Shown: positions 1 to 64,000 of the stretch, one piece after another
Position numbering within the stretch: position 1 is the stretch's first letter
How the letters are laid out: every line of letters begins with the position of its first letter
Origin: a virus
DNA: 64,000 nucleotides
IMG/VR virus record: IMGVR_UViG_3300024264_001700
Coordinates: 21,586-85,585 of that record
Strand: one strand, 5' to 3'
Notes under the pieces: generated by a model
Told to the model about the DNA's origin: nothing
Databases searched by the model: none
The model's input: only the letters and a program-made list of their open reading frames with translations
Made by a program: the position numbers and the translations under genes

Positions 1-2
1 GC

Positions 3-917
3 TTGTCATTATGGGAACCTACAGACATTAAAGGTATTCCGTACTTTGACAGTAACTCAGGTACAATGGTTTGGGGTGCACCTAGCGAACTTCCAACAGA
101 AGAATTTGCGGCGCAGTTCGATCACATTACACTATTCTTAGACGAAATGAATTCGGCAGCGCCTAGTGTACAAGCGGCAGCATACCAGTTGATTCTTAAT
201 CGTCGTGTAGGACAATACAAATTACCAGATAATGTTACTATAATTGCCGCAGGTAACCGTGAAGCTGACAAAGGTGTTACATACCGTATGCCTGCTCCGT
301 TAGCTAATCGTTTCATACACATTGAAATGGGTGTTGCATTTGACGACTGGTTTAACTGGGCAGTTGATAATAAAATCAATACCGACGTTGTAGGTTACCT
401 ACAGTTTGCAAAACAAGATCTTTACGATTTTGATCCTAAAAGTTCATCACGTTCGTTTGCAACACCTCGTTCATGGTCGTTTGTTAGTGAACTACTAGAC
501 GATGAGTTAGATGCAGGTACAACAACAGACTTAGTTGCCGGTGCCGTAGGCGAAGGTCTTGCAGTAAAGTTTATGGCACATCGTAAAGTTGCGTCCAGCA
601 TGCCTAACCCAACTGACATCCTTGCTGGTAAAGTTAAAGAACTGAAGACAGACGAAATTAGTGCAAAATATTCTCTTACAGTAAGTCTATGTTATGAATT
701 AAAAGAATCAGCAGATACAAACGATAAAAAGTTTGATTCAAAAGTTAATAACTTCCTACGTTTTGCTATGGATAACTTTGAAACAGAATTAGTTGTTATG
801 GGTATTAAGTTGGCACTTACGCAGTATGCATTGCCGATTGATCCAGACGAAGTAGATTGCTTTGACGAATTCCACGAAAAATATGGTAAGTATATTAAGG
901 CAGCACAATCAGCTTGA
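3..917 (+). CDS. MoxR-like AAA+ ATPase (5'-truncated by window edge)
   Basis: Walker B LFLDEMN, AAGNR sensor, PLANRF arginine finger. Walker A lies upstream of the window. Followed by a vWA partner gene. Confidence 0.9.
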   Translation: MSLWEPTDIKGIPYFDSNSGTMVWGAPSELPTEEFAAQFDHITLFLDEMNSAAPSVQAAAYQLILNRRVGQYKLPDNVTIIAAGNREADKGVTYRMPAPLANRFIHIEMGVAFDDWFNWAVDNKINTDVVGYLQFAKQDLYDFDPKSSSRSFATPRSWSFVSELLDDELDAGTTTDLVAGAVGEGLAVKFMAHRKVASSMPNPTDILAGKVKELKTDEISAKYSLTVSLCYELKESADTNDKKFDSKVNNFLRFAMDNFETELVVMGIKLALTQYALPIDPDEVDCFDEFHEKYGKYIKAAQSA

Positions 918-941
918 CAAATGTTATAAATGTGTTATAAT
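914..941 (+). promoter_or_regulatory. sigma70-type promoter TTGACA-N16-TATAAT with extended -10 (TGn)
   Basis: TTGACA 914-919, TATAAT 936-941, TG at 933-934. Overlaps the ATPase stop codon and precedes ATG 969. Confidence 0.7.
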
Positions 942-968
942 AACATTATAAGTAATAAAGGGCAAACA

Positions 969-2294
969 ATGTTAGACTTTTTACCATCATACGTAGCAAT
1001 GCAAATGTCTGCAAAAGATACTCAAACTAAACTAAAACACTGGGCACCTGATCCTGATATCACCGACGATCAACTCGAAACGATGCAGAAAGATGTGCTC
1101 GATCGTATCATTACTGCTCGAGTAGGACTGTTATTAAGACATCCATTTTTTGGTAATATGGCAACACGTTTAAAGATTATTGCTGCCGATGACTGGTTGA
1201 TGACTGCGGCTGTAGACGGTCGTAACTTGTATTTCAACACTCAGTTCTTTAATGCAATGAATAATAAAGAAATTGAGTTTGTTATTGCACACGAAATTTT
1301 ACATATGGTATTTGATCACTTAGGCAGACGTGAAAGTCGTAATCCTATGCTGTACAATATTGCCGCAGATTACATTGTAAACAATCTACTTGTACGTGAT
1401 CGAATCGGTACTAAGCCTAGCTTTATCGATTGTTATCAAGACTTCAAATACGAAGGTTGGACATCAGAAGCTGTTTACGACGAACTATTTGATGAAGCTA
1501 AAAAGAATGGTGAAGAGTTTGTAAAACAACTAGGAGAAATGTTAGACGAACATTTAGACTTAGAAGGCGAAGACGGCGACGAAGGTAACGGACAGGGCAA
1601 AAACGGTAAAGGTCGTCCTAAGTACAGCAAAGCCGAAATGGATCAAATACGTGACGAAGTAAAAGAAGCAATGATTGCTAGTTCTCAAAGTGCCGGAGCA
1701 GGTAATACACCTGCAGGTGTACAGCGTATGATTAAAGAGCTTACTGAACCTAAAATGAACTGGCGTGAATTATTACGTCAACAAATACAATCAACTATTA
1801 AAAGTGATTATACATTTAGTCGTCCTTCACGTAAAGGCTACCAAAGCGGTGCCATTTTGCCAGGTATGAGTTTTCAAGATACTATTGATATTTGTGTAGC
1901 AATTGATATGAGCGGATCAATCGGTAGTAAACAAGGTGAAGACTTCTTAGGCGAAGTTAAAGGCATTATGGACGAATATCAAGATTACAAAATTAAAGTA
2001 TGGTGCTTTGACACTAAGGTATATAATGAGCAAGACTTTACAGCAGATGACGGTGAAGACTTGTTAGACTACGAAATTATGGGCGGTGGCGGCACCGACT
2101 TTGATGCCAACTGGAAGTATATGAAAGAACAAGATATTCAACCCAAAAAGTTCTTGATGTTTACAGACGGTTATGCGTGGGATAGCTGGGGCGACCCAGA
2201 CTGGTGCGAAACAGTATTTGTTATTCACAGCCACCACGATAAGAATCTCGAAGCACCGTTTGGTGTTACAGCTCACTATGAGGAAGCGGCTTGA
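969..2294 (+). CDS. Metallopeptidase-like (HEXXH) plus vWA domain protein (DUF2201-like), MoxR partner
   Basis: AHEILH motif, acidic/Gly linker, MIDAS motif DMSGS, GGGGTDF and FTDGY. Start moved from 930 to ATG 969, downstream of the promoter. Confidence 0.85.
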   Translation: MLDFLPSYVAMQMSAKDTQTKLKHWAPDPDITDDQLETMQKDVLDRIITARVGLLLRHPFFGNMATRLKIIAADDWLMTAAVDGRNLYFNTQFFNAMNNKEIEFVIAHEILHMVFDHLGRRESRNPMLYNIAADYIVNNLLVRDRIGTKPSFIDCYQDFKYEGWTSEAVYDELFDEAKKNGEEFVKQLGEMLDEHLDLEGEDGDEGNGQGKNGKGRPKYSKAEMDQIRDEVKEAMIASSQSAGAGNTPAGVQRMIKELTEPKMNWRELLRQQIQSTIKSDYTFSRPSRKGYQSGAILPGMSFQDTIDICVAIDMSGSIGSKQGEDFLGEVKGIMDEYQDYKIKVWCFDTKVYNEQDFTADDGEDLLDYEIMGGGGTDFDANWKYMKEQDIQPKKFLMFTDGYAWDSWGDPDWCETVFVIHSHHDKNLEAPFGVTAHYEEAA

Positions 2295-2569
2295 AAAAGT
2301 TTAAACCTAATATCTATAATGTATTTAATGTAAGGAGAACAGAATTTCCACCTGATACATTTGAATATGCAGAGCTTCCTCTTAATTACAATATGCAATC
2401 TGCTATATCTAAATGGATAGATAGTAATCTAAAAAGTAGATACTATGTAGGCAGACATGTAACGCTAAATGACGAAAACTCTATTTCCTATTCTCTAAAA
2501 ATAGGATTTGAAGAAGCGAAAGAGCTATCATATTTTATGTTAGCTTGTCCACATTTAAAATATAATTAA
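2291..2569 (+). CDS. hypothetical phage protein
   Basis: 92-aa ORF, TTG start overlapping the upstream stop, GAGG upstream. Confidence 0.7.
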   Translation: MKKFKPNIYNVFNVRRTEFPPDTFEYAELPLNYNMQSAISKWIDSNLKSRYYVGRHVTLNDENSISYSLKIGFEEAKELSYFMLACPHLKYN

Positions 2570-2603
2570 TAAAAAACTAATATATACTATACTAAAGGAG
2601 AAA

Positions 2604-2855
2604 ATGTCTATGACAAAAGAAGATCAAGTTCAAGAACCACAAGTTCAAGAACAAGCACCGGCAGCAGATCAAGGTCCAGAATTAACAATTAATGACCTTA
2701 ATGCACTAAAATCAATTATTGATGTTGCTAGTCAACGTGGTGCTTTTAAACCAAATGAAATGATGACTGTAGGACAAACCTACAGTAAGTTAGAAGCATT
2801 TTTAGGTGCTGTTGCACAATCGCAGCCTGCACAAGGAAGTGCTCAAGGAGCGTAA
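2604..2855 (+). CDS. hypothetical phage protein (IIDVASQRGAFK motif)
   Basis: 83-aa ORF with strong RBS AAAGGAG. Confidence 0.8.
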   Translation: MSMTKEDQVQEPQVQEQAPAADQGPELTINDLNALKSIIDVASQRGAFKPNEMMTVGQTYSKLEAFLGAVAQSQPAQGSAQGA

Positions 2856-2856
2856 T

Positions 2857-3459
2857 ATGATGTTAAAACATACTGGAAGACTAAAAGCCAATCAACGAAA
2901 AGTGGTAGTAGCGTACAAAGTTGTGCCCGGAGAACCGGAAAACTGTGTAGTAATAACTACAGAAAATCTTGGTGCTGATCAACACGATACGTTAATGCGT
3001 ACACTTGAATCTTCATCAGGACAAGAAGCATTTGAATTTGCTACTGTTATGCAACGTACATATTTGCCAGATGGTAGAAATATGCTTGCTGCCTTTCACA
3101 CACAAGGCAAGATGGTAAAAATGCCAACAAACCAAATAGAAATGACGCCTGATCGTAATAGTGTAATTTTGTTAAGTGAGCTAAATGACATTATAGCTCA
3201 ACAACGAGGAGTAACAGTTGGAGACCTCGCCATATCTGATGGTTCAGGAACAAAGAAAGCTGCAAGCAAAGAAGTAATTGCAGATCCTGTAACACCAGTA
3301 GCGAGTACAGATAACGCTGTACTTTCTGATGACGAAATAGCTGCTAAATATCGTAGCGATGCCGATAGGCTTTTTAAAGAAGCAAAACGGTTACGTGAGC
3401 AAGCGGATGAAATATCTCCTACCAAAAAGAAAACGAAAAAGACCGAAGAGAGTGCCTAA
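2857..3459 (+). CDS. hypothetical phage protein with C-terminal coiled coil and Lys-rich tail
   Basis: ORF track 2806-3459. AAGGAG at 2845-2850 supports ATG 2857. Confidence 0.8.
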   Translation: MMLKHTGRLKANQRKVVVAYKVVPGEPENCVVITTENLGADQHDTLMRTLESSSGQEAFEFATVMQRTYLPDGRNMLAAFHTQGKMVKMPTNQIEMTPDRNSVILLSELNDIIAQQRGVTVGDLAISDGSGTKKAASKEVIADPVTPVASTDNAVLSDDEIAAKYRSDADRLFKEAKRLREQADEISPTKKKTKKTEESA

Positions 3460-3775
3460 AAACAAAAAGAATAATCTCCCTAAGGATGTTATAGATAGCT
3501 GGCCTGAAGTATTTAATAATATAGAGATTAATACAGTCCCTATGAAATACCTCAGGTCAGTACTCATATATTTTAAAGACGGTAATGTATGGGATATTGA
3601 TATGACGAAGCCAAAAAATAAAAATTTAACGTCAGAAGAAATAGAAGATAGTATAGAACAAATATTATACGAATACGACGATCATATAGTTAATGTAGAT
3701 TTTGAACTAAATGTCGCTAAAGTAAAACATGATATTACTAAAAGAACAAAGTATTTCCTTAAGAAAAGAAAATAA
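3452..3775 (+). CDS. hypothetical phage protein
   Basis: ORF track 3359-3775. GTG 3452 overlapping the upstream gene end is the more plausible start. Confidence 0.7.
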   Translation: MPKNKKNNLPKDVIDSWPEVFNNIEINTVPMKYLRSVLIYFKDGNVWDIDMTKPKNKNLTSEEIEDSIEQILYEYDDHIVNVDFELNVAKVKHDITKRTKYFLKKRK

Positions 3776-3790
3776 TAAATGCGTAAAAGG

Positions 3791-3798
3791 CATAAATA
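3791..3798 (+). promoter_or_regulatory. putative T4-late-like promoter (cATAAATA)
   Basis: 7/8 match to TATAAATA in the short intergenic gap, 31 nt before a virion gene. Confidence 0.45.
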
Positions 3799-3829
3799 CA
3801 TGTAGCGCAGCATACCCAGGAGTTACGAG

Positions 3830-5116
3830 ATGGCTTTACGTCTAAGACGAGGAACAGATTCAGAAAGATTATTAATTACACCAGCAGAAGGTGAATTAAT
3901 ATATGCAACAGATACAAAACTACTTTTTGTAGGTGACGGTGTTACAGTAGGTGGTAACGCAGTAGATACTAACACACAAGTTAGTTTAGAAGCAGCATTA
4001 GGCGAATTAAGCATTGATAGCTTCGGAGATGTTAATTCAGATAGTACAATTCCAAATGATGGAGATGTATTAGCATATGATGCTAGTTCAGGAGACTGGA
4101 GAGCAAGTTCAACCGCGGGTGGCGCAGCAACACTAGGCGAATTAACTGATGCAGATACAACAGGTGTTTTAAACGATGATGTTCTTGTGTATAATAGCGC
4201 AACTTCAGCATTTGAAAGAGAAACCTTCCGATTAGAAACATTACGTGATGTTAATTTTACTAACTTAACTAACTCTGTATTAGTATATGATAATGTAGCA
4301 GGTACATTTAATCAAGTAGATTCATTAAACAATAATATTGTAGATGCAAACGGTATTACGATATTAGATGCAAACTTAGCCGAATTTAATGGCGCTTTGC
4401 GTGGTGATATTCTTTCTGAAGATAGTAGTGTTATACTTTCAGTAGGTATCGGTGATACAGATAGCACTTTATTTGCAAATGTAACAGGCAATGTAACTGG
4501 GGACACAAACGGTACACACACAGGTGTAGTAATTGGTAATGTTACTGGTAACGTTGTAGGTGATGTAACAGGAAATGTAACTGGAGACGTTAGTGGTAAT
4601 GTTGTAGGCGGAGCAAGTTCATCAGTTACGACTGAATCTGTTGTAACTGATTTTATTTCTGCTCCTGATAATTCATTACAATTTACTGGCACAGGTGATA
4701 TCAATAGACTAGTTTTTAACAGAACAGAGGCAGGCGCACTTGCAGATGACTCGCCGATAGGCCGTTTAACTTTTGCTAAAACAGACTCAACTGGACCAAC
4801 AACTACAACTATTAGTACATTAGATGTTACAAATGATCACCTGATATATTTCCCACAGCCGGGAGGTTCAGGTAATTCTAGTAATTATTTTAAATTACAT
4901 TCTAATGGTAAAATGCAAATTAGTGTTCCTGGAGCAATTGGTACAGTACCAACAGCAGGTTTAGAAGTTGGTGGATCAATTAAACCAGGGGTCTATGCAG
5001 ATGCTAGTGCAAGAGATACAGCTATTACTGCTCCGACAGCCGGAGAAATGGTTTTTGTAACTGATGTTGCAAAGTTCCAAGGGTATGACGGATCTAGTTG
5101 GGTTAATTTAAACTAA
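3830..5116 (+). CDS. tail fibre-like virion protein with Mtd_N/hyaluronidase-type N-terminus
   Basis: N-terminal LRLRRGT...PAEGELIYATDTKLLFVGDGVT, GDVLAYD repeats, G(N/D)V(T/V) repeats, C-terminal GEMVF...FQGYDGSSW. RBS AGGAG. Confidence 0.8.
   Translation: MALRLRRGTDSERLLITPAEGELIYATDTKLLFVGDGVTVGGNAVDTNTQVSLEAALGELSIDSFGDVNSDSTIPNDGDVLAYDASSGDWRASSTAGGAATLGELTDADTTGVLNDDVLVYNSATSAFERETFRLETLRDVNFTNLTNSVLVYDNVAGTFNQVDSLNNNIVDANGITILDANLAEFNGALRGDILSEDSSVILSVGIGDTDSTLFANVTGNVTGDTNGTHTGVVIGNVTGNVVGDVTGNVTGDVSGNVVGGASSSVTTESVVTDFISAPDNSLQFTGTGDINRLVFNRTEAGALADDSPIGRLTFAKTDSTGPTTTTISTLDVTNDHLIYFPQPGGSGNSSNYFKLHSNGKMQISVPGAIGTVPTAGLEVGGSIKPGVYADASARDTAITAPTAGEMVFVTDVAKFQGYDGSSWVNLN
4478..4609 (+). 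repeat. coding tandem tetrapeptide repeat G-(N/D)-V-(T/V)
   Basis: NVTGNVTGDTNGTHTGVVIGNVTGNVVGDVTGNVTGDVSGNVVG; degenerate 12-nt periodicity. Confidence 0.8.
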
Positions 5117-5823
5117 ACACCTAAAACACTTATTAATTTTATTACATTATCCCAAGTTTTTGGAATATTCATTATTAGATGAATACTTCCATTTGCCCAA
5201 GCATGTGTTCTATGCACTTTAGTTGTGTCAATATAAATTACATTTCCAGGAGTAATCGGCAATCTTCTTCCGTTTTGTTCCCATTCAAATGCTTCGTCAT
5301 CTGTATTATCAAAGAATGCACATATTCTAAAACAATCTCTAGTTAAATATTGATGATCTCTATGTGGTGGAAAATATGCTCCTGCGTCTGCTCTAACTAA
5401 AAATGTTCTTCCTAAAGGTGAGAAATAATCGCAAAGATCATGAATGCTAGTAAGGTCCTTGTATAACTGTGTAGGATAATTAAAATCAGCTTCCATTACT
5501 TTATGTCCTACACGCTTTCTAGCTTCAGGCAAACTTAAACTATCATTACAGTCATCACCTTCTAATCCCCAAAGCATCAATCCATATCTAGGATCAGATT
5601 CACCTTCTCTAGGAAGATAATCAACCCATTTGTCGTTATATGGTTCTATCTCACTATTAAATTTGTCTATATCTAAATTAAAGTTCAACTTAGCATAATC
5701 ACCTAACATTGCTAGTTGCTGTTCGCAATGCATTTGTTCGTCAGTAGGAACAAACATTTTAGAATCGTTTTCGTGCCCACCTATAAAATTGTGCCTAATA
5801 TATTTTTTAAATCTATCTTCCAT
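5113..5823 (-). CDS. 2OG-Fe(II) oxygenase, aspartyl/asparaginyl beta-hydroxylase-like
   Basis: FPPHRDH (HxD), distal His in IDTTKVHRT, HLIMN strand. Confidence 0.75.
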   Translation of the reverse strand: MEDRFKKYIRHNFIGGHENDSKMFVPTDEQMHCEQQLAMLGDYAKLNFNLDIDKFNSEIEPYNDKWVDYLPREGESDPRYGLMLWGLEGDDCNDSLSLPEARKRVGHKVMEADFNYPTQLYKDLTSIHDLCDYFSPLGRTFLVRADAGAYFPPHRDHQYLTRDCFRICAFFDNTDDEAFEWEQNGRRLPITPGNVIYIDTTKVHRTHAWANGSIHLIMNIPKTWDNVIKLISVLGV

Positions 5824-6714
5824 TTATTTCTCCAGTAAAGGCGGATTAAGAGTATATCTGCTAAAAGACGTAGAATATCCTTCCATAGTATTATTATAAG
5901 TTTCATCCTTTTTCATCAAATGAAATGTTATTGCTATTTTCCAATCGCATCCTTTTTTTCTAAAATCTGTCGGTGCGTGTAATACACTTGTATCTTGTAC
6001 AATACCACTACACAATTTCCAGGGCAACACTTCTTCTATACTTAATCCTTCGTATATGCTCATAGGTATGTGTTCAGGCATTTCACGTTCCATCCATGCC
6101 CAGTCTAGTTTATCGTATTCTATACCTTCGACTCCGTACTGCTCATATGGTAATAATCTAAAGGTATTACTGTAGCCGCTAAAATTAGAAATATGTCTAT
6201 TTTTCATAAAATGTGTAGCTCTTCCGCGATAACGTTGATTAAAAGTTACATAATCTATTGATACATTATTATGTATTTCTAATGGTAAAATAATGTCTTT
6301 GTAAGGACGATAGCCAGGAATATGTGTAACACTGTCTGTATGTAACCCATAAGGTCTAATACTTTTAAACATCTGATCACCGACACTCATAGGATCATTT
6401 GAAACTTCGCTGTAAAATACAGTGTCTTCTCCAAAGTGTTCATATACTTTAGACCGTAAAATATCATTTATTACGCTGTAGCGTATAGGGTGCGGAATGT
6501 TTACAATATGTCCATTTATTTCCCAGCCAACATTGTTGTACTCTTTATACCAAAAGTCAAGCAACTGTATACGTTCTTGTTCTGTAATAAAGTTATCTAT
6601 GCTGTAACTAGGCTCGTATTGATCTTTAAAGAACTTAGTGTTAGGATCATGTATAATGTCCATGTTCTTTAGTGTTTCGTCATCAAATGGTTTATTTGCT
6701 TTCATATTTTTCAT
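5824..6714 (-). CDS. putative 2OG-Fe(II)/cupin oxygenase (paralog of 12942-13640)
   Basis: GLHTDS (HxD) and LPWKLCSGIVQDTSVLHAPTDF, matching FPWKIGSIISFDSLDLHSASNF in the paralog. Confidence 0.6.
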   Translation of the reverse strand: MKNMKANKPFDDETLKNMDIIHDPNTKFFKDQYEPSYSIDNFITEQERIQLLDFWYKEYNNVGWEINGHIVNIPHPIRYSVINDILRSKVYEHFGEDTVFYSEVSNDPMSVGDQMFKSIRPYGLHTDSVTHIPGYRPYKDIILPLEIHNNVSIDYVTFNQRYRGRATHFMKNRHISNFSGYSNTFRLLPYEQYGVEGIEYDKLDWAWMEREMPEHIPMSIYEGLSIEEVLPWKLCSGIVQDTSVLHAPTDFRKKGCDWKIAITFHLMKKDETYNNTMEGYSTSFSRYTLNPPLLEK

Positions 6715-7174
6715 TTATAAACCTCCATTGTGTGTCTCCAAATTCATAAAAACTAATACTTATTGCAACTCGTGTATCTGTTATATTATGTACTGCATGA
6801 TTCTTAAATGTATTTAACAAGTACCACTCGTTCTCCTGTTGCGTATAGTTACTCTCAAGTACTTTATCACTGCTGTAAACGCTTGTATGAGCGTCTAAAC
6901 CACCTTTATTAAGTATGTAGTTAATAGCAAACTCACGCCTATCCATATGTATAAGTCCGTTTAATTGCGGATCAATAAACTGTGCAATTATATGAGTTTT
7001 TTTAGGAAAAAAGTCTTTTGGAAATATACTCCTTATTTGCTTATCAACTTCATTGGTTACATAATAAGCAATATATCCTCCGACCTTTGCTTTCAGTTGT
7101 ACATCATTTGTATGCCAGTTTTCTGGTAAGTCTAATTTAGGTAAATTTAATTTCTTATACGTAACTGTGTTCAT
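6692..7174 (-). CDS. putative 2OG-Fe(II)/cupin oxygenase
   Basis: LIHMDR (HxD), AINY, WYLLNTFKNHAVHN, RVAISISF. Confidence 0.65.
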   Translation of the reverse strand: MNTVTYKKLNLPKLDLPENWHTNDVQLKAKVGGYIAYYVTNEVDKQIRSIFPKDFFPKKTHIIAQFIDPQLNGLIHMDRREFAINYILNKGGLDAHTSVYSSDKVLESNYTQQENEWYLLNTFKNHAVHNITDTRVAISISFYEFGDTQWRFINEKYESK

Positions 7175-7961
7175 AATCAAATGCGATCCTATGTAATACC
7201 CTTGTCTTCATATCTGCAAATGTCCATCGTTTGTGTATGCTTAACCATTGTTCGCTAATAACAAGATCGCCATCTTCCCAATCGTGATGCATTATATATT
7301 TCTCTTGCAAAATATGATTTTTAATATAGTTGTATAGTTCAGGCCATTCCTCATTAGTAGCGCCTTCAACTATATCGAATATTTGTAAAAAAGGAAAGTA
7401 TAGTCCTGTAAGATTTTCAATATTTGTTCTGACAATTTTTTGTGGATTATTATAAACCACATTATTTTGGAATATTTCACTTGGACTAAAATTACCTACC
7501 TTATGTCCGCAAGCGACAGTTATACCATTTACTGTTTGTTTTACATCTTCTGGTAGGTCATTATAGGCAAGAACTTGGTTAATCCAGCTAGTTCTACTAC
7601 CTTTAGATCCTCTTTCGCTATATAACCAAACAAACGGCCATCTATTTTCTTCTGTAGGATGATGCGTATGCCAATCTAACTCTATTTCGTGCCCAAATAA
7701 TCCTGGCTCTCCTCTATCATTTAATTCTCCAGTTACTCTTAGCACACCTGGTACGAGACTTAGATTATCTTTTGCTGTAGTGCTTTCGCCTTTATTTGCT
7801 TTTACATTACCCATTACACTAGCAATTCTAAGTTCATCTTCTGGTGTAAGGTTTTGGTTTCTAAATATAACCACTAAATGTTTGTTAATATCTCTTGCAA
7901 CTTGCTTTAGTTCTTCGTCAGACATTGTTTTAATATCTACATCATATTCTTTATGCCACAT
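7155..7961 (-). CDS. TauD/TfdA-family dioxygenase-like protein (HxH instead of HxD)
   Basis: VVIFRNQNLT, LDWHTH, AYNDLP, HDWEDGDLVI..Q..SIHKR, RVLHRI. Confidence 0.85.
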   Translation of the reverse strand: MWHKEYDVDIKTMSDEELKQVARDINKHLVVIFRNQNLTPEDELRIASVMGNVKANKGESTTAKDNLSLVPGVLRVTGELNDRGEPGLFGHEIELDWHTHHPTEENRWPFVWLYSERGSKGSRTSWINQVLAYNDLPEDVKQTVNGITVACGHKVGNFSPSEIFQNNVVYNNPQKIVRTNIENLTGLYFPFLQIFDIVEGATNEEWPELYNYIKNHILQEKYIMHHDWEDGDLVISEQWLSIHKRWTFADMKTRVLHRIAFDYEHSYV

Positions 7962-8481
7962 TTATACATCCCACTAAATTTACTCTATGTTCTTTACTAG
8001 CATTTGCTGCACTGTGCATTTTTGTTGTTTCAGTAACATAACCATAGCCGTCATCTGGAATATTATATAAAACACTTTCTTCTATGTAGTAACAATATTC
8101 ATTTGTAATAATTCCTAATTGACATCTATCTGTCCAGTCTTTATGAGTATTATACACAAATAGAGGTGCTATTCGTAATATTCTTGTTCTTGTTAAATTA
8201 TTTTCAATTATAAATTTTGACATTTCCCATTCTGGCGGAATTAATAACTGCTTAAAAGATTCATTTTGTTTAGTCCATTCCTCTACATCGTTATCGTCCC
8301 AGTGTCGAATATAGAATTTGTCAATATCATAATGTAAATGGTAATCTTCAGTGCCGTCAGTCTGCAAAGTAATTGCATCAAAATGATCTGGTAAGCCTGG
8401 CGTCCAGCCTACTTTTTCTACAAGTTCGGCATATTCAGATTTAATTTTTTTTATATCGTATTGTTTATCTAACCTATACAT
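7951..8481 (-). CDS. 2OG-Fe(II) oxygenase, Asp/Asn hydroxylase-like
   Basis: RTRIL, YNTHKDW (HxD), ETTKMHSAANASKEHRVNLV. Confidence 0.7.
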   Translation of the reverse strand: MYRLDKQYDIKKIKSEYAELVEKVGWTPGLPDHFDAITLQTDGTEDYHLHYDIDKFYIRHWDDNDVEEWTKQNESFKQLLIPPEWEMSKFIIENNLTRTRILRIAPLFVYNTHKDWTDRCQLGIITNEYCYYIEESVLYNIPDDGYGYVTETTKMHSAANASKEHRVNLVGCINVA

Positions 8482-8983
8482 TTAATTCTCCGAATTTTAT
8501 ATCATGTATTCCCATATGAAATACTATACGTTCTTGTGAAGGTGCTTCTACTCCGTGTGGTAATTTTGTGTTAAGTACTGTAAGTGTATCATATACAATA
8601 CTTTCTTTTGTGCCTTCCTCTACATATAATGCACCTGTATTTTTTGTTACAGGAATAAGAAAACTACATTCACTTTTAACATCCACATGTATAGGAAGAT
8701 TGCCTCCTTCTAAAACTCTAAAGAAGTTACATCTAAAATCTCGAGGTCGAATACCAAACTCGTTCCAAAGGCTTTTGATTAATTTTAGTAAAGGTCTATC
8801 AAAATTATGTATTTCTTGTACAAAGAACTTATTCATTTCTTTACCACCTGTTGCATCACTTACATATTCTGAATATAGTTTATTACTATCAGTCCATTCA
8901 CTTGTCATATAGGTCTGCCAAAAAGTTGGATTAACTGTAAAATCAGTAGTAATAAAACTATTTTTTACTTTGTTCTTAAACAT
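8474..8983 (-). CDS. putative 2OG-Fe(II)/cupin oxygenase
   Basis: GGNLPIHVDV (HxD), LNTKLPHGV, ERIVF. Confidence 0.7.
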   Translation of the reverse strand: MFKNKVKNSFITTDFTVNPTFWQTYMTSEWTDSNKLYSEYVSDATGGKEMNKFFVQEIHNFDRPLLKLIKSLWNEFGIRPRDFRCNFFRVLEGGNLPIHVDVKSECSFLIPVTKNTGALYVEEGTKESIVYDTLTVLNTKLPHGVEAPSQERIVFHMGIHDIKFGELNV

Positions 8984-9665
8984 ATAAATCTTCTTGTGTA
9001 AGGCAGCTAATAATCAAATGCCAACGTTCAGTGTTGCCATTGTTCCAGGCACTGTGTTTAAACCCTTGATTTAGAAACCAACATTCGCCAATATCCATAA
9101 AACACTCTTCACTATTACCTTGCTTGTCTGTATTTTTAAATCCGCAATCGCTGTTAGTTTTTAGTGGAATATGATATCTCACAGCATAATCTGTATTGTA
9201 GTCTATGTGAGGCTTGATCGAGCCGCCGGGATGCATAATAGCAATTCTGCATCTAGATTTTTCAGCTATAAAAGTGTTAAGCACTGACTCAAGATATGTT
9301 CCGCTAAGTTGTGGCTTGAGTTTGTTATAGTGTCTTTCATCTGGCCTACTTCCGATTTTCTTAGTGTAATCTATATCAACAGAATCTTTATTAAATTCAG
9401 TAACTCCGACTTGTTTATAGTGGCCTTTTGTCATACCAGATATGTACTCTGTATATTGTCCGATACTAAATGCACGTTCGAGTGTAGGTGCTTTACTACC
9501 TACTACGTCACCGTATCCTCCTTTAATTGTCAAATCGTCAAAAAATACAGATTTACCATCTACAGTTGTATCTTCTAATAATTCAAAGTCTTGAAGTATT
9601 TTTTTTGTGTCAAAAGTATAGGTCAGTTTTTTAAATAGTGGAAGTTCTTCTCTACGCTGTCTCAT
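8976..9665 (-). CDS. aspartyl/asparaginyl beta-hydroxylase-family 2OG-Fe(II) oxygenase
   Basis: RCRIAIMHPGGSIKPHIDY..RYHIPLKTN, GECWFLNQGFKHSAWNNGNTERWHLI. Start moved to ATG 9665, overlapping the upstream stop. Confidence 0.85.
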   Translation of the reverse strand: MRQRREELPLFKKLTYTFDTKKILQDFELLEDTTVDGKSVFFDDLTIKGGYGDVVGSKAPTLERAFSIGQYTEYISGMTKGHYKQVGVTEFNKDSVDIDYTKKIGSRPDERHYNKLKPQLSGTYLESVLNTFIAEKSRCRIAIMHPGGSIKPHIDYNTDYAVRYHIPLKTNSDCGFKNTDKQGNSEECFMDIGECWFLNQGFKHSAWNNGNTERWHLIISCLTQEDLYV

Positions 9666-10195
9666 AATTTGGTACTCGCTTTGTATTGCCAACAACTCGG
9701 CGCTTCTGGTATGCACACACATTGTTTATCATCATGTAAATGCCATTGTGTGTTTGTTTTTTCTTGTATACTAGTAATTAGCTTGCGAAAGTATCTTGGA
9801 CTCCTTTCTCGGCTTATAAATGCACTAGCAAATCCTTGTGCTTTACACATAGCCATTTGATGTTCAATCATTAATATAGTATGCTTTAATCCTAAGTGTT
9901 TCCGAGAATCTGCATGCCTATATTTAGGATTTTTATAATACTTAGACATTATGCGTATTTCACCAGGTTCATAATATTTAGATCTGTGCCATGCTACACT
10001 AAATTCTGCTATATCTTCTTTTACTTTGAAGATACTTATAACTTGAAAATCATTCCAATCTAAATTTTGATAATTTTTACTTAACGGATCAGTTGAACTG
10101 AAATTAATTTTAGAAAGATCGTTAATAAGATCTAACCTTTCGTTAGGAGAAAATGATATTAATGATGAATCTGGATATGGAGCAGATACTATCAT
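9662..10195 (-). CDS. hypothetical protein, possible GNAT-like fold
   Basis: IRIMSKYY..PKYR...MIEHQMAMCKAQGFASAFISRE resembles GNAT motif A/B spacing; weak. Confidence 0.45.
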   Translation of the reverse strand: MIVSAPYPDSSLISFSPNERLDLINDLSKINFSSTDPLSKNYQNLDWNDFQVISIFKVKEDIAEFSVAWHRSKYYEPGEIRIMSKYYKNPKYRHADSRKHLGLKHTILMIEHQMAMCKAQGFASAFISRERSPRYFRKLITSIQEKTNTQWHLHDDKQCVCIPEAPSCWQYKASTKL

Positions 10196-10879
10196 TTAGA
10201 ATTGATACCCGTATTTTTCTAAGTCGTCTTTGAACATATTTTGTATAATATTTCTTGTGTTAGTATTATAATATTTTTTATATGTATCCCTAGTTGAGCT
10301 ATTAGAATGCGACATGCTTATTGATGTGTTAAATAGTTCTTCTAATAATTTAATTTTATTTTTAAGTTCTTCTATTTTTATTACAATATCAATACTATCT
10401 TCAATCCAATAATTTGTTGTCCTGGGTGTGCTATACCAGTTGTTAAATATTTCTGGGTTACGTACATTAGTGTAAGAATTATAAGGACTACTCGATTCGT
10501 TACTATAATCAATTAGCCAATTTTCAAATCCTAAGTCATAGTAATTAGCCATTGCTATATCATCATTATAGATAGAATTTTGTGTTCCGTCGGGGTTAGT
10601 TGGAGTATGTCCTCTTTTCCATATGCTTACTCTGTTTTTTGCATTTTGTCCCATATAATGAAATAAACTTACCATTCTATCATATGGATTTCTTACAAAT
10701 GTAAAAGTTGTGCCTAAGGTTTTCCAAAGTTGTGTTGCTTCACTAAATGTACAATGCTTATATTTCTTAGGTGCATCAAAGACCAAACCAGTTGATTCTG
10801 CCCAGTACAGTAAGCTTGTGCCGCCTGTTCTAGGAATATGGATAAAAGTTACTTTAGGATCAAGAAAGTGTATTGACAT
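10196..10879 (-). CDS. sulfotransferase family 2 protein
   Basis: 5'-PSB FIHIPRTGGTS, 3'-PB FTFVRNPYDRMVSLFHY, C-terminal DLEKYGYQF. Confidence 0.88.
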   Translation of the reverse strand: MSIHFLDPKVTFIHIPRTGGTSLLYWAESTGLVFDAPKKYKHCTFSEATQLWKTLGTTFTFVRNPYDRMVSLFHYMGQNAKNRVSIWKRGHTPTNPDGTQNSIYNDDIAMANYYDLGFENWLIDYSNESSSPYNSYTNVRNPEIFNNWYSTPRTTNYWIEDSIDIVIKIEELKNKIKLLEELFNTSISMSHSNSSTRDTYKKYYNTNTRNIIQNMFKDDLEKYGYQF

Positions 10880-11435
10880 CGTTCCAAAACTCTTTAGTTT
10901 TTTTACCGTGTATCAGTAAATGCAAGCGTTCCTGATCACTATTGTTTTTAACATCATGTTCATAGTGTATGTTTAAAACCAATGGAACACCAGGAGCATA
11001 CGGTAGTTTCTTTCCATTATGTGTAAATTCACTACCTTCTGGCCACGTGATACAAATATTAATCGGCTCAAGCCAATTGCGCTGTGGTACGTCAATGTGT
11101 GGAGCAATATATCCTCTCGGCTTGATTACTAAAAATCTTACATCATCAATACGTGCTAACGGCAAACTTTTAATCCACTGCATAGTTTTAGGACATTGTT
11201 TGCCTACTTCTGTTAGATCTTTTTTGGCTCTTAGACCATATTCCCAGTGACTATTTGTGCTGTTTGCATCAACTCCGTATAGTGTTACTGCATACCAATC
11301 TTTGTGACCGTCTTCTGGGCGATGTATAATTAGTTTATCTTTTACATTTAAATATTCTTGTTCAACAACATCAACTGGAACTTTCCAGTTCATATGTACA
11401 TATTCTACATCACTATCTCTACTGTATTCCGTCAT
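10860..11435 (-). CDS. aspartyl/asparaginyl beta-hydroxylase-family 2OG-Fe(II) oxygenase
   Basis: CPKT, VRFLVIKPRGYIAPHID, LNIHYEHDVKNNSDQERLHLLIHG. Confidence 0.85.
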   Translation of the reverse strand: MTEYSRDSDVEYVHMNWKVPVDVVEQEYLNVKDKLIIHRPEDGHKDWYAVTLYGVDANSTNSHWEYGLRAKKDLTEVGKQCPKTMQWIKSLPLARIDDVRFLVIKPRGYIAPHIDVPQRNWLEPINICITWPEGSEFTHNGKKLPYAPGVPLVLNIHYEHDVKNNSDQERLHLLIHGKKTKEFWNDVNTLS

Positions 11436-12396
11436 AATAAAATGCTCCTCGCCACAATAGTCTATCTTGCTGTTCGCCGTCTACTTCAGGAAAAGGCTGA
11501 CGCTTGTGTAGTGCTTGTGTTTGATCAAACAACATCAAGTCTCCTGTTTTCCAATCGTGACTGTATTCATACTTTAGGTAATGTTTGACTAGATAGTCGT
11601 ATAATTCTTTTTGTTCATCTTTAGGAATGTCATGTAGTCCTGCTACATTTAAGAAAGGAAAATATAATCCTTTTTGTCCTGTTACTGTATGTTCATGTAC
11701 TAGTTTTTTGTAGGTATACTTCCATCGACCTTCTACACTAAACTCTTGTTTCCTACGCATCATTTCTTGGTATATAGGACCATTACTACGTTTGCGTCCT
11801 TGTATGTTGTGCAAGTCTTTTGCTTCATCAGCAGTAACTTGATCTTCGCTTATAGTATATGCCCTATTGTCATTAAGTATTCGAGGCTGTTCTGTACGTG
11901 TGATCAAATGCTCAAAGTCGCTTCTATGAAAACTTCTTACATCACTTGTAATCATTAGCATAGTATTTTCAATTGTTTTCTTTACATGATTAGGCAAGTC
12001 GTTGTATGCTTCGACACCATTTAAGAATATAGTATCGCATCTATCTTTTGTAGGAACAACACAATACAATGTTACACAGTCCTCAGGATCAAGTGCAAGT
12101 GTGCCGTTACAATGCCATTCAAGTTCACCTTGTGGAAATATACCACGCTTGCCTCCTAGTTCAGGCATTGCACGATTTGTTACATATTGTATTTGGTGAT
12201 AATCAGGATCTTCGTACCAAGCATGATGCTGAGTCTTGTCTCCCCATAGAGCAAGTATTCTAGCATACTCATCTTTTGTAAGTTCTTGGTTGCGTAGTAA
12301 TACATTTGAATGATAAGCGGTTAGTTTTGCTACATTCTTAATTTGTTCGTCTGTACATTTTTTTAAATCTATATCAAGTTCTTTGTGAATATTCAT
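11419..12396 (-). CDS. TauD/TfdA-family dioxygenase-like protein (HxN instead of HxD)
   Basis: VLLRNQELT, LEWHCNG, DTIFLN..AYNDLP, LVHEHTVTGQKGLY, HDWKTGDLMLFDQ..ALHKR, RLLWR. Confidence 0.85.
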   Translation of the reverse strand: MNIHKELDIDLKKCTDEQIKNVAKLTAYHSNVLLRNQELTKDEYARILALWGDKTQHHAWYEDPDYHQIQYVTNRAMPELGGKRGIFPQGELEWHCNGTLALDPEDCVTLYCVVPTKDRCDTIFLNGVEAYNDLPNHVKKTIENTMLMITSDVRSFHRSDFEHLITRTEQPRILNDNRAYTISEDQVTADEAKDLHNIQGRKRSNGPIYQEMMRRKQEFSVEGRWKYTYKKLVHEHTVTGQKGLYFPFLNVAGLHDIPKDEQKELYDYLVKHYLKYEYSHDWKTGDLMLFDQTQALHKRQPFPEVDGEQQDRLLWRGAFYYDGIQ

Positions 12397-12940
12397 GATG
12401 ATCTTTATGATTACCTTCTAACGGCGCTATTAGGTTAATCCAAAAATTGTTTATAGGGCCTTTTAAATCATGTCCAAACAAATTTAATATACCAAATCCA
12501 AGATAAGATAACACTACTAGCATTGTATTAATTATAACAGCATCTAAGCCAAAAGTCAAGAAAGAAATAATCCAATGTGCAATAAAAATATATGTTCCGT
12601 ATTTGTGAAAAAACATAACTCTAGGATTACGTATCAAGTCTATAAGAAATTTACGTGGTATACTATCTACACTCCACAGACTGAATAATATTACATACCA
12701 AGGGTGATTCTTTACACTATGCGGATCCTTAGGTGTGTCGGCATATGCATGGTGCATACGATGCACACCGGACCATGTAAGTGCGCTACGTCCGCCGCAT
12801 AGTAAACCTATATATAGTAACCAAATTTCAACCATCGGACTTGCATTATAAGACTTATGAGAAAAATATCTATGATAGCCAAACGTAATGCCAAAAAGTG
12901 CAAGAATCCAGTATGTAATATATCCATATAATAATATCAT
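12374..12940 (-). CDS. membrane fatty-acid desaturase-like protein (delta-9 type, short)
   Basis: His boxes GYHRYFSH, HRMHH..D...DPHS, EGNHKDHH; hydrophobic segments. GGAG RBS supports ATG 12940. Confidence 0.88.
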   Translation of the reverse strand: MILLYGYITYWILALFGITFGYHRYFSHKSYNASPMVEIWLLYIGLLCGGRSALTWSGVHRMHHAYADTPKDPHSVKNHPWYVILFSLWSVDSIPRKFLIDLIRNPRVMFFHKYGTYIFIAHWIISFLTFGLDAVIINTMLVVLSYLGFGILNLFGHDLKGPINNFWINLIAPLEGNHKDHHEYSQRT

Positions 12941-12941
12941 A

Positions 12942-13640
12942 TTATTCTCCAATTTTCGTAAATATACTTAAACCAATTTTTCTTGTAATGCCAACATCGT
13001 TAAAATTACTAGCACTATGAAGATCTAAACTGTCAAAAGAAATAATACTACCAATCTTCCAAGGAAAATAAGCATTTACACTTAATCCTTTAAGCCAGTG
13101 ACTCTTTAAGTGCGAAAGATACTTCAAATGTATTTCATCTATACCTGCATTGTTTTTATTTTCTACTTCGTTGTAATTAGTTAAGAACTTATTATAATGT
13201 ACAGAATATCCTGATACATCTTCTTCATTTACAAATTTTGCAGGACCTCCATAATAACTTTGATCAAACACAAAAAATTTTGCTTTATCACAGATGTTGC
13301 CTTCAACGTACAATGGAATTACAAATGCTTTATAACATTGTGGATAATCAAAACTATCATCATTATGTATAATATGTGGCTTTTCTACATCAAAAAAATG
13401 TGCATCACGTAAATTAAATTCTCCATATAATTGCCTTAACTTATATAGAATATTATTAATAATTCCTTCGTCTTCATCAACCTTCAATACTTTCGGACCA
13501 GTAACTTTTTCTACAACATCGTCGCTTGTATTATAAAATTTTAACAAACTATCAATATCATCAGAAGTAACTATATCCCAATGCTGAACAGGGTTACTTT
13601 TAGTTCTTTTAATTGCTTCAATTTGTTCTAATGTACGCAT
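12942..13640 (-). CDS. putative 2OG-Fe(II)/cupin oxygenase (paralog of 5824-6714)
   Basis: IIHNDD (HxD), YKAFVIPL, FDSLDLHSASNF, RKIGLSIFT. Confidence 0.6.
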   Translation of the reverse strand: MRTLEQIEAIKRTKSNPVQHWDIVTSDDIDSLLKFYNTSDDVVEKVTGPKVLKVDEDEGIINNILYKLRQLYGEFNLRDAHFFDVEKPHIIHNDDSFDYPQCYKAFVIPLYVEGNICDKAKFFVFDQSYYGGPAKFVNEEDVSGYSVHYNKFLTNYNEVENKNNAGIDEIHLKYLSHLKSHWLKGLSVNAYFPWKIGSIISFDSLDLHSASNFNDVGITRKIGLSIFTKIGE

Positions 13641-14752
13641 TAATATTTACTTTTTGGTATCTTTGAATCAGCACTTGACACACAACTTTTAGTAATACAC
13701 GTTTGTGGCTCTTTAAACAAGGTAAAGCCTGTCTCTATGTTGCCTAGTGGTGTATCGTGACAACTATAACTCCTTTTGACACTACCGTCAGGCTCCCGTA
13801 TTATTATTCCGCTGTAGCCAGCATTACAACGCCATCCTTCGAAATTGTTAAAATTAAAGGCATTAAAGCGTTCTGCCTGGTCCATATAGTATTTATTGCC
13901 TTCAGAATCTTTTAATTCAACTTGCATATGCCAAGGTATACTTGTATCCAGTTTACCGTCTACTCCTTGGGGTACCTGGAACGATGGCTTTGGACGTTTG
14001 GCCCATTTGCGTTTACTTTCTGTATAGGCTCTTTGCGGCATTCCGTTCCAGAGTTTTTTAAGGTGTTCCTCACTATACCCATCCACAACACGGGAGGCCG
14101 TTGGATCGGACTGAGGTTTAAGAGTAACATTAATTCCTTGTTCGTGGAAGAACAAGGCGTTTTCCCAGTCCCTCTCAAACCAGTCCGGAACCATAACCAT
14201 ATTGATCGTAACTTGAACATCATGCTCCTGGCAGAAGATTAACTTGTCTGCAAAGTCCTGCATCTTCTCTACTGTATTTAAGTGTTCTGTGTGTAAACTT
14301 GCTGTAATACTAGCACGATGAAAAGGTTTTACACGTTCTACATAGTCTTCAAACCATCGCATATTGCGACTACAGTTTGATGTCATATGCACAGAGGTAT
14401 AATTAGTGTTAGTAACATCATCAGCCAAATGCTGCAAAATATCCAAGTATCCTGGATGAAAAGTAGGCTCGCCGCCAGACAAAGAAAAATGGAAACTATT
14501 AAAACTGTTATCACGTGCTTGCCTCTTAATTTCATCTATAGTCGCTAGACACAACTCTGTTGGTCTATGATCTTTTCTATCACTTCTTGCGTAGGGCCAA
14601 CAGTAGGAGCATTTGTAGTTACAGAATCTTCCGAGCAACCAGCTGACAGTAAACAAGTCTCTATATAAGAGTGTCCGTTGTCCGACGCTAACAATGTCGT
14701 CAAACGGGATCTTTGTAAAGTCATAATTACTCCATTTCAAATCTTCATTCAT
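13640..14752 (-). CDS. radical SAM enzyme with C-terminal Cys-rich (twitch-like) domain, subfamily C
   Basis: CNYKCSYC, SGGEPT, C-terminal CNAG...SC...C...SC. Confidence 0.92.
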   Translation of the reverse strand: MNEDLKWSNYDFTKIPFDDIVSVGQRTLLYRDLFTVSWLLGRFCNYKCSYCWPYARSDRKDHRPTELCLATIDEIKRQARDNSFNSFHFSLSGGEPTFHPGYLDILQHLADDVTNTNYTSVHMTSNCSRNMRWFEDYVERVKPFHRASITASLHTEHLNTVEKMQDFADKLIFCQEHDVQVTINMVMVPDWFERDWENALFFHEQGINVTLKPQSDPTASRVVDGYSEEHLKKLWNGMPQRAYTESKRKWAKRPKPSFQVPQGVDGKLDTSIPWHMQVELKDSEGNKYYMDQAERFNAFNFNNFEGWRCNAGYSGIIIREPDGSVKRSYSCHDTPLGNIETGFTLFKEPQTCITKSCVSSADSKIPKSKY

Positions 14753-14758
14753 ATCTTT

Positions 14759-14797
14759 ATATTAGCACCATTTTAGCATTCTGTCAAGATATTTATA
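14759..14797 (-). promoter_or_regulatory. tandem promoters: TATAAATA (14797-14790) and TTGACA-N17-TAATAT (14787-14759), probably leaderless
   Basis: Reverse-strand reading TATAAATAtcTTGACAgaatgctaaaatggtgcTAATATaaagatATG. No Shine-Dalgarno; ATG follows 6 nt after the -10. Confidence 0.65.
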
Positions 14798-14800
14798 AAA

Positions 14801-14808
14801 GATAAATA
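14801..14808 (+). promoter_or_regulatory. putative T4-late-like promoter (gATAAATA) for the nitroreductase
   Basis: 20 nt upstream of ATG 14829, followed by RBS GGGGAGGA. Confidence 0.45.
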
Positions 14809-14828
14809 CATTATAGGGGAGGACTGAG

Positions 14829-15443
14829 ATGTTTGAATCACACAAAGAACTTAAAAAAGCTGTTATTAGAAGCCAACACGTACAGCGCAACTGGGACTTA
14901 ACAAAAGATATTCCAGAGGACGATCTAGAGCTTTTAATTCATGCTGCTACAAATTGTCCAAGCAAACAAAATTTTGCTTTTTATAAACTTCATTTTATTA
15001 CCAATAGAGAAAAAATAGAATCTATTCATGCTCTAACAGAGGGTCTTAGAAACATGAAAGGTGAAATGAGTACTAACAGTCAAACTCTTGCAAATTTATT
15101 AGTTGTATTTGAAGATATAGATCCTAGTCCTGAACTTATAGAAAAGTGGAAACTACGTGATCATTCAAATATGGAAACACTAAAAAGAGATCAGCAAACG
15201 GCTATCGGTGTAGCTGCTGGTTATTTGAATGTTATTGCAAGTATGCTCGGTTACGGCACAGGCTGCTGTGCTTGCTACGATTACAACGAAGTAAAAGAAA
15301 AAATAGGATTTGAAAAAGATCCATTACTTATGATGGGTATAGGATTCAAGGACGAAACACGCAATCGTAGAGAACATCATTTAACAGGCGAAATGATGGG
15401 ACGTAGAGTAAAAGAGACTATTGAAGTTGTAGTAAGTAGATAA
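14829..15443 (+). CDS. nitroreductase-family flavoprotein
   Basis: QRNWD..IPEDDLELLIHAATNCPSKQN, DQQTAIGVAAGYLNVIASMLGYGTGCC, LMMGIGF; strong RBS. Confidence 0.85.
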   Translation: MFESHKELKKAVIRSQHVQRNWDLTKDIPEDDLELLIHAATNCPSKQNFAFYKLHFITNREKIESIHALTEGLRNMKGEMSTNSQTLANLLVVFEDIDPSPELIEKWKLRDHSNMETLKRDQQTAIGVAAGYLNVIASMLGYGTGCCACYDYNEVKEKIGFEKDPLLMMGIGFKDETRNRREHHLTGEMMGRRVKETIEVVVSR

Positions 15444-16397
15444 TTATAAAGATTCTTTTATAAATTTATCTCTTTTTAATTTTTTACAAACTTGCTCACA
15501 CCTTGGCAGGGGAGAGTTAGTATTCCACGAACTTATAATCTCATTCCATATGTTGCTAGATATTGCTTCGTCAATACCTACTTCATTTAGATTTATAGTA
15601 TTTTTATAATCGTGATCATTCAATAACTGTTCAAAATTATCTTTAATTATACCACTTGTATTGTATTCTAGCATTTTACTATTTAAATGACAACAAGGTA
15701 TTATATTACCTGTATGATTAATAAAAATTCTGTTCTGATCTTTATATTTACAACTTATATAAGATTCTTCTTGAACATTGTCAATCTGTTCTTGCTTAGG
15801 CGTTACAGACTTTGTATCTTTTCTATGACTTATAATAGTTTTAAAATCTTTAAAACCTTCAGTCTTTGCTAAATCTTTTGCAGTGTCTAATTGATGTTCG
15901 TTATGTTCAAACACAATAAACTGCCAAACAGCCTTGCCTCCAGCAGCAATAAATGCTTTATAATTTTGTTCTACTTTTTTAAAACTTGAACCTTCTCTAT
16001 ATACTTCGCTTAATTCATCACTGCCGTCAATCCCCCATGTCACTCTATGACTATTCGGCAATCTTTCAGCAAGCTCTGCCCACCATTTCGCAGTCCGTAA
16101 ACTACCGTTAGTAGCAATATTGATATGACAGTTCCATTCTGCAAAATGATCTATTATTTCAAAGAATTGAGGATGAGTAGTAGGTTCGTCTACACTACCA
16201 CAAAAATTTATTATCTTAATATTAGGAAACTGTTCTTTTTTGAATCGAGTTTTGATAGTTTCTAAATCAATATAACTTTTGTTTAAAATTTTATCTGCTT
16301 GATTAGATATAACTCTAAAACAGCCTTTGCATTGTATATTACAAAAACTAGTAAGTTCAATATCAATCCATTCTATAGTATCCATTGACCACATCAC
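15444..16397 (-). CDS. radical SAM/SPASM enzyme, subfamily B
   Basis: IELTSFCNIQCKGC, FCGSVDEP, TNG, WQFIVFEHNEHQ, C-terminal SC...IFINHTGNIIPCC...C..C. Confidence 0.92.
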   Translation of the reverse strand: MMWSMDTIEWIDIELTSFCNIQCKGCFRVISNQADKILNKSYIDLETIKTRFKKEQFPNIKIINFCGSVDEPTTHPQFFEIIDHFAEWNCHINIATNGSLRTAKWWAELAERLPNSHRVTWGIDGSDELSEVYREGSSFKKVEQNYKAFIAAGGKAVWQFIVFEHNEHQLDTAKDLAKTEGFKDFKTIISHRKDTKSVTPKQEQIDNVQEESYISCKYKDQNRIFINHTGNIIPCCHLNSKMLEYNTSGIIKDNFEQLLNDHDYKNTINLNEVGIDEAISSNIWNEIISSWNTNSPLPRCEQVCKKLKRDKFIKESL

Positions 16398-17623
16398 AAG
16401 ACCTCTGTAGGATTTATAGGAGTACCGTTCGGTTCTTGAAATTCTGCATTATCAAAAACTTTCATATCAACATGTCTTGCTAATGTAGTTTTATAATTTT
16501 CTAAATGAACACTTTTAGGCGCACATAGGCCACATCCACATGTGTGTTTAGGACACACTACTGTAGGCATAGTGCCGCTAGAAAGTTTTTCTTTCAAATC
16601 AGCAATAATTTTTTTGCCTTCACTTATTTTTCCTATAGGTCCTCTTGTCTGATCGAATTTTGCTTGGCAAGTTTGATGATGGAATACACTATCAGTTTGT
16701 TGTTCTAGATGTAAGAAGAACCAATTGACACTACAATTCCATCCTTTGAAATTTCTAAAATCTACAAATGTACCTTTACGTTCTTCGCCTTTTGCACTTA
16801 AACACATTTCTCTACTGCCGCAACACGGTCTTCCGATAGCCCAGCCATCTTTCTTTTCTACTTTGTGTTTTTCATTTTGTGCTTCTCCTGCTGCACTAAG
16901 AGTTGCTGCAACTTCTTTTTCGTCATTTAGTTTGGCATTTTTATATTTCCAATAATTTTTCATATAGTCAAGTTGTTCGTCTGTGTATAAGTGTGAAAAA
17001 TTACTTCTACTACCTGCTTCTTCACCAATTACTCTAGGAACATATGCAACACCATTTTTATGCAAGAAATCACAAAGTTCTTTACACTCATCAAAATATG
17101 CAGCATGAAACATTACATTTACACTTACTGAACAATCATTGTCAGGACCTTGTGTATGAAATTGCATTATGCGATCACGTACTTGTTGTTTTAATTTGTC
17201 ATCACTTTCAGAATGATAACTTATAGTTGCATGTGATACATGCTTCATTACAGCAGTTGCCATCTTTTCACTCATTGCACCATTAGTAGTAAGCGCAAAT
17301 CCTGCAATCCACTTATCAGAATATTTTTCTTCATATGTCTTTTGTAAATACTGTAGGAAAGGAATAAAATTAGGATTTACAGTAGGCTCTCCTCCTGTAA
17401 AACTTATATTAGTTTCTTTATGATTTCTATGCTCCATGTATGTATCAATATACTCAAATAAGAAATCAGTATTAGCTTTTAATTCATCTAAAGTTGCATG
17501 TTTGCTAAAATTGTCATGCCTATGTGCAGGACAGTAAGAACAATCGTAATTGCATCTTCTTCCGACATCCCATGTAACTTGAAAAACATTACCCGTAAGT
17601 AAATCTACTGTATCAAAACTCAT
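16394..17623 (-). CDS. radical SAM enzyme with Cys-rich C-terminus, subfamily C
   Basis: WDVGRRCNYDCSYC, TGGEPT, TTNG, PCCGSREMC, CPKHTCGCGLCAPK. Confidence 0.92.
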   Translation of the reverse strand: MSFDTVDLLTGNVFQVTWDVGRRCNYDCSYCPAHRHDNFSKHATLDELKANTDFLFEYIDTYMEHRNHKETNISFTGGEPTVNPNFIPFLQYLQKTYEEKYSDKWIAGFALTTNGAMSEKMATAVMKHVSHATISYHSESDDKLKQQVRDRIMQFHTQGPDNDCSVSVNVMFHAAYFDECKELCDFLHKNGVAYVPRVIGEEAGSRSNFSHLYTDEQLDYMKNYWKYKNAKLNDEKEVAATLSAAGEAQNEKHKVEKKDGWAIGRPCCGSREMCLSAKGEERKGTFVDFRNFKGWNCSVNWFFLHLEQQTDSVFHHQTCQAKFDQTRGPIGKISEGKKIIADLKEKLSSGTMPTVVCPKHTCGCGLCAPKSVHLENYKTTLARHVDMKVFDNAEFQEPNGTPINPTEVL

Positions 17624-19013
17624 TAAATATATCCTTCATTTCTGGAAATGTTTCCGCAAAAGTAATTCCACGTTGTTTGTCACATAAGCCTAAAAATTCT
17701 TGCATCTCTGGCAAGCGTCTACTCCAGTCTTCACTTTCCATAAAACTAAGTATTCCGTCTAGTCTTTTTATACCATATTCAGCTTGCATAAAATCCTCTT
17801 TAGTAACTTTACCCTTGTGCCAGCTAGGAATGCCCAACTCCCAATTTTCTTCCCACCATGGATACCAGGCTTCGTATTTTGCTCTACATTCTTCTTTGAA
17901 CCATTTAGGTAATACTTTTACGTTTAAATGAGCAGGCCAATATACAAAGTGCTGACTAATGCCGCCAGCGCCAAATGGCCACATATTAATCTTCTTAAAC
18001 TTTTGTTCTAATTTCCATTGTATAAAGTCTGGCAAGTAATATACATTAAGAGCTTGTACAGCAGCAGCAATAGTAACTTCTACATTATCACTTGTTTGTG
18101 TATCCAACAAATGGAACACTTCTTCTTGTCTTGACCACTTGCTAGGATAACGAATGTAGTCGTTCATTTCTTTAATGCTATCTATCGAATAGTGGAAACG
18201 AACAAGTTTGAATTCTTTCCATAGATCGAATAAATCCGCTCTCCATTCAACTCCGTTTGAGTTATAACGCAGTTCAAGATCTTTTGCATAGCCCATTTTA
18301 ATTGCATGTTCGAGTATTTCGTAGTGTTCTTCAATAATTAAACTTTCGCCGCCGGCAAAATATATTTGCTGCATACTAGGCATTTGCTCGTAGAACTGTT
18401 TCCAAAATGTAGGATTTTGTTTATGCCAATTATAACTACTGCCATTAGTACTGCCTTTATCTGCCCAGCCCATAATCTCTTTAAGACTTTCGTTTTTAAC
18501 AGCAGGGAACATTGCTTTCCAGTCTTTGATCCATCCACTACTATCATGTGGGCTACACATTACACACGCAAGCTGGCACTTAGTACCAAACCGCAAATCA
18601 ATATATGCAAGATTAGGCGGAACACTGCCATCCTCATTTGTATCTGCAAGTATTTTATCTATATCAACACGCTTGCTCCAATAATTTGTTTCCCACATAC
18701 GTTTACTACGATGTCCTGCTGCCTCTTCTTTATAGCATTTTAAACAACTAGGAGGCTTTTCGCCTGCAAGCATTTGCTTACGCACATTTTTCATGTATGT
18801 GCTATTCCATGCAGTTTCAAAATCACTTACATTTAGATTGTTGGGCTTACCATCTTCAGTTTTAAGTATTCCAACTTGACCACCATGTTCTTTATCATTA
18901 GTAGGACCAACACTACTTGCGTTTGCTGTACAGCATACACGCATACTTCCGTCTGGTCTTGTGCTTAGATGCACCCAAGGTAATAAACAAAATGTGTCTG
19001 ATATATGTTTCAT
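17613..19013 (-). CDS. radical SAM enzyme with N-terminal twitch/SPASM domain, subfamily A
   Basis: N-terminal CLLPW..STRPDG..VCC...CLKC, then DLRFGTKCQLACVMC, AGGES. Start moved to ATG 19013. Confidence 0.92.
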   Translation of the reverse strand: MKHISDTFCLLPWVHLSTRPDGSMRVCCTANASSVGPTNDKEHGGQVGILKTEDGKPNNLNVSDFETAWNSTYMKNVRKQMLAGEKPPSCLKCYKEEAAGHRSKRMWETNYWSKRVDIDKILADTNEDGSVPPNLAYIDLRFGTKCQLACVMCSPHDSSGWIKDWKAMFPAVKNESLKEIMGWADKGSTNGSSYNWHKQNPTFWKQFYEQMPSMQQIYFAGGESLIIEEHYEILEHAIKMGYAKDLELRYNSNGVEWRADLFDLWKEFKLVRFHYSIDSIKEMNDYIRYPSKWSRQEEVFHLLDTQTSDNVEVTIAAAVQALNVYYLPDFIQWKLEQKFKKINMWPFGAGGISQHFVYWPAHLNVKVLPKWFKEECRAKYEAWYPWWEENWELGIPSWHKGKVTKEDFMQAEYGIKRLDGILSFMESEDWSRRLPEMQEFLGLCDKQRGITFAETFPEMKDIFNEF

Positions 19014-19020
19014 ATGAATT

Positions 19021-20319
19021 CTATTCTTTTTTTCCAATTGCGTAACTATTTACTGGGCGGAGAAGGTTTGATGTATTAGATACATAACGTTCTTTATTAG
19101 GGTACATATCGTATAATTCATCTATCATACCTTGCATGTGTGGAAATAGTCTGTCCCAATCAGTTTCTGGTCTTTTAATTTTAAAATATGAATATGCTAT
19201 ATCATAATCGTATGCTGTAGAATCGTTTATCTTTGTACCAATTAAATTTTGAATTTTTTCTAGGTGCGGTATTAGATAATTTAATTTATTTTTGTTACAA
19301 AAATCTATAGCTTTATTTTGATCTTCTTTAAAATGCTCGGGCATTCCCATAATATGCATACCAGGTTCTACTGCATAATTAAATCCTTCGCCCGGTCGAA
19401 AAAACTCTTTTGTTTTTTCTAGGCCAAAATTGTCTAGATAAAATTCTATATCATCTTTAAAATATGGAGCACTATATACACTCAAAGTGTTAGCAATTCT
19501 AACATTAATATTGCTAAAATTATTATCCAAAACAAAGTTTAAATTTTTCATAGCACGTTCCCAATTTAGGCCGTGTCTAATTGCTTCAGATCTACCTTCT
19601 ACAGAATCAAGGCTAACAGTAAATCCACATTGTACGTCTTTATTATCTCTAAATAATTTAATGTATTCGTTAAAAACTTTTTCTTTGGTATTAAAATTTG
19701 TATGAAGTACAATTTCTAAATTTTTATTAGGTACAATACTAATAATTTGTTTTATTAGTTCAAGATTGTGAGGATTGTATGTGGGCTCGCCGCCGGATAT
19801 TATAAAGAAATAAGGCGTATTAGGATCATACTTTTTATTTTTTAAATAGGTAATAAAATTATTAAAAGCTGCATTAAACCATTCACTGTTAGGTCTTATA
19901 GTAGGAACTCCTACTTCTTTTGCCCAACTCGAACTGTCTTTAGGTGCGCAATATACACATTTTAAATCACACGCACTGCTAAGATTGATAGTAAATCTAT
20001 TAACAATATCTTCGGTTAATAATTTTTGTTTAAAATCTTCGTTTAAAAATGTATCTGTCCAATGATTTCTATTATCAAAAAAACTATGAGGTAGAAATTT
20101 AATACATCCACTACATCCCGATTCTGGCAGCTTATTATCAAGTACCATAGATTCTCTGCGGCTTTGTAATTCAGCATTATTAAATAAAATATTAGGATCT
20201 TTAAAATCTTCTATACTCAATCTAACTTTGTTTGCTTTGCAACAGTTCGTTATACTATTTTGTATAAATCTTAAATCCATACTTTTAAATAATTCACTGC
20301 AAATATACTGTTTGCTCAT
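19021..20319 (-). CDS. radical SAM enzyme, divergent subfamily A
   Basis: N-terminal C...NCC...CSGC, CDLKCVYCAPKDSSSW, SGGEPT. Confidence 0.9.
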   Translation of the reverse strand: MSKQYICSELFKSMDLRFIQNSITNCCKANKVRLSIEDFKDPNILFNNAELQSRRESMVLDNKLPESGCSGCIKFLPHSFFDNRNHWTDTFLNEDFKQKLLTEDIVNRFTINLSSACDLKCVYCAPKDSSSWAKEVGVPTIRPNSEWFNAAFNNFITYLKNKKYDPNTPYFFIISGGEPTYNPHNLELIKQIISIVPNKNLEIVLHTNFNTKEKVFNEYIKLFRDNKDVQCGFTVSLDSVEGRSEAIRHGLNWERAMKNLNFVLDNNFSNINVRIANTLSVYSAPYFKDDIEFYLDNFGLEKTKEFFRPGEGFNYAVEPGMHIMGMPEHFKEDQNKAIDFCNKNKLNYLIPHLEKIQNLIGTKINDSTAYDYDIAYSYFKIKRPETDWDRLFPHMQGMIDELYDMYPNKERYVSNTSNLLRPVNSYAIGKKE

Positions 20320-21281
20320 TCTATACCGGCCTTGTCTTTAGCCCAATTTCTTTCAAGGCACCAAAAACATTCGCCACATTCAGAAATATCTTTATTATTT
20401 ACATAGGAATACCATAAATGATCCATACCCAATAATTTGTAATTTGATGACGGTCCTTCGCAACTCCTAGTAGTGTTAAGTAATTCGATAATATCAAAAT
20501 TCTTATATTGCTCAATTATCCAATCTTTTTCAACTAATGTAAATGGTTCCATAACCCAATGTGCAGAATCAGTTCTTACAAAACATAATTTTTTGATAAG
20601 ATAAGGTACATTGTCTCTATTAGTCATTCCACTTGTAATATCATCAGAGGAAGGATTTTTTGTAGTAGCATTAAAACATGCATAATACTTATTTTTGTAT
20701 GCTATATATCTATTAAATGAAGCCACAAGGATTTGATCTGCACTACGCCCTTCTATTATATCACCTATTGTGCCGTGTTCTAATTCAGGTGGAATATATG
20801 CAGATTCTTTTTTGCCAATAATATTAGGAAATCTATTCTTTAACCATTTATAAACATTGTCTGCAATATCTTCTTGCCATGGTTTATTGTCCCAACATCT
20901 TTTGTAATTAATTATATCTATTGTACTGTTATAATTGTTAGATTCTATAATTGTTGCTAATATGTATGTAAGCAAAGCACTATCTGCTCCGCCGCTTAAA
21001 TTAATTCCTACCCTTGACCACTCAGGATTAAATGGAATAAGCAATCCATTTATGTTATGAGTCTTTAAACCTTTTTTGTAAGAATTATCTTGCAACTGAC
21101 TAAAGACTGAGCTCCTATCTTCTGTCATTTTTTCATAATCTTCGTAATGATTATCGTCACCTAACAGATTATTTTTGTAGTAATCATTTAAACTTTTTTC
21201 AAGAAATTCAAAGCAGTCAAATTCTAAGTCATTATAAGGTAACCTATTATAAAGGTCGTTTATTTTATTAAGATCGTTCAT
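20316..21281 (-). CDS. QueC-like PP-loop ATPase (7-cyano-7-deazaguanine synthase superfamily)
   Basis: INLSGGADSALL PP-loop, PF...K..I, TRSC...ECGECFWCLER zinc motif. Confidence 0.75.
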   Translation of the reverse strand: MNDLNKINDLYNRLPYNDLEFDCFEFLEKSLNDYYKNNLLGDDNHYEDYEKMTEDRSSVFSQLQDNSYKKGLKTHNINGLLIPFNPEWSRVGINLSGGADSALLTYILATIIESNNYNSTIDIINYKRCWDNKPWQEDIADNVYKWLKNRFPNIIGKKESAYIPPELEHGTIGDIIEGRSADQILVASFNRYIAYKNKYYACFNATTKNPSSDDITSGMTNRDNVPYLIKKLCFVRTDSAHWVMEPFTLVEKDWIIEQYKNFDIIELLNTTRSCEGPSSNYKLLGMDHLWYSYVNNKDISECGECFWCLERNWAKDKAGIE

Positions 21282-22339
21282 TTGTTGTACTCCACTTGAA
21301 TTTCGTTATGGTAAGCTTTATTTTTTGCGCAAGTTTTTATACATCTAGGTAAGTGTAAATCATTATAAGGATGCCAGCTTTCTGCTAATAGTTTTTTATA
21401 CCACGGATGTTCTAAAACTTCATCTATACTTTTGTCTTTTAAGCTATTCCATCCATCGCCTTGTGTAGATAATTTTTCTAATATTTTATCTTTGTTTTCA
21501 AACGTGTTATCCCAAAGAAAGCAACAAGGCCATAAGGTTAAATCATTTGCTATAAAAATTTCGCCTTCGTGTATATATTTACAAGTAATACTATTAGTTA
21601 TAGTTGAAATTTTTTCTTCATCAACTTTTGTGCGCTTATATTCTTCAATAAAATTGTCTAATTCTTTGACTACATCTACTTTACTATGTTGTTTTTTACC
21701 TGTTGTAGTAATTGTCTTTTCTGCTTGCTTATTTTTCTTACCTAATTTAACAAGCCAATCATGATAACTATTACGCATACCGGTACGAATAGCAAAATCA
21801 AAACCTAACGAGTCTGCATGTTTTCTTGCAGTTTCAAGTTCATGTTCGTTATGATCAAATACAATATATATCCACCCTGCAGATTTTTTTGCTGCTGTGT
21901 TTGCAAAAGCTTCCATGTTGCGTTTTACAACATTCCATTTTGTATTTACACGATATATGTGATTTGTTTCTTTATGTCCATCTACACAAAAATGAACACG
22001 CAACTTACCAGGATTTTCTGCTGAAATAGATCCTAATTCTTTCCACCATTCAACAGTATTGTATCCTCCGTTTGTACTATACTCTACATAGCCGCCACAG
22101 CTAATAAGATATCTAGTCATTTCTAAACAATCAGGATTTACAATAGGGTCACCTAATACTCCGCAAAATTTGAATTCTACCCCTGAATAGTCATCAACAG
22201 GAAATAGTCTTTGCAAATCTTGCAATGAAAAACTATTTACTACTAATGTATCTATGTTTATTGTTCTAGCACAACCCGGACAAGCTGCATTACAATCACT
22301 TGTAATTTCAAGCTCGACTTTTTTTAGATCTTTTAACAT
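21278..22339 (-). CDS. radical SAM/SPASM enzyme, subfamily B
   Basis: LEITSDCNAACPGC, FCGVLGDP, STNGG, VFDHNEHE, LWPCC...CIKTC. Start moved to ATG 22339. Confidence 0.92.
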   Translation of the reverse strand: MLKDLKKVELEITSDCNAACPGCARTINIDTLVVNSFSLQDLQRLFPVDDYSGVEFKFCGVLGDPIVNPDCLEMTRYLISCGGYVEYSTNGGYNTVEWWKELGSISAENPGKLRVHFCVDGHKETNHIYRVNTKWNVVKRNMEAFANTAAKKSAGWIYIVFDHNEHELETARKHADSLGFDFAIRTGMRNSYHDWLVKLGKKNKQAEKTITTTGKKQHSKVDVVKELDNFIEEYKRTKVDEEKISTITNSITCKYIHEGEIFIANDLTLWPCCFLWDNTFENKDKILEKLSTQGDGWNSLKDKSIDEVLEHPWYKKLLAESWHPYNDLHLPRCIKTCAKNKAYHNEIQVEYNK

Positions 22340-22344
22340 TAAAA

Positions 22345-22352
22345 TATTTATA
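22345..22352 (-). promoter_or_regulatory. putative T4-late-like promoter TATAAATA
   Basis: Exact TATAAATA in the 19-nt gap, 5 nt before ATG 22339. Confidence 0.4.
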
Positions 22353-22358
22353 ACACCA

Positions 22359-23438
22359 TTATTTAAACTGTTCGGAAAATGGATCAAACTCAACACCGCA
22401 CTTCATTGAGCAAACTTTTAATTTTCCGTTATCACAATTTTTTGTTTTCCAGCTGCGTTCTATGTTGTCAAATATACCTGTTTCAAATACAGCCTTTAAT
22501 CCGTGCGTTTTAGCATTGATTGCATCCTTGCCTCCTACAGCATCGATAAAGTCCCATACTTGTTCTTGCTTAGGATCTTTGTGCCACCATTTGTACATAC
22601 GTCCAGCAGTCCAACAACAAGGCATAGCAAGTCCTTCTGCTGTAATAAACAAACTACCTTCATCCTTTACTTTACAGTTGATAGGCACTACATCGTAATA
22701 TGCATCCATACTACCATATTTTTCAAGTAACATATCTTGTTTTGTTAATGCTTTGTTTTGATATTTTGCATCTGGTTTTTTAAGTTCTGTAGTTTCTTTA
22801 CCTTTACGATCTTTAGCTTGATGTGATTCTTTCTTTTTGCTATTTGCTGTAATAAATCTACCTGTCTTCTTAGGTATAAATCTTTCACACCCCCATTTCT
22901 CAGCAAGTGCTTCAGCTTCTTCTACTTGATGTTGATTATGTTCAAATATTAAAAAGTCCCAACGTGCTCTGCCGCCGGCATCTATAAACGCCCGCATGTT
23001 ACGCTCTACATTGTCCCAGTTTACGCCTTGTCGATAAAGATGATTAGTATCACGCAACCCGTCTACACTGAATATAACTGCGCCTTTGTTATTAATAACA
23101 TGAGCAAGCTCTGACCACCATTCAACACTCTTTGCTCCGGCGTTGGTATTCATACTTAACCACATTGTAGGATTATGTAGTCTAAAGTATTTGAATATAT
23201 CAAGTGTGTCTCTTGCAACAATAGGATCGCCTAAGTTACCACACATATACATAGTACCTAACTGTTTTATAAATTCAGGCTCAAATATACGTTTGCAATC
23301 TTCTAGTGTAAGCTCACTAAGATCGATATGAGGATTTAGTCCTTCGCCACTCATATTACGATCACACATAGGACAGTTGGCTTGACAATTCTGTGTGTTT
23401 TCTAAATGAATTGTTTTTATATCATAATAACTATACAT
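22359..23438 (-). CDS. radical SAM/SPASM enzyme, subfamily B
   Basis: LENTQNCQANCPMC, MCGNLGDP, FSVDG, IFEHNQHQ, AMPCCW...CSMKC. Confidence 0.92.
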   Translation of the reverse strand: MYSYYDIKTIHLENTQNCQANCPMCDRNMSGEGLNPHIDLSELTLEDCKRIFEPEFIKQLGTMYMCGNLGDPIVARDTLDIFKYFRLHNPTMWLSMNTNAGAKSVEWWSELAHVINNKGAVIFSVDGLRDTNHLYRQGVNWDNVERNMRAFIDAGGRARWDFLIFEHNQHQVEEAEALAEKWGCERFIPKKTGRFITANSKKKESHQAKDRKGKETTELKKPDAKYQNKALTKQDMLLEKYGSMDAYYDVVPINCKVKDEGSLFITAEGLAMPCCWTAGRMYKWWHKDPKQEQVWDFIDAVGGKDAINAKTHGLKAVFETGIFDNIERSWKTKNCDNGKLKVCSMKCGVEFDPFSEQFK

Positions 23439-23949
23439 GATCTAACCTTGAATAATATGTTTGTAAATTTGACATTAGATTTATTTGTGCCATGTAGTAT
23501 TTTTCTGTGTATTCTAAATTATTAACAAATACATACGATTCAGGATCAATTATTCGAACTTTTCCATCTGTTGTTAAAACCATATTTGCTAATTGTAAGT
23601 CACAATTTACAAAAAATTTATTATCTTCTAATTTCTTTGATGCTTCTATTGCTTGACTCCAACTATCATTAACTGTTGTAATAATATCGCAAATTACATT
23701 TTTGTTTATTAAATGATAATATTCTTTTCGTTTTAATATGTTTTCAATATTATTAACAATATCTAATCTTTCCATAGTATATGTTTCGTGATCAACTAAT
23801 TCAAAAACCTTTACAAGTGCAGGATTAATATCTGATAATTGTTTATAGTGTAAAATCCATTGCTCACCGATTTCTTGCCATTCGATATTTCTAACTTTTT
23901 TAATTACTATATCATCTTTAAATGTTATAACTGATTGTTCTTCTATCAT
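23431..23949 (-). CDS. small protein-kinase-fold phosphotransferase-like protein
   Basis: VIKKV, YTMERL, catalytic loop VNCDLQLANMV, metal loop RIIDPES. Confidence 0.6.
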   Translation of the reverse strand: MIEEQSVITFKDDIVIKKVRNIEWQEIGEQWILHYKQLSDINPALVKVFELVDHETYTMERLDIVNNIENILKRKEYYHLINKNVICDIITTVNDSWSQAIEASKKLEDNKFFVNCDLQLANMVLTTDGKVRIIDPESYVFVNNLEYTEKYYMAQINLMSNLQTYYSRLDHV

Positions 23950-24170
23950 TCTGCTAATACCAATTTTATATCTTTGCCAGGCCCTACTTTACTAGGCAAA
24001 TCTCCATATTGGGTTATATACCATTCTATTACAGCACAATACCAATTTTGACTGTTATGGTGTGCTAGTTTATTAAACTGATGTATATTATTATTTGTTG
24101 CTTCCATAGTACTTAATGCTCTTGCGCTTTCTATTTGCAATTCTCTAAGTGACAATTTTTCTAAATTCAT
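23946..24170 (-). CDS. small hypothetical protein (74 aa)
   Basis: ATGA overlaps at both ends, indicating translational coupling. Confidence 0.75.
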   Translation of the reverse strand: MNLEKLSLRELQIESARALSTMEATNNNIHQFNKLAHHNSQNWYCAVIEWYITQYGDLPSKVGPGKDIKLVLAE

Positions 24171-25027
24171 TTTAAATACTCTATCATTTCTTTGTCAAGA
24201 TAAATCATATCTTTTAAATTTTCTAATTGATCCTCAAATATTTTTAAATCTTTTAAATTATCATTATACAACTGTCTAGCAACTTTTTTATTATTTTTTA
24301 CTATTATAACATCGATCGATGTATTAATCAATCTAATTATCTCGTTAATATACAAATCAAATCTATTATCAACATTTTCATCAAAACTTAAATCACAATC
24401 AAAGGTAAATCCGTACTCTATTAATTTTTTGTACATACCCGGATAACCGTAATTAAGAAAAGGTTTTCCACTTAATAATGGTCTAAATGTTTTTTCTGAT
24501 ATAAACAAATACGGAACACCTGATATACTACATGTTTCTATTTGGAATTCATACAAACTACGATACCATTCTTTTGGCAGTGTTTTTTTAACATGATAGT
24601 GAGAAGTAACATCTTTCTCAGAAGGCAAAGATATATTTGGCCACAAACTATATACGCCCTGATTTAGCACCTCAGCAGATTTTAACCTAGATATTAATTT
24701 AGATCTAGTTGTACTAGCTGCTCCATTCATTGTTATGAATTTATAAGAGTTATTAGGAACATAATCTACTAAAGGACGTCCGTACATCCAAAACAAAGGA
24801 AAATTAATTATATTATCCGATGCAGCAGATATACTTGAACAGTATATTTTAGAATTATTAATTACCGAAGAATTAATATTATGTCGCACAGTTAATTCTT
24901 CTAATGGTTCTGCTGAAATATCTATATAATTGTTTATTTCAAAAAACCTATCAAATAAATCTTGCCTATCTATAAACTTTTTATGTATGCAACAACTATG
25001 TAAATTAAGCTCACGTAGTGTTTTCAT
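24167..25027 (-). CDS. putative glycosyltransferase (GT10/fucosyltransferase-like SEK motif)
   Basis: IET...LFISEKTFRPLLSGKPFLNYG...L..YGF resembles the GT10 SEK motif. Confidence 0.5.
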   Translation of the reverse strand: MKTLRELNLHSCCIHKKFIDRQDLFDRFFEINNYIDISAEPLEELTVRHNINSSVINNSKIYCSSISAASDNIINFPLFWMYGRPLVDYVPNNSYKFITMNGAASTTRSKLISRLKSAEVLNQGVYSLWPNISLPSEKDVTSHYHVKKTLPKEWYRSLYEFQIETCSISGVPYLFISEKTFRPLLSGKPFLNYGYPGMYKKLIEYGFTFDCDLSFDENVDNRFDLYINEIIRLINTSIDVIIVKNNKKVARQLYNDNLKDLKIFEDQLENLKDMIYLDKEMIEYLK

Positions 25028-25556
25028 TTAAAAATCCTGATACTTGTAAAGTATATTTGTTATTCATTCCAGCATTTGCACTTAAATGCAAATGATTACT
25101 ATCCCAAACAAATCCCTGGTTTGCTTTCCAGTGTGTGCTACTATGCCAATCGTTGTTTATTTGATATTGTAAAAAATGTCCAACTTTCCAGTCTTCTAAA
25201 TAAATGTTTGCACGTACTTTGCGTCTAGTATCATTTGGAAACCTTTTGTTAATTTGAAAAAAAGTATCTCTATGTATAGGTATACTATTACCAGGTGGTT
25301 GTAATATAGTACTTACCGTTACAACTTCCATCCGTAATTGATTTCCTAAATCTTTAAAATCAACTTGTTTTTCGTTCCACCAAAGTTGCCGTATCAAAGT
25401 ATTACCGATATCATAGCTATCTGGAAATCCGCCATAGCTTTCATGTAAATCTTTAAGCTCATGTACTTGATGAGATATACAACTACCACTATGTACATTA
25501 TAATCTGCACTGAGAAAAATATCAGTATTATAGTCAAGTGTTATTTCGTAAATCAT
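25011..25556 (-). CDS. 2OG-Fe(II) oxygenase-like protein
   Basis: QPPGNSIPIHRD (HxD), RANIYLEDWKVGH, WDSNHLHLSANAG...YTLQVSG. Confidence 0.75.
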   Translation of the reverse strand: MIYEITLDYNTDIFLSADYNVHSGSCISHQVHELKDLHESYGGFPDSYDIGNTLIRQLWWNEKQVDFKDLGNQLRMEVVTVSTILQPPGNSIPIHRDTFFQINKRFPNDTRRKVRANIYLEDWKVGHFLQYQINNDWHSSTHWKANQGFVWDSNHLHLSANAGMNNKYTLQVSGFLNENTT

Positions 25557-25558
25557 TT

Positions 25559-26404
25559 TTACTTATATCCAATTTTCATAAACCTTGAGTATTTTTCTAA
25601 TTGTAATTCTCCTAGATAAAGACAATTATTCATAGGTATAGATAAACTAAATTCCTCAGCATCTTTTGCACAATTTACATGTTCTTCTACTTCATAATAG
25701 TTATTGCTTTGTAACACCACTAATTTACCATTTGGAATTTTTGCATACCAGTTGGCAAAGTGTTCTATATGCTCGCAACTGGTATTAATAACTGTATCAG
25801 GAGAATCTGTAATAGGATAACTCATTCTATTATTTTTGTTAGACCAATACTGCCATGTATGTTCATTATAATTTATATCTTGTATATCTTCTACTAATGC
25901 TTTAAATTTCCATTGATTTGCAAACCAAGGTTTATTGAAGGTCTCGGCTATATCAACAGTTGTCTCGTCAATGTCAAAACTACGAATTTTATCTACCTTA
26001 ATACCGCTTTCAAATATCATAGTAGCAAGAGTACCATACCATCCTGCACACAAAAATACTGTACCAAGTTCTACATCTATTTTTTTTAATTGTTCAATTA
26101 ACCATAGTTTGCTTTGTAATTGCCCTCTACTAAAACAATCATTGTCAATATCAATATGATTTACAAAAAAACTTTTAAAAGCTGCAATAAATTGGGTATC
26201 AATTTGTTCATTTAATAACAGCCATAACTTCCAAGTATTATCTTCCATTATTAATTTGCGTAAATCTTCTTTGTTTTTGTCAGTAACTAAACGTAATATA
26301 CTAGACAAATCTTTATCAATATAAGATCTACGTAAGTCTGCAAGCTTACTTTTAGTAGGATACATTAATTCAAATCTATCTAATAACTCAAATGTTTGTA
26401 GCAT
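25559..26404 (-). CDS. class I SAM-dependent methyltransferase-like protein
   Basis: GQLQSKLWL, VFLCAGWYG (motif I), IRSFDID (motif II), VINTSCEH, LVVLQSNN. Start moved to ATG 26404. Confidence 0.7.
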   Translation of the reverse strand: MLQTFELLDRFELMYPTKSKLADLRRSYIDKDLSSILRLVTDKNKEDLRKLIMEDNTWKLWLLLNEQIDTQFIAAFKSFFVNHIDIDNDCFSRGQLQSKLWLIEQLKKIDVELGTVFLCAGWYGTLATMIFESGIKVDKIRSFDIDETTVDIAETFNKPWFANQWKFKALVEDIQDINYNEHTWQYWSNKNNRMSYPITDSPDTVINTSCEHIEHFANWYAKIPNGKLVVLQSNNYYEVEEHVNCAKDAEEFSLSIPMNNCLYLGELQLEKYSRFMKIGYK

Positions 26405-27071
26405 CAAACTGCTCCTGCAACCAATCAAAGTCATTTATTCTACGCAAGTCATCAGGCGATTGTGAGTGTTTTTCACCGTATTTTGTGCCTTGAATAGCAC
26501 CCTGGATAGCATACTCTCCAAAGTCTCTATCAGAGCCTACCGTAGTCCAAATTTTAAGTCTTTCATTTGTTTCGTCATCTTTTTGTCTATCAATTACTTT
26601 TGCACTTAATTTAGCACACTCTCTAAAAGCACTTTTCCATGTTTCAAAAGGTGATATATTATATTGTGTAATATTAGATATCTCAGGCATTGGTTTAAAC
26701 TTATCTGTAATACTAGTTGTCATATCAGGCTTACTGGTATCCATGTCAATTGTTGCCTGACGTGGAAATAATTTTATGCCACCGTACCCATACACAAGAT
26801 CATTAATAGGATTTTGACTTCTCCATACATGCACATGATCTAACTGATGCTCCGGGACTTCATAATTAAAATCAAAATCATCTACAATTCTTGCATCTGC
26901 ATCTACAATCCAAAACATTTTTGTAAAGCATTTTTTAGCCGCGGCAATATGTGCTTGATGTATTCCTTTTACACCATGCACACGCTTTGCAGTTGGAAAA
27001 TCTTCTTTTAATCTTTTCCAGTTCTGTTCAGCATTAATTTCTTTATAACTTATATAAACTATATCATACAT
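26388..27071 (-). CDS. GT-A glycosyltransferase-like protein (paralog of 33303-34220)
   Basis: ISYKE, RVHGVKGIHQAH, FWIVDAD (DxD), YGYGGIKL, WKSAFRECAK. Confidence 0.65.
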   Translation of the reverse strand: MYDIVYISYKEINAEQNWKRLKEDFPTAKRVHGVKGIHQAHIAAAKKCFTKMFWIVDADARIVDDFDFNYEVPEHQLDHVHVWRSQNPINDLVYGYGGIKLFPRQATIDMDTSKPDMTTSITDKFKPMPEISNITQYNISPFETWKSAFRECAKLSAKVIDRQKDDETNERLKIWTTVGSDRDFGEYAIQGAIQGTKYGEKHSQSPDDLRRINDFDWLQEQFDATNI

Positions 27072-27076
27072 ACTTT

Positions 27077-27105
27077 ATTATACTTTATTTTTTATTGTTT
27101 GTCAA
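27077..27105 (-). promoter_or_regulatory. perfect sigma70 promoter TTGACA-N17-TATAAT, probably leaderless
   Basis: TTGACA 27105-27100, TATAAT 27082-27077, only 5 nt before ATG 27071; no SD. Confidence 0.75.
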
Positions 27106-28318
27106 GATATAACCACGGTAGGTATTTTTTTGTATCTTGTTTTCTATAATTGTCTTGTTTTTCAACATGAGCTTTAAACTGTTCTATCTCCATTTTAGGT
27201 TTTGTAGTTTCCATTAAATTAATACATGCAATGAGTTGGTTATAAAGATATGTGTTTCGATCATTTTTCATTTTATCTGCATGTTTAAGTATTTGATTCT
27301 TAAGTTTTTGTTTATGTTTCTTTCTTAATATACTTGTACAAGAATGCGACGGACTATATGGCCAAATAAAATACGGAATAGTTCTAAAATTCTCTATATG
27401 CGAAAACTGATTAAAGTATTTTAATATATCTACAAATCCATGAATTCCGTAAGTTTGAAATACAGTGTGTATTTCAACTTCATAAGTAGGATGATTTTCA
27501 ATCAATTCTATTAACTTCCTAAAGTTCCTATCAACAACACTCCATTTGCCTGGATACCTTACATATTCGTATAAATCTCCTACAGCATCTATACTTATAT
27601 GCATACGTACCATTTTAAATTTAGACAATCTGTCAAAAAATTTCTTAGGCATAATAGTTAAATTTGTATGAAACGTAAATATAATATTTTTGCTTAAATC
27701 ATTATTATGTAAGTAATCGCAAAATTCTAAAAAATCATTGTTTAGTAAAGGTTCGCCGCCTGTTACTAGTAATTCTGTAACAGTAGCCGATATTTTATCT
27801 AATGTTATTTTTAAATTTTTGTAAGACCATTTATTATTATCAAGAGGCTCAAAAAATTTATACAAATCATTGTATTCTGTTTCAAGCTGATTTGATGCCC
27901 AAGGACCGCACATTTTACATTGTAGATTGCATTTATTGCTCCAAGACAAATCTAGACTTTCTACTGATAAATTAATAATTTCTCCAGTTTCTAAATCTGT
28001 ATTATCAGTAAATTTTTCAACTTCAAAAGATTGCAAAACACCATTACGAACACTTGTTCCATTTTTATCTTCTATAGAATAACATGCACTACATATATTA
28101 GGCCTATCTCCATTTAACATTTGTTTGCGTATATTTTTATAAAAATCTTGATTAAAATAATCTTTAATATTTTTTATTTCATCGATGTATATAGGATTAC
28201 CGTCTGAATCTAGTATATCACCACTAGTACTAGTATTACAACAGATTCTCATTCTGCCGTCAGTATGTGTGCTAAAATGTGTCCAGGGATATGGACAAAT
28301 AACATCTTTAGAATTCAT
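27092..28318 (-). CDS. radical SAM enzyme with N-terminal twitch/SPASM domain, subfamily A
   Basis: CPYPW..STHTDGRMRICC...CSAC, SNKCNLQCKMC, TGGEP. Confidence 0.92.
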   Translation of the reverse strand: MNSKDVICPYPWTHFSTHTDGRMRICCNTSTSGDILDSDGNPIYIDEIKNIKDYFNQDFYKNIRKQMLNGDRPNICSACYSIEDKNGTSVRNGVLQSFEVEKFTDNTDLETGEIINLSVESLDLSWSNKCNLQCKMCGPWASNQLETEYNDLYKFFEPLDNNKWSYKNLKITLDKISATVTELLVTGGEPLLNNDFLEFCDYLHNNDLSKNIIFTFHTNLTIMPKKFFDRLSKFKMVRMHISIDAVGDLYEYVRYPGKWSVVDRNFRKLIELIENHPTYEVEIHTVFQTYGIHGFVDILKYFNQFSHIENFRTIPYFIWPYSPSHSCTSILRKKHKQKLKNQILKHADKMKNDRNTYLYNQLIACINLMETTKPKMEIEQFKAHVEKQDNYRKQDTKKYLPWLYLDKQ

Positions 28319-29655
28319 AAATCTAACTCCGGTATATATTGTTTATGATCAATTTTTCTAAAATTATCTAATACTTTTATTCTATTTTTAAAACTTTCAA
28401 AGTGCTTTTCATTACGAGGAGTTTGTATTTCGTGTATTACTAGATCTATTTTATGAACAATTTCAGGAAACTCTTTAAGTATCAATGAGTTTTTCTTATA
28501 TTCTTCTAATCTATCTATTGCAAGTATTTTATTTCTTTCAGAAAGATTATTTACTGCCTGTCCTTCTGGAAAGTAAAGTAAGTTTATGTTATAAGGCCAT
28601 TCTTTGAAATACGGATATTCTGTACTTTGTTCTTCTATCCAATATAACAAATCAGTTAAATTTAATACGTTTAATAAATTTACTGTGATATTAGTTGTTA
28701 ATTTAACATTATTAGCACTTAAATATGATTTTGCTTTTTTATAATTAGTCGAAAGTGCCGACCACTTACTAGGAAATCTACAATATTCTTGAACTTTTTC
28801 CGTACCGTCAATACTAGCAATGAGTTCAAACTTTTTAAAATGTGGCATAAAATCTAGAAAACTCTGATGTATGTTTGTTAAATTAGTAGCAACATGTACG
28901 TTAATATTTTGACTTAACCCATTATCAACTGCATATTGTAGTGCTTTGCTTACCCAAGGCATTAACGGTGGTTCGCCTCCGGCAAAACTTAATGTTTCTA
29001 TGCCAGGTAATATTTTACAGAAACTATTCCATATGTTTTCGTCATCACTCCAGTCTGGAACATCTATTCCTGCAAAATCTTTGTTGTTTTCTATTATGCC
29101 AGGCTTGTCTGATATCTTTTCAAATCTTCCTGTATTAACTTCAATTCCGCCATGTGTTTTTGCAAGTGCTTTTAATTCTTTTGCTATCTGACTGCTATCA
29201 TAACTGTTGCACATTACACATTTTAAGTTACATAAGTTGTTAGGTTTTAGTTCTAATCTCTTTGGAGTCTTATCAGAGTGTCCGTTGTTATCTAATATAT
29301 CGCTCACTCTGTTTAACACTTCTCTGTTATTTTTATATTCATTAACAGACCGTTGTCTCATACTTGCAATGCCATCTCTATAACAAATGTCACATGCAGA
29401 TAATTTTTCACCTTTATGCATTTTAGTTCTAATATCTTTTAAACTATTGCTATTCCAAACTTCTTCAAATGTATTGCCGTGAGATATAACAAACTGATCA
29501 TCAACGCCGCTGTCAAGTTCTGGTTTTAATGTATCAGCGTAATAGCAGCAAGGTTTTACATGTCCTGCAGGATTAGTGCTTAGTTCTAAAAAAGGATAAA
29601 AACAAAAAGTATCACTTTCGATTATTTCTTTACGTAACTTATCTACCTTATCCAT
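28315..29655 (-). CDS. radical SAM enzyme with N-terminal twitch/SPASM domain, subfamily A
   Basis: CFYPF..NPAGHVKPCC...CDIC, NNLCNLKCVMC, AGGEP. Start moved to ATG 29655. Confidence 0.92.
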   Translation of the reverse strand: MDKVDKLRKEIIESDTFCFYPFLELSTNPAGHVKPCCYYADTLKPELDSGVDDQFVISHGNTFEEVWNSNSLKDIRTKMHKGEKLSACDICYRDGIASMRQRSVNEYKNNREVLNRVSDILDNNGHSDKTPKRLELKPNNLCNLKCVMCNSYDSSQIAKELKALAKTHGGIEVNTGRFEKISDKPGIIENNKDFAGIDVPDWSDDENIWNSFCKILPGIETLSFAGGEPPLMPWVSKALQYAVDNGLSQNINVHVATNLTNIHQSFLDFMPHFKKFELIASIDGTEKVQEYCRFPSKWSALSTNYKKAKSYLSANNVKLTTNITVNLLNVLNLTDLLYWIEEQSTEYPYFKEWPYNINLLYFPEGQAVNNLSERNKILAIDRLEEYKKNSLILKEFPEIVHKIDLVIHEIQTPRNEKHFESFKNRIKVLDNFRKIDHKQYIPELDL

Positions 29656-30907
29656 TATATTGCTCCAATATATTGTGAAACTCTGGAAATGTATCTTGAA
29701 AACTTGTGTTTCGAATCTTATCAAGACCTTGAATATAATCTAGGTATTGCGGATATAACTCCGACAAGTCTTCTTGATACATAAAATCTATTTGATGAGA
29801 AATCTTTTCATTCCATTGTTTGTTGTCGGGCAATTTTAAGCTAGCCCATTTGTCTTTTATTTTATCTTTTATTTCTTTAGGAAACATTTGCGTACAAAGA
29901 TATCTCGGCCAATGTACTGTTCCTGCATGGAATAATCCATTATGGTGTCTTATACCTATTTTTTTAAAGTTTTGTTCAAGTAACGATGTAGCAAAGTCTG
30001 GAATATAAAATATATTCATTGCATGTACTGTGCAAAGTATTTTTACTTCAATATTATCAGGTGTATTATCTAATGTATTTAGATTTTCTTGTATAACATT
30101 CCAGTCAGCCGGATATCTCACATAATCATGATGCTTGCCCCAGGCATCCATACTAATCATTAGTTCTACATATCCAAACTCTTTCCAAAGTTCTAATACT
30201 TCTTCTGGCAATACTGTACCGTTTGTATGATATCTTAGATTAATATGCTTACTATGTCCTGTCTCTACAAGTTTTCGTAGCATTCTATGATGTTCTTTTA
30301 TAAGCAGAGGTTCGCCACCGGCAAAAATCATATGACGTATGTTTGCAAACATAGGCTCAAAGTCTTGCCATAGTTTTTCTTTTTTGTACCATTCGAACTT
30401 TGTAGTATCAATTTCTAGTTTGTGCTTCCAATCCCACTTTGCATCTGACTTTAATTCTTCTGCTAGTTTTTTAGCAGGATTTAACCACATACTGCTGTCT
30501 TGAGGCCTACACATCACACATTGTAGATTACAAGTATTGCCTAATCTAAAGTCTAGTGTTACTAAATCTTCTTCGAGTGTGCCGTCTTCTTGTGTAGCTT
30601 CAACTAAACTGTTGATTTTATCCTCGCCTAGTTCTCGTTTCCATAATGTATTTTCATTAATACGATGACTGCGGATGCCTGCTGATTCTTCTTTATAGCA
30701 GTGTTCGCATGCCATGACTTTTTGTCCAGACAACATCTTTTTTCGAGCATCTTTCCAATGTTCGCTGTTCCATATTTCACTTACTGTTTGATCGTTTAAG
30801 TTATGCTTATAACTGTTCTTAGCAACACAGCATAGTAAGGCACTGCCGTCAGTCCATGTAGCCATGTGTGTCCAAGGTAAAACGCAAAATGTTTTCGATT
30901 CAGTCAT
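29648..30907 (-). CDS. radical SAM enzyme with N-terminal twitch/SPASM domain, subfamily A
   Basis: CVLPW..WTDGSALLCC...CEHC, GNTCNLQCVMC, AGGEP. Confidence 0.92.
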   Translation of the reverse strand: MTESKTFCVLPWTHMATWTDGSALLCCVAKNSYKHNLNDQTVSEIWNSEHWKDARKKMLSGQKVMACEHCYKEESAGIRSHRINENTLWKRELGEDKINSLVEATQEDGTLEEDLVTLDFRLGNTCNLQCVMCRPQDSSMWLNPAKKLAEELKSDAKWDWKHKLEIDTTKFEWYKKEKLWQDFEPMFANIRHMIFAGGEPLLIKEHHRMLRKLVETGHSKHINLRYHTNGTVLPEEVLELWKEFGYVELMISMDAWGKHHDYVRYPADWNVIQENLNTLDNTPDNIEVKILCTVHAMNIFYIPDFATSLLEQNFKKIGIRHHNGLFHAGTVHWPRYLCTQMFPKEIKDKIKDKWASLKLPDNKQWNEKISHQIDFMYQEDLSELYPQYLDYIQGLDKIRNTSFQDTFPEFHNILEQYNG

Positions 30908-32021
30908 TTAAATTCCATATCTCTTTAAAAGAAGGTACCATTTCTAAAAAGTTTAAGTTTCGTTCTTTATCTAGACTACTAATATTTTCTTTTACTAGCT
31001 GCCAGCTATCTATTTGATCCTCACTTAATCTTTCGATCGTAACTTTGTAGGGATTATCAATTATAGCATAGTTATAGTCTAAATTCAACCGATTAAATTT
31101 TTCTATAAGATTATGTTTGGTACTACTAGGCAACGAACTTAGTTGTTGCCAATGCGGCCATCTAATCCAATCCCATTCTACCTTCCACAAAGGCAAATTA
31201 TTGTGTATGTAATCTACCAATTTATCTAGTTCTAATACATTAACTAAATTTACTACAGTGTGAATAATAAAATGCACGTTACTTTTATGTTGCCACCATT
31301 CTTCAAATGTTTTAATTATCGAAATACAATCATCAAATTTAGAAGGCCATCTATACCAATCGTTTGCAGTATATATACCGTCCATGCTTACACACAAATA
31401 TACATTATTACATTGTTCGATTAAATCTTTTAGTTCTTGATCAGGTAATATAGTTCCGTTAGTACAAATTTGTAAATTTACTTTAGTTAAATCTAAACTA
31501 CGTAACAGTTTCTTAAATTTAGCACCTTCCATAAAAGGCTCGCCGCCTATAATCTTTAGATCAGTTACATCTAATAAATCCCACTTTTCAAAATCAAAGT
31601 CATTTTTTAAAAATCCCTTTGTTTCTACTCTATTTGCTTTTTTATCTTCAGCTTGCCATTTACTACTAAAAAATCCACTACAATGCGCACATGCTAAGTT
31701 ACATAGATTGCTAAAACTTACTTCTAATTGTTGTACTGGCACAGTTTTATTTTCAGTAGGTGTAAATTTTGAAAGACTATGCTGTCTCATACTGCGTAGG
31801 CCGTTGCGCTCATCTTGATAGCACCCGTGACAACCTTCTACAGATTCTCCAGATAGCATTTTATCTCTAATGTCTTTCCAATGCGCTGTATTACGCACAC
31901 GATCATTCCAAACATAGCTATCTTCTTCGTCAATGTGAGGATATCTACAGCAAGGTATTGTTAAGCCGTTTGGCCTAATAGCCGCTGCAAAAAAAGGATA
32001 TGAACAAATAGTCTTATTCAA
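30900..32021 (-). CDS. radical SAM enzyme with N-terminal twitch/SPASM domain, subfamily A
   Basis: CSYPF..RPNGLTIPCC...CHGC, SNLCNLACAHC, IGGEP; TTG start. Confidence 0.92.
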   Translation of the reverse strand: MNKTICSYPFFAAAIRPNGLTIPCCRYPHIDEEDSYVWNDRVRNTAHWKDIRDKMLSGESVEGCHGCYQDERNGLRSMRQHSLSKFTPTENKTVPVQQLEVSFSNLCNLACAHCSGFFSSKWQAEDKKANRVETKGFLKNDFDFEKWDLLDVTDLKIIGGEPFMEGAKFKKLLRSLDLTKVNLQICTNGTILPDQELKDLIEQCNNVYLCVSMDGIYTANDWYRWPSKFDDCISIIKTFEEWWQHKSNVHFIIHTVVNLVNVLELDKLVDYIHNNLPLWKVEWDWIRWPHWQQLSSLPSSTKHNLIEKFNRLNLDYNYAIIDNPYKVTIERLSEDQIDSWQLVKENISSLDKERNLNFLEMVPSFKEIWNLND

Positions 32022-33303
32022 CGCCTAGTTCCTTTGCAAGTTCAGGAATAGCATCTTTAAAACTTTCGTTTCTAGTCTTGTCTAGCATACGAGTATAATT
32101 TAAAAAGTTTTTCATTAGTGTTTCATGATCTTGATGCTGTTCTTTGCGCATTAGATTAATGATGCCCTGAATTGTAGTTTTAATTCTCGGTTCATTTAAT
32201 AGCTTACCTTGATACGACTCTAAATTAAGTGCAGCCTTTTCTCTAATATGCTGCGGTAGTATTGTTACATCTAAGTAAAACGGATGATCGTTTATCAAAT
32301 AGTCAATGCCAATTGGCCTGTCGTATTTTTCACTAATAGAATCTACATAATATAGCATATTATGACAATCTAAAACATTATAAGTTTGTACAACTGGTGA
32401 AACGTCTAAATTAACATTTTTTAGTTGTGCAATCTTTTGAAAGTTTTCATCAATTTTTTTCCACTTGCTAGGCGAGCGTATATAATCATTTACTTTTTCG
32501 TATCCATCTAGGCTACAATTAATTTTTATGTTAGAAAACTTACTAATTAGACTTAAAAATTTATCAGTTACGTTTGTGCAGTTAATGTTAAAGAATATTT
32601 CAATCTTATCTTGATATCCTGCTGCAACTATTTCTTCCATAAATCTATAATTGTTGTTTATAAGAGTAGGCTCGCCGCCGGTCATATAAACTTTACTTAA
32701 ATTTGGAATAAGACCTATAATCTCATTCCATAAAAAGTTACTATCAAAATTTAAGTCGCTGTCTTTTAAGAAAGTAGGATTTGGTCCCCAGTTATTATTC
32801 CAAAATTCTTTGTATTCTTCACTTTTTTCGTATGAGCTAAAGTGTTCTTTAGCAATTTGACTGCTATTAAACGGATTACACATACGACATTTAAGATTAC
32901 ACAAGTTTCCTAGTCTAAGATCTAAATATACAGGTGGTAATTTTACTTCGTAGTTATTTTCTTTTGCACTATTAATAAAGTTGTGCAGTTCGGGTCCTAG
33001 TCTATTACGCCACTCAGCAGTCATTCTAGTTCTAAAGCTATCTAAGCCTATACTTTCTTGTTTGTAACAATGCTTACACGCTTCTACTTGAACACCGTTG
33101 AGCATATCTTTTCTAGCATTTTTAAAAACTTCACTGTTCCATGCATCTTCTACACTGTTTTTGCCAACCATCATAGGAGATCCATCTGCATTACGTGCAA
33201 AGGCTGTTGGGCCGCTTGCAATACAGCAATAACGCATTTTACCATCAGTGTTTAACATAGTACTAATAAATGGCATAGCACAAAAGGTTTTTGATTTTCT
33301 CAT
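32014..33303 (-). CDS. radical SAM enzyme with N-terminal twitch/SPASM domain, subfamily A
   Basis: CAMPF..NTDGKMRYCC...CKHC, GNLCNLKCRMC, TGGEPT. Confidence 0.92.
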   Translation of the reverse strand: MRKSKTFCAMPFISTMLNTDGKMRYCCIASGPTAFARNADGSPMMVGKNSVEDAWNSEVFKNARKDMLNGVQVEACKHCYKQESIGLDSFRTRMTAEWRNRLGPELHNFINSAKENNYEVKLPPVYLDLRLGNLCNLKCRMCNPFNSSQIAKEHFSSYEKSEEYKEFWNNNWGPNPTFLKDSDLNFDSNFLWNEIIGLIPNLSKVYMTGGEPTLINNNYRFMEEIVAAGYQDKIEIFFNINCTNVTDKFLSLISKFSNIKINCSLDGYEKVNDYIRSPSKWKKIDENFQKIAQLKNVNLDVSPVVQTYNVLDCHNMLYYVDSISEKYDRPIGIDYLINDHPFYLDVTILPQHIREKAALNLESYQGKLLNEPRIKTTIQGIINLMRKEQHQDHETLMKNFLNYTRMLDKTRNESFKDAIPELAKELGVE

Positions 33304-34220
33304 TACTTTTCGATATCTATAAGTTTTCTAGAATTTCTAGATGGATTTTGGTAAACTGATTTAAAGAATTTACTTTGTTGTGCATTCAACGGCTGTTCTG
33401 CAATAGGAATGTTTAGTTCATTAATTAATTTAATTCCATATTCTTCTATTTCATAATCAACATCTTCAATTGATTCGAAAGACACTTTCCATAAATCATT
33501 TAAGTATTCAAAATCTCTCACATTTATAAAATCCCAATCTGTACACATTGTCATATGCAATCCTGCACGGGCGCCGAGAATTGCCCATTCACCATGTTCT
33601 GCATCAGCACCTATCATTAACCAAATATATAAACGTTGTAAATTTTTCCAATGTCCTTTTACTAAATCATATTTGCTAGTACGCACACCTTCGTCCAGCG
33701 TCATCTTAACACCTTCACGGAAACCTGCACGCCATGCTTGCTGCGGTGTTGCATTATTATGCACAGTTGAAAAACAACTATTTTGTTGAATATAATTTAA
33801 ATCCCAACAAAAGTCTACTTGTGCATGTGGATTATCGTCTGGCGCATTTTCATGCGTTTTCATATTAAGAACATAATCTTTAGGCCAACATTTTATGCCG
33901 CCGTTGCCGTACATTAACCCGTTAATTATATTTTTGCCGCACCAACTTATTACACTATTTTCTAAATTAGATAATTGATCAAACGGTATTTCTTGATTTA
34001 TAAACGAACCATCTATTTTATTATCGGCGTCTACTGTAATAAAACGTTCTGTTTCACTTAGTTTTGCACATGCTTTATGCGCTGCATCTGATCCTTCTAC
34101 CCCGTGTACACGTTTAGCCCAAGGAACTTTACTACACAAATCTGCATAGTTTTTTTCTGCATTTGGTTCATCATATGACAAATAAATAATATCACAGTCT
34201 GCTACTCTAAAGTTATTCAT
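33303..34220 (-). CDS. GT-A glycosyltransferase-like protein (paralog of 26388-27071)
   Basis: LSYDEPNAE, RVHGVEGSDAAH, FITVDAD (DxD), YGNGGIK, WRAGFREGVK. Start moved to ATG 34220. Confidence 0.65.
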   Translation of the reverse strand: MNNFRVADCDIIYLSYDEPNAEKNYADLCSKVPWAKRVHGVEGSDAAHKACAKLSETERFITVDADNKIDGSFINQEIPFDQLSNLENSVISWCGKNIINGLMYGNGGIKCWPKDYVLNMKTHENAPDDNPHAQVDFCWDLNYIQQNSCFSTVHNNATPQQAWRAGFREGVKMTLDEGVRTSKYDLVKGHWKNLQRLYIWLMIGADAEHGEWAILGARAGLHMTMCTDWDFINVRDFEYLNDLWKVSFESIEDVDYEIEEYGIKLINELNIPIAEQPLNAQQSKFFKSVYQNPSRNSRKLIDIEK

Positions 34221-35049
34221 TTTGTGCCTTTCTATTACAATCATATGCAACTGTTGTATATATACTTAATTGTTCTAGGTCAGATTCTTGATCAAATATG
34301 AAAGGAATTTTTGCAGTAATTTCTTCTCTTTTCTCTAAAATTAACCATATCAAATTGTCCTTTATGTATAAACCGCCTGTAGGTGTATCTTTCCTATTAG
34401 TAAATACACTATCAATTACAACCTTATCTAAATCAATATCTAAATAATCATTAGTTAAACAATAAATTTTGTTATTGTGAAATACATGATCTCCAGGGTA
34501 GTATACTGAATCTTTTTTATTATCCTTTACTTTAATACCTTTGTATACATGTTCGTCTTTATAATCTTTAGAGGTTTGATAAAGGTCAAACTCTAAAAGT
34601 CTTATTAATTTACGAGGATCATGTCTTTTTGTTATACTACATTTGAAAAGTCTATGATTGCCTATATTCTTCGATATAACAGTATTATAAAACTCTGTGC
34701 CTATCGTAATTTTCCATACTTTTGAGTCAACTATTTGTTCAATTGTAATATCACCGTGTTTTTTAAACAAAATTTCTTTAAAATTATTCCAGTTTAATAA
34801 ATCTTCTGAAGCAGTTTTACTTATTAGTTGATACAATTTATCTTTTTTATTATACTGTACACAAAAATCATTTAGAGATTTTTCTTTTGATTTAATTTGT
34901 TTTTCTTCTAACTCATTAATTTCTACTTTGGAAGTATTTTTATCATTATCGTCAGGTCCAACTTTCCATACATCGCCTGATTTAGTATCATAGTATGCAA
35001 AAGTTTTATTTGGAACTTGTGTATTTTTTATAAGGTCAAGTAGATCCAT
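34213..35049 (-). CDS. hypothetical protein
   Basis: 278-aa ORF overlapping both neighbours; contains YYPGDHVFHNNKIY, similar to the CBM-like repeats of the giant protein. Confidence 0.7.
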   Translation of the reverse strand: MDLLDLIKNTQVPNKTFAYYDTKSGDVWKVGPDDNDKNTSKVEINELEEKQIKSKEKSLNDFCVQYNKKDKLYQLISKTASEDLLNWNNFKEILFKKHGDITIEQIVDSKVWKITIGTEFYNTVISKNIGNHRLFKCSITKRHDPRKLIRLLEFDLYQTSKDYKDEHVYKGIKVKDNKKDSVYYPGDHVFHNNKIYCLTNDYLDIDLDKVVIDSVFTNRKDTPTGGLYIKDNLIWLILEKREEITAKIPFIFDQESDLEQLSIYTTVAYDCNRKAQNE

Positions 35050-35888
35050 TAATTTTCTCGCTTTGATTCATAAAGAGATATAAGTTTATCGTTACAAAAA
35101 TCTTTTTCAGTATAATGAAATATTCCAGTTTGTATATAATTTCCGACAATAAGTTCTACTTCATCATTTACAAAATAGTCAATTCTGTCTTGCCAGGTAT
35201 CTGCTATCTTTTTCCAACCCTGTACATTATTTTTCATATGTGTAAATGTAGGTATACTTATTCTATCATTTGTTACTTGATCTTCGATATTAAGAATTTT
35301 AATAACCAACGATGCTGCTACATCTATACTTAAAAATTTAGGAGTATTCTTTGATATAAATTTAAAATAAAACGCTTCATAGTTATTACAAACTATTTCT
35401 AACATCTTATAAAAATTCATTGCAGTATCACATTTTTTAAAATAATGAAATCCTACATATGTATTAGGTAAGTCATTTAATTGAAATGCCTTTCTATAAT
35501 AACTATTTTGTATACGATCACCTCTATATGTTTTTACATTTTTTACAAAATACAATTCATAATTATTTAAAATTTTCCACCACGAAGAAATGTCTTGTAA
35601 TACAATCATATCAGTATCCATTACAATAGTTTCGTCATATGGTGATGCATGATAAATCTTCCAACGATTTGAAACTTTCCATGTATCATTAACAGCTGAA
35701 TCATTCCAGGGAATATCAATTATTTTATCAAATATATTTTTATAGTTTTTATCTACAGGATCATTTGTAATTAAGCTTACTTTTGTATTAGGATTAGTAT
35801 GTATTATACTTAACGCATTTAAATATGCTTGTTTGACATAGTCGGTTTCATCTGTATTCTGTGCCAACATTACTATGCCCTTAGTCAT
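35049..35888 (-). CDS. GT-A glycosyltransferase (GT8/mannosyltransferase-like)
   Basis: MTKGIVMLA..DYVKQA, SPYDETIVMDTD (DxD), FTHMK. GGAG RBS supports ATG 35888. Confidence 0.75.
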   Translation of the reverse strand: MTKGIVMLAQNTDETDYVKQAYLNALSIIHTNPNTKVSLITNDPVDKNYKNIFDKIIDIPWNDSAVNDTWKVSNRWKIYHASPYDETIVMDTDMIVLQDISSWWKILNNYELYFVKNVKTYRGDRIQNSYYRKAFQLNDLPNTYVGFHYFKKCDTAMNFYKMLEIVCNNYEAFYFKFISKNTPKFLSIDVAASLVIKILNIEDQVTNDRISIPTFTHMKNNVQGWKKIADTWQDRIDYFVNDEVELIVGNYIQTGIFHYTEKDFCNDKLISLYESKREN

Positions 35889-36438
35889 TTTCAAACTCCT
35901 TATTAATAGCCCTACCTAAACTAAATTTATTCATAGCATGAATAGTTAAATCTTTTGTTTTAATAAGTGTATATTCTCCAGTATAATTTTCTTTTTGTAT
36001 TAAAAATATAATCTCATTATTATCTAATTTTATTACAACATCTCTATCTAAAATATGATATAGTCTACCAGATAACGGTGCTGCAAACGTTCCTTTTTGA
36101 AATCCATTCATTATGTGAATAGCAATACTAAAAACAAAATCGTTTCTAAACAGAGCTGGTACTTGATATGAAGATTTATAGTGCCACCAGTTATGTTCGA
36201 TATGTTTAGCTAAATTAAAAAATATGTCATTATTTTTAGTTTTCCTAAAGAAAAATATAGTTGCCCAGTAAAACTCAACACTAGCATCACTTATATGCTT
36301 AAACTCAGATTGATCTCTCCAGTCAGCTAAATCAAAAGAGTCTTTATATATCTGAAAATCTTGTAGGCTAGAAAAGGCTTCCTTTAATTTATCATTACAT
36401 ATTATTATGTCAGTATCCATTACAATTGTTTCGTCATA
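35611..36438. repeat. 28/29-nt direct repeat between the two tandem glycosyltransferase paralogs
   Basis: tcagtatccattacaatagtttcgtcata (35611-35639) vs tcagtatccattacaattgtttcgtcata (36410-36438); both encode YDETIVMDTD. Confidence 0.85.
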
Positions 36439-36723
36439 CGGACTTAACTCATATGACAAAGTTCGAGAATTATTGCGCCATGGAAGTCGATACTGAGATA
36501 AAGAACCGTCAAAATAAGTTTTAATATTTGATTTTAAATTTTCTTCATTTAATTTAATAACATTATCAAAAACTTCAAAAGATTCTGCATAACCTACAGA
36601 ATCTGTCACAACGGATACTGGAAGATCTAAATAAGTTTTACACCTTTTGGCAACAAACGCTGCTTGCTTTACATAATCTACTTTTTCGTTATTATTTGCA
36701 AATAATAATATACCTTTAGTCAT
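35881..36723 (-). CDS. GT-A glycosyltransferase (GT8/mannosyltransferase-like), tandem paralog
   Basis: MTKGILLFA..DYVKQA, SPYDETIVMDTD, FRNDFVFSIA, IHAMNK. Confidence 0.75.
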   Translation of the reverse strand: MTKGILLFANNNEKVDYVKQAAFVAKRCKTYLDLPVSVVTDSVGYAESFEVFDNVIKLNEENLKSNIKTYFDGSLSQYRLPWRNNSRTLSYELSPYDETIVMDTDIIICNDKLKEAFSSLQDFQIYKDSFDLADWRDQSEFKHISDASVEFYWATIFFFRKTKNNDIFFNLAKHIEHNWWHYKSSYQVPALFRNDFVFSIAIHIMNGFQKGTFAAPLSGRLYHILDRDVVIKLDNNEIIFLIQKENYTGEYTLIKTKDLTIHAMNKFSLGRAINKEFEND

Positions 36724-37066
36724 AATCTACTAATTTTTCTACTGATCTTTGAGATTTTAATTTGTTATACTCGGTTAGGTAAGTATTAGATGCAGAAAAG
36801 TATACATCGAGTATATCAACTAAGAAAGAATTTATATTATCTACATTTACAGGTATATTATTATCATCTATTAAAACTGTATTGTCATTGTCGTTTTCAT
36901 TTAATAAATTTACAAAATTTATTAATTCTTTAGTTACAGTAAACTGACATCCATTATAATAATACAACGTATTTTCTATAAATTGTTCATTTAAAATACG
37001 CTTTTGATTTGATAATGTTACCATGTAATTAGAAAAGTTTAGTGCTTTTTCTAAACGCTCGTCCAT
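36716..37066 (-). CDS. hypothetical phage protein
   Basis: GGAG RBS before ATG 37066; first gene after the promoter at 37093-37121. Confidence 0.75.
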   Translation of the reverse strand: MDERLEKALNFSNYMVTLSNQKRILNEQFIENTLYYYNGCQFTVTKELINFVNLLNENDNDNTVLIDDNNIPVNVDNINSFLVDILDVYFSASNTYLTEYNKLKSQRSVEKLVDYD

Positions 37067-37092
37067 ATATTTCTCCATATAACTGTAGTTAC

Positions 37093-37121
37093 AGTATATA
37101 ACAGAAATATATATTTGTCAA
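37093..37121 (-). promoter_or_regulatory. sigma70-type promoter TTGACA-N17-TATACT heading the enzyme island
   Basis: TTGACA 37121-37116, TATACT 37098-37093, in the intergenic gap. Confidence 0.7.
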
Positions 37122-37132
37122 ACAATAAATGA

Positions 37133-38329
37133 CTACAAAGATTGTACTGTAAGCCCAGTTACATTAAATGTTACTGTATTATATGTTACACCGTTAATAA
37201 TCATTGTACCTAGTGGTCTATAAAGCTCTACTAGACTCGTTAATGTACCATTAACATTTTCATCAACACCAAAGCCACCTGGACTATCTAGGTCAGCAAA
37301 CTCTACTTTAAATCCTAACTGATTATTAGAATTTCTTTTAGCGTATATTCTAAATCTGTTATTTGCATAACTTGCTCCGAATCTTTCAGCTAATAACTGA
37401 TAGCTAGTTGTTAAATTATAAGGAGTAATAGTTGAATCAACAAAGTTTGCTACACCTGATACGTTTACGCCTGTTCTATCAAAAGTTATAGAACCTATAC
37501 CCGATAACATTGTAGACCAATCACCTGATTTAGATCCGCTATACCCTGTTAGCGATGGGGTGAAAATTATCTCGCCAGCGGCATTCCAATATCCAGTTTG
37601 TTGTCCTTGTGTAGGAAATGTAAGATTTATTTCATGTGACCGTGTGCCGTTCCATGCTGATGTTCTAACACTAGTTACTGGAGTATTAGTCCCGTCTCTT
37701 AATATTTCTTCTGAAACCTGGGACGGGTCTGCAATTAATGCCCTATCAGTTTCAACACTAGACATAAGTGTTTCTAAATCTTGTAAATATGGTTCTGCAA
37801 TTACATCACCGATTGCAAGTGCTGCACTATTACCTATTGTAAATGCAGGTCCTACTTGATGTATACGTGCGCTTACTATATCTTTATATAAATTAAAGTA
37901 ATCTTCAGCTTCTACAGATTCTGCATCTAGTTCTGTTAAAATATGTGTATTAGAAGCACCTGAAATAAAATTTAATTGTCTAGTAAAAGATTCATCTAAG
38001 TATAATTGTATATTATTTCCATCTATTACTTTTACATAATAATGAGAATGCTCATTCATTTCTTCTACAATAGGAGTATTTCCATTTGCATTATATCTTA
38101 CAAATTGTTTGTCAATTAAATTATGACCGCTAATAGTAATTGTATCAGTAGAATAGTTTACATCTGTACTCGGATCAAAAGTTTTATCTACAAATGTAAG
38201 AGGAACAACTTGAGACGAGCGAACTGTTTGTCCATATCCGGTGCCAGAAGATAAGCTAATTGCATTGCCGTATACAGCTTGTATTCGACTTTGTAAATTA
38301 TTATATCTTGTTGCTAAAATCGATACCAA
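37133..38329 (-). CDS. virion structural protein (paralog of 38395-39318, with inserted beta domain)
   Basis: RYNNLQ...GYGQ N-terminus; Thr/Ser/Gly-rich beta strands; TTG start with GGAG RBS; lies in the tail module. Confidence 0.7.
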   Translation of the reverse strand: MVSILATRYNNLQSRIQAVYGNAISLSSGTGYGQTVRSSQVVPLTFVDKTFDPSTDVNYSTDTITISGHNLIDKQFVRYNANGNTPIVEEMNEHSHYYVKVIDGNNIQLYLDESFTRQLNFISGASNTHILTELDAESVEAEDYFNLYKDIVSARIHQVGPAFTIGNSAALAIGDVIAEPYLQDLETLMSSVETDRALIADPSQVSEEILRDGTNTPVTSVRTSAWNGTRSHEINLTFPTQGQQTGYWNAAGEIIFTPSLTGYSGSKSGDWSTMLSGIGSITFDRTGVNVSGVANFVDSTITPYNLTTSYQLLAERFGASYANNRFRIYAKRNSNNQLGFKVEFADLDSPGGFGVDENVNGTLTSLVELYRPLGTMIINGVTYNTVTFNVTGLTVQSL

Positions 38330-38354
38330 AAAACTTCTCCAATTCCTACTATAT

Positions 38355-38383
38355 TATATAGCACATTTTATAGCATATGTCAA
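38355..38383 (-). promoter_or_regulatory. sigma70-like promoter TTGACA-N17-TATATA (TATAAT at N19)
   Basis: Reverse reading TTGACAtatgctataaaatgtgcTATATAATat in the intergenic gap. Confidence 0.6.
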
Positions 38384-38394
38384 CTGATTAGAAT

Positions 38395-39318
38395 TTAAAT
38401 ATACGAAATGGTAGTAAACAGCGGAGTAGGCACATCAACGTGTACACCTGAAGCTCTTTGTACTTGTATTATATTTGAAAGAGATCCTTGTACATTTTCG
38501 TCATAGTTTGGATCACCTGTATCAAAATCATTATATTCAACTCTAAAATTAATTGTTGCCGAGCCTTCAACGGCCCCTGCAGATACTTTATATATGTTTT
38601 CGCTATATACAGAAGAACCAGATTTTTGAAAAATTGTTGTAAATCCTGGTGTCAAATCAAAATAACCAATTAGTGAACCTGTACCTGAACCTGCTGGTGT
38701 TGTTGATGTATGATCAAAACTAATTATACCAGTATTACTTAACATACTTGCCCAATCAGAACCTTTGGCTCCGACAGTATTACTCAAATTACTAGAAATT
38801 CTTATTTCGCCGCCGCTGTTAAAGAAGTGTCTAATATGATCTTGAGGAGTTACCGAACTGCCATCTGATAAGTTATATCCGCCAAAAACTACATTAAAAT
38901 CATGTTGTATTGTACCATTCCAAGAAGTTGTTCTTGTTACACTTAATCCTGACTGTACCGTCGACTGTTGCGGGCTTAATAAAAATTTATCAGATTCAAT
39001 ATCGATCATTAATTCTTCAAATGCTCTAAACGAAGTTATATTATACGGAGCATCATCGTCATCTGTAATGACATCTAAGTTTGCAACAAGTTGTCCTATA
39101 CTATTAGGAATAGTACCTGTTTGATGTACTCTAGCATTAATCATATCGGTATATAAACTATTCATATCACTTGCTTGTACTAATGTGTTAGTTAAAACAG
39201 AAGAACTTTGTAAAAGTTGTCCATAACCTTCATTATTTGCGCCTGAACCTAAAATTGTTTCAGCTCTTGCTTGTAAATTATTATATCGTGCTGCTGTAAC
39301 TAAATTATTAACGGCCAT
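38395..39318 (-). CDS. virion structural protein
   Basis: RYNNLQ...GYGQ, ARVHQTG, RHFFNSGGEI, DWASMLS; clear paralog of the downstream gene. Confidence 0.7.
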   Translation of the reverse strand: MAVNNLVTAARYNNLQARAETILGSGANNEGYGQLLQSSSVLTNTLVQASDMNSLYTDMINARVHQTGTIPNSIGQLVANLDVITDDDDAPYNITSFRAFEELMIDIESDKFLLSPQQSTVQSGLSVTRTTSWNGTIQHDFNVVFGGYNLSDGSSVTPQDHIRHFFNSGGEIRISSNLSNTVGAKGSDWASMLSNTGIISFDHTSTTPAGSGTGSLIGYFDLTPGFTTIFQKSGSSVYSENIYKVSAGAVEGSATINFRVEYNDFDTGDPNYDENVQGSLSNIIQVQRASGVHVDVPTPLFTTISYI

Positions 39319-39328
39319 AAACGTTTCC

Positions 39329-40843
39329 TTATACTTTTAATACACACTCTACTAGTTTTTCGCCCTCATCATTATTGCTTTCAAGTGCAATGCCCACTAA
39401 TGCCGACGAAGCAATAGTTGTACTTACGCCATCTTCCCATGCATATACTGCTTGACCTTTTGAAACTGGACCTTTTACTCTTACTGGCAAACGTCCTTTA
39501 AGACCAATGTACTGGCCTTCTGCTTCGCTGTTCATCATATATGCTGGATCAGTTGAAACAACTCCGATACACATATTGCTTGCACTTGCTGGTTTAACTT
39601 CTGCTTCACCGCCGACTGCAACTGCTGTACCTGCTGGTAATTCTTCTGCTGTTGTATATTTTTCTGCTAAGTCAGCATATCTAGCCGATGTTGCAGTACC
39701 CTGAAACAGATTTGCATATATGTCGCCTTGTGCGTCTCTTACTGCTACAGTATTCGGTGTAGAGGCTGTGGAGCCTGCAGCTAAATTTGCATCTGAATTA
39801 TCATATTTTAGATTTTGAGCATTTAATGCCATTCCATTAAATTGTGTTGCATATACTGTTTGCCATTTTCTAGTGCTAGATCCTAAAATGTAAGCATTAT
39901 CAACACCCGGTGTTATACCTAATTGTGTTCCGCTTACTGTTCCGATACTAACTACATCTGTTAATGCTCCTAGATTGTCATTTGTTTTTATAGAAATTTT
40001 TGTTGAAGCTCCAGTATCATGTTGTAATATTCCATGATTTAAAGTAGGACCAGCTAATCTGTCAACATAGATTTTGAAGTCTTCACTGTATACTCCTGAT
40101 GAACCGCCTATCGAAAGCCCAGCATCAACAAACTTACTTCTTACATTAAACTCTGGAGTAATTTTAGATACAAAATTATCTGCTGAAATTCCGCCTAAAT
40201 TTTCAGCATTAGATGCTGTACCGTAAAATCTATGGTTTGAGCTTGTTATGCCGTTGGATCCGAGCATAGTATTAACTAATGTAATACCTTGTTTTAGTCT
40301 ATCAAATCCTGTTATAGGGTTTGCTGGGCCAATATCAAATTCGTCAGCACTTACAACTTGAATTACTTCATCATTTACATACGCTAATATAACAGAGTGT
40401 GGATTACTTGCTGTGTCAAGTAGGGTAGCACTTAACATAGTTGTAACACCTTCGCCTGCATTTTGCGGACCTATTAATATAAATCGTGTACCGTTATATA
40501 CATACAATTGTTCATTTAAAGTATCCCACCAAAAATCACCAGTTGCTAATCCTGTAGGTTCAGTATCTGATGTTTCAGAACCTCCTGTTGTACGCCATTT
40601 ATTTCCATCATAAAACTTTAATTTAGTTGCATTACTATCATACCATCCTTGACCGCTTACTGCTCTCGGTGGTGGATTAGCGCCGCTAAAGTTTTCTAGC
40701 AAATACAAAAAGTTTTCATTTTGAATTTCGCCGTATCCTGCATAGTTTTTACCTATAAATTTTAGATCAGTTGTTGTATCAATTGTACCATCTTCTACAA
40801 CAGCTAAAATAGTATTGTTGTATCTATCAATTTGATATGCCAT
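39329..40843 (-). CDS. tail fibre/spike protein with C-terminal peptidase-G2-like intramolecular chaperone region
   Basis: Shared N-terminus IGKNYAGYGEIQNENFLYLLENF..GQGWYD; C-terminal ARYADLAEKY...IGVVSTDPAYMMN...IGLKGRLPVRV. Confidence 0.75.
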   Translation of the reverse strand: MAYQIDRYNNTILAVVEDGTIDTTTDLKFIGKNYAGYGEIQNENFLYLLENFSGANPPPRAVSGQGWYDSNATKLKFYDGNKWRTTGGSETSDTEPTGLATGDFWWDTLNEQLYVYNGTRFILIGPQNAGEGVTTMLSATLLDTASNPHSVILAYVNDEVIQVVSADEFDIGPANPITGFDRLKQGITLVNTMLGSNGITSSNHRFYGTASNAENLGGISADNFVSKITPEFNVRSKFVDAGLSIGGSSGVYSEDFKIYVDRLAGPTLNHGILQHDTGASTKISIKTNDNLGALTDVVSIGTVSGTQLGITPGVDNAYILGSSTRKWQTVYATQFNGMALNAQNLKYDNSDANLAAGSTASTPNTVAVRDAQGDIYANLFQGTATSARYADLAEKYTTAEELPAGTAVAVGGEAEVKPASASNMCIGVVSTDPAYMMNSEAEGQYIGLKGRLPVRVKGPVSKGQAVYAWEDGVSTTIASSALVGIALESNNDEGEKLVECVLKV

Positions 40844-40871
40844 TTAGTTCTACCCTTCGACTGTATTATAT

Positions 40872-40879
40872 TATTTATC
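40872..40879 (-). promoter_or_regulatory. putative T4-late-like promoter (gATAAATA)
   Basis: In the 48-nt gap, 28 nt upstream of ATG 40843. Confidence 0.45.
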
Positions 40880-40891
40880 GTATTTTTGTTA

Positions 40892-42793
40892 TTAAGGCCA
40901 ACCAGGCGCTAATGTGTAATCTGTATACACATCACTGCTAAATTGCCACGTATTTCCTACTACTGTAAACTTTTTCAATCCTCTAGATATGCTAACTGCA
41001 ACGTTTCCTGTAGCAGGGAAGAAGTTAATATCTTGTACAACTGATTCGTTTTGTGTGCCATTTGAGTCAACAGCAACAAACGACACATTTTTTACAGAAT
41101 CAATGTCAATATTTGTTGCAGTAGAACCTGCAAGGTTTTGTGTAACTACAAAGGCTTCTGTGCCTTCTTCTCTTAATCTGTATTCTGCTATTTGTGGTTG
41201 ACCAGGAACGTATACCGGATATACACTCGACATAATATATCCGATTTGATTATCTGTTAATCCTGTAGTATCTAGTGTTAGAGATAAACGTTCGCTTCTA
41301 TTTTGTATATCAACATAATTTTTTGTAGCAACATCTTGAAGTTTTGTTGGATCAGCTAATCCTGTCATTCTTTGATTGTTAACAGTAATTGCGCCAGTTG
41401 ATGTAATGTTTAGCGGTGAACTTGTAGTAATAGTTGCTGCGTTTAAATTAATATTGTCGACATTTAAATATTGAAGTGTACCTATTCTCACAAGACCTTC
41501 AGCATATAGAACACTGTTATCTATACTATCTGCAGAAATCTTATTAACTCCGTTAATTTTATAAGATCGGCCTTGAACTACGTCAAAATTAACATTACTT
41601 GTCCATGCATTGTTTACTCTATTCCATAAAATAGACTTTTCAACTCCGCTTGCTCTTAATATTACGCCACCGCCGTCAACGAATTGATCATCTAAAAGTG
41701 TACTATCTTCAGTAATACCTAATTCTATATTAATATCTTGTACTTTTAGCACGTTTACATCTACTGAAGTAGATTCTCCTCTTACAGTAAGGTTTCCTTC
41801 TATAATAACATCTGTAGAAACTCCTACTGGAGTATTCGGTGCACCGATATGTAACATTGCTTCAGGAGCACCATTGAAAATACCTACTCTAGCTTCGCTA
41901 GAATCAATATATAAAGCATCAGTAGATACAGTGTCATATGCTGTACCTTTAACTCTAATAGAATAATCGTGATCTGTAAGTTGGTTTTCAGTAATATATG
42001 TAGTACCTACAATTTTTTGCACATTGTTAAGATCGGCACCGATAATAATACCACCATTATTTCTGATAGTTAGTGTGCCTGATGTTTCACCAGCAGCATC
42101 ATTTGGAAGAAACTGGTTTGCTGTTAGCACATCACCAGCTTCGTTAATAAGTGCTTCGGACGAAGTTGCTGTTCCTCTAAACTTAAAGTTAGTAGTATCT
42201 AATACATTTACACCTTTTCGAATTGTTCCTGTAGGATTAGATGCTGTTACAAGGTCAGCAATTCTTTCCTCAGGCGTTGGAGTGAAGTCTATATTACTTG
42301 TTACAGAAACTAAGTTACCTGCAACAAATGTTTTTGCAACAGGTCTTGCTCTACTTTGAACGTCTTTAATAGAATCAATTTGAAATCCACTAATACCTTG
42401 TAAGGAACTGTACGCCGGTCCTATAAGAACTAAATTAGAACCGTCATAGAAATAAATCTGTCTTGTTTCTGAATTAATCCATAAGTCGCCAGCAACCATT
42501 TGTGGTCTAGTTGGCGTTACAAATGGTCCTCCACTTACTTTCCATTCTTCTCCATTAAATACTTGTAGTCTTTTACCAGTTACATCCCACCATAGCTGTC
42601 CTTCTAAAGGATTACTAGGAGGTGCAGTGTTTGAAAAATTTTCTAAAACTTTTATAAAGTTTTCATTTATAAATTCTCCAAATCCCTCATAGTTTCGACC
42701 AACTAATACAAGATTAGTTGACGAAGTATCAATTTGTCCATCAATTAAATCTGTAAGTAGCGATCCGTTTGTTTTATTAAGTTTGTAACTCAT
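40892..42793 (-). CDS. tail fibre/baseplate-associated protein
   Basis: VGRNYEGFGEFINENFIKVLENF..PLEGQLWWD; RVGIFNGAPEAMLHI; LADPTKLQDVATKNYVD fibre motif. Confidence 0.75.
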   Translation of the reverse strand: MSYKLNKTNGSLLTDLIDGQIDTSSTNLVLVGRNYEGFGEFINENFIKVLENFSNTAPPSNPLEGQLWWDVTGKRLQVFNGEEWKVSGGPFVTPTRPQMVAGDLWINSETRQIYFYDGSNLVLIGPAYSSLQGISGFQIDSIKDVQSRARPVAKTFVAGNLVSVTSNIDFTPTPEERIADLVTASNPTGTIRKGVNVLDTTNFKFRGTATSSEALINEAGDVLTANQFLPNDAAGETSGTLTIRNNGGIIIGADLNNVQKIVGTTYITENQLTDHDYSIRVKGTAYDTVSTDALYIDSSEARVGIFNGAPEAMLHIGAPNTPVGVSTDVIIEGNLTVRGESTSVDVNVLKVQDINIELGITEDSTLLDDQFVDGGGVILRASGVEKSILWNRVNNAWTSNVNFDVVQGRSYKINGVNKISADSIDNSVLYAEGLVRIGTLQYLNVDNINLNAATITTSSPLNITSTGAITVNNQRMTGLADPTKLQDVATKNYVDIQNRSERLSLTLDTTGLTDNQIGYIMSSVYPVYVPGQPQIAEYRLREEGTEAFVVTQNLAGSTATNIDIDSVKNVSFVAVDSNGTQNESVVQDINFFPATGNVAVSISRGLKKFTVVGNTWQFSSDVYTDYTLAPGWP

Positions 42794-42794
42794 A

Positions 42795-44858
42795 TTAGTT
42801 TCCAGTATAGATAATATAATTTAATGCCAAGTAAGGATTCATAATGTCCATAGGCGTACCTAAATTTTGTGTAGTTTTGATACCGCCACTTGAGGGCAAA
42901 GCTTGACCGGCTTGTGACCCTGTAGGTGCATCATATTGAATAGCTTGAGTATCTAATGGAGCACCAGTATTGTCTCTAATTGCATAGTATTGTGAACCTG
43001 CATCGCCTCTAAGATCGTGTTCGTGTTCAGGTAAATTAGAAACATCAATTGTAGCTTTTTCGTTACCTAAATTGTTGCCTACTGCTGTGGCACCACTACT
43101 AGTAACTCTGCCCGCGGCACTATCATTCATATTGTCTAAACCTAAAGGAAATCTACCTCTCATATCAGGTAATGCAAATAAGTTCACGCCGCCGTCATCT
43201 AAGAAGTCTGGATCTAAGAACGAATATCCTATTTTTTGGAATAGTGCAGTAAACTCTGATTTTAAAACCTGTCTTCCATCACAAAGTAACCATCCATTTG
43301 GTTCTTCGGCGCCACCAAATGGCAAAATAATGCCAATCGGCAAAGTAGGTAATCCACTTAAAAAATTAAGTCTATTTACTTTATAAATGCCTTGATCTGA
43401 TCCGTAATTTTTATTTACTAAAACTTCTAATCTATCATCAGTAGAAAATAATTCTTCTTTTGTAGATATGAATCCATCTCCAACTGTAGTAACAAATGTT
43501 TTTGTATTTTCTCCTGATTTACCATCAAAGGAAAAACTTGATGCACTTACATCGCCTTCCATTCTAAAAGTTGTAGCAGTAGTTAATCTCTCCGATGATC
43601 CAGATCTACCCGATACAGTTCCGTCTAAATTTCCTTGGAATTGACCGAAAAATGTGTTAGCATAAATTTGATCAAATCTATTAATATTTGTACCTATATT
43701 AAATACGCCATTTTCACTCGGTGAAATATTGCCTGACGAAAGTACACCTTTAATTATTGCATCGCCATTAACATATATATTTCTACCTACACCGATTCCG
43801 CCTAATGTAGTAATAGACCCTTCATCTTCTGCAAGACTGTTTTCGCTATTCTTAACAATTATCCTGCCTAATGTAGTGTCTGTCGACGAAGGACTTAATT
43901 GTATATTACCTATGACATCTAACGCTTGATCAGGATCTAAGTTATTAATACCTACATTTTGCGAAGAATCAACTCTAATAACAGTTTTAGTAGTTGCGCC
44001 ATCTTTTACTCTAATATCTAAATTACTACCCGAAGATGTATGCTGTATAATACCTTGATTACCTTCAGCTTGAATTTTAAGTTGTCCTGTTGTTCCGACT
44101 TCTAATCCTAAATCATTTTTTACTCTTAAACTAAAATTTGTTGTACTAGGAGAATCTGAACGCAATAAGTCATTTGCACTAACAACTTTTGTACCATCAG
44201 TAGGGTCATTTGTTACTTTTACATTTAATGCTTGCTCAGCAACTCCATTAAATTTATAAGCATCGTTTGTATTACTTAAATTAAATCCTTTTTTGATTCC
44301 GGCAGTAAACCCTTGTATCGTAGTTTTAGGAAAAAATTCATCGTTGGATATTATACCTACAGTTACATCTCTTATATCAATTTTTAATACAGTATATTCT
44401 ACATTATCTTGGCCTATTAATGTTACAGGAGTTGCGCCTGTAACTAATCCATCTGAGAAACTAGGGCCAACTAATACCCAGCCAGCGCCTGTATATAAAT
44501 ATAATTGTTGGTTATCTGTGTCTACCCAAAGGTCACCGCTATTAGATATACTAGCAATCGGTTCTGACGTTCCCTTTTTTAGACCTGAAGCAGAAAGCCA
44601 GCTTGTTCCGTCATATATTTTAAGCTGATCTACTCCCTCTGAACTGTCGTACCATAGTTGACCTTCTACAGGTCTTTCAGGAGCATTTGGTGCTGCAAAG
44701 TTTTCAAGCAAGTGTAAAAAATTTTCACCTATTACTTGTCCGTAGTCAGTTCTAAATCTACCCGGAATGCTTAAACTAGTATCAGTGTTAATGGTATTAT
44801 CCTGTACTGTTATTTCACCTTTATTTGCTTCGTCTGTGTATCTTATTTCATATGCCAT
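42795..44858 (-). CDS. short tail fibre-like protein with tail-collar domain
   Basis: Shared N-terminus YGQVIGENFLHLLENF..PVEGQLWYD; collar LPIGIILPFGG..PNGWLLCDG...FALPDMRGRFPLG; NLPEHEH; MNPYLALNYII. Confidence 0.85.
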   Translation of the reverse strand: MAYEIRYTDEANKGEITVQDNTINTDTSLSIPGRFRTDYGQVIGENFLHLLENFAAPNAPERPVEGQLWYDSSEGVDQLKIYDGTSWLSASGLKKGTSEPIASISNSGDLWVDTDNQQLYLYTGAGWVLVGPSFSDGLVTGATPVTLIGQDNVEYTVLKIDIRDVTVGIISNDEFFPKTTIQGFTAGIKKGFNLSNTNDAYKFNGVAEQALNVKVTNDPTDGTKVVSANDLLRSDSPSTTNFSLRVKNDLGLEVGTTGQLKIQAEGNQGIIQHTSSGSNLDIRVKDGATTKTVIRVDSSQNVGINNLDPDQALDVIGNIQLSPSSTDTTLGRIIVKNSENSLAEDEGSITTLGGIGVGRNIYVNGDAIIKGVLSSGNISPSENGVFNIGTNINRFDQIYANTFFGQFQGNLDGTVSGRSGSSERLTTATTFRMEGDVSASSFSFDGKSGENTKTFVTTVGDGFISTKEELFSTDDRLEVLVNKNYGSDQGIYKVNRLNFLSGLPTLPIGIILPFGGAEEPNGWLLCDGRQVLKSEFTALFQKIGYSFLDPDFLDDGGVNLFALPDMRGRFPLGLDNMNDSAAGRVTSSGATAVGNNLGNEKATIDVSNLPEHEHDLRGDAGSQYYAIRDNTGAPLDTQAIQYDAPTGSQAGQALPSSGGIKTTQNLGTPMDIMNPYLALNYIIYTGN

Positions 44859-44861
44859 TTA

Positions 44862-45464
44862 TTAGACTCCTGACAAACTTTGGATTCTTACAGTGTAGTC
44901 AATTTGTATTAATCGGTTTAAACTTTTTTGTACAGGATGGAAGATAACATGTGTTATTAATCTTCCGTCGCCTGTAGGACTATAACTACGTAATCCTAAC
45001 TCGTCGAACACAAATGGACTTTCTTGAGTATTTGCATTATCAAATGCATCTTGTCCAGCTGGTTCGCCATAATCAAGTAAGCATGATACAAAAACATCTG
45101 TATAGTTTGTGCCACTTACGTGTCTAATTTCTAGTTTATTACGTGCAGGATCTGTATTATTAGCATTTCTGTCATCTACAATTTTGCTAAATGTTTGTCT
45201 ATATAAACTGGCATTAGTTCCAGTTGTGTTTGGTGTTAGATATGTAATTATACCAGTTGGGTCTACACTAGTCCCACCACTTCCAAAACTCATTTCACTA
45301 ATAAAACCTTGTCCTGCATTACTTAAACTTTCTGCAAGAGCAATACTCATATTCTCATAGTGGATTGCATTTCGCTTATCGATTAAAATCTCGTTAGATT
45401 CTGGATCAAAGATCTTTATATGTCCTTGTACAAGAATACCACTTTTATCATTAATATCTGTCAT
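44862..45464 (-). CDS. virion structural protein (baseplate/tail-associated)
   Basis: QGHIKI..KRNAI, FDELGL, LITHVIFHPVQKS; lies between tail and baseplate genes. Confidence 0.65.
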   Translation of the reverse strand: MTDINDKSGILVQGHIKIFDPESNEILIDKRNAIHYENMSIALAESLSNAGQGFISEMSFGSGGTSVDPTGIITYLTPNTTGTNASLYRQTFSKIVDDRNANNTDPARNKLEIRHVSGTNYTDVFVSCLLDYGEPAGQDAFDNANTQESPFVFDELGLRSYSPTGDGRLITHVIFHPVQKSLNRLIQIDYTVRIQSLSGV

Positions 45465-45482
45465 TTTTGTTTTCCTACAACG

Positions 45483-45490
45483 TATTTATT
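45483..45490 (-). promoter_or_regulatory. putative T4-late-like promoter (aATAAATA) overlapping the giant gene's stop
   Basis: 18 nt upstream of ATG 45464, followed by AGGA. Confidence 0.35.
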
Positions 45491-48400
45491 CCAATAACCC
45501 ACTGTCACTGTCACGTACGAATCTAGCTATATTATTATTAGATTCAACAAGTGATTCCCCAGGAGTTGTCCATGTTTTTCCGATTTTTCTTACTACTGTT
45601 ACTTGTAAATTTTCTTGTGGTACAAAATTTAGTATTAAAGAATTTGATTTCCAAGATATTCCATTCCATGTAAATATATATTCACTTTGCATATGCTGTG
45701 TGCCTATAGTTGGACTTAGTGGTCTTGTATTATCTGTAAAGTCAAACTCTGGTAATATAAATTCTCCTGGAGTTAAAACATCTCCTTCGCTCGAATCTAA
45801 TGCCAATGTTTGATCAAAAATATCTATTTCATTTTTTCTAAGTCTTCTACCCGCATAAAATACTTCAAATTCATTTAAATTATTAGGCACAAAATCTAAA
45901 GCAAAGTTACTCGATATGCCATCAGTTGTAAAGTTTTGTGTAATTATTTGATCTCTGTACGGAATTGTTTTTGATATTCCTTGATCAAAAACATTAGTTC
46001 CTGCATTGATTATATCCTTTGTACCAGTACCGAGTGTTCCTCGTCTTAGCTGTCTTAATAAATTACCTTCTTTTACTAGATATTCAATACGTTCGCCTTC
46101 AATAAAAATTACACCAGGTATATTTTTACCTTTATTAGGTTCAGGTAATTTAGTTCCGTCTATAACTTCAATACGCAAGTCATAATAATTTAAATCTTGT
46201 GATAATGTAGTAGTAGCACTATCTAATCTTTTAAAGTGTGTTCTGTTTAACATATCTTTAAACTGTCTAAATGCAAAGGTATTAGTTACTACTGGTGCAG
46301 CAAAATGTATAATATCTATTACATCGTTAGGATTAGGTAATTCTAAAAGTTGTACTTTTTTCAAGTCACTAGTTATATGATAATCTACAGTAGGTGATAA
46401 TAATTCACCATTTATACTTACCCAAACATATTGTGCATCTATAGCAGGATAACGTAGTTCAATTTCACCTCTAGTAAGTCTATGATAAATTACAAACTCA
46501 TCTTGACCTTCGGAAATAATCGATCTAGCAACAACGTCTAAATTGATTCTTTCAGTTTGTAATATATCGTGATTTGTAAATTTAATCACTTCAATTAAAC
46601 TATTATCTGCGGGCGGCACTTTAAATGTTACATCTGTTCCATCTATTGTATATTCGCCGTCTGTTACAACATATATTTCAAGAATATCACCTTCATTTCC
46701 TGTGCCAGGTGTTAATTCTATAGCATTATTAAATATATCAAATCTCCACTGTGCAGGGAAAGTTATAGTTTCTCCATTTAATATTACAAGTAAATCGTTA
46801 ACAGTAATAGATGCTCCGGGCTGCTGGAACAAATCTAAACTATACTGTGTAGTACCTACTAGTTCTTCGCTTAATTCGTCATACTCAACTATTCGATTAT
46901 TAGAATCAACAACAAACTGTTTGTTATATCCTGGATTTAATATTTTATTATCTACTTTTATAATTGTATTATGTTGAGTTGGTAATTTATACAAAGGAGA
47001 TTGTGTTAAATTATATAATACACTCGAACCATCACCTTTAAATACGTCTTTTGTAACTTGACTATAATTTATTTTTGTGTTATCATAAAATACAATATAA
47101 TTTACCTGAGCATTCTCTGAAGGCGGAGTATCAAATCGTATTAAAAGATTTCCTTTTAAGTTTTTGTTGGTACTATCAGTTGAGTCGTAATTTACTAGAG
47201 TAGTGCTTACTTGTACGCCGTCAATAGTTGCAAATACATCTAATAGATCTGTGTAATCAACATCAACAATAACTTCGTATTTTACGCCATCGCCGACAAA
47301 TGCATCAGCTGTTAGTATTTTTTGTTGTCCTGCACTAATAGTAATAATGTTAAGTTCTTTTTCACTATCTGGTACTTCATTTAATGTTACTGTGTTATTA
47401 ACAAAATCAATAGTATACTTGTCATTTGATAATATTACATTATCTAATTTTACTATTACAGCATCTTTAGTACTAGGAGTAAGTTCTAAATTAAATTCTA
47501 CAGTACCGTCAGTTTTATAACTTTGTGAATAAATTTTTCCTTGTCCGTCACCTTCTCTATGATATACTTTAATATCAAGAGTATCTACTAGTTGTCCTGG
47601 AACAAGTTCTTCAGGACCTTTAGACGTTGTAGGTGTAACAAAGCCGTCACCGTCAACAATAATATCTTCTGCATTTATACCCTGGGCAGTTTGATAGTTT
47701 AAATCTCCGCCACTAAGTGCCGTATCGTAACTTTCTGTATCCGGAGTAACACTGCCGTCACTTGTATTTTTTCTTATAATTAATACATCTCCATCAGCAA
47801 CAATAATACCCAACTCATCTAGGAAAATTGTATCTGTTGTGCCGTCGCCGATCAAGCTATTAATTATTACACCGGTATAATCAAATTTGCCGCTATCAAA
47901 ATTTGGATCATCAATTCTTACACCGTTAAGATATACATTATATTCTGTATCTTGTTCTAATGGCTGGCTTAATTTTATACTAATAGTTGAACCGTCAAAT
48001 GTAAATATTTCATCTTCATATGTATTATCATATATGTCCCATGAAGTACTATACCATTCTCCAGATCCCCAACCAGCAGGTCCTTCAAAATCAAAACTTC
48101 TTACTTCAACGCCGCCGTAATCAACACCGTCCATAAGTTGTGCAAAATTCATCGAACCATCATTGTTTTCACCTATACCAAACATTCCTGTAGTAGGATT
48201 GTATCCGTATGCTAATCTATCTTGTGCAGTAAGCATACTAATAGGCTTATAATAATCAATTACAATTTCTGCACCTACATTAGGCGGAGTAGTAAATATT
48301 ATTTGTCCTTGTTCTCTTGTATAAGTTTTATCTAAATTTTCTGTATTTGCAAATGTATAACGACTTCTTAATTGTTCTTTATTATCTATTAATACTTTTA

Positions 48401-51400
48401 CTTTGGTATTATTTAGATCCATAGGAAAATTTAAGTCAAAAACAAATTTAGATCCTGTTCCGTAGTAAGTTTCTGATTCAGTTAATTCAGCAATATATAC
48501 GTTGCCACTAATTCTATCAAATTTTACTTTAATATTTGCTGTACGTGCAAGACCGTTACCTAAAATTACACTTGCTGTTGCAGATGTACCATCGTCTTCT
48601 TGTGAGCCTATAATTTCAATATCTGGTTTAGATATGTATCCTGATCCAGCATTAGTAACTTTGATTTCTACAATTTTTCCTTGGCTTATATAAGCTTCGG
48701 CTGTTGCATTCTGGCCGCCGCCGCCGGTTATAATAACTTTTGGCTTTGTAAGATATCCTGATCCTGGATTTGCTATTTTAATTTGTGTAATTTCGTATCC
48801 TACATTATCTAACCAGTGCTTCCTTGGATACTCGAGCATAATATCATCTATGCCTATAAGTTGTGTTTCTTGTGCTTTAACTTTAGAAGTTTGTATACTT
48901 TTTGTATTTTCAGAATAAAAAGGAGGTAAATCAAAATCTGTTGTGGAGCTTCTTGTATTATCAAAAGCATCATAATCTGTTACAAATTCTCGTATAGTCG
49001 AACTATATGGTTTTGCTTCATTAATAAAATCTGTATAACTTGGTAAAGTATTGTTTTGGAAGTTTCTAGGCTGATCTAAAACTCCTTTATTATGTTTACC
49101 TTTTATAAAGCTAGTCTTAAATGCCCAATCTACATTATTTTGTTCTGAGAATATATATCTTAAACTTGCAAACCATAACTTATTATATTCTACAGATAAG
49201 TTATCTACAAACAAATTATCTCTTATTGTTTCTAATATAATTCTTGTTTCTTTAATAGGCTGAGAATCGTAAAAATAACTATCGTATGAACGATTGTCAT
49301 ATCCGATAGAGTTACCTGCTAAATCATATAATGCATCTGAGAATTGTATAGAACCGTTTTGTCTGCCTATAGTTTCATAATTTACTGTATAGTCATCTAC
49401 AGATTCATTTGCTATTTTACGCAATAATAACCAACCGCCTGTACTAATATTAGCAATTTTTACTGTATCGCCTATTGTAGCCTCTAATCCTAATAATTCA
49501 TAACTTTGGTCTACTTCGTAATCGATATCAGTAAATTCATTTATACCTTCTTGGTACCAATCAATATAATTCCAAAATAAGTTAACATCAAATTCTTGTA
49601 CTTGATATCTAAACCAGGTTTTTTCATCATAGTTTAATCTATAAATTGACCACTTGCCGAATACTGTTGAATCATTATTAACTAATACAGAAAATGGTCT
49701 AACACTTATTAATGTATTGCTTTCATAATTATTACCTTGTGATTCTACATTTATATTTGTAATTTGTCCTAGATTATTAATTGTAATATCAAAAGAGGCA
49801 CCATTACCGTTACCTATAATAGAATATGTAGGAGCAACTTTGTAGCCTCTACCAGGATTTATAATTCTAACTCTTACAATTCTACCATTTTGTATAACAG
49901 GTTCAAGTATTGCCTGTTCTGCTTTCGATATACCTACAAATTGTAATTCTGATGTTGTATCAATTACTGCATCATATTGACTACTTAATTGAGTAGGTGC
50001 AACTTGTGCTTGTGATAATGGACTTAAATTATATAAATCAGCAATGATATTCTTTTTGAGTATCATATTCACACGTTCTATTACTTGCTTCAATGCTTCT
50101 TCACGGTTAACAAACATACTTTGTCTTGGTCTAAATTTGTTTCCATATCTATATTTTGGAGAAAGTGTGATATCCGGAACTACTTTAAGATTTGTATCAT
50201 ATCCAACAAGACTATCAAACCATTTTTGTTCTATTTCTGTATTCAATCTACTTGTTTCAAGACCTTCACTTATAATCTGATACTGATTATGTACATTTTG
50301 GTCTATTGTATCTTCAGTCCATCTTATCGATAAAACAATATCTTTGTTATTAATAAAAGAACTAATATTGTGCATTGTTAGTCGATTAGCTGAAAGAAAG
50401 TTTACATGTCGATACCCTTGTGCAGAAGGATTAGTAATTAATTTTGTAACATCTAATGCACTAATTGTTCTATCTTCTAAAGACGGAACTGTTGCTTTGT
50501 TCTTTACCCAGAAGTAGTTTTTAACAAAATATGCATTAGATACAGAATCATAAAACGTTTTTTGTGTATAGATTGCATCACTGTATATACTCTGGCCGCT
50601 GACGCCTTTTAATAATCCTTCTTCGGTATCAGCAATTTCGTCATACTCACTAGGTGTAAATTCTGATTCTACCCATTCGTATACATCTACACTTGTATTA
50701 AATTCTAATTTATTAAATGCACCATTTTGATAAATCGTGTCGCCTTGATAAGGGTATGTAAATCTAGCTTCGCTAATGTCCCACCATAATTTTCCAACGT
50801 TTTCTTCAGCCCAAAATTTCTCTTCATCGTATACACCTGCAACTGCACTTACATTATATCGAGCAGGATCAAACGGAATCTTATATGTTAATTCTTGTTC
50901 TGCAGGACCTGCAATTTTTCCTTGTATCGGATCTATCCAATCTAAGTAAGTTAGTATTTGATCTGTTCTTTTGTTATAAAGGAAAATATTTTCAATTTTA
51001 CTTGTATCAACTGGAGCAATTTTTTCTCTTGTTTTAGTCCATGCTGTTTTACCCGAATCTTTACGATATTCTAAAACTGTTCCTCTAGACTTTTGATTTA
51101 ATGTTCCGTCTGGCAATATAATAGGAGCAGTACGTGTCCACTCTGTATTATCAAAGTCTCTATCTTCAATAACTAAGCCTGGAGTAATATCAGCGTTAGC
51201 AACATATGCTATACCGTCATATTCTACTATAGAGCCTTTTTTGTACGATTTATTTTTTGAAAATACATCGTAATCGTTTAAGATCATATTTGTCATACCC
51301 ATATAGACATGATTATTATTAATTTTTAAATTTTCACCTAACAATATTGCATCTTTATCACGTAAGACTAGATCTTCTGCAAAAAGATATTTCTGTTCAA

Positions 51401-54400
51401 TTTTTTCATAGTGATAAACTACACCCGAATCTTTATTAGAACCTGCAAATCTAGTAAAGTTATTATCAAACGCAGTTTCGCCTGTATCAAAAATAGTAGG
51501 TATTACACTATCGCCGTTTGCACTAGTAATAAAAATGCCATTATTAGTTGCAGCTACAGTAAAGCCAAACAATTCAGATTCTTCATTGCTAGGACTATAT
51601 AGCATTTGACCTTTTGTAAATCTTGTTCCATTAAACTGATATACATGGACCTTACCTTGATCTATTTTATTAATATCATCAAATGGTTCGCCGATTGCTA
51701 TAGTGTTTCCGTCTGGACTGATTGATATAGAATTAGCAAAACCGGTATTTGGTATATCTGGATAGATAGACTGATCTAAATAAAATTTATCATTAATCTT
51801 TCTATATACTAAAACTATAGTTTCAGGAGTTGAATTTGTTTCTTGTGTACTAGTTGTAATTAGAACGTCACCTGTAGTACTTAATTCAAATTTTTCACCA
51901 AATCTAATTATGTTAGTTTCTGGATCAAAAAATACTTCATCTTTAGCATTAAATTGCTCTGTCCATTCATTTGGATTAAACCTGCGATTTAATTCAATAC
52001 TATTAGGAGTTATATCATCATTTGCTTTATACAGTTTTTCGTTATACACTACAATCGAATCAACATTATACGATGCATTTTTATCAAAATCTGCAAAATC
52101 ATATGCAACAAATCCACTATTGTTAGGAATGTAACCTAAATAATCGATTCCAGTTGGAACAATATCCCATTGAAAATAGTTAAATGACGAATTTGCCGAA
52201 ATGTTAGTTTTTGCAACAAATAACCTATTGTTTCCGCTATCAGGACCATCATATTTTACTATTTCACCAGCTCTGTATGGTATTACAGGATCATATTCTC
52301 CTCTATAATCTTTATCAATACCGTAAACAAAGCTTATATTTTTCCAGTATAAATTATTTGTAACTAATATAGGATTATTAATATCTTGAATAAAATTAAT
52401 TAATGTTTCGTAGTATTCACCTCTAAATACTACAATATCTCCTTGCACATAATCTAAGTTTAAATCAAACTTACCGCGATATCTTAATGATTGCTCATCA
52501 TCAAGACCATGTGTTAAAAATTCTATAGTACCAAAGTTATTTAAAGACTCGTCGCCTTCTGAACTTACAGAAATATAATATTTACTATTAACTTGTTTTA
52601 CATTTATTCTAGATCCAAACTTTCTGTCATTTCCTCTATACCTAGAAACTATACTTCTAATGTATGTATATGCGCCGTTTTCACTACGTCTATATACAGA
52701 TATAACACCTTCATTATCAAATTTCTTTTCGCCAAAACTATCAACCGGTATGTTATATACTTGTGTATAATCTTTATTAAACGAACTAGGTAAACTTGCA
52801 CTTCTCGAATCACCACTTCTAGTTTGCTCATTATATAACCAGTATTCGTCATTTACTAAGTCTGCATTCTCCACAAGTGGCATAAAGAATGTTCCTGTTG
52901 AATCATTTATTACGTTATTTTTTACAACAAAAAGTTTGCCTATATTATCAGCTGTGTTTACAAGTGAAAATCCTACATCAACACTATCAATAACTCCCAT
53001 ATCTCTATCTGGATCAGCTGCTCCTCTATATAAGTCATTACCTAATCTAGTAAATTCATATCTAGCAATATTAGTATTGTATAATTCAAAGTTTCCGCCA
53101 TAGGTAGTACCGTCGTACTCTTGTAGGATTTTTACATACACTCTTACACGTAGGAAATCTCTTTGATAGAACATTACTTCTGCTGCACTAGTATTGTAAC
53201 TGGTTAATGCAAGTCCGCCAAATTCATTAAAAGGTATTTGTTTATCAACAATTATATCTCCACCATTTGGTCTTTCTGTAAGAACATTTCCTACATAATG
53301 ATATCTAGCCTGCGGTTCAAATGGATCTCCATTAAAATCAAATTCTGAATATTCAAATTCAATAAATCCATCCCAGATATCAAATACATCATGAGATTTA
53401 TTTATAATACTATCTTGAAATCCAAATTGTGTTAAATCAGTAGTAAAGTTTTCGTTTGACTGTAGTTCTAATTTTATACTTTCTCCTGAAACTATAGAAT
53501 TAAATTCATCAGTGTTTGGAGTTCTAAATACAAATATATCTGCAGGATAATCTGCTGGGGTATTATAAGGATTTCCTGAATAAGATAAATTTAATATTTG
53601 ACTTGCTTGTTTTTTTATTCCTGTATAATCGCCTATTGTAGATGTTGTATTAAGTAAATTAAAATATTGATTCTTAACTCTAGATTCTTCAGATCTTACT
53701 AAGTCTACATATACTAAACCATTTCCAGTATCATAAAACTCAGTACCATTATTATAAGGGTCTGTTTCAATAAGCCAAAATCCTCCTACTACATCAGGTG
53801 TAAGATTTTCTGCTATTAATGAATATGTACCAACTAGGTTATCATCATTTACAAACATAACTCCTGTTTGTTCAAAAACTCCGGTTGTATTTTCTAGATA
53901 TAAAACAGTAGTTCCGCCTTGTTCTCCTACAAAAACAACTGTTCCGGCTGCTGTTGTAGTTTCTAAAAAATCTCCTATTATTGGAAGAACAGTATATTCC
54001 GGGATACGTACTATAACTTCTACCTTGTTTTTAATTTCAAACGCACCTGTTAAGTCTGTAGCTTTAATATCTAATAAGTTATTCCATGGCTCGTATGCAT
54101 CATTTATATTTGGATTGTTTTTCGAATATAAATTATATTGTAAATGTATAGTGTCTCCAACTGATGATGCAAGATACTGTTGTAGAGGTGCTCTAACTAA
54201 TACATGTCCTCTTCCTGTCTCAGGGTTATTGACATAGTTATTATTAAGACCAGGAGTTCCAGTAATTAATAATGCTAATAATGTACTATCAACTGTATCG
54301 TCATTAATAAAATCAGTGTAACTACCGAAAGTGTTATACGACTGGCTGCCGATTGCTGGTAAAATATCTCTATTTGCTCTCCATAAACTTTCTTTATAAT

Positions 54401-57400
54401 TTACAATATCAGATTTACTATATGGCAAAAATGGATCAAAGTTTTCTTTATATCTAGTTCTTACATTTGACGCTGTTGGAGAGCCTACAAACAAATAATT
54501 TCCGTCAGGTGTATATGCAACCGAAGTACCGTATCCTGATTCTGCCTCATCACTACTAAAAATATCTCCACCTGATGTTAAAGTTTGATCTAAGGTCCAT
54601 GAACTAATATCATTTGATCTACGATAAACGTGTACTCTACCATCTAATTCTTTAGGAGATCCTACAACCATATTTCTGTTATTAGATGTTACATCTAATG
54701 TCGATGCATAATCATGAAAGGAGCCGTCGTCAGTTGTAGGATTTTCTACACTACTTTGTAGATTGTATACTTCTTCATTTCTATATACTCCCCAGTTAGA
54801 ATCTCCGTCAATATCATCTACCCAAATCTGTTGATTAAGTGCTTTATTTTGTTGTAGGATAGCATTTGCACTATCTAAATCTGTACTTCTTACTGATCGT
54901 AGTCCGACTACTTTTAAATCTAAATCATCGTTATGATCAACATCTACAAACTCTGGAAAATCTTTTTGTAACGGCCATTCAACTATCACGTCATTTCTAT
55001 TTTTTTGTATTACTTTGTAGAAATTTACTATACCAAATAGTTCTGCATTAATAACAGAAATATAATCGCCTATTGCAATATCTGTAGGAAATTTATTAAA
55101 CGTAAATCTTACTAACGGATAATCCGAGTCTGGAGTAGTAGTAAGATTTAAATTAACTTCTGATGTTCCAACTAATGTTAGATTTAATCTTGTAAATTGA
55201 TGAACATTCCAAGTATTATTATCAATAGGAGACCAAATATATTGATCTTCTATTAATTGATTTACGTTAGCATAAATTATGTCTTCAAAATTTACTACTT
55301 TAAAATCTACGTCTCCATTATATACATATCCGCTAGATTTTATATACTCGTCAAATTTAGCCGTTGTAGGGAATGGTGAATTGTTATAATTTTTTGATTT
55401 GTGATATAGCTCAAACGGACGTTGTCTATAAACTTTATCTGTATTATCTTGTGGTAGATAATCAACAAGTTCAATAGGTTGCGGCGAAAGTAGCATACTC
55501 TGTTCATCTAATACAATTTCTAATTCTTCTTTTTTATCAACTGATCCGTATCTGCCTACTTGAATTGCCCATTCTTCATAGAACTCTAAACTATCTTTGT
55601 CTGCTGTATTCAGTGCATCAAATAATTTATCAAGTGCATTTTTTGTGCCTTTTTCTTGTATAAATCCTTGATAGAATTTATACTGACTAACATCATCGTT
55701 GATTATATTTGACAAATATTTTCTATTTTGATATCCTAATAGATGTTGAGCAAGTTTTTGTTTTTCTATATCAAAATTGTCACTATCTAAATCATAAAAA
55801 TCTGTAAATTCACTAATTCTATAATCAAAATTTGTAAGTAACTGTGATTTTGGTCTTTCATCGAGTATTTGCCATTTAGATGTACTAAATGTTTCATTAC
55901 CAGGAATATTTTCTAAAGCTACATAATAAAATTCTTTATATTTTATCAAATCACCGATAACATAATCTTGCCATTCTTGCCATTCAGTTACTTTTGCATC
56001 GTCGAAAACAAACCCAGGTGCATTAAGTGTACCATTCCATTTATCGCTTCTGTATCCTGAAACTTTTATTCTTTCTTGTCTATAACCTGTAGACGGTTTA
56101 TATATAATATCGCTAAATTGTGTAGTATTATCTAGCAGCACAACATGCTCTTTTTGCACGAGAGGAAGTTTTATGTGATATACTCCGTCTTCAGTGTTTG
56201 CTAATCCTATGCTAAATCCCGTCGCGGATCTAGCTATTCTACTAATATCTGATTTAATTTGATTGCCATCTGCATTTAGAATTAATCCATAATCATAAAA
56301 ATTATTATTAAGATTATCTACGGTTACAAAAGCTCTTTCAAAATCTATTAATTCTGCACTAGGACTTATAGATAATGCATTTCCTGGTGCCCAGTTTTGA
56401 GTTGTCCAGAATAAAAATTCTCTTACTGCATATGTCCAGTTTTTAATATTATTAGAGCCAGCAAATTGTTCAAACTTGAAGCCTAGTTTATTTAAATATT
56501 CTCCATAACCTATTAAAAAGTCTACTACTTCTTGACTAGTTCTTAATGTTTCACCGTAGTTAAGATAACTTGTAATAGAACTAAATTTTTGCGCTACGGT
56601 TGCAGATTTTCCACCTACAACTGGTGCTTCGGAAAGTCGAGCTAAATTAGTATCATCAAATTGCGCATTACTTTTATAATTTTTTATTACTCTATAAAAT
56701 ACTGTTCCGTCTTCGACAACTTGACCTTTATAATAATTTTTTTCCGGTTGCCACTTAACAAATTCTTCGCTAACTCCTCCTACCGAAATTGCCGGATCTG
56801 AAAATGAAGTAATCGGTTTATAATATGAAAATTGCGGTTTAGCCGGATCATAACCTTTAATTATATAACCAGATGCACTTTTTTCTACAATTACACCACT
56901 GTAACTAGCAATATCGATCGGTGTACTTTTATGTAAGAATATTTTATAGTTTTCTTCAGGTACAAATACATTACCTTGATTATAAGGTGTTCTACTGTCT
57001 AGTATTAATTTAAACTTATCTTTATTACTAAACCCAGCTATTTTAAAACCCATTTTGTTTTTAATTGATTTAACATTGTTAGTATAATCTTCGTATACTT
57101 TTGTTACATAACCTGAAATATAATTATACTGGTAATTCACTAACCCACTTGTATAAATTCTTTCATCATCATTATACGTATTAGGAAATTTAATTTTTTC
57201 TAATTCTATACTTTTTCCTGTAGGAGTGTAAACTAATTGTCCGCAGAAATTTCTAGACATTCTAGAAATATCAAAAGCAGTACCAAGTACTTTAGCTGGT
57301 TGATTTAGTAAGTAACTAAGAAGTATTGCAAAAGGATATTCGCTTGAATTTCTCCATGCTGCTTCTACTGGAGCAGAATCTCCAAATGTAAATCGTTGAC

Positions 57401-60400
57401 GTGTATAACTTGCAACATAATTCTTTGCAAAATTACTTTCTAACGGAGCAGTTAAATTTCCTCTATCGTCTACAGGAATATGAGATACTAATCCCGGTCT
57501 TATATATTTTGGATTTCTAATAGGTAATTTTCCTGGCTCTCTTATCAAGCCTTCTTGTAAATCTTCCCATAATACTAAATTATTTTTTGTATACGGAGCT
57601 ACTCCATAAACTTCGTCCCACCAAGAAGGTTTGATTGTAAACCCTATCATTTCCCATGGATGACTGTGTGGTCGATCTGTATCATATGCTTGCTTATAAA
57701 TACCTCTCCAAAATCCTGGCAAGGTTTCATCATTAGGTCCGGTCATTGAAGAATAATTTATTAAAAATTTATCTGATCTATTATAAAAACTATTTTCTGT
57801 ATAATCTTCATCAACTATTTGATTCCATTGCAAGAAATCAATCAATAATGTATTATCTATTTCCTGTTTAGTAAATTTAGTATCTCTATAAAATCCTCCA
57901 ACATAATCATTAATGTCAAAGATATTAGGATTATAATCTACTTTAATATTATTAAATATTCGTTTTTCAAATTCTAATAATAAATCATCTCGATAGTCGT
58001 TAAATGCTACAGTAATACTTCCGTCGTGTCCTTGTATTACTCGTGTAGGTTCTCTAAATCTATCATCAATATAAATTTTTGGTTCGTAACTAGGATATAA
58101 TCCTAATTTTGTAGGTGTAGGCGGAACATACGATCCATCTGTCGAACTATACTCATAAATTTCAATAGTATCGCCAACTTCTTTATCGGCTACGATAACA
58201 GCAAATCCTTCAGAACTAAATGTATAATCACGTCCTTTTAATAATTGAGTACCGTTCAAATAAACATTAACCGCAGTAGTGCTTATTATGCTGTCGTCAT
58301 AAGCGTTGCTTATTGCAAAAAACGGATTTGAGTCATCTAGTACTTCGTAAACTAATCGTTTACCTGTATTATAAGATATCATATCACTAAAATAAAATGG
58401 CATATTAGATGTTTTATCTTTATTAATTTCTAATAATATTTTATTTAAATGCTGTATTACTGGCCCTGAATATCCTAATTTTGTAGAAGTTTGTATAAGC
58501 TGTCTTTTAAATTTTGCATACTCTTGTTTAGAAAATCGTAAAGCACTTACAATGTTATGTTCTTGAGAATTTAAATGATAATTTGCTAAATTTACAGGTC
58601 CAGAATGTTTCATAAATCTAGTACCAAACTTATCAAGATCTCCTAAATCTCTTAAATTACTTTTTCCAGGATATGTACCGTCAAATTTAGGAATTTCACC
58701 TATCATTGTATTGACATGGTCTACAACTTCTCCTAATGTAAAATCAACTACATTTTCATTTAATGGATTTCTTTCTAAGTTATTAGGTATTTCATAAAAT
58801 CCATTTTTAGATTTAGGACTATTTGATAAAGTTTTTATAATTACAATTTGATTTTCTTTTAAATCATTTGTAAATGTTACAAAAGTTTTTTTATTAATTC
58901 TATCTATTTGATAATCTACATTTTCTTTTTGAAATCTGTCATTAACAAATACCTTGACTTTTAAATCTGTTAGCAAAGTTGAATTTTCGTAAACATCAAT
59001 TTCAAAGTTATTATTTTGTTGTAATGTAGATGTATATTGTCTAATAACATACTGTTTTGTTATTGTAGGTTGAGATGCCCAGCCGTTTTGATATTTAAAA
59101 TCTTCTCGACTTGTATATTTTCTTAAATATGCATTATCTGTATAGACTGTACTAGTACCAGTTTCACTTTGTATAGTAAATGTATCTGATAATAAATTAA
59201 AGTCAAACACAATATCGCCACTATTATCTATAGTTCTATAGCTTAAAGGAAATCCTAATTCTTCATCAGGAGTTCCGGTTCCTTCTCTATAACTAAAAAG
59301 CTTTGTTCCTGTAAAATTTGAACCTTCAAATATAGTAGAGTCGCCAAAATCGTTTCCATTAGGACAACATAAATCAAATTTAGGAGGCTGGTTAGTTTTT
59401 GTTTTTAATTGTCCTAGATTCCATTTGTTATTAGTAAAATGATAACTTTTACCTGCATTATTAGTACCCTTTGTAACTAAAACAGTTTCTAAATCTAATG
59501 GATTAGAGTCATCAGTTTCAAATAAACTTATTTGTCTATAACCTTGGAAGTTCAAAAACTTTACAGTGTATATTTTGTCTTTGACAAGTATATCTGTATC
59601 AGCAGTAAAAAGTATTCTCATACCTTCAGTTATGTCAACACCGTCGATATTATAGCCAGATGAGCCTTCTATAATAGAAAATACATCTGTTGTAAAATCA
59701 TCAATAAGATCAATATCTTTTTTTGCAAATGTTCCAAAATTAAATAATTTTAATCCTGATTCAAATTCAATAATAGGACGTTTAGCTCTAGCATCTTCAT
59801 CAATATTAACTTGTGTTAAATTAATTTCAGCACTTTTATCTATAACATCTCTATGAATCCATCTATTATATCTAGACCAGGCGTTTTTATCAATTGCTGC
59901 ACGATTAGAAACAATATAATCTTTTGTTGCAGGATATGAATTATTATTACTCCATGGTAATATATCAAATCCTTGGGAGTCAAACGGCACTAATTTATTT
60001 TCAGAATATGATGCAGGAATAATTAAATCTATAGTGTTTACTAATCTAATCTTGTCACCAACACCCTCAACATAATACTGACCTGTTTCGTAACTTTGTG
60101 GCACTGTATCCCCAAGGAAGTATACTTTCATTCCATTTGAAACACTCCAGCCATCTTTTGTTGTATATTCTTTTTTACCTAATATTTCTGCTGCTATATC
60201 GATAGTTGTATTTTCTTCAATATCATATACTCGGATATTGCCACTAGTATTCACATCATTTTTTGATATGTAAAATAATTTATCAGGCGCATTATCAGGA
60301 ATAGTAAATTCTATAGTTCCCTTTTCGATATATAAAGTTGCAATTTCTTCATCGTCTTCATTCAGTTTTCTTATTCCATCTGGATAAAGTGTAGAAATAT

Positions 60401-61232
60401 TTTCAGCATCGTCTTGAAAACTAACTATACCGTCTGCAGGTATTACAAAAAAATCACCTGGTTCAGACACAGCACCCTCTTCGTTATATATAACTGAATT
60501 ATATAAATCGGGGCCACTTGAATCATCTCTTCTGCCAGTTAGTAATGCTGACCCGGGTGTAAAAGTTCGTGATAACGCAAATGCCATAGGATGACCCGGA
60601 GTATCTATTTCAAATTTATAAGTCTGTCCTCTATATAATTTTAAGTTAGGATTTCTACTAAATCCATTTGGAGAAAATACATAAGCAAAATTATCGTCGT
60701 CTTCTTCTAATGTAACTGTGTATGTACTCTCAATTCCTCTTTCTTGACCTTGTATTGCAACAGGCTGCGGTCCTTCAGGTATCCAGTAATATTCACGAAA
60801 GTTTACAAATTTATCCCAGTCAATGCCAGGGTTCCATGCATACGACTCTTGAGAGTTTAATTTGCTGTGATTAGCAACTGATCCTGAAAAATTATTTACA
60901 GAATTGATATAATCAACATAGTCTCCATAAAATTTTACATTGCCTAAATTATCTTCTATTACAGTTGCAGGTTCAAATTGATAGTTTTCTCTATCTGATG
61001 ATATATCTCCGATATAATTATCTGTAGTAGTATTATATGATTTGGCATGCTTTCTTCCAAAATATCCTGATAGTTTTTCTGCTGTGCCTGGTTGTGTTAA
61101 TTGATCTAGTGTTGCTTGTAAAAAATTAATATTTGCAGTAGTTCTAAAGAATTTTGGTAATAGATTACTTGTTTTTCTTTCAGAATCTCCAGGAACTGGC
61201 AAACTGTATTCGTTTTGATTATTATTAGACAT
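45486..61232 (-). CDS. giant (5248 aa) multidomain virion structural protein, baseplate-associated
   Basis: Uninterrupted 15.7-kb ORF coupled (TAATG) to the baseplate wedge gene. Contains NPGSGY-type repeats, CBM5/12-like repeats, FG-GAP-like propeller blades and C-terminal beta-sandwich repeats. Confidence 0.85.
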   Translation of the reverse strand: MSNNNQNEYSLPVPGDSERKTSNLLPKFFRTTANINFLQATLDQLTQPGTAEKLSGYFGRKHAKSYNTTTDNYIGDISSDRENYQFEPATVIEDNLGNVKFYGDYVDYINSVNNFSGSVANHSKLNSQESYAWNPGIDWDKFVNFREYYWIPEGPQPVAIQGQERGIESTYTVTLEEDDDNFAYVFSPNGFSRNPNLKLYRGQTYKFEIDTPGHPMAFALSRTFTPGSALLTGRRDDSSGPDLYNSVIYNEEGAVSEPGDFFVIPADGIVSFQDDAENISTLYPDGIRKLNEDDEEIATLYIEKGTIEFTIPDNAPDKLFYISKNDVNTSGNIRVYDIEENTTIDIAAEILGKKEYTTKDGWSVSNGMKVYFLGDTVPQSYETGQYYVEGVGDKIRLVNTIDLIIPASYSENKLVPFDSQGFDILPWSNNNSYPATKDYIVSNRAAIDKNAWSRYNRWIHRDVIDKSAEINLTQVNIDEDARAKRPIIEFESGLKLFNFGTFAKKDIDLIDDFTTDVFSIIEGSSGYNIDGVDITEGMRILFTADTDILVKDKIYTVKFLNFQGYRQISLFETDDSNPLDLETVLVTKGTNNAGKSYHFTNNKWNLGQLKTKTNQPPKFDLCCPNGNDFGDSTIFEGSNFTGTKLFSYREGTGTPDEELGFPLSYRTIDNSGDIVFDFNLLSDTFTIQSETGTSTVYTDNAYLRKYTSREDFKYQNGWASQPTITKQYVIRQYTSTLQQNNNFEIDVYENSTLLTDLKVKVFVNDRFQKENVDYQIDRINKKTFVTFTNDLKENQIVIIKTLSNSPKSKNGFYEIPNNLERNPLNENVVDFTLGEVVDHVNTMIGEIPKFDGTYPGKSNLRDLGDLDKFGTRFMKHSGPVNLANYHLNSQEHNIVSALRFSKQEYAKFKRQLIQTSTKLGYSGPVIQHLNKILLEINKDKTSNMPFYFSDMISYNTGKRLVYEVLDDSNPFFAISNAYDDSIISTTAVNVYLNGTQLLKGRDYTFSSEGFAVIVADKEVGDTIEIYEYSSTDGSYVPPTPTKLGLYPSYEPKIYIDDRFREPTRVIQGHDGSITVAFNDYRDDLLLEFEKRIFNNIKVDYNPNIFDINDYVGGFYRDTKFTKQEIDNTLLIDFLQWNQIVDEDYTENSFYNRSDKFLINYSSMTGPNDETLPGFWRGIYKQAYDTDRPHSHPWEMIGFTIKPSWWDEVYGVAPYTKNNLVLWEDLQEGLIREPGKLPIRNPKYIRPGLVSHIPVDDRGNLTAPLESNFAKNYVASYTRQRFTFGDSAPVEAAWRNSSEYPFAILLSYLLNQPAKVLGTAFDISRMSRNFCGQLVYTPTGKSIELEKIKFPNTYNDDERIYTSGLVNYQYNYISGYVTKVYEDYTNNVKSIKNKMGFKIAGFSNKDKFKLILDSRTPYNQGNVFVPEENYKIFLHKSTPIDIASYSGVIVEKSASGYIIKGYDPAKPQFSYYKPITSFSDPAISVGGVSEEFVKWQPEKNYYKGQVVEDGTVFYRVIKNYKSNAQFDDTNLARLSEAPVVGGKSATVAQKFSSITSYLNYGETLRTSQEVVDFLIGYGEYLNKLGFKFEQFAGSNNIKNWTYAVREFLFWTTQNWAPGNALSISPSAELIDFERAFVTVDNLNNNFYDYGLILNADGNQIKSDISRIARSATGFSIGLANTEDGVYHIKLPLVQKEHVVLLDNTTQFSDIIYKPSTGYRQERIKVSGYRSDKWNGTLNAPGFVFDDAKVTEWQEWQDYVIGDLIKYKEFYYVALENIPGNETFSTSKWQILDERPKSQLLTNFDYRISEFTDFYDLDSDNFDIEKQKLAQHLLGYQNRKYLSNIINDDVSQYKFYQGFIQEKGTKNALDKLFDALNTADKDSLEFYEEWAIQVGRYGSVDKKEELEIVLDEQSMLLSPQPIELVDYLPQDNTDKVYRQRPFELYHKSKNYNNSPFPTTAKFDEYIKSSGYVYNGDVDFKVVNFEDIIYANVNQLIEDQYIWSPIDNNTWNVHQFTRLNLTLVGTSEVNLNLTTTPDSDYPLVRFTFNKFPTDIAIGDYISVINAELFGIVNFYKVIQKNRNDVIVEWPLQKDFPEFVDVDHNDDLDLKVVGLRSVRSTDLDSANAILQQNKALNQQIWVDDIDGDSNWGVYRNEEVYNLQSSVENPTTDDGSFHDYASTLDVTSNNRNMVVGSPKELDGRVHVYRRSNDISSWTLDQTLTSGGDIFSSDEAESGYGTSVAYTPDGNYLFVGSPTASNVRTRYKENFDPFLPYSKSDIVNYKESLWRANRDILPAIGSQSYNTFGSYTDFINDDTVDSTLLALLITGTPGLNNNYVNNPETGRGHVLVRAPLQQYLASSVGDTIHLQYNLYSKNNPNINDAYEPWNNLLDIKATDLTGAFEIKNKVEVIVRIPEYTVLPIIGDFLETTTAAGTVVFVGEQGGTTVLYLENTTGVFEQTGVMFVNDDNLVGTYSLIAENLTPDVVGGFWLIETDPYNNGTEFYDTGNGLVYVDLVRSEESRVKNQYFNLLNTTSTIGDYTGIKKQASQILNLSYSGNPYNTPADYPADIFVFRTPNTDEFNSIVSGESIKLELQSNENFTTDLTQFGFQDSIINKSHDVFDIWDGFIEFEYSEFDFNGDPFEPQARYHYVGNVLTERPNGGDIIVDKQIPFNEFGGLALTSYNTSAAEVMFYQRDFLRVRVYVKILQEYDGTTYGGNFELYNTNIARYEFTRLGNDLYRGAADPDRDMGVIDSVDVGFSLVNTADNIGKLFVVKNNVINDSTGTFFMPLVENADLVNDEYWLYNEQTRSGDSRSASLPSSFNKDYTQVYNIPVDSFGEKKFDNEGVISVYRRSENGAYTYIRSIVSRYRGNDRKFGSRINVKQVNSKYYISVSSEGDESLNNFGTIEFLTHGLDDEQSLRYRGKFDLNLDYVQGDIVVFRGEYYETLINFIQDINNPILVTNNLYWKNISFVYGIDKDYRGEYDPVIPYRAGEIVKYDGPDSGNNRLFVAKTNISANSSFNYFQWDIVPTGIDYLGYIPNNSGFVAYDFADFDKNASYNVDSIVVYNEKLYKANDDITPNSIELNRRFNPNEWTEQFNAKDEVFFDPETNIIRFGEKFELSTTGDVLITTSTQETNSTPETIVLVYRKINDKFYLDQSIYPDIPNTGFANSISISPDGNTIAIGEPFDDINKIDQGKVHVYQFNGTRFTKGQMLYSPSNEESELFGFTVAATNNGIFITSANGDSVIPTIFDTGETAFDNNFTRFAGSNKDSGVVYHYEKIEQKYLFAEDLVLRDKDAILLGENLKINNNHVYMGMTNMILNDYDVFSKNKSYKKGSIVEYDGIAYVANADITPGLVIEDRDFDNTEWTRTAPIILPDGTLNQKSRGTVLEYRKDSGKTAWTKTREKIAPVDTSKIENIFLYNKRTDQILTYLDWIDPIQGKIAGPAEQELTYKIPFDPARYNVSAVAGVYDEEKFWAEENVGKLWWDISEARFTYPYQGDTIYQNGAFNKLEFNTSVDVYEWVESEFTPSEYDEIADTEEGLLKGVSGQSIYSDAIYTQKTFYDSVSNAYFVKNYFWVKNKATVPSLEDRTISALDVTKLITNPSAQGYRHVNFLSANRLTMHNISSFINNKDIVLSIRWTEDTIDQNVHNQYQIISEGLETSRLNTEIEQKWFDSLVGYDTNLKVVPDITLSPKYRYGNKFRPRQSMFVNREEALKQVIERVNMILKKNIIADLYNLSPLSQAQVAPTQLSSQYDAVIDTTSELQFVGISKAEQAILEPVIQNGRIVRVRIINPGRGYKVAPTYSIIGNGNGASFDITINNLGQITNINVESQGNNYESNTLISVRPFSVLVNNDSTVFGKWSIYRLNYDEKTWFRYQVQEFDVNLFWNYIDWYQEGINEFTDIDYEVDQSYELLGLEATIGDTVKIANISTGGWLLLRKIANESVDDYTVNYETIGRQNGSIQFSDALYDLAGNSIGYDNRSYDSYFYDSQPIKETRIILETIRDNLFVDNLSVEYNKLWFASLRYIFSEQNNVDWAFKTSFIKGKHNKGVLDQPRNFQNNTLPSYTDFINEAKPYSSTIREFVTDYDAFDNTRSSTTDFDLPPFYSENTKSIQTSKVKAQETQLIGIDDIMLEYPRKHWLDNVGYEITQIKIANPGSGYLTKPKVIITGGGGQNATAEAYISQGKIVEIKVTNAGSGYISKPDIEIIGSQEDDGTSATASVILGNGLARTANIKVKFDRISGNVYIAELTESETYYGTGSKFVFDLNFPMDLNNTKVKVLIDNKEQLRSRYTFANTENLDKTYTREQGQIIFTTPPNVGAEIVIDYYKPISMLTAQDRLAYGYNPTTGMFGIGENNDGSMNFAQLMDGVDYGGVEVRSFDFEGPAGWGSGEWYSTSWDIYDNTYEDEIFTFDGSTISIKLSQPLEQDTEYNVYLNGVRIDDPNFDSGKFDYTGVIINSLIGDGTTDTIFLDELGIIVADGDVLIIRKNTSDGSVTPDTESYDTALSGGDLNYQTAQGINAEDIIVDGDGFVTPTTSKGPEELVPGQLVDTLDIKVYHREGDGQGKIYSQSYKTDGTVEFNLELTPSTKDAVIVKLDNVILSNDKYTIDFVNNTVTLNEVPDSEKELNIITISAGQQKILTADAFVGDGVKYEVIVDVDYTDLLDVFATIDGVQVSTTLVNYDSTDSTNKNLKGNLLIRFDTPPSENAQVNYIVFYDNTKINYSQVTKDVFKGDGSSVLYNLTQSPLYKLPTQHNTIIKVDNKILNPGYNKQFVVDSNNRIVEYDELSEELVGTTQYSLDLFQQPGASITVNDLLVILNGETITFPAQWRFDIFNNAIELTPGTGNEGDILEIYVVTDGEYTIDGTDVTFKVPPADNSLIEVIKFTNHDILQTERINLDVVARSIISEGQDEFVIYHRLTRGEIELRYPAIDAQYVWVSINGELLSPTVDYHITSDLKKVQLLELPNPNDVIDIIHFAAPVVTNTFAFRQFKDMLNRTHFKRLDSATTTLSQDLNYYDLRIEVIDGTKLPEPNKGKNIPGVIFIEGERIEYLVKEGNLLRQLRRGTLGTGTKDIINAGTNVFDQGISKTIPYRDQIITQNFTTDGISSNFALDFVPNNLNEFEVFYAGRRLRKNEIDIFDQTLALDSSEGDVLTPGEFILPEFDFTDNTRPLSPTIGTQHMQSEYIFTWNGISWKSNSLILNFVPQENLQVTVVRKIGKTWTTPGESLVESNNNIARFVRDSDSGLLE

Positions 61233-64000
61233 TAGTAACTATAACCTCCTGAAGAGCTACTTGAATTTGATACAAGAACATTCGATTGTACTCCTGTATT
61301 ATTTTGTGCAGTTGCACTAACTACTTTTCCATCTACTTTTAATTTTTTAGCTGAAATTTCATTAATTACTTCAATGTCCGAAACAGTTGCAGCATTAATG
61401 AATACTTCGTCTGGTTCAGATTTTATTTCAAACAAACTTCCAAATACCTGTGAATCTTGTTTTGGTACAATTAATAAACTTGCAATATTAGGACTCATAT
61501 TACTCATAATATATGTGCTAAGTTCTTGGAAGTAAAATGTATCTCCAAAATCCCAGTTTTCAGATGCAAAAAACTTATTAATATAATCAACTACTGTTGA
61601 CTTTAATTGATTATCATTTAAAACTATACTAGGATTTTTTACAATTTTAAATGTTACTTGTAATTCTTCGATTGCTTTATCTCCAAATAATGGTTTATAT
61701 TTTACAGGATGATAAATTATTTCATCGCTTATACTTTTTATTTGGTTCAGTTGACCACTGTAATTTAAGAATAATTGATCACTACTTTGAGGTATAGGTT
61801 TTATATCTAATTCATTAGAAAGCCAAAGCCTATACTGTACATCATAATCTCTTGTTAAAAGGTAGGTATCTATAATATTTGATAACGCAGGATCAATACG
61901 TTGATCATTGTCAGCTGTATGTAAATAATGAAACTTAATTTTTTCTCTACCCACATATGCTCTGTAGTCACTTGTAACATAAGTATTATTCTTTATTTTA
62001 TCAATATACTTGAATACATTTGTCTCAATAATATAAAAGACTTGCTTATCATTATATACACTAAAAGATCCTATGTTAGATTCTGTCGAAACTATTATAA
62101 TTGTGTTATTACTGTTATCGAAATATTTAAAATCTTCTGTTTTATCCTCAGTAATATATTTTTCTTGGAATATAAACTTATTAGCAATATTAGTTGAAGG
62201 GCTAACAATTTCTTCAAATAATTCTATATCGTCATATACACCATCATCGTCAGAATCAAAGAATGTAACTTCAATTTTTTTACTTTCGATATATCCTGAA
62301 CTATCTCTATACGCATCTGATATTGACCATGCAAAATCTCTTGTAAACGGCATTAATTCATCAGGCTTTTTATTAATATTCAATACATTAATTTTATCTT
62401 TAATTGTTTTACCTGTTTTACTATCATATATTTTATCAGCACTATCAAAATAAAATTTAATTTCACTGTCACTTTCAAAAATGTATCTTAAATTTCTATA
62501 ATTTACATTATAAGTCTCGCCGTCAGTTTTAAAGTAAAAAATCCAACTTGAATCTAAATTTTGTTCACTAGTGTTTCCGGCTTTTCCTAAATTAAATTCG
62601 TTTACGGTATCAATGTTTTCTGCTAAAATAATTTTCCACTGTCTATCAAATTGATCGTAACGTAATCCAAAATCATTATATGCAAATGTTTGATCGATAA
62701 TTTGAACAATTACATCTGGTAAAAGATTTTCAGCAAGCTTTGGTCTTATTTCTGTAAGTACTGCTCCTTGAGGTACATTGTCGTTTAAGTATATCGGTCC
62801 TAATGTAGAATCTAAATCTTTACCGTCATCGGTTATACTAATAACTTTAGTCCATATGTATTCTTTGCTTCCTGGATGATCAGCATCGCCTAGCATAAGA
62901 GTATTGTCTTCCATAAAATGATAACCGGACGGTGCTAAAAACTTTAACATAGTTTCTGCTTCTAATAGTCTTAGACTATTAGCAGTAAATGTACCTACTG
63001 CTAACGGATCTCCGTCAGTATCACTCAAATTACCTGTGGTTAAATTAGTATCATTTGTACGTGAATTCCATGAAGCATTTAAATCATCAACTATAATTTT
63101 ATTGTACTTAGAAAGATAAAAATTCTTAATATTGTTTGAAGATAAAATTGGTGTTATAGTATTGTATATAAATCCTTCAATATCTGACTGTGTAGTAAAA
63201 TTAAATTTCTTTAAAATATTATAATCTTCTTTATACAGAATTCCATCGTTAGCATATAAATTTGTAGAACTATATTTTCCAGTAGTGTCTTTTAAATCAA
63301 AATATCTACTTATTCCACTACTTAATCTGTTAACTGATTTTACCTTTGTTATGTCTTGACTCACTGCGAGTGGGCCTACATTATAATCTTCAGCTGTAAT
63401 CATTCTATTTTGAGTGTAGTAAGTAGCTGGAGCATTTTGTTTAATTTCAGCATTAGTTTCAGCAGGTGAAGAATTTGATACATTTGTTTTTAAACTAAGT
63501 GTAATTGTAAGTGTTTCTGAATTATTAGCTTTTGAAATATAAGGTATTTCAATGTTTATATTTGCCATACCTGCTGGAGATATATTCATAAATCTATTAG
63601 CACTTGTTCTATAATATAGCTTATAATTCCCGCCTGGAATATTGCCAAAGACACCGTCTGCAAAAATTAAATTAATTCTGTCATCAACTCTTGACCCTAC
63701 AGCAAAAATATTTTTAATTTTTTTGAATAAACTATTATAAATTACATTGTTACCTTCAACAGTATCAACCTTAGTCCATAATTCTGTTTCAAATCCGTTT
63801 AGATCTAACCCGTATAACCAAACATCACTATTATTAATATTAGGAGTGTCTATAGATACAATTTGATTTGGCGTAGGATTACTAACAGCAAAATTTCCAA
63901 TTTTCAAATCTCCTTGACGGAAATGCATAAAAAATCCTGTATTAGAACTACCGGCGCCTTTGCCATCGTCTCTATATAAAAATGCTGGATTATTATATAG
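61232..64000 (-). CDS. baseplate wedge protein, T4 gp6-like (5'-truncated by window edge)
   Basis: LIFADGVFGNIP, ETNAEIKQNAP..YYTQNRMITAEDY gp6/baseplate-J motif. Frame stays open from 63928 to 64000 (LYNNPAFLYRDDGKGAGSSNTGFF). Confidence 0.85.
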   Translation of the reverse strand, partial: LYNNPAFLYRDDGKGAGSSNTGFFMHFRQGDLKIGNFAVSNPTPNQIVSIDTPNINNSDVWLYGLDLNGFETELWTKVDTVEGNNVIYNSLFKKIKNIFAVGSRVDDRINLIFADGVFGNIPGGNYKLYYRTSANRFMNISPAGMANINIEIPYISKANNSETLTITLSLKTNVSNSSPAETNAEIKQNAPATYYTQNRMITAEDYNVGPLAVSQDITKVKSVNRLSSGISRYFDLKDTTGKYSSTNLYANDGILYKEDYNILKKFNFTTQSDIEGFIYNTITPILSSNNIKNFYLSKYNKIIVDDLNASWNSRTNDTNLTTGNLSDTDGDPLAVGTFTANSLRLLEAETMLKFLAPSGYHFMEDNTLMLGDADHPGSKEYIWTKVISITDDGKDLDSTLGPIYLNDNVPQGAVLTEIRPKLAENLLPDVIVQIIDQTFAYNDFGLRYDQFDRQWKIILAENIDTVNEFNLGKAGNTSEQNLDSSWIFYFKTDGETYNVNYRNLRYIFESDSEIKFYFDSADKIYDSKTGKTIKDKINVLNINKKPDELMPFTRDFAWSISDAYRDSSGYIESKKIEVTFFDSDDDGVYDDIELFEEIVSPSTNIANKFIFQEKYITEDKTEDFKYFDNSNNTIIIVSTESNIGSFSVYNDKQVFYIIETNVFKYIDKIKNNTYVTSDYRAYVGREKIKFHYLHTADNDQRIDPALSNIIDTYLLTRDYDVQYRLWLSNELDIKPIPQSSDQLFLNYSGQLNQIKSISDEIIYHPVKYKPLFGDKAIEELQVTFKIVKNPSIVLNDNQLKSTVVDYINKFFASENWDFGDTFYFQELSTYIMSNMSPNIASLLIVPKQDSQVFGSLFEIKSEPDEVFINAATVSDIEVINEISAKKLKVDGKVVSATAQNNTGVQSNVLVSNSSSSSGGYSY

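Follow-up and report, generated by a model that had tools for sequence, protein, structure and literature searches.

An uncultured marine giant phage carries, directly behind its tail-fibre genes, a 32-kb block of enzyme genes that may constitute a cytoplasmic pathway for building and editing a sugar, probably one that decorates the fibres; we give this reading a probability of roughly 0.4. The block lies within a window of 64,000 nucleotides, the whole stretch of viral DNA analysed, and genes are named here by their first coordinate (Table 1). Of its 38 genes, 37 are encoded on the minus strand (14829 is the exception), and ~99% of the span is coding. Between 5113 and 37078 there are 36 minus-strand ORFs of at least 80 aa, 31 of 36 junctions between island ORFs of this size overlap or abut, and the only large apparent gap is occupied by the 74-aa ORF 23946. 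The ORF layout thus agrees with the 38 tightly packed genes, all but one on the minus strand, of an earlier note on this DNA. The flanks it described were likewise recovered, with an Mtd_N gene on the left and, on the right, fibres and a baseplate wedge that is ~33% identical to jumbo-phage counterparts. The paralogous pair 37133/38395, between the fibres and the cassette, had no Pfam or PHROG match, and its two members are conserved together in 11 of the 79 viral loci. We rejected a chimeric assembly as the origin of the island, since a sibling contig from a different assembly (G001, ~90% nucleotide identity) is collinear across the block, both flanks included. Furthermore, each of 18 marine or freshwater metagenome runs contained 50% or more of a 10-kb test stretch. 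The enzyme block is genuine.

Table 1. Features of the island and its flanks, with supporting evidence.
Position	Strand	Feature	Evidence
3830-5116	+	Fibre-like, left flank, converging on island	Mtd_N, PF18454 E 2.6e-10; G-[ND]-V-x-G repeats
5113-5823	-	AspH/cupin-like double-stranded beta-helix	Cupin_2 E 0.0023, under cut-off; paralog of 10860, E 5.5e-8
5824-6714	-	No assigned family; oxygenase-like by motif only	BLASTP E 9e-11 to paralog 12942
6692-7180	-	No assigned family; oxygenase-like by motif only	hhalign 34%
7155-7961	-	TauD family	PF02668 E 1.8e-26
7951-8481	-	Asp/Asn beta-hydroxylase-like, weak	PF05118 E 0.0023, 18.2 bits, under cut-off
8474-8983	-	AspH-like	hhalign 73%, E 3e-5, 78 columns
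8976-9722	-	Asp/Asn beta-hydroxylase family	PF05118 E 9.8e-16
9662-10195	-	No assigned family	34% relative in G005
10196-10879	-	Sulfotransferase (Sulfotransfer_2)	PF03567 E 3.1e-8
10860-11435	-	Asp/Asn beta-hydroxylase family	PF05118 E 1.9e-14
11419-12396	-	TauD family	PF02668 E 8.9e-31
12374-12952	-	Short membrane di-iron desaturase/hydroxylase-like	PF00487 E 4.4e-7; 3 hydrophobic segments
12942-13640	-	No assigned family	Paralogy to 5824; HxD...H motif only
13640-14752	-	Radical SAM, highly conserved	PF04055 E 7.5e-14; 64-84% identity in other loci
14759-14787	-	Sigma-70-like promoter match, immediately upstream of 13640	TTGACA-17-TAATAT with TG, 10/12; consensus match only
14829-15443	+	Nitroreductase family	PF00881 E 1.1e-8
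15444-16397	-	Radical SAM, C-terminal SPASM	PF04055 + PF13186; paralog of 21278 and 22359
16394-17623	-	Radical SAM	PF04055 E 1.9e-11
17613-19037	-	N-terminal-twitch radical SAM	NF033640 422.8 bits (cut-off 170)
19021-20319	-	Divergent N-twitch-like radical SAM	NF033640 145.5 bits, under 170-bit cut-off
20316-21281	-	PP-loop ATP pyrophosphatase, QueC-like	SGGADS PP-loop; C-terminal CGECFWC; phrog_1550 E 9.5e-5 (weak)
21278-22396	-	Radical SAM/SPASM-type	CxxxCxxC; PF04055 22.4 bits, under cut-off; paralogy (15444, 22359)
22359-23438	-	Radical SAM/SPASM-type, in module shared with bacteria	PF04055 E 4.6e-7; 45-78% relatives
23431-23949	-	Weakly kinase-like, no assigned family	phrog_3297 E 1.1e-5, no single stretch passing
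23946-24170	-	Conserved 74-aa protein	38/74 columns invariant in 5 sequences; 58 cluster representatives
24167-25027	-	Weak GT10 (fucosyltransferase) lead	Atlas scores 0.80-0.81 to GT10 clusters
25011-25556	-	AspH-like	hhalign 81%, E 1.2e-5
25559-26434	-	Class I SAM-dependent methyltransferase fold	Model pLDDT 78.8; Foldseek best E 3e-7
26388-27071	-	GT-A-like nucleotide-diphospho-sugar-transferase fold	Short paralog of 33303, 35% identity; family model
27077-27105	-	Full match to sigma-70 consensus, immediately upstream of 26388	TTGACA-17-TATAAT, 12/12; consensus match only
27092-28318	-	N-twitch radical SAM, tandem 1/5	NF033640 304.7 bits
28315-29724	-	N-twitch radical SAM, tandem 2/5	NF033640 309.3 bits
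29648-30907	-	N-twitch radical SAM, tandem 3/5	NF033640 394.6 bits
30900-32021	-	N-twitch radical SAM, tandem 4/5	NF033640 229 bits
32014-33303	-	N-twitch radical SAM, tandem 5/5	NF033640 356.1 bits
33303-34250	-	GT-A-like, helical C-terminal domain, core gene	Model pLDDT 89, pTM 0.88
34213-35049	-	No assigned family; close relatives only	3/79 loci
35049-35894	-	GT8-like (glycogenin-like), paralog of 35881	Profile vs PDB: glycogenin E 3.5e-6
35881-36723	-	GT8-like (glycogenin-like), paralog of 35049	Profile vs PDB: glycogenin E 3.5e-6
36716-37078	-	Conserved 120-aa protein, first core-cassette gene	14 invariant columns in 10 sequences
37093-37121	-	Sigma-70-like promoter match upstream of cassette (36716)	TTGACA-17-TATACT, 11/12
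37133-38329	-	Between fibre and cassette	30% identity to 38395
38395-39318	-	Between fibre and cassette	30% identity to 37133
39329-40843	-	Tail fibre, Peptidase_G2/IMC end	N-terminal domain common to three fibres
40892-42793	-	Tail fibre	N-terminal domain common to three fibres
42795-44858	-	Tail fibre, Collar domain	N-terminal domain common to three fibres
44862-63928	-	Right flank: phrog_11259 protein, 5248-aa giant protein, baseplate wedge	

The CxxxCxxC motif was present in all 12 of the proposed radical-SAM proteins, and 9 reached the PF04055 cut-off (21278, 28315 and 30900 fell below it). Six passed NCBIfam NF033640 (N-terminal twitch; cut-off 170 bits), and alignment of the N-twitch enzymes showed Cys 8, 26, 27, 67 and 70 and the CxxxCxxC motif to be invariant. 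Eight of the 11 oxygenase-like genes claimed earlier found support: four exceeded their Pfam cut-offs, two as TauD (7155, 11419) and two as Asp_Arg_Hydrox (8976, 10860), two fell under the cut-off yet are backed by paralogy (5113, 7951), and profile-profile comparison (hhalign) backs 25011 (81%) and 8474 (73%). The other three, 5824, 12942 and 6692, were assigned by their HxD...H motif only (hhalign 0.3-34%); 5824 reached 0.3% against the AspH-like profile and its atlas matches were exclusively viral hypothetical clusters, and 6692 had no Pfam or PHROG match. The iron-binding H-x-D is replaced by H-x-H in 7155 (aligned motif WHTH) and by H-x-N in 11419, where WHCN aligns to WHSD of PDB entry 5j92. 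The most widely occurring oxygenase of the island is 10860, which has relatives in 34 of the 79 viral loci and in 7 of the 78 genome loci.

Four of five GT-like assignments stood (35049, 35881, 33303 and 26388) and the fifth, 24167, is a weak lead without a Pfam or PDB match; no GT-like island gene matched a Pfam GT model. The GT8 match of 35049/35881 is limited to ~95 of 271 profile positions. The family model of 33303 and 26388 aligned with GT-A enzymes (Z 10.1, rmsd 3.0 Å, 140 residues) and a DxD-type pair is conserved (D76 invariant, D74 nearly so). Both are predicted to have a GT-A-like fold; the Z of ~10 for 33303 exceeds the background stated for the tool (7-8) only moderately, and the nucleotidyltransferases IspD and MobA score nearly as high as GT-A enzymes. 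A natural fusion, P0159, bears on the 74-aa protein 23946 and the 26388-type enzyme, of which 23946 is probably an accessory part. Neither 36716 nor 34213 had a Pfam or PHROG match.

Among the remaining enzymes, the sulfotransferase (10196), nitroreductase (14829) and desaturase (12374; FA_desaturase 30.4 bits vs a 29.7-bit cut-off) labels were confirmed by Pfam matches, and the methyltransferase label of 25559 by fold only. Nearly all of its Foldseek matches listed (best 48 of at least 500, E <= 0.001) were SAM-dependent methyltransferases, including the sugar methyltransferases MtmC, RebM and KijD1. The motifs and weak PHROG match of 20316, relatives of which occur in bacterial radical-SAM clusters, support the QueC-like label. 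The kinase-like label of 23431 retains a weak PHROG match and gained no PDB match, 9662 had no Pfam, PHROG or PDB match, and no island gene gave a GNAT-like signal. Overall, the layout, flanks and most enzyme labels of the earlier note held. Hydrophobic segments occurred in 1 of 38 island proteins, the desaturase-like 12374; this scarcity, the Sulfotransfer_2 match and the methyltransferase fold were counted for a sugar pathway. Family searches matched no island protein to transporter, flippase or polymerase families, a result also counted in its favour; no nucleotide-sugar synthase was found within the window, which was counted against it.

In relatives, a core is kept directly behind the fibre genes, consisting of the small protein 36716, the two GT8-like proteins, the GT-A-like protein, two N-twitch radical SAMs and the methyltransferase, while the remainder of the island varies; G001, G004 and G005 all preserve the site, bounded by the same flanks. 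The pattern anticipated in the earlier note, GT-like genes as a syntenic core with variable radical-SAM and oxygenase content, was largely observed, with the core lying behind the fibres, except that two N-twitch radical SAMs are also core. The GT8 pair and 36716 were found in 32, 31 and 15 of 79 viral loci, respectively, and were absent from all 78 bacterial loci; they form a phage-specific cassette front. Among GT8-containing loci with >5 kb of upstream sequence, 8 of 8 had a fibre-family gene within 6 kb. Strong sigma-70-type matches before 36716, 26388 and 13640 suggest transcription units apart from the fibre genes, and the -35/-10 pair of the cassette persists in some relatives (4 of 10 distinct upstream regions); these putative separate units were counted against fibre decoration.

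The presence of GT8-like and GT-A-like proteins argues for a sugar-based product. It is further supported by the variable slot of G001, which holds a gene carrying both PF03721 (E 5.6e-19) and PF00984 (E 1.2e-16), a pair that marks the UDP-glucose/GDP-mannose dehydrogenase family, and by relatives of this gene near N-twitch radical SAMs in 7 related viral loci (excluding L173, the G001 copy that supplied the query). Direct protein modification is a rival to this reading. The N-twitch profile matched SkfB and CteB best in the PDB, and SPASM/twitch radical SAMs are best known from peptide maturation, both of which count against a sugar; the profile also matched BlsE (E 1.1e-6), a radical SAM with a sugar-acid substrate, which counts for one. 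Alternatively, the island may remodel the host envelope: lipid or LPS targets would also be compatible with the desaturase-like membrane protein and with PF05118, a family to which the lipid A hydroxylase LpxO presumably belongs. The radical-SAM/GT-A/methyltransferase module recurs in Bdellovibrionota chromosomes at 40-66% identity, with up to 19 N-twitch family copies in these genomes, and a Collar domain was found in 0 of 5 module-bearing genomes, which means that phage fibres are not required for the chemistry.

The earlier note proposed an undescribed tailoring pathway. Its physical tie to the tail-fibre genes and a sugar-based product are supported; 'undescribed' is refuted by precedents. 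Excerpts of one report describe a marine myophage 'host recognition cluster', large variable islands of tail fibres, GT8 glycosyltransferases, radical SAM proteins and Asp/Asn beta-hydroxylases (PMC7029224), which, as portrayed there, the island resembles in kind. Excerpts of another, from 2010, predict beta-hydroxylase, sulfotransferase and tail-collar gene neighbourhoods (PMC2938197), and the N-twitch architecture is already catalogued as NF033640.

With gene content, folds, synteny and recurrence established, we infer a sugar substrate, an order of steps and an acceptor. Soluble cytoplasmic enzymes would assemble and chemically edit a sugar-based decoration: the GT8-like and GT-A-like proteins would transfer nucleotide-activated sugars, with uronic acid supplied in G001 by the UDP-sugar dehydrogenase, and twitch/SPASM radical SAMs would subsequently alter unactivated C-H positions through reactions such as epimerisation, oxidation, decarboxylation or C-methylation. 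Fe/2OG-type hydroxylases, the methyltransferase, the sulfotransferase and the QueC-like amide-forming enzyme may add further groups. Because 36716 and the GT8-like genes always follow the fibre genes, the most likely acceptors would be fibre proteins of the phage itself, or proteins associated with them, which would receive the decoration in the cytoplasm ahead of lysis.

The island (5113-37078; genes are named by their left coordinates in the window) lies in a viral IMG/VR record of 85.6 kb, a fragment with an estimated completeness of 22%, of which the window spans positions 21586-85585. It contains 36 minus-strand ORFs of at least 80 aa, one plus-strand gene and a 74-aa minus-strand ORF that fills the one large apparent gap, and thereby holds the 38 genes counted in an earlier note on this DNA. 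The larger ORFs overlap or abut at 31 of their 36 junctions. To the right follow two mutually paralogous proteins (37133 and 38395) and then three tail-fibre genes with a common N-terminal domain, one of which ends in a Peptidase_G2/intramolecular-chaperone domain while another contains a Collar domain. The fibres are followed by a phrog_11259 protein, a 5248-aa protein and a baseplate wedge, which is ~33% identical to its best relatives, the wedges of non-T4 jumbo phages such as Atu_ph07, Phosso, SCTP-2 and PA5oct. The 5248-aa ORF is matched over most of its length at 43-45% identity in G004, one of two more distant phage relatives. The left anchor of the island, a DUF2201 metallopeptidase/VWA-like protein (E 1.4e-40) with an AAA-type ATPase fragment, is kept in the sibling phage record G001 and in the other distant relative, G005. 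Further upstream, 5-21 kb before the window and beside a family B DNA polymerase, the contig carries genes for a carbamoyltransferase (PF16861, E 2e-53), a phosphoribosyltransferase, GTP cyclohydrolase I and a weak GDSL-like hydrolase (contig positions 617-2113, 13549-14136, 15405-16142 and 16136-16741). Searches found no terminase in the contig and no tRNA gene in the window.

Features of the island and its flanks, with positions in the window
Feature	Position	Strand	Remark
DUF2201 metallopeptidase/VWA-like protein and AAA-type ATPase fragment	930-2294	+	left of island
Fibre-like gene with Mtd_N domain and Asn/Asp/Thr repeats	3830-5116		converges on island from left
Sigma-70-type match, TTGACA-17-TAATAT	14759-14787	-	before 13640
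Sole plus-strand island gene	14829-15443	+	
74-aa ORF	23946-24170	-	
Sigma-70-type match, TTGACA-17-TATAAT (12/12)	27077-27105	-	before 26388
Sigma-70-type match, TTGACA-17-TATACT	37093-37121	-	before 36716
Fibre gene with Collar domain	42795-44858		
5248-aa ORF	45486-61232	-	adjoins baseplate wedge

The 48-kb record G001 was collinear with window positions 3000-22900 at 90% nucleotide identity, and tblastn recovered from it all island genes in the same order together with both flanks, except for 23439-25559, which is replaced. Furthermore, a sequencing run not flagged as a possible source of the record yielded zero-difference contigs over 26899-33831 and 34137-39466, the second of which runs across the border from the island to the fibre side. 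The collinear sibling and the identical contigs from that run thus exclude a chimeric assembly, which the earlier note had named as a refuting outcome. Half or more of the words sampled from 27092-37078 were present in each of 18 sequencing runs, and all 20 holders of such words came from seawater, marine or freshwater metagenomes of 14 studies dating from 2016-2025; none of 50,697 phage records matched a 20-kb piece of the island in megablast. Contigs from RNA libraries matched parts of the island and one fibre gene, but because their depth was 2-3 and DNA carry-over is possible, we make no claim of expression from them, and stretches that they leave uncovered carry no meaning.

All 12 CxxxCxxC genes that the earlier note had called radical-SAM (rSAM) were confirmed as radical-SAM enzymes; nine scored above the PF04055 cut-off of 29.5 bits, and the three below it are paralogs of members above it. 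Seven of the 12 have a Cys-rich SPASM/twitch domain ahead of the core. Six of these N-twitch paralogs matched the NCBIfam model NF033640 (N_Twi_rSAM) over its full length at 229-423 bits (curated cut-off 170 bits), whereas the seventh, 19021-20319, stayed below the cut-off at 145.5 bits. In the N-twitch proteins Pfam SPASM matches fall at residues 8-114, ahead of the Radical_SAM matches, and in an alignment of 15 sequences C8, C26, C27, C67 and C70 are invariant together with the core cysteines C126, C130 and C133. The remaining five rSAMs form two paralog groups, 15444/21278/22359, in which 15444 has a C-terminal SPASM domain, and 13640/16394; relatives of 13640 were found at 64-84% identity, and single-sequence searches of the PDB gave no match for 13640 or 22359. 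The solved enzymes closest to the N-twitch profile are the peptide maturases SkfB (E 3.6e-12) and CteB (E 7.2e-9), which outscore BlsE (E 1.1e-6, core only). Like the N-twitch enzymes, BlsE combines a radical-SAM core with an auxiliary Fe-S cluster, and its substrate is a sugar or sugar acid; BtrN is another auxiliary-cluster radical-SAM enzyme that acts on a sugar. However, the auxiliary domain is C-terminal in BlsE and BtrN and N-terminal in the island proteins. The resemblance extends over the shared core only. Literature searches turned up no paper on the N-twitch family, which is a catalogue entry only. One N-twitch rSAM had 1504 homologues in a single search, and the analysis drew on 79 viral loci. 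One N-twitch-like gene is present in Ralstonia phage RsoM2USA and four in Vibrio phage K566, with no GT8 cassette in the stretch fetched and with only 'hypothetical' or 'radical SAM' labels in the annotated regions; Vibrio phage K567 has N-twitch genes as well.

Eight of the 11 oxygenase-like genes counted earlier were upheld: 7155 and 11419 (TauD) and 8976 and 10860 (Asp_Arg_Hydrox) lie above Pfam cut-offs, 5113 and 7951 lie below but are paralogs of oxygenases above, and 25011 and 8474 were supported by profile-profile comparison at 81% and 73%. The other three (5824, 12942 and 6692) bear the label by motif alone. Although the TauD matches are strong (E 1.8e-26 for 7155, 8.9e-31 for 11419), the iron-binding carboxylate of the HxD...H motif is absent from both proteins, with His in 7155 (WHTH) and Asn in 11419 (WHCN) where WHxD is expected; the distal His region is retained in each (7155-7961 and 11419-12396). 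The two proteins may have altered metal binding, may be halogenase-like or may be non-catalytic. Family matches confirmed the sulfotransferase, the nitroreductase and the short membrane desaturase-like protein, which alone among the island proteins has hydrophobic segments. The methyltransferase label held for 25559 through the class I methyltransferase fold of its predicted model, the protein having no family match. Gene 20316 encodes an SGGADS PP-loop and a QueC-like C-terminal Cys motif, and its relatives sit in bacterial rSAM clusters, at most three per locus, and not in queuosine loci. The proposed GNAT-like protein found support in no gene, and the kinase-like label of 23431 drew weak support; single-sequence PDB searches gave no match for 23431 or 9662. 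Pfam and PHROG searches gave no match for 5824, 6692, 8474, 9662, 12942, 24167, 25011, 25559, 26388, 33303, 34213, 35049, 35881 and 36716, nor for 37133 and 38395 in the right flank, and PDB profile searches gave none for the families of 33303, 25559 and 24167.

Four of the five glycosyltransferase (GT)-like genes were likewise retained. A profile of the pair 35049/35881 (27 sequences) matched glycogenin (GT8) at E 3.5e-6, over profile positions 10-104 only (the N-terminal ~95 residues); the pair has no Pfam match, and its D95 is invariant in a D-x-D context. The predicted model of 33303 (pLDDT 89) aligned over 140 residues with B4GALNT1 and other GT-A enzymes (Z 10.1, rmsd 3.0 Å), and its top Foldseek match, a weak one, was A64R (E 1.3e-4, TM 0.27-0.37). 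In the 33303/26388 family a DxD-type pair is formed by the nearly invariant D74 and the invariant D76. On this model 33303 and 26388 are GT-A-like by fold only, a fold at which nucleotidyltransferases also score Z ~9. The fifth gene, 24167, is a weak lead, with atlas scores of 0.80-0.81 to GT10 clusters.

The 74-aa protein is 72-78% identical in loci where its neighbours are 38-73% identical, has 38 invariant columns out of 74 and is represented by 58 cluster representatives at E <= 0.001. In a natural fusion protein (P0159) it forms a C-terminal extension of a 26388-type GT-A-like protein (41% identity, E 1e-56), and from its sequence it looks like an accessory part of the 26388-type enzyme. 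We had considered the ORF as a RiPP-type precursor and rejected it because it is conserved along its whole length and is fused to that enzyme. The predicted complex of rSAM 22359 with the 74-aa protein yielded no answer (score 0.00; mark 0.32) and is neutral on binding.

We also compared the island with those of its phage relatives. G004 and G005 are genus-level relatives with 40-75% amino-acid identity, and both have an island at the same site with a content unlike that of the window; in G005 both flanks match, and in G004 the fibre-side flank matches and the island reaches the contig end. One conserved site thus holds differing content in the window, G001, G004 and G005. Kept in both distant relatives are 36716, the GT8-like pair, 33303, the N-twitch rSAMs 32014 and 29648, 26388, the methyltransferase and a 16394-like rSAM. 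The expectation of the earlier note, that the GT genes would be a syntenic core and the rSAM and oxygenase content variable, was borne out, except that two rSAMs (32014 and 29648) belong to the core as well. Across the 79 viral loci, in which counts are lower bounds as loci end at 10 kb or at contig ends, the members of the GT8-like pair occurred in at least 32 and at least 31, 33303/26388 in at least 41, the methyltransferase in at least 37 and a 10860-type hydroxylase in at least 34; the sulfotransferase and most left-block genes were seen in 0-3, again as lower bounds. A fibre-family gene lay within 6 kb in all eight GT8-containing loci that had more than 5 kb of upstream sequence.

The segment that replaces 23439-25559 in G001 (17362-18483 in the copy L173) encodes a protein with matches to PF03721 (E 5.6e-19) and PF00984 (E 1.2e-16), the marks of the UDP-glucose/GDP-mannose dehydrogenase family. 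Between these ~90%-identical phages a cassette has been swapped, so that the dehydrogenase and three other genes of G001 stand against 25011, 24167 and 23431 of the window. Besides L173, the source of the query, seven related viral loci encode relatives of the dehydrogenase (52-100% identity) within a few kb of N-twitch rSAMs. This predicted dehydrogenase in the sibling and relatives is the most direct sign that such islands act on activated sugars.

Promoter-like signals were not in excess over shuffled sequence (93 against 99.8 and 121 against 110.6), and neither were terminator-like ones (12 against 8.9 and 6 against 7.5). Only the placement of the best minus-strand sigma-70-type matches stood out, as they fall in the few non-overlapping junctions. 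Among relatives, 4 of the 10 distinct upstream regions share the -35/-10 pair found before 36716, although the surrounding sequence has diverged. The start codons of 26388, 36716 and 13640 follow their pairs after only 5-14 nt, a spacing from which leaderless or very-short-leader mRNAs would result. This placement suggests that the island may consist of several units of its own and not of a run-on from the fibre operon. A further candidate, a promoter for the 74-aa ORF at 24198-24169, was rejected because its -10 hexamer overlaps the start codon of that ORF.

Outside viruses, the 78 best genome loci with an N-twitch rSAM came mostly from Bdellovibrionota assemblies; one locus, L129, stems from an assembly of Halobacteriovorax marinus. 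Five Bdellovibrionota genomes, which were picked from N-twitch loci, held 8-19 copies each, often in tandem, compared to none in 14 control genomes; in an even sample of Bdellovibrionota, 26 of 121 genomes had a member that scored above the cut-off. In these bacteria, a module of 25559, 26388, 17613, 22359 and 13640 recurs at 40-66% identity, and among its neighbours are a full-length fatty-acid-desaturase-family gene, an Asp_Arg_Hydrox protein and a B12-binding rSAM. None of the 78 genome loci contained the GT8 pair or 36716, and a Collar-domain search found nothing in the five Bdellovibrionota genomes. Thus, the shared module points to editing chemistry that is common to cells, and the front of the cassette (26388-37078) beside the fibres to a phage-specific part. 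It is tempting to regard Bdellovibrionota as a candidate host. One 1.9-Mb Bdellovibrionales chromosome (G009; loci L116, L120 and L153) has 16 N-twitch rSAM genes, with as many as 7-8 copies in one tandem array, and transposase-like ORFs flank some of them. Two loci from Gammaproteobacteria and Chloroflexota MAGs (L096 and L149) show tightly packed genes on one strand with 53-84% identity to island genes, and may be jumbo-phage contigs mis-binned into bacterial MAGs.

Virus-encoded glycosylation of virions is known from chlorovirus PBCV-1, with its enzyme A64R, and from mycobacteriophages, in which capsid and tail are glycosylated. In both, cytoplasmic virus-encoded GT-A enzymes act on virion proteins, whereas the island is known from genes alone; we know of no radical-SAM editing in either system. 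Among phage gene clusters, the island is similar to the host recognition cluster (HRC) of pelagimyophages and cyanomyophages, which is described in the available text of PMC7029224 as large, hypervariable, situated within the structural region and mixing tail-fibre genes with GT8 glycosyltransferases. The island, too, is variable, lies within a structural module and joins fibres with GT and other non-fibre genes. It differs in its 12 rSAM genes and in its setting, as the HRC belongs by definition to T4-like phages, where it lies between the VrlC gene and gp14, whereas the wedge beside the island is nearest to non-T4 jumbo phages. The same text mentions radical SAM proteins from the genomes of marine pelagimyophages and counts an Asp/Asn beta-hydroxylase among the core proteins of all pelagimyophages, assigning neither to the HRC, and reads the HRC glycosyltransferases as modifying the host O-chain and not as decorating the virion (PMC7029224). 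The left block (5113-13640) recalls the beta-hydroxylase/sulfotransferase/tail-collar neighbourhoods and the Syn9 array of 10 dioxygenases in PMC2938197, in that PF05118 hydroxylases, TauD-type proteins and a sulfotransferase stand by fibre genes, one fibre having a Collar domain. In what is accessible of that source, however, the neighbourhoods are bacterial or cyanophage ones without the rSAM arrays that the island has, and the TauD-type proteins of the island lack the metal-binding carboxylate. The proposal of PMC2938197 that a co-encoded protein is hydroxylated and then sulfated is, as far as the text consulted goes, a prediction, as is the HRC function in PMC7029224. No paper on such islands in jumbo phages was found in the literature. 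The island is a variant of an already known, uncharacterised kind, and its interest lies in its chemistry and not in its rarity.

We tentatively read the island as a pathway of cytoplasmic enzymes for building and editing a sugar-based product, with the fibres as acceptor, and give this reading a probability of about 0.4. A sugar-based product is suggested by the four GT-type proteins, the methyltransferase with its sugar-methyltransferase-like fold neighbours, the carbohydrate-type family of the sulfotransferase, the amide-forming PP-loop enzyme, the hydroxylases and the sugar dehydrogenase in relatives; a cytoplasmic location by the solubility of all proteins but one and the lack of export machinery; and the fibres as acceptor by the conserved position and the phage-only GT8 front adjoining them. 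It is somewhat unlikely that the enzymes instead alter the host LPS core, O-chain, lipid A or another surface glycolipid during infection, which would block superinfection or keep progeny from sticking to debris, the role put forward for the glycosyltransferases of the HRC. GT8 is the commonest GT family in such islands and is read as O-chain modification in the part of PMC7029224 seen; the GT8-like genes, PF05118 hydroxylases, membrane desaturase-like gene and sulfotransferase of the island fit this, sigma-70-type matches before three sub-blocks would suit the host polymerase, and homologous modules lie in bacterial chromosomes, where their role must be in a cellular structure. However, Pfam and PHROG showed no membrane-associated initiating transferase, flippase, polymerase or ligase among the 38 genes, hydrophobic segments are limited to one protein, and the GT8 pair and 36716 are missing from the 78 bacterial loci yet stand directly behind phage fibre genes. 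The flanking fibre genes, one with a Collar domain and one with Asn/Asp/Thr repeats, would also suit a modification of protein without any glycan, in which the rSAMs cross-link, epimerise or methylate fibre or fibre-associated proteins by RiPP- or anSME-type chemistry, the beta-hydroxylases hydroxylate these proteins too and the sulfotransferase then adds sulfate to the resulting hydroxyls. PMC2938197, in the portion available, predicted that beta-hydroxylase and sulfotransferase neighbourhoods act on co-encoded tail-collar or collagen-like proteins, and the nearest solved rSAMs by profile are the peptide maturases SkfB and CteB. We nevertheless hold this scheme, with all its steps, to be unlikely: no leader/core-type precursor, RRE, protease or exporter was found in the island, and Pfam gave no peptidase or transporter family match; its sole small ORF, being conserved throughout and fused to a 26388-type enzyme, looks like an enzyme part and not a substrate; the four GT-type genes and the nucleotide-sugar dehydrogenase of relatives are left unexplained; and bacteria without fibre genes have these rSAM subfamilies too.

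A small-molecule product, such as a cofactor, antibiotic or signalling compound, diffusible or intracellular, that benefits the infected cell and is unrelated to the virion is improbable. Secondary-metabolite synthesis was proposed for cyanophage dioxygenase arrays in the excerpted text of PMC2938197, the high conservation of the shared module (13640 at 64-84%) suits a defined small substrate, and a nitroreductase and a desaturase-like gene are present; but no NRPS, PKS, terpene or ATP-grasp-type scaffold enzyme and no exporter was matched in the island by Pfam, the position behind the fibres is conserved, and four GT-type genes suggest transfer onto an acceptor. Least of all do we expect DNA hypermodification, in which the island would extend an upstream 7-deazaguanine or other base pathway, with the QueC-like gene supplying a missing step and other genes decorating the base. 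GTP cyclohydrolase I (FolE; E 1.7e-38) and a phosphoribosyltransferase are indeed encoded 5-8 kb before the window, outside the island, and 20316 has the PP-loop and QueC-like Cys motif. Against this, Pfam showed no TGT/DpdA, DNA glycosylase, DNA kinase or DNA-binding family among the 38 genes, Pfam, PHROG and NCBIfam showed no hmdU kinase or DNA glycosyltransferase among them, DpdA and QueE were not found at E <= 0.001 in the 10 upstream ORFs scanned, the relatives of 20316 keep company with bacterial rSAMs and not with queuosine genes, and the conserved neighbours of the island are fibre genes and not replication genes. Returning to the sugar-based product on the fibres, a wider version would have jumbo phages and predatory Bdellovibrionota share a radical-SAM glycan-editing chemistry, in which position-specific N-twitch arrays rewrite C-H bonds of an assembled sugar chain. 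The phage product would coat the tail fibres, attached by the phage-only GT8-type enzymes, and in both predators of Gram-negative cells the result would be a variable, enzyme-resistant adhesion or stealth coat, with the paralog panel as a generator of host-range diversity; that all of this should hold together we consider quite doubtful.

Should the sugar-based reading be right, tailed phages would post-assemble a glycan on the apparatus with which they bind receptors and would edit it by radical chemistry, there would be a layer of host range that is not visible by comparing fibre-gene sequences, and the N-twitch rSAM family would gain its first function. Since this type of island is common in aquatic jumbo phages (79 viral loci fetched), one biochemical result would annotate very many genes. 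Even on rival readings such as host-surface remodelling, the island would be a large reservoir of predicted radical chemistry.
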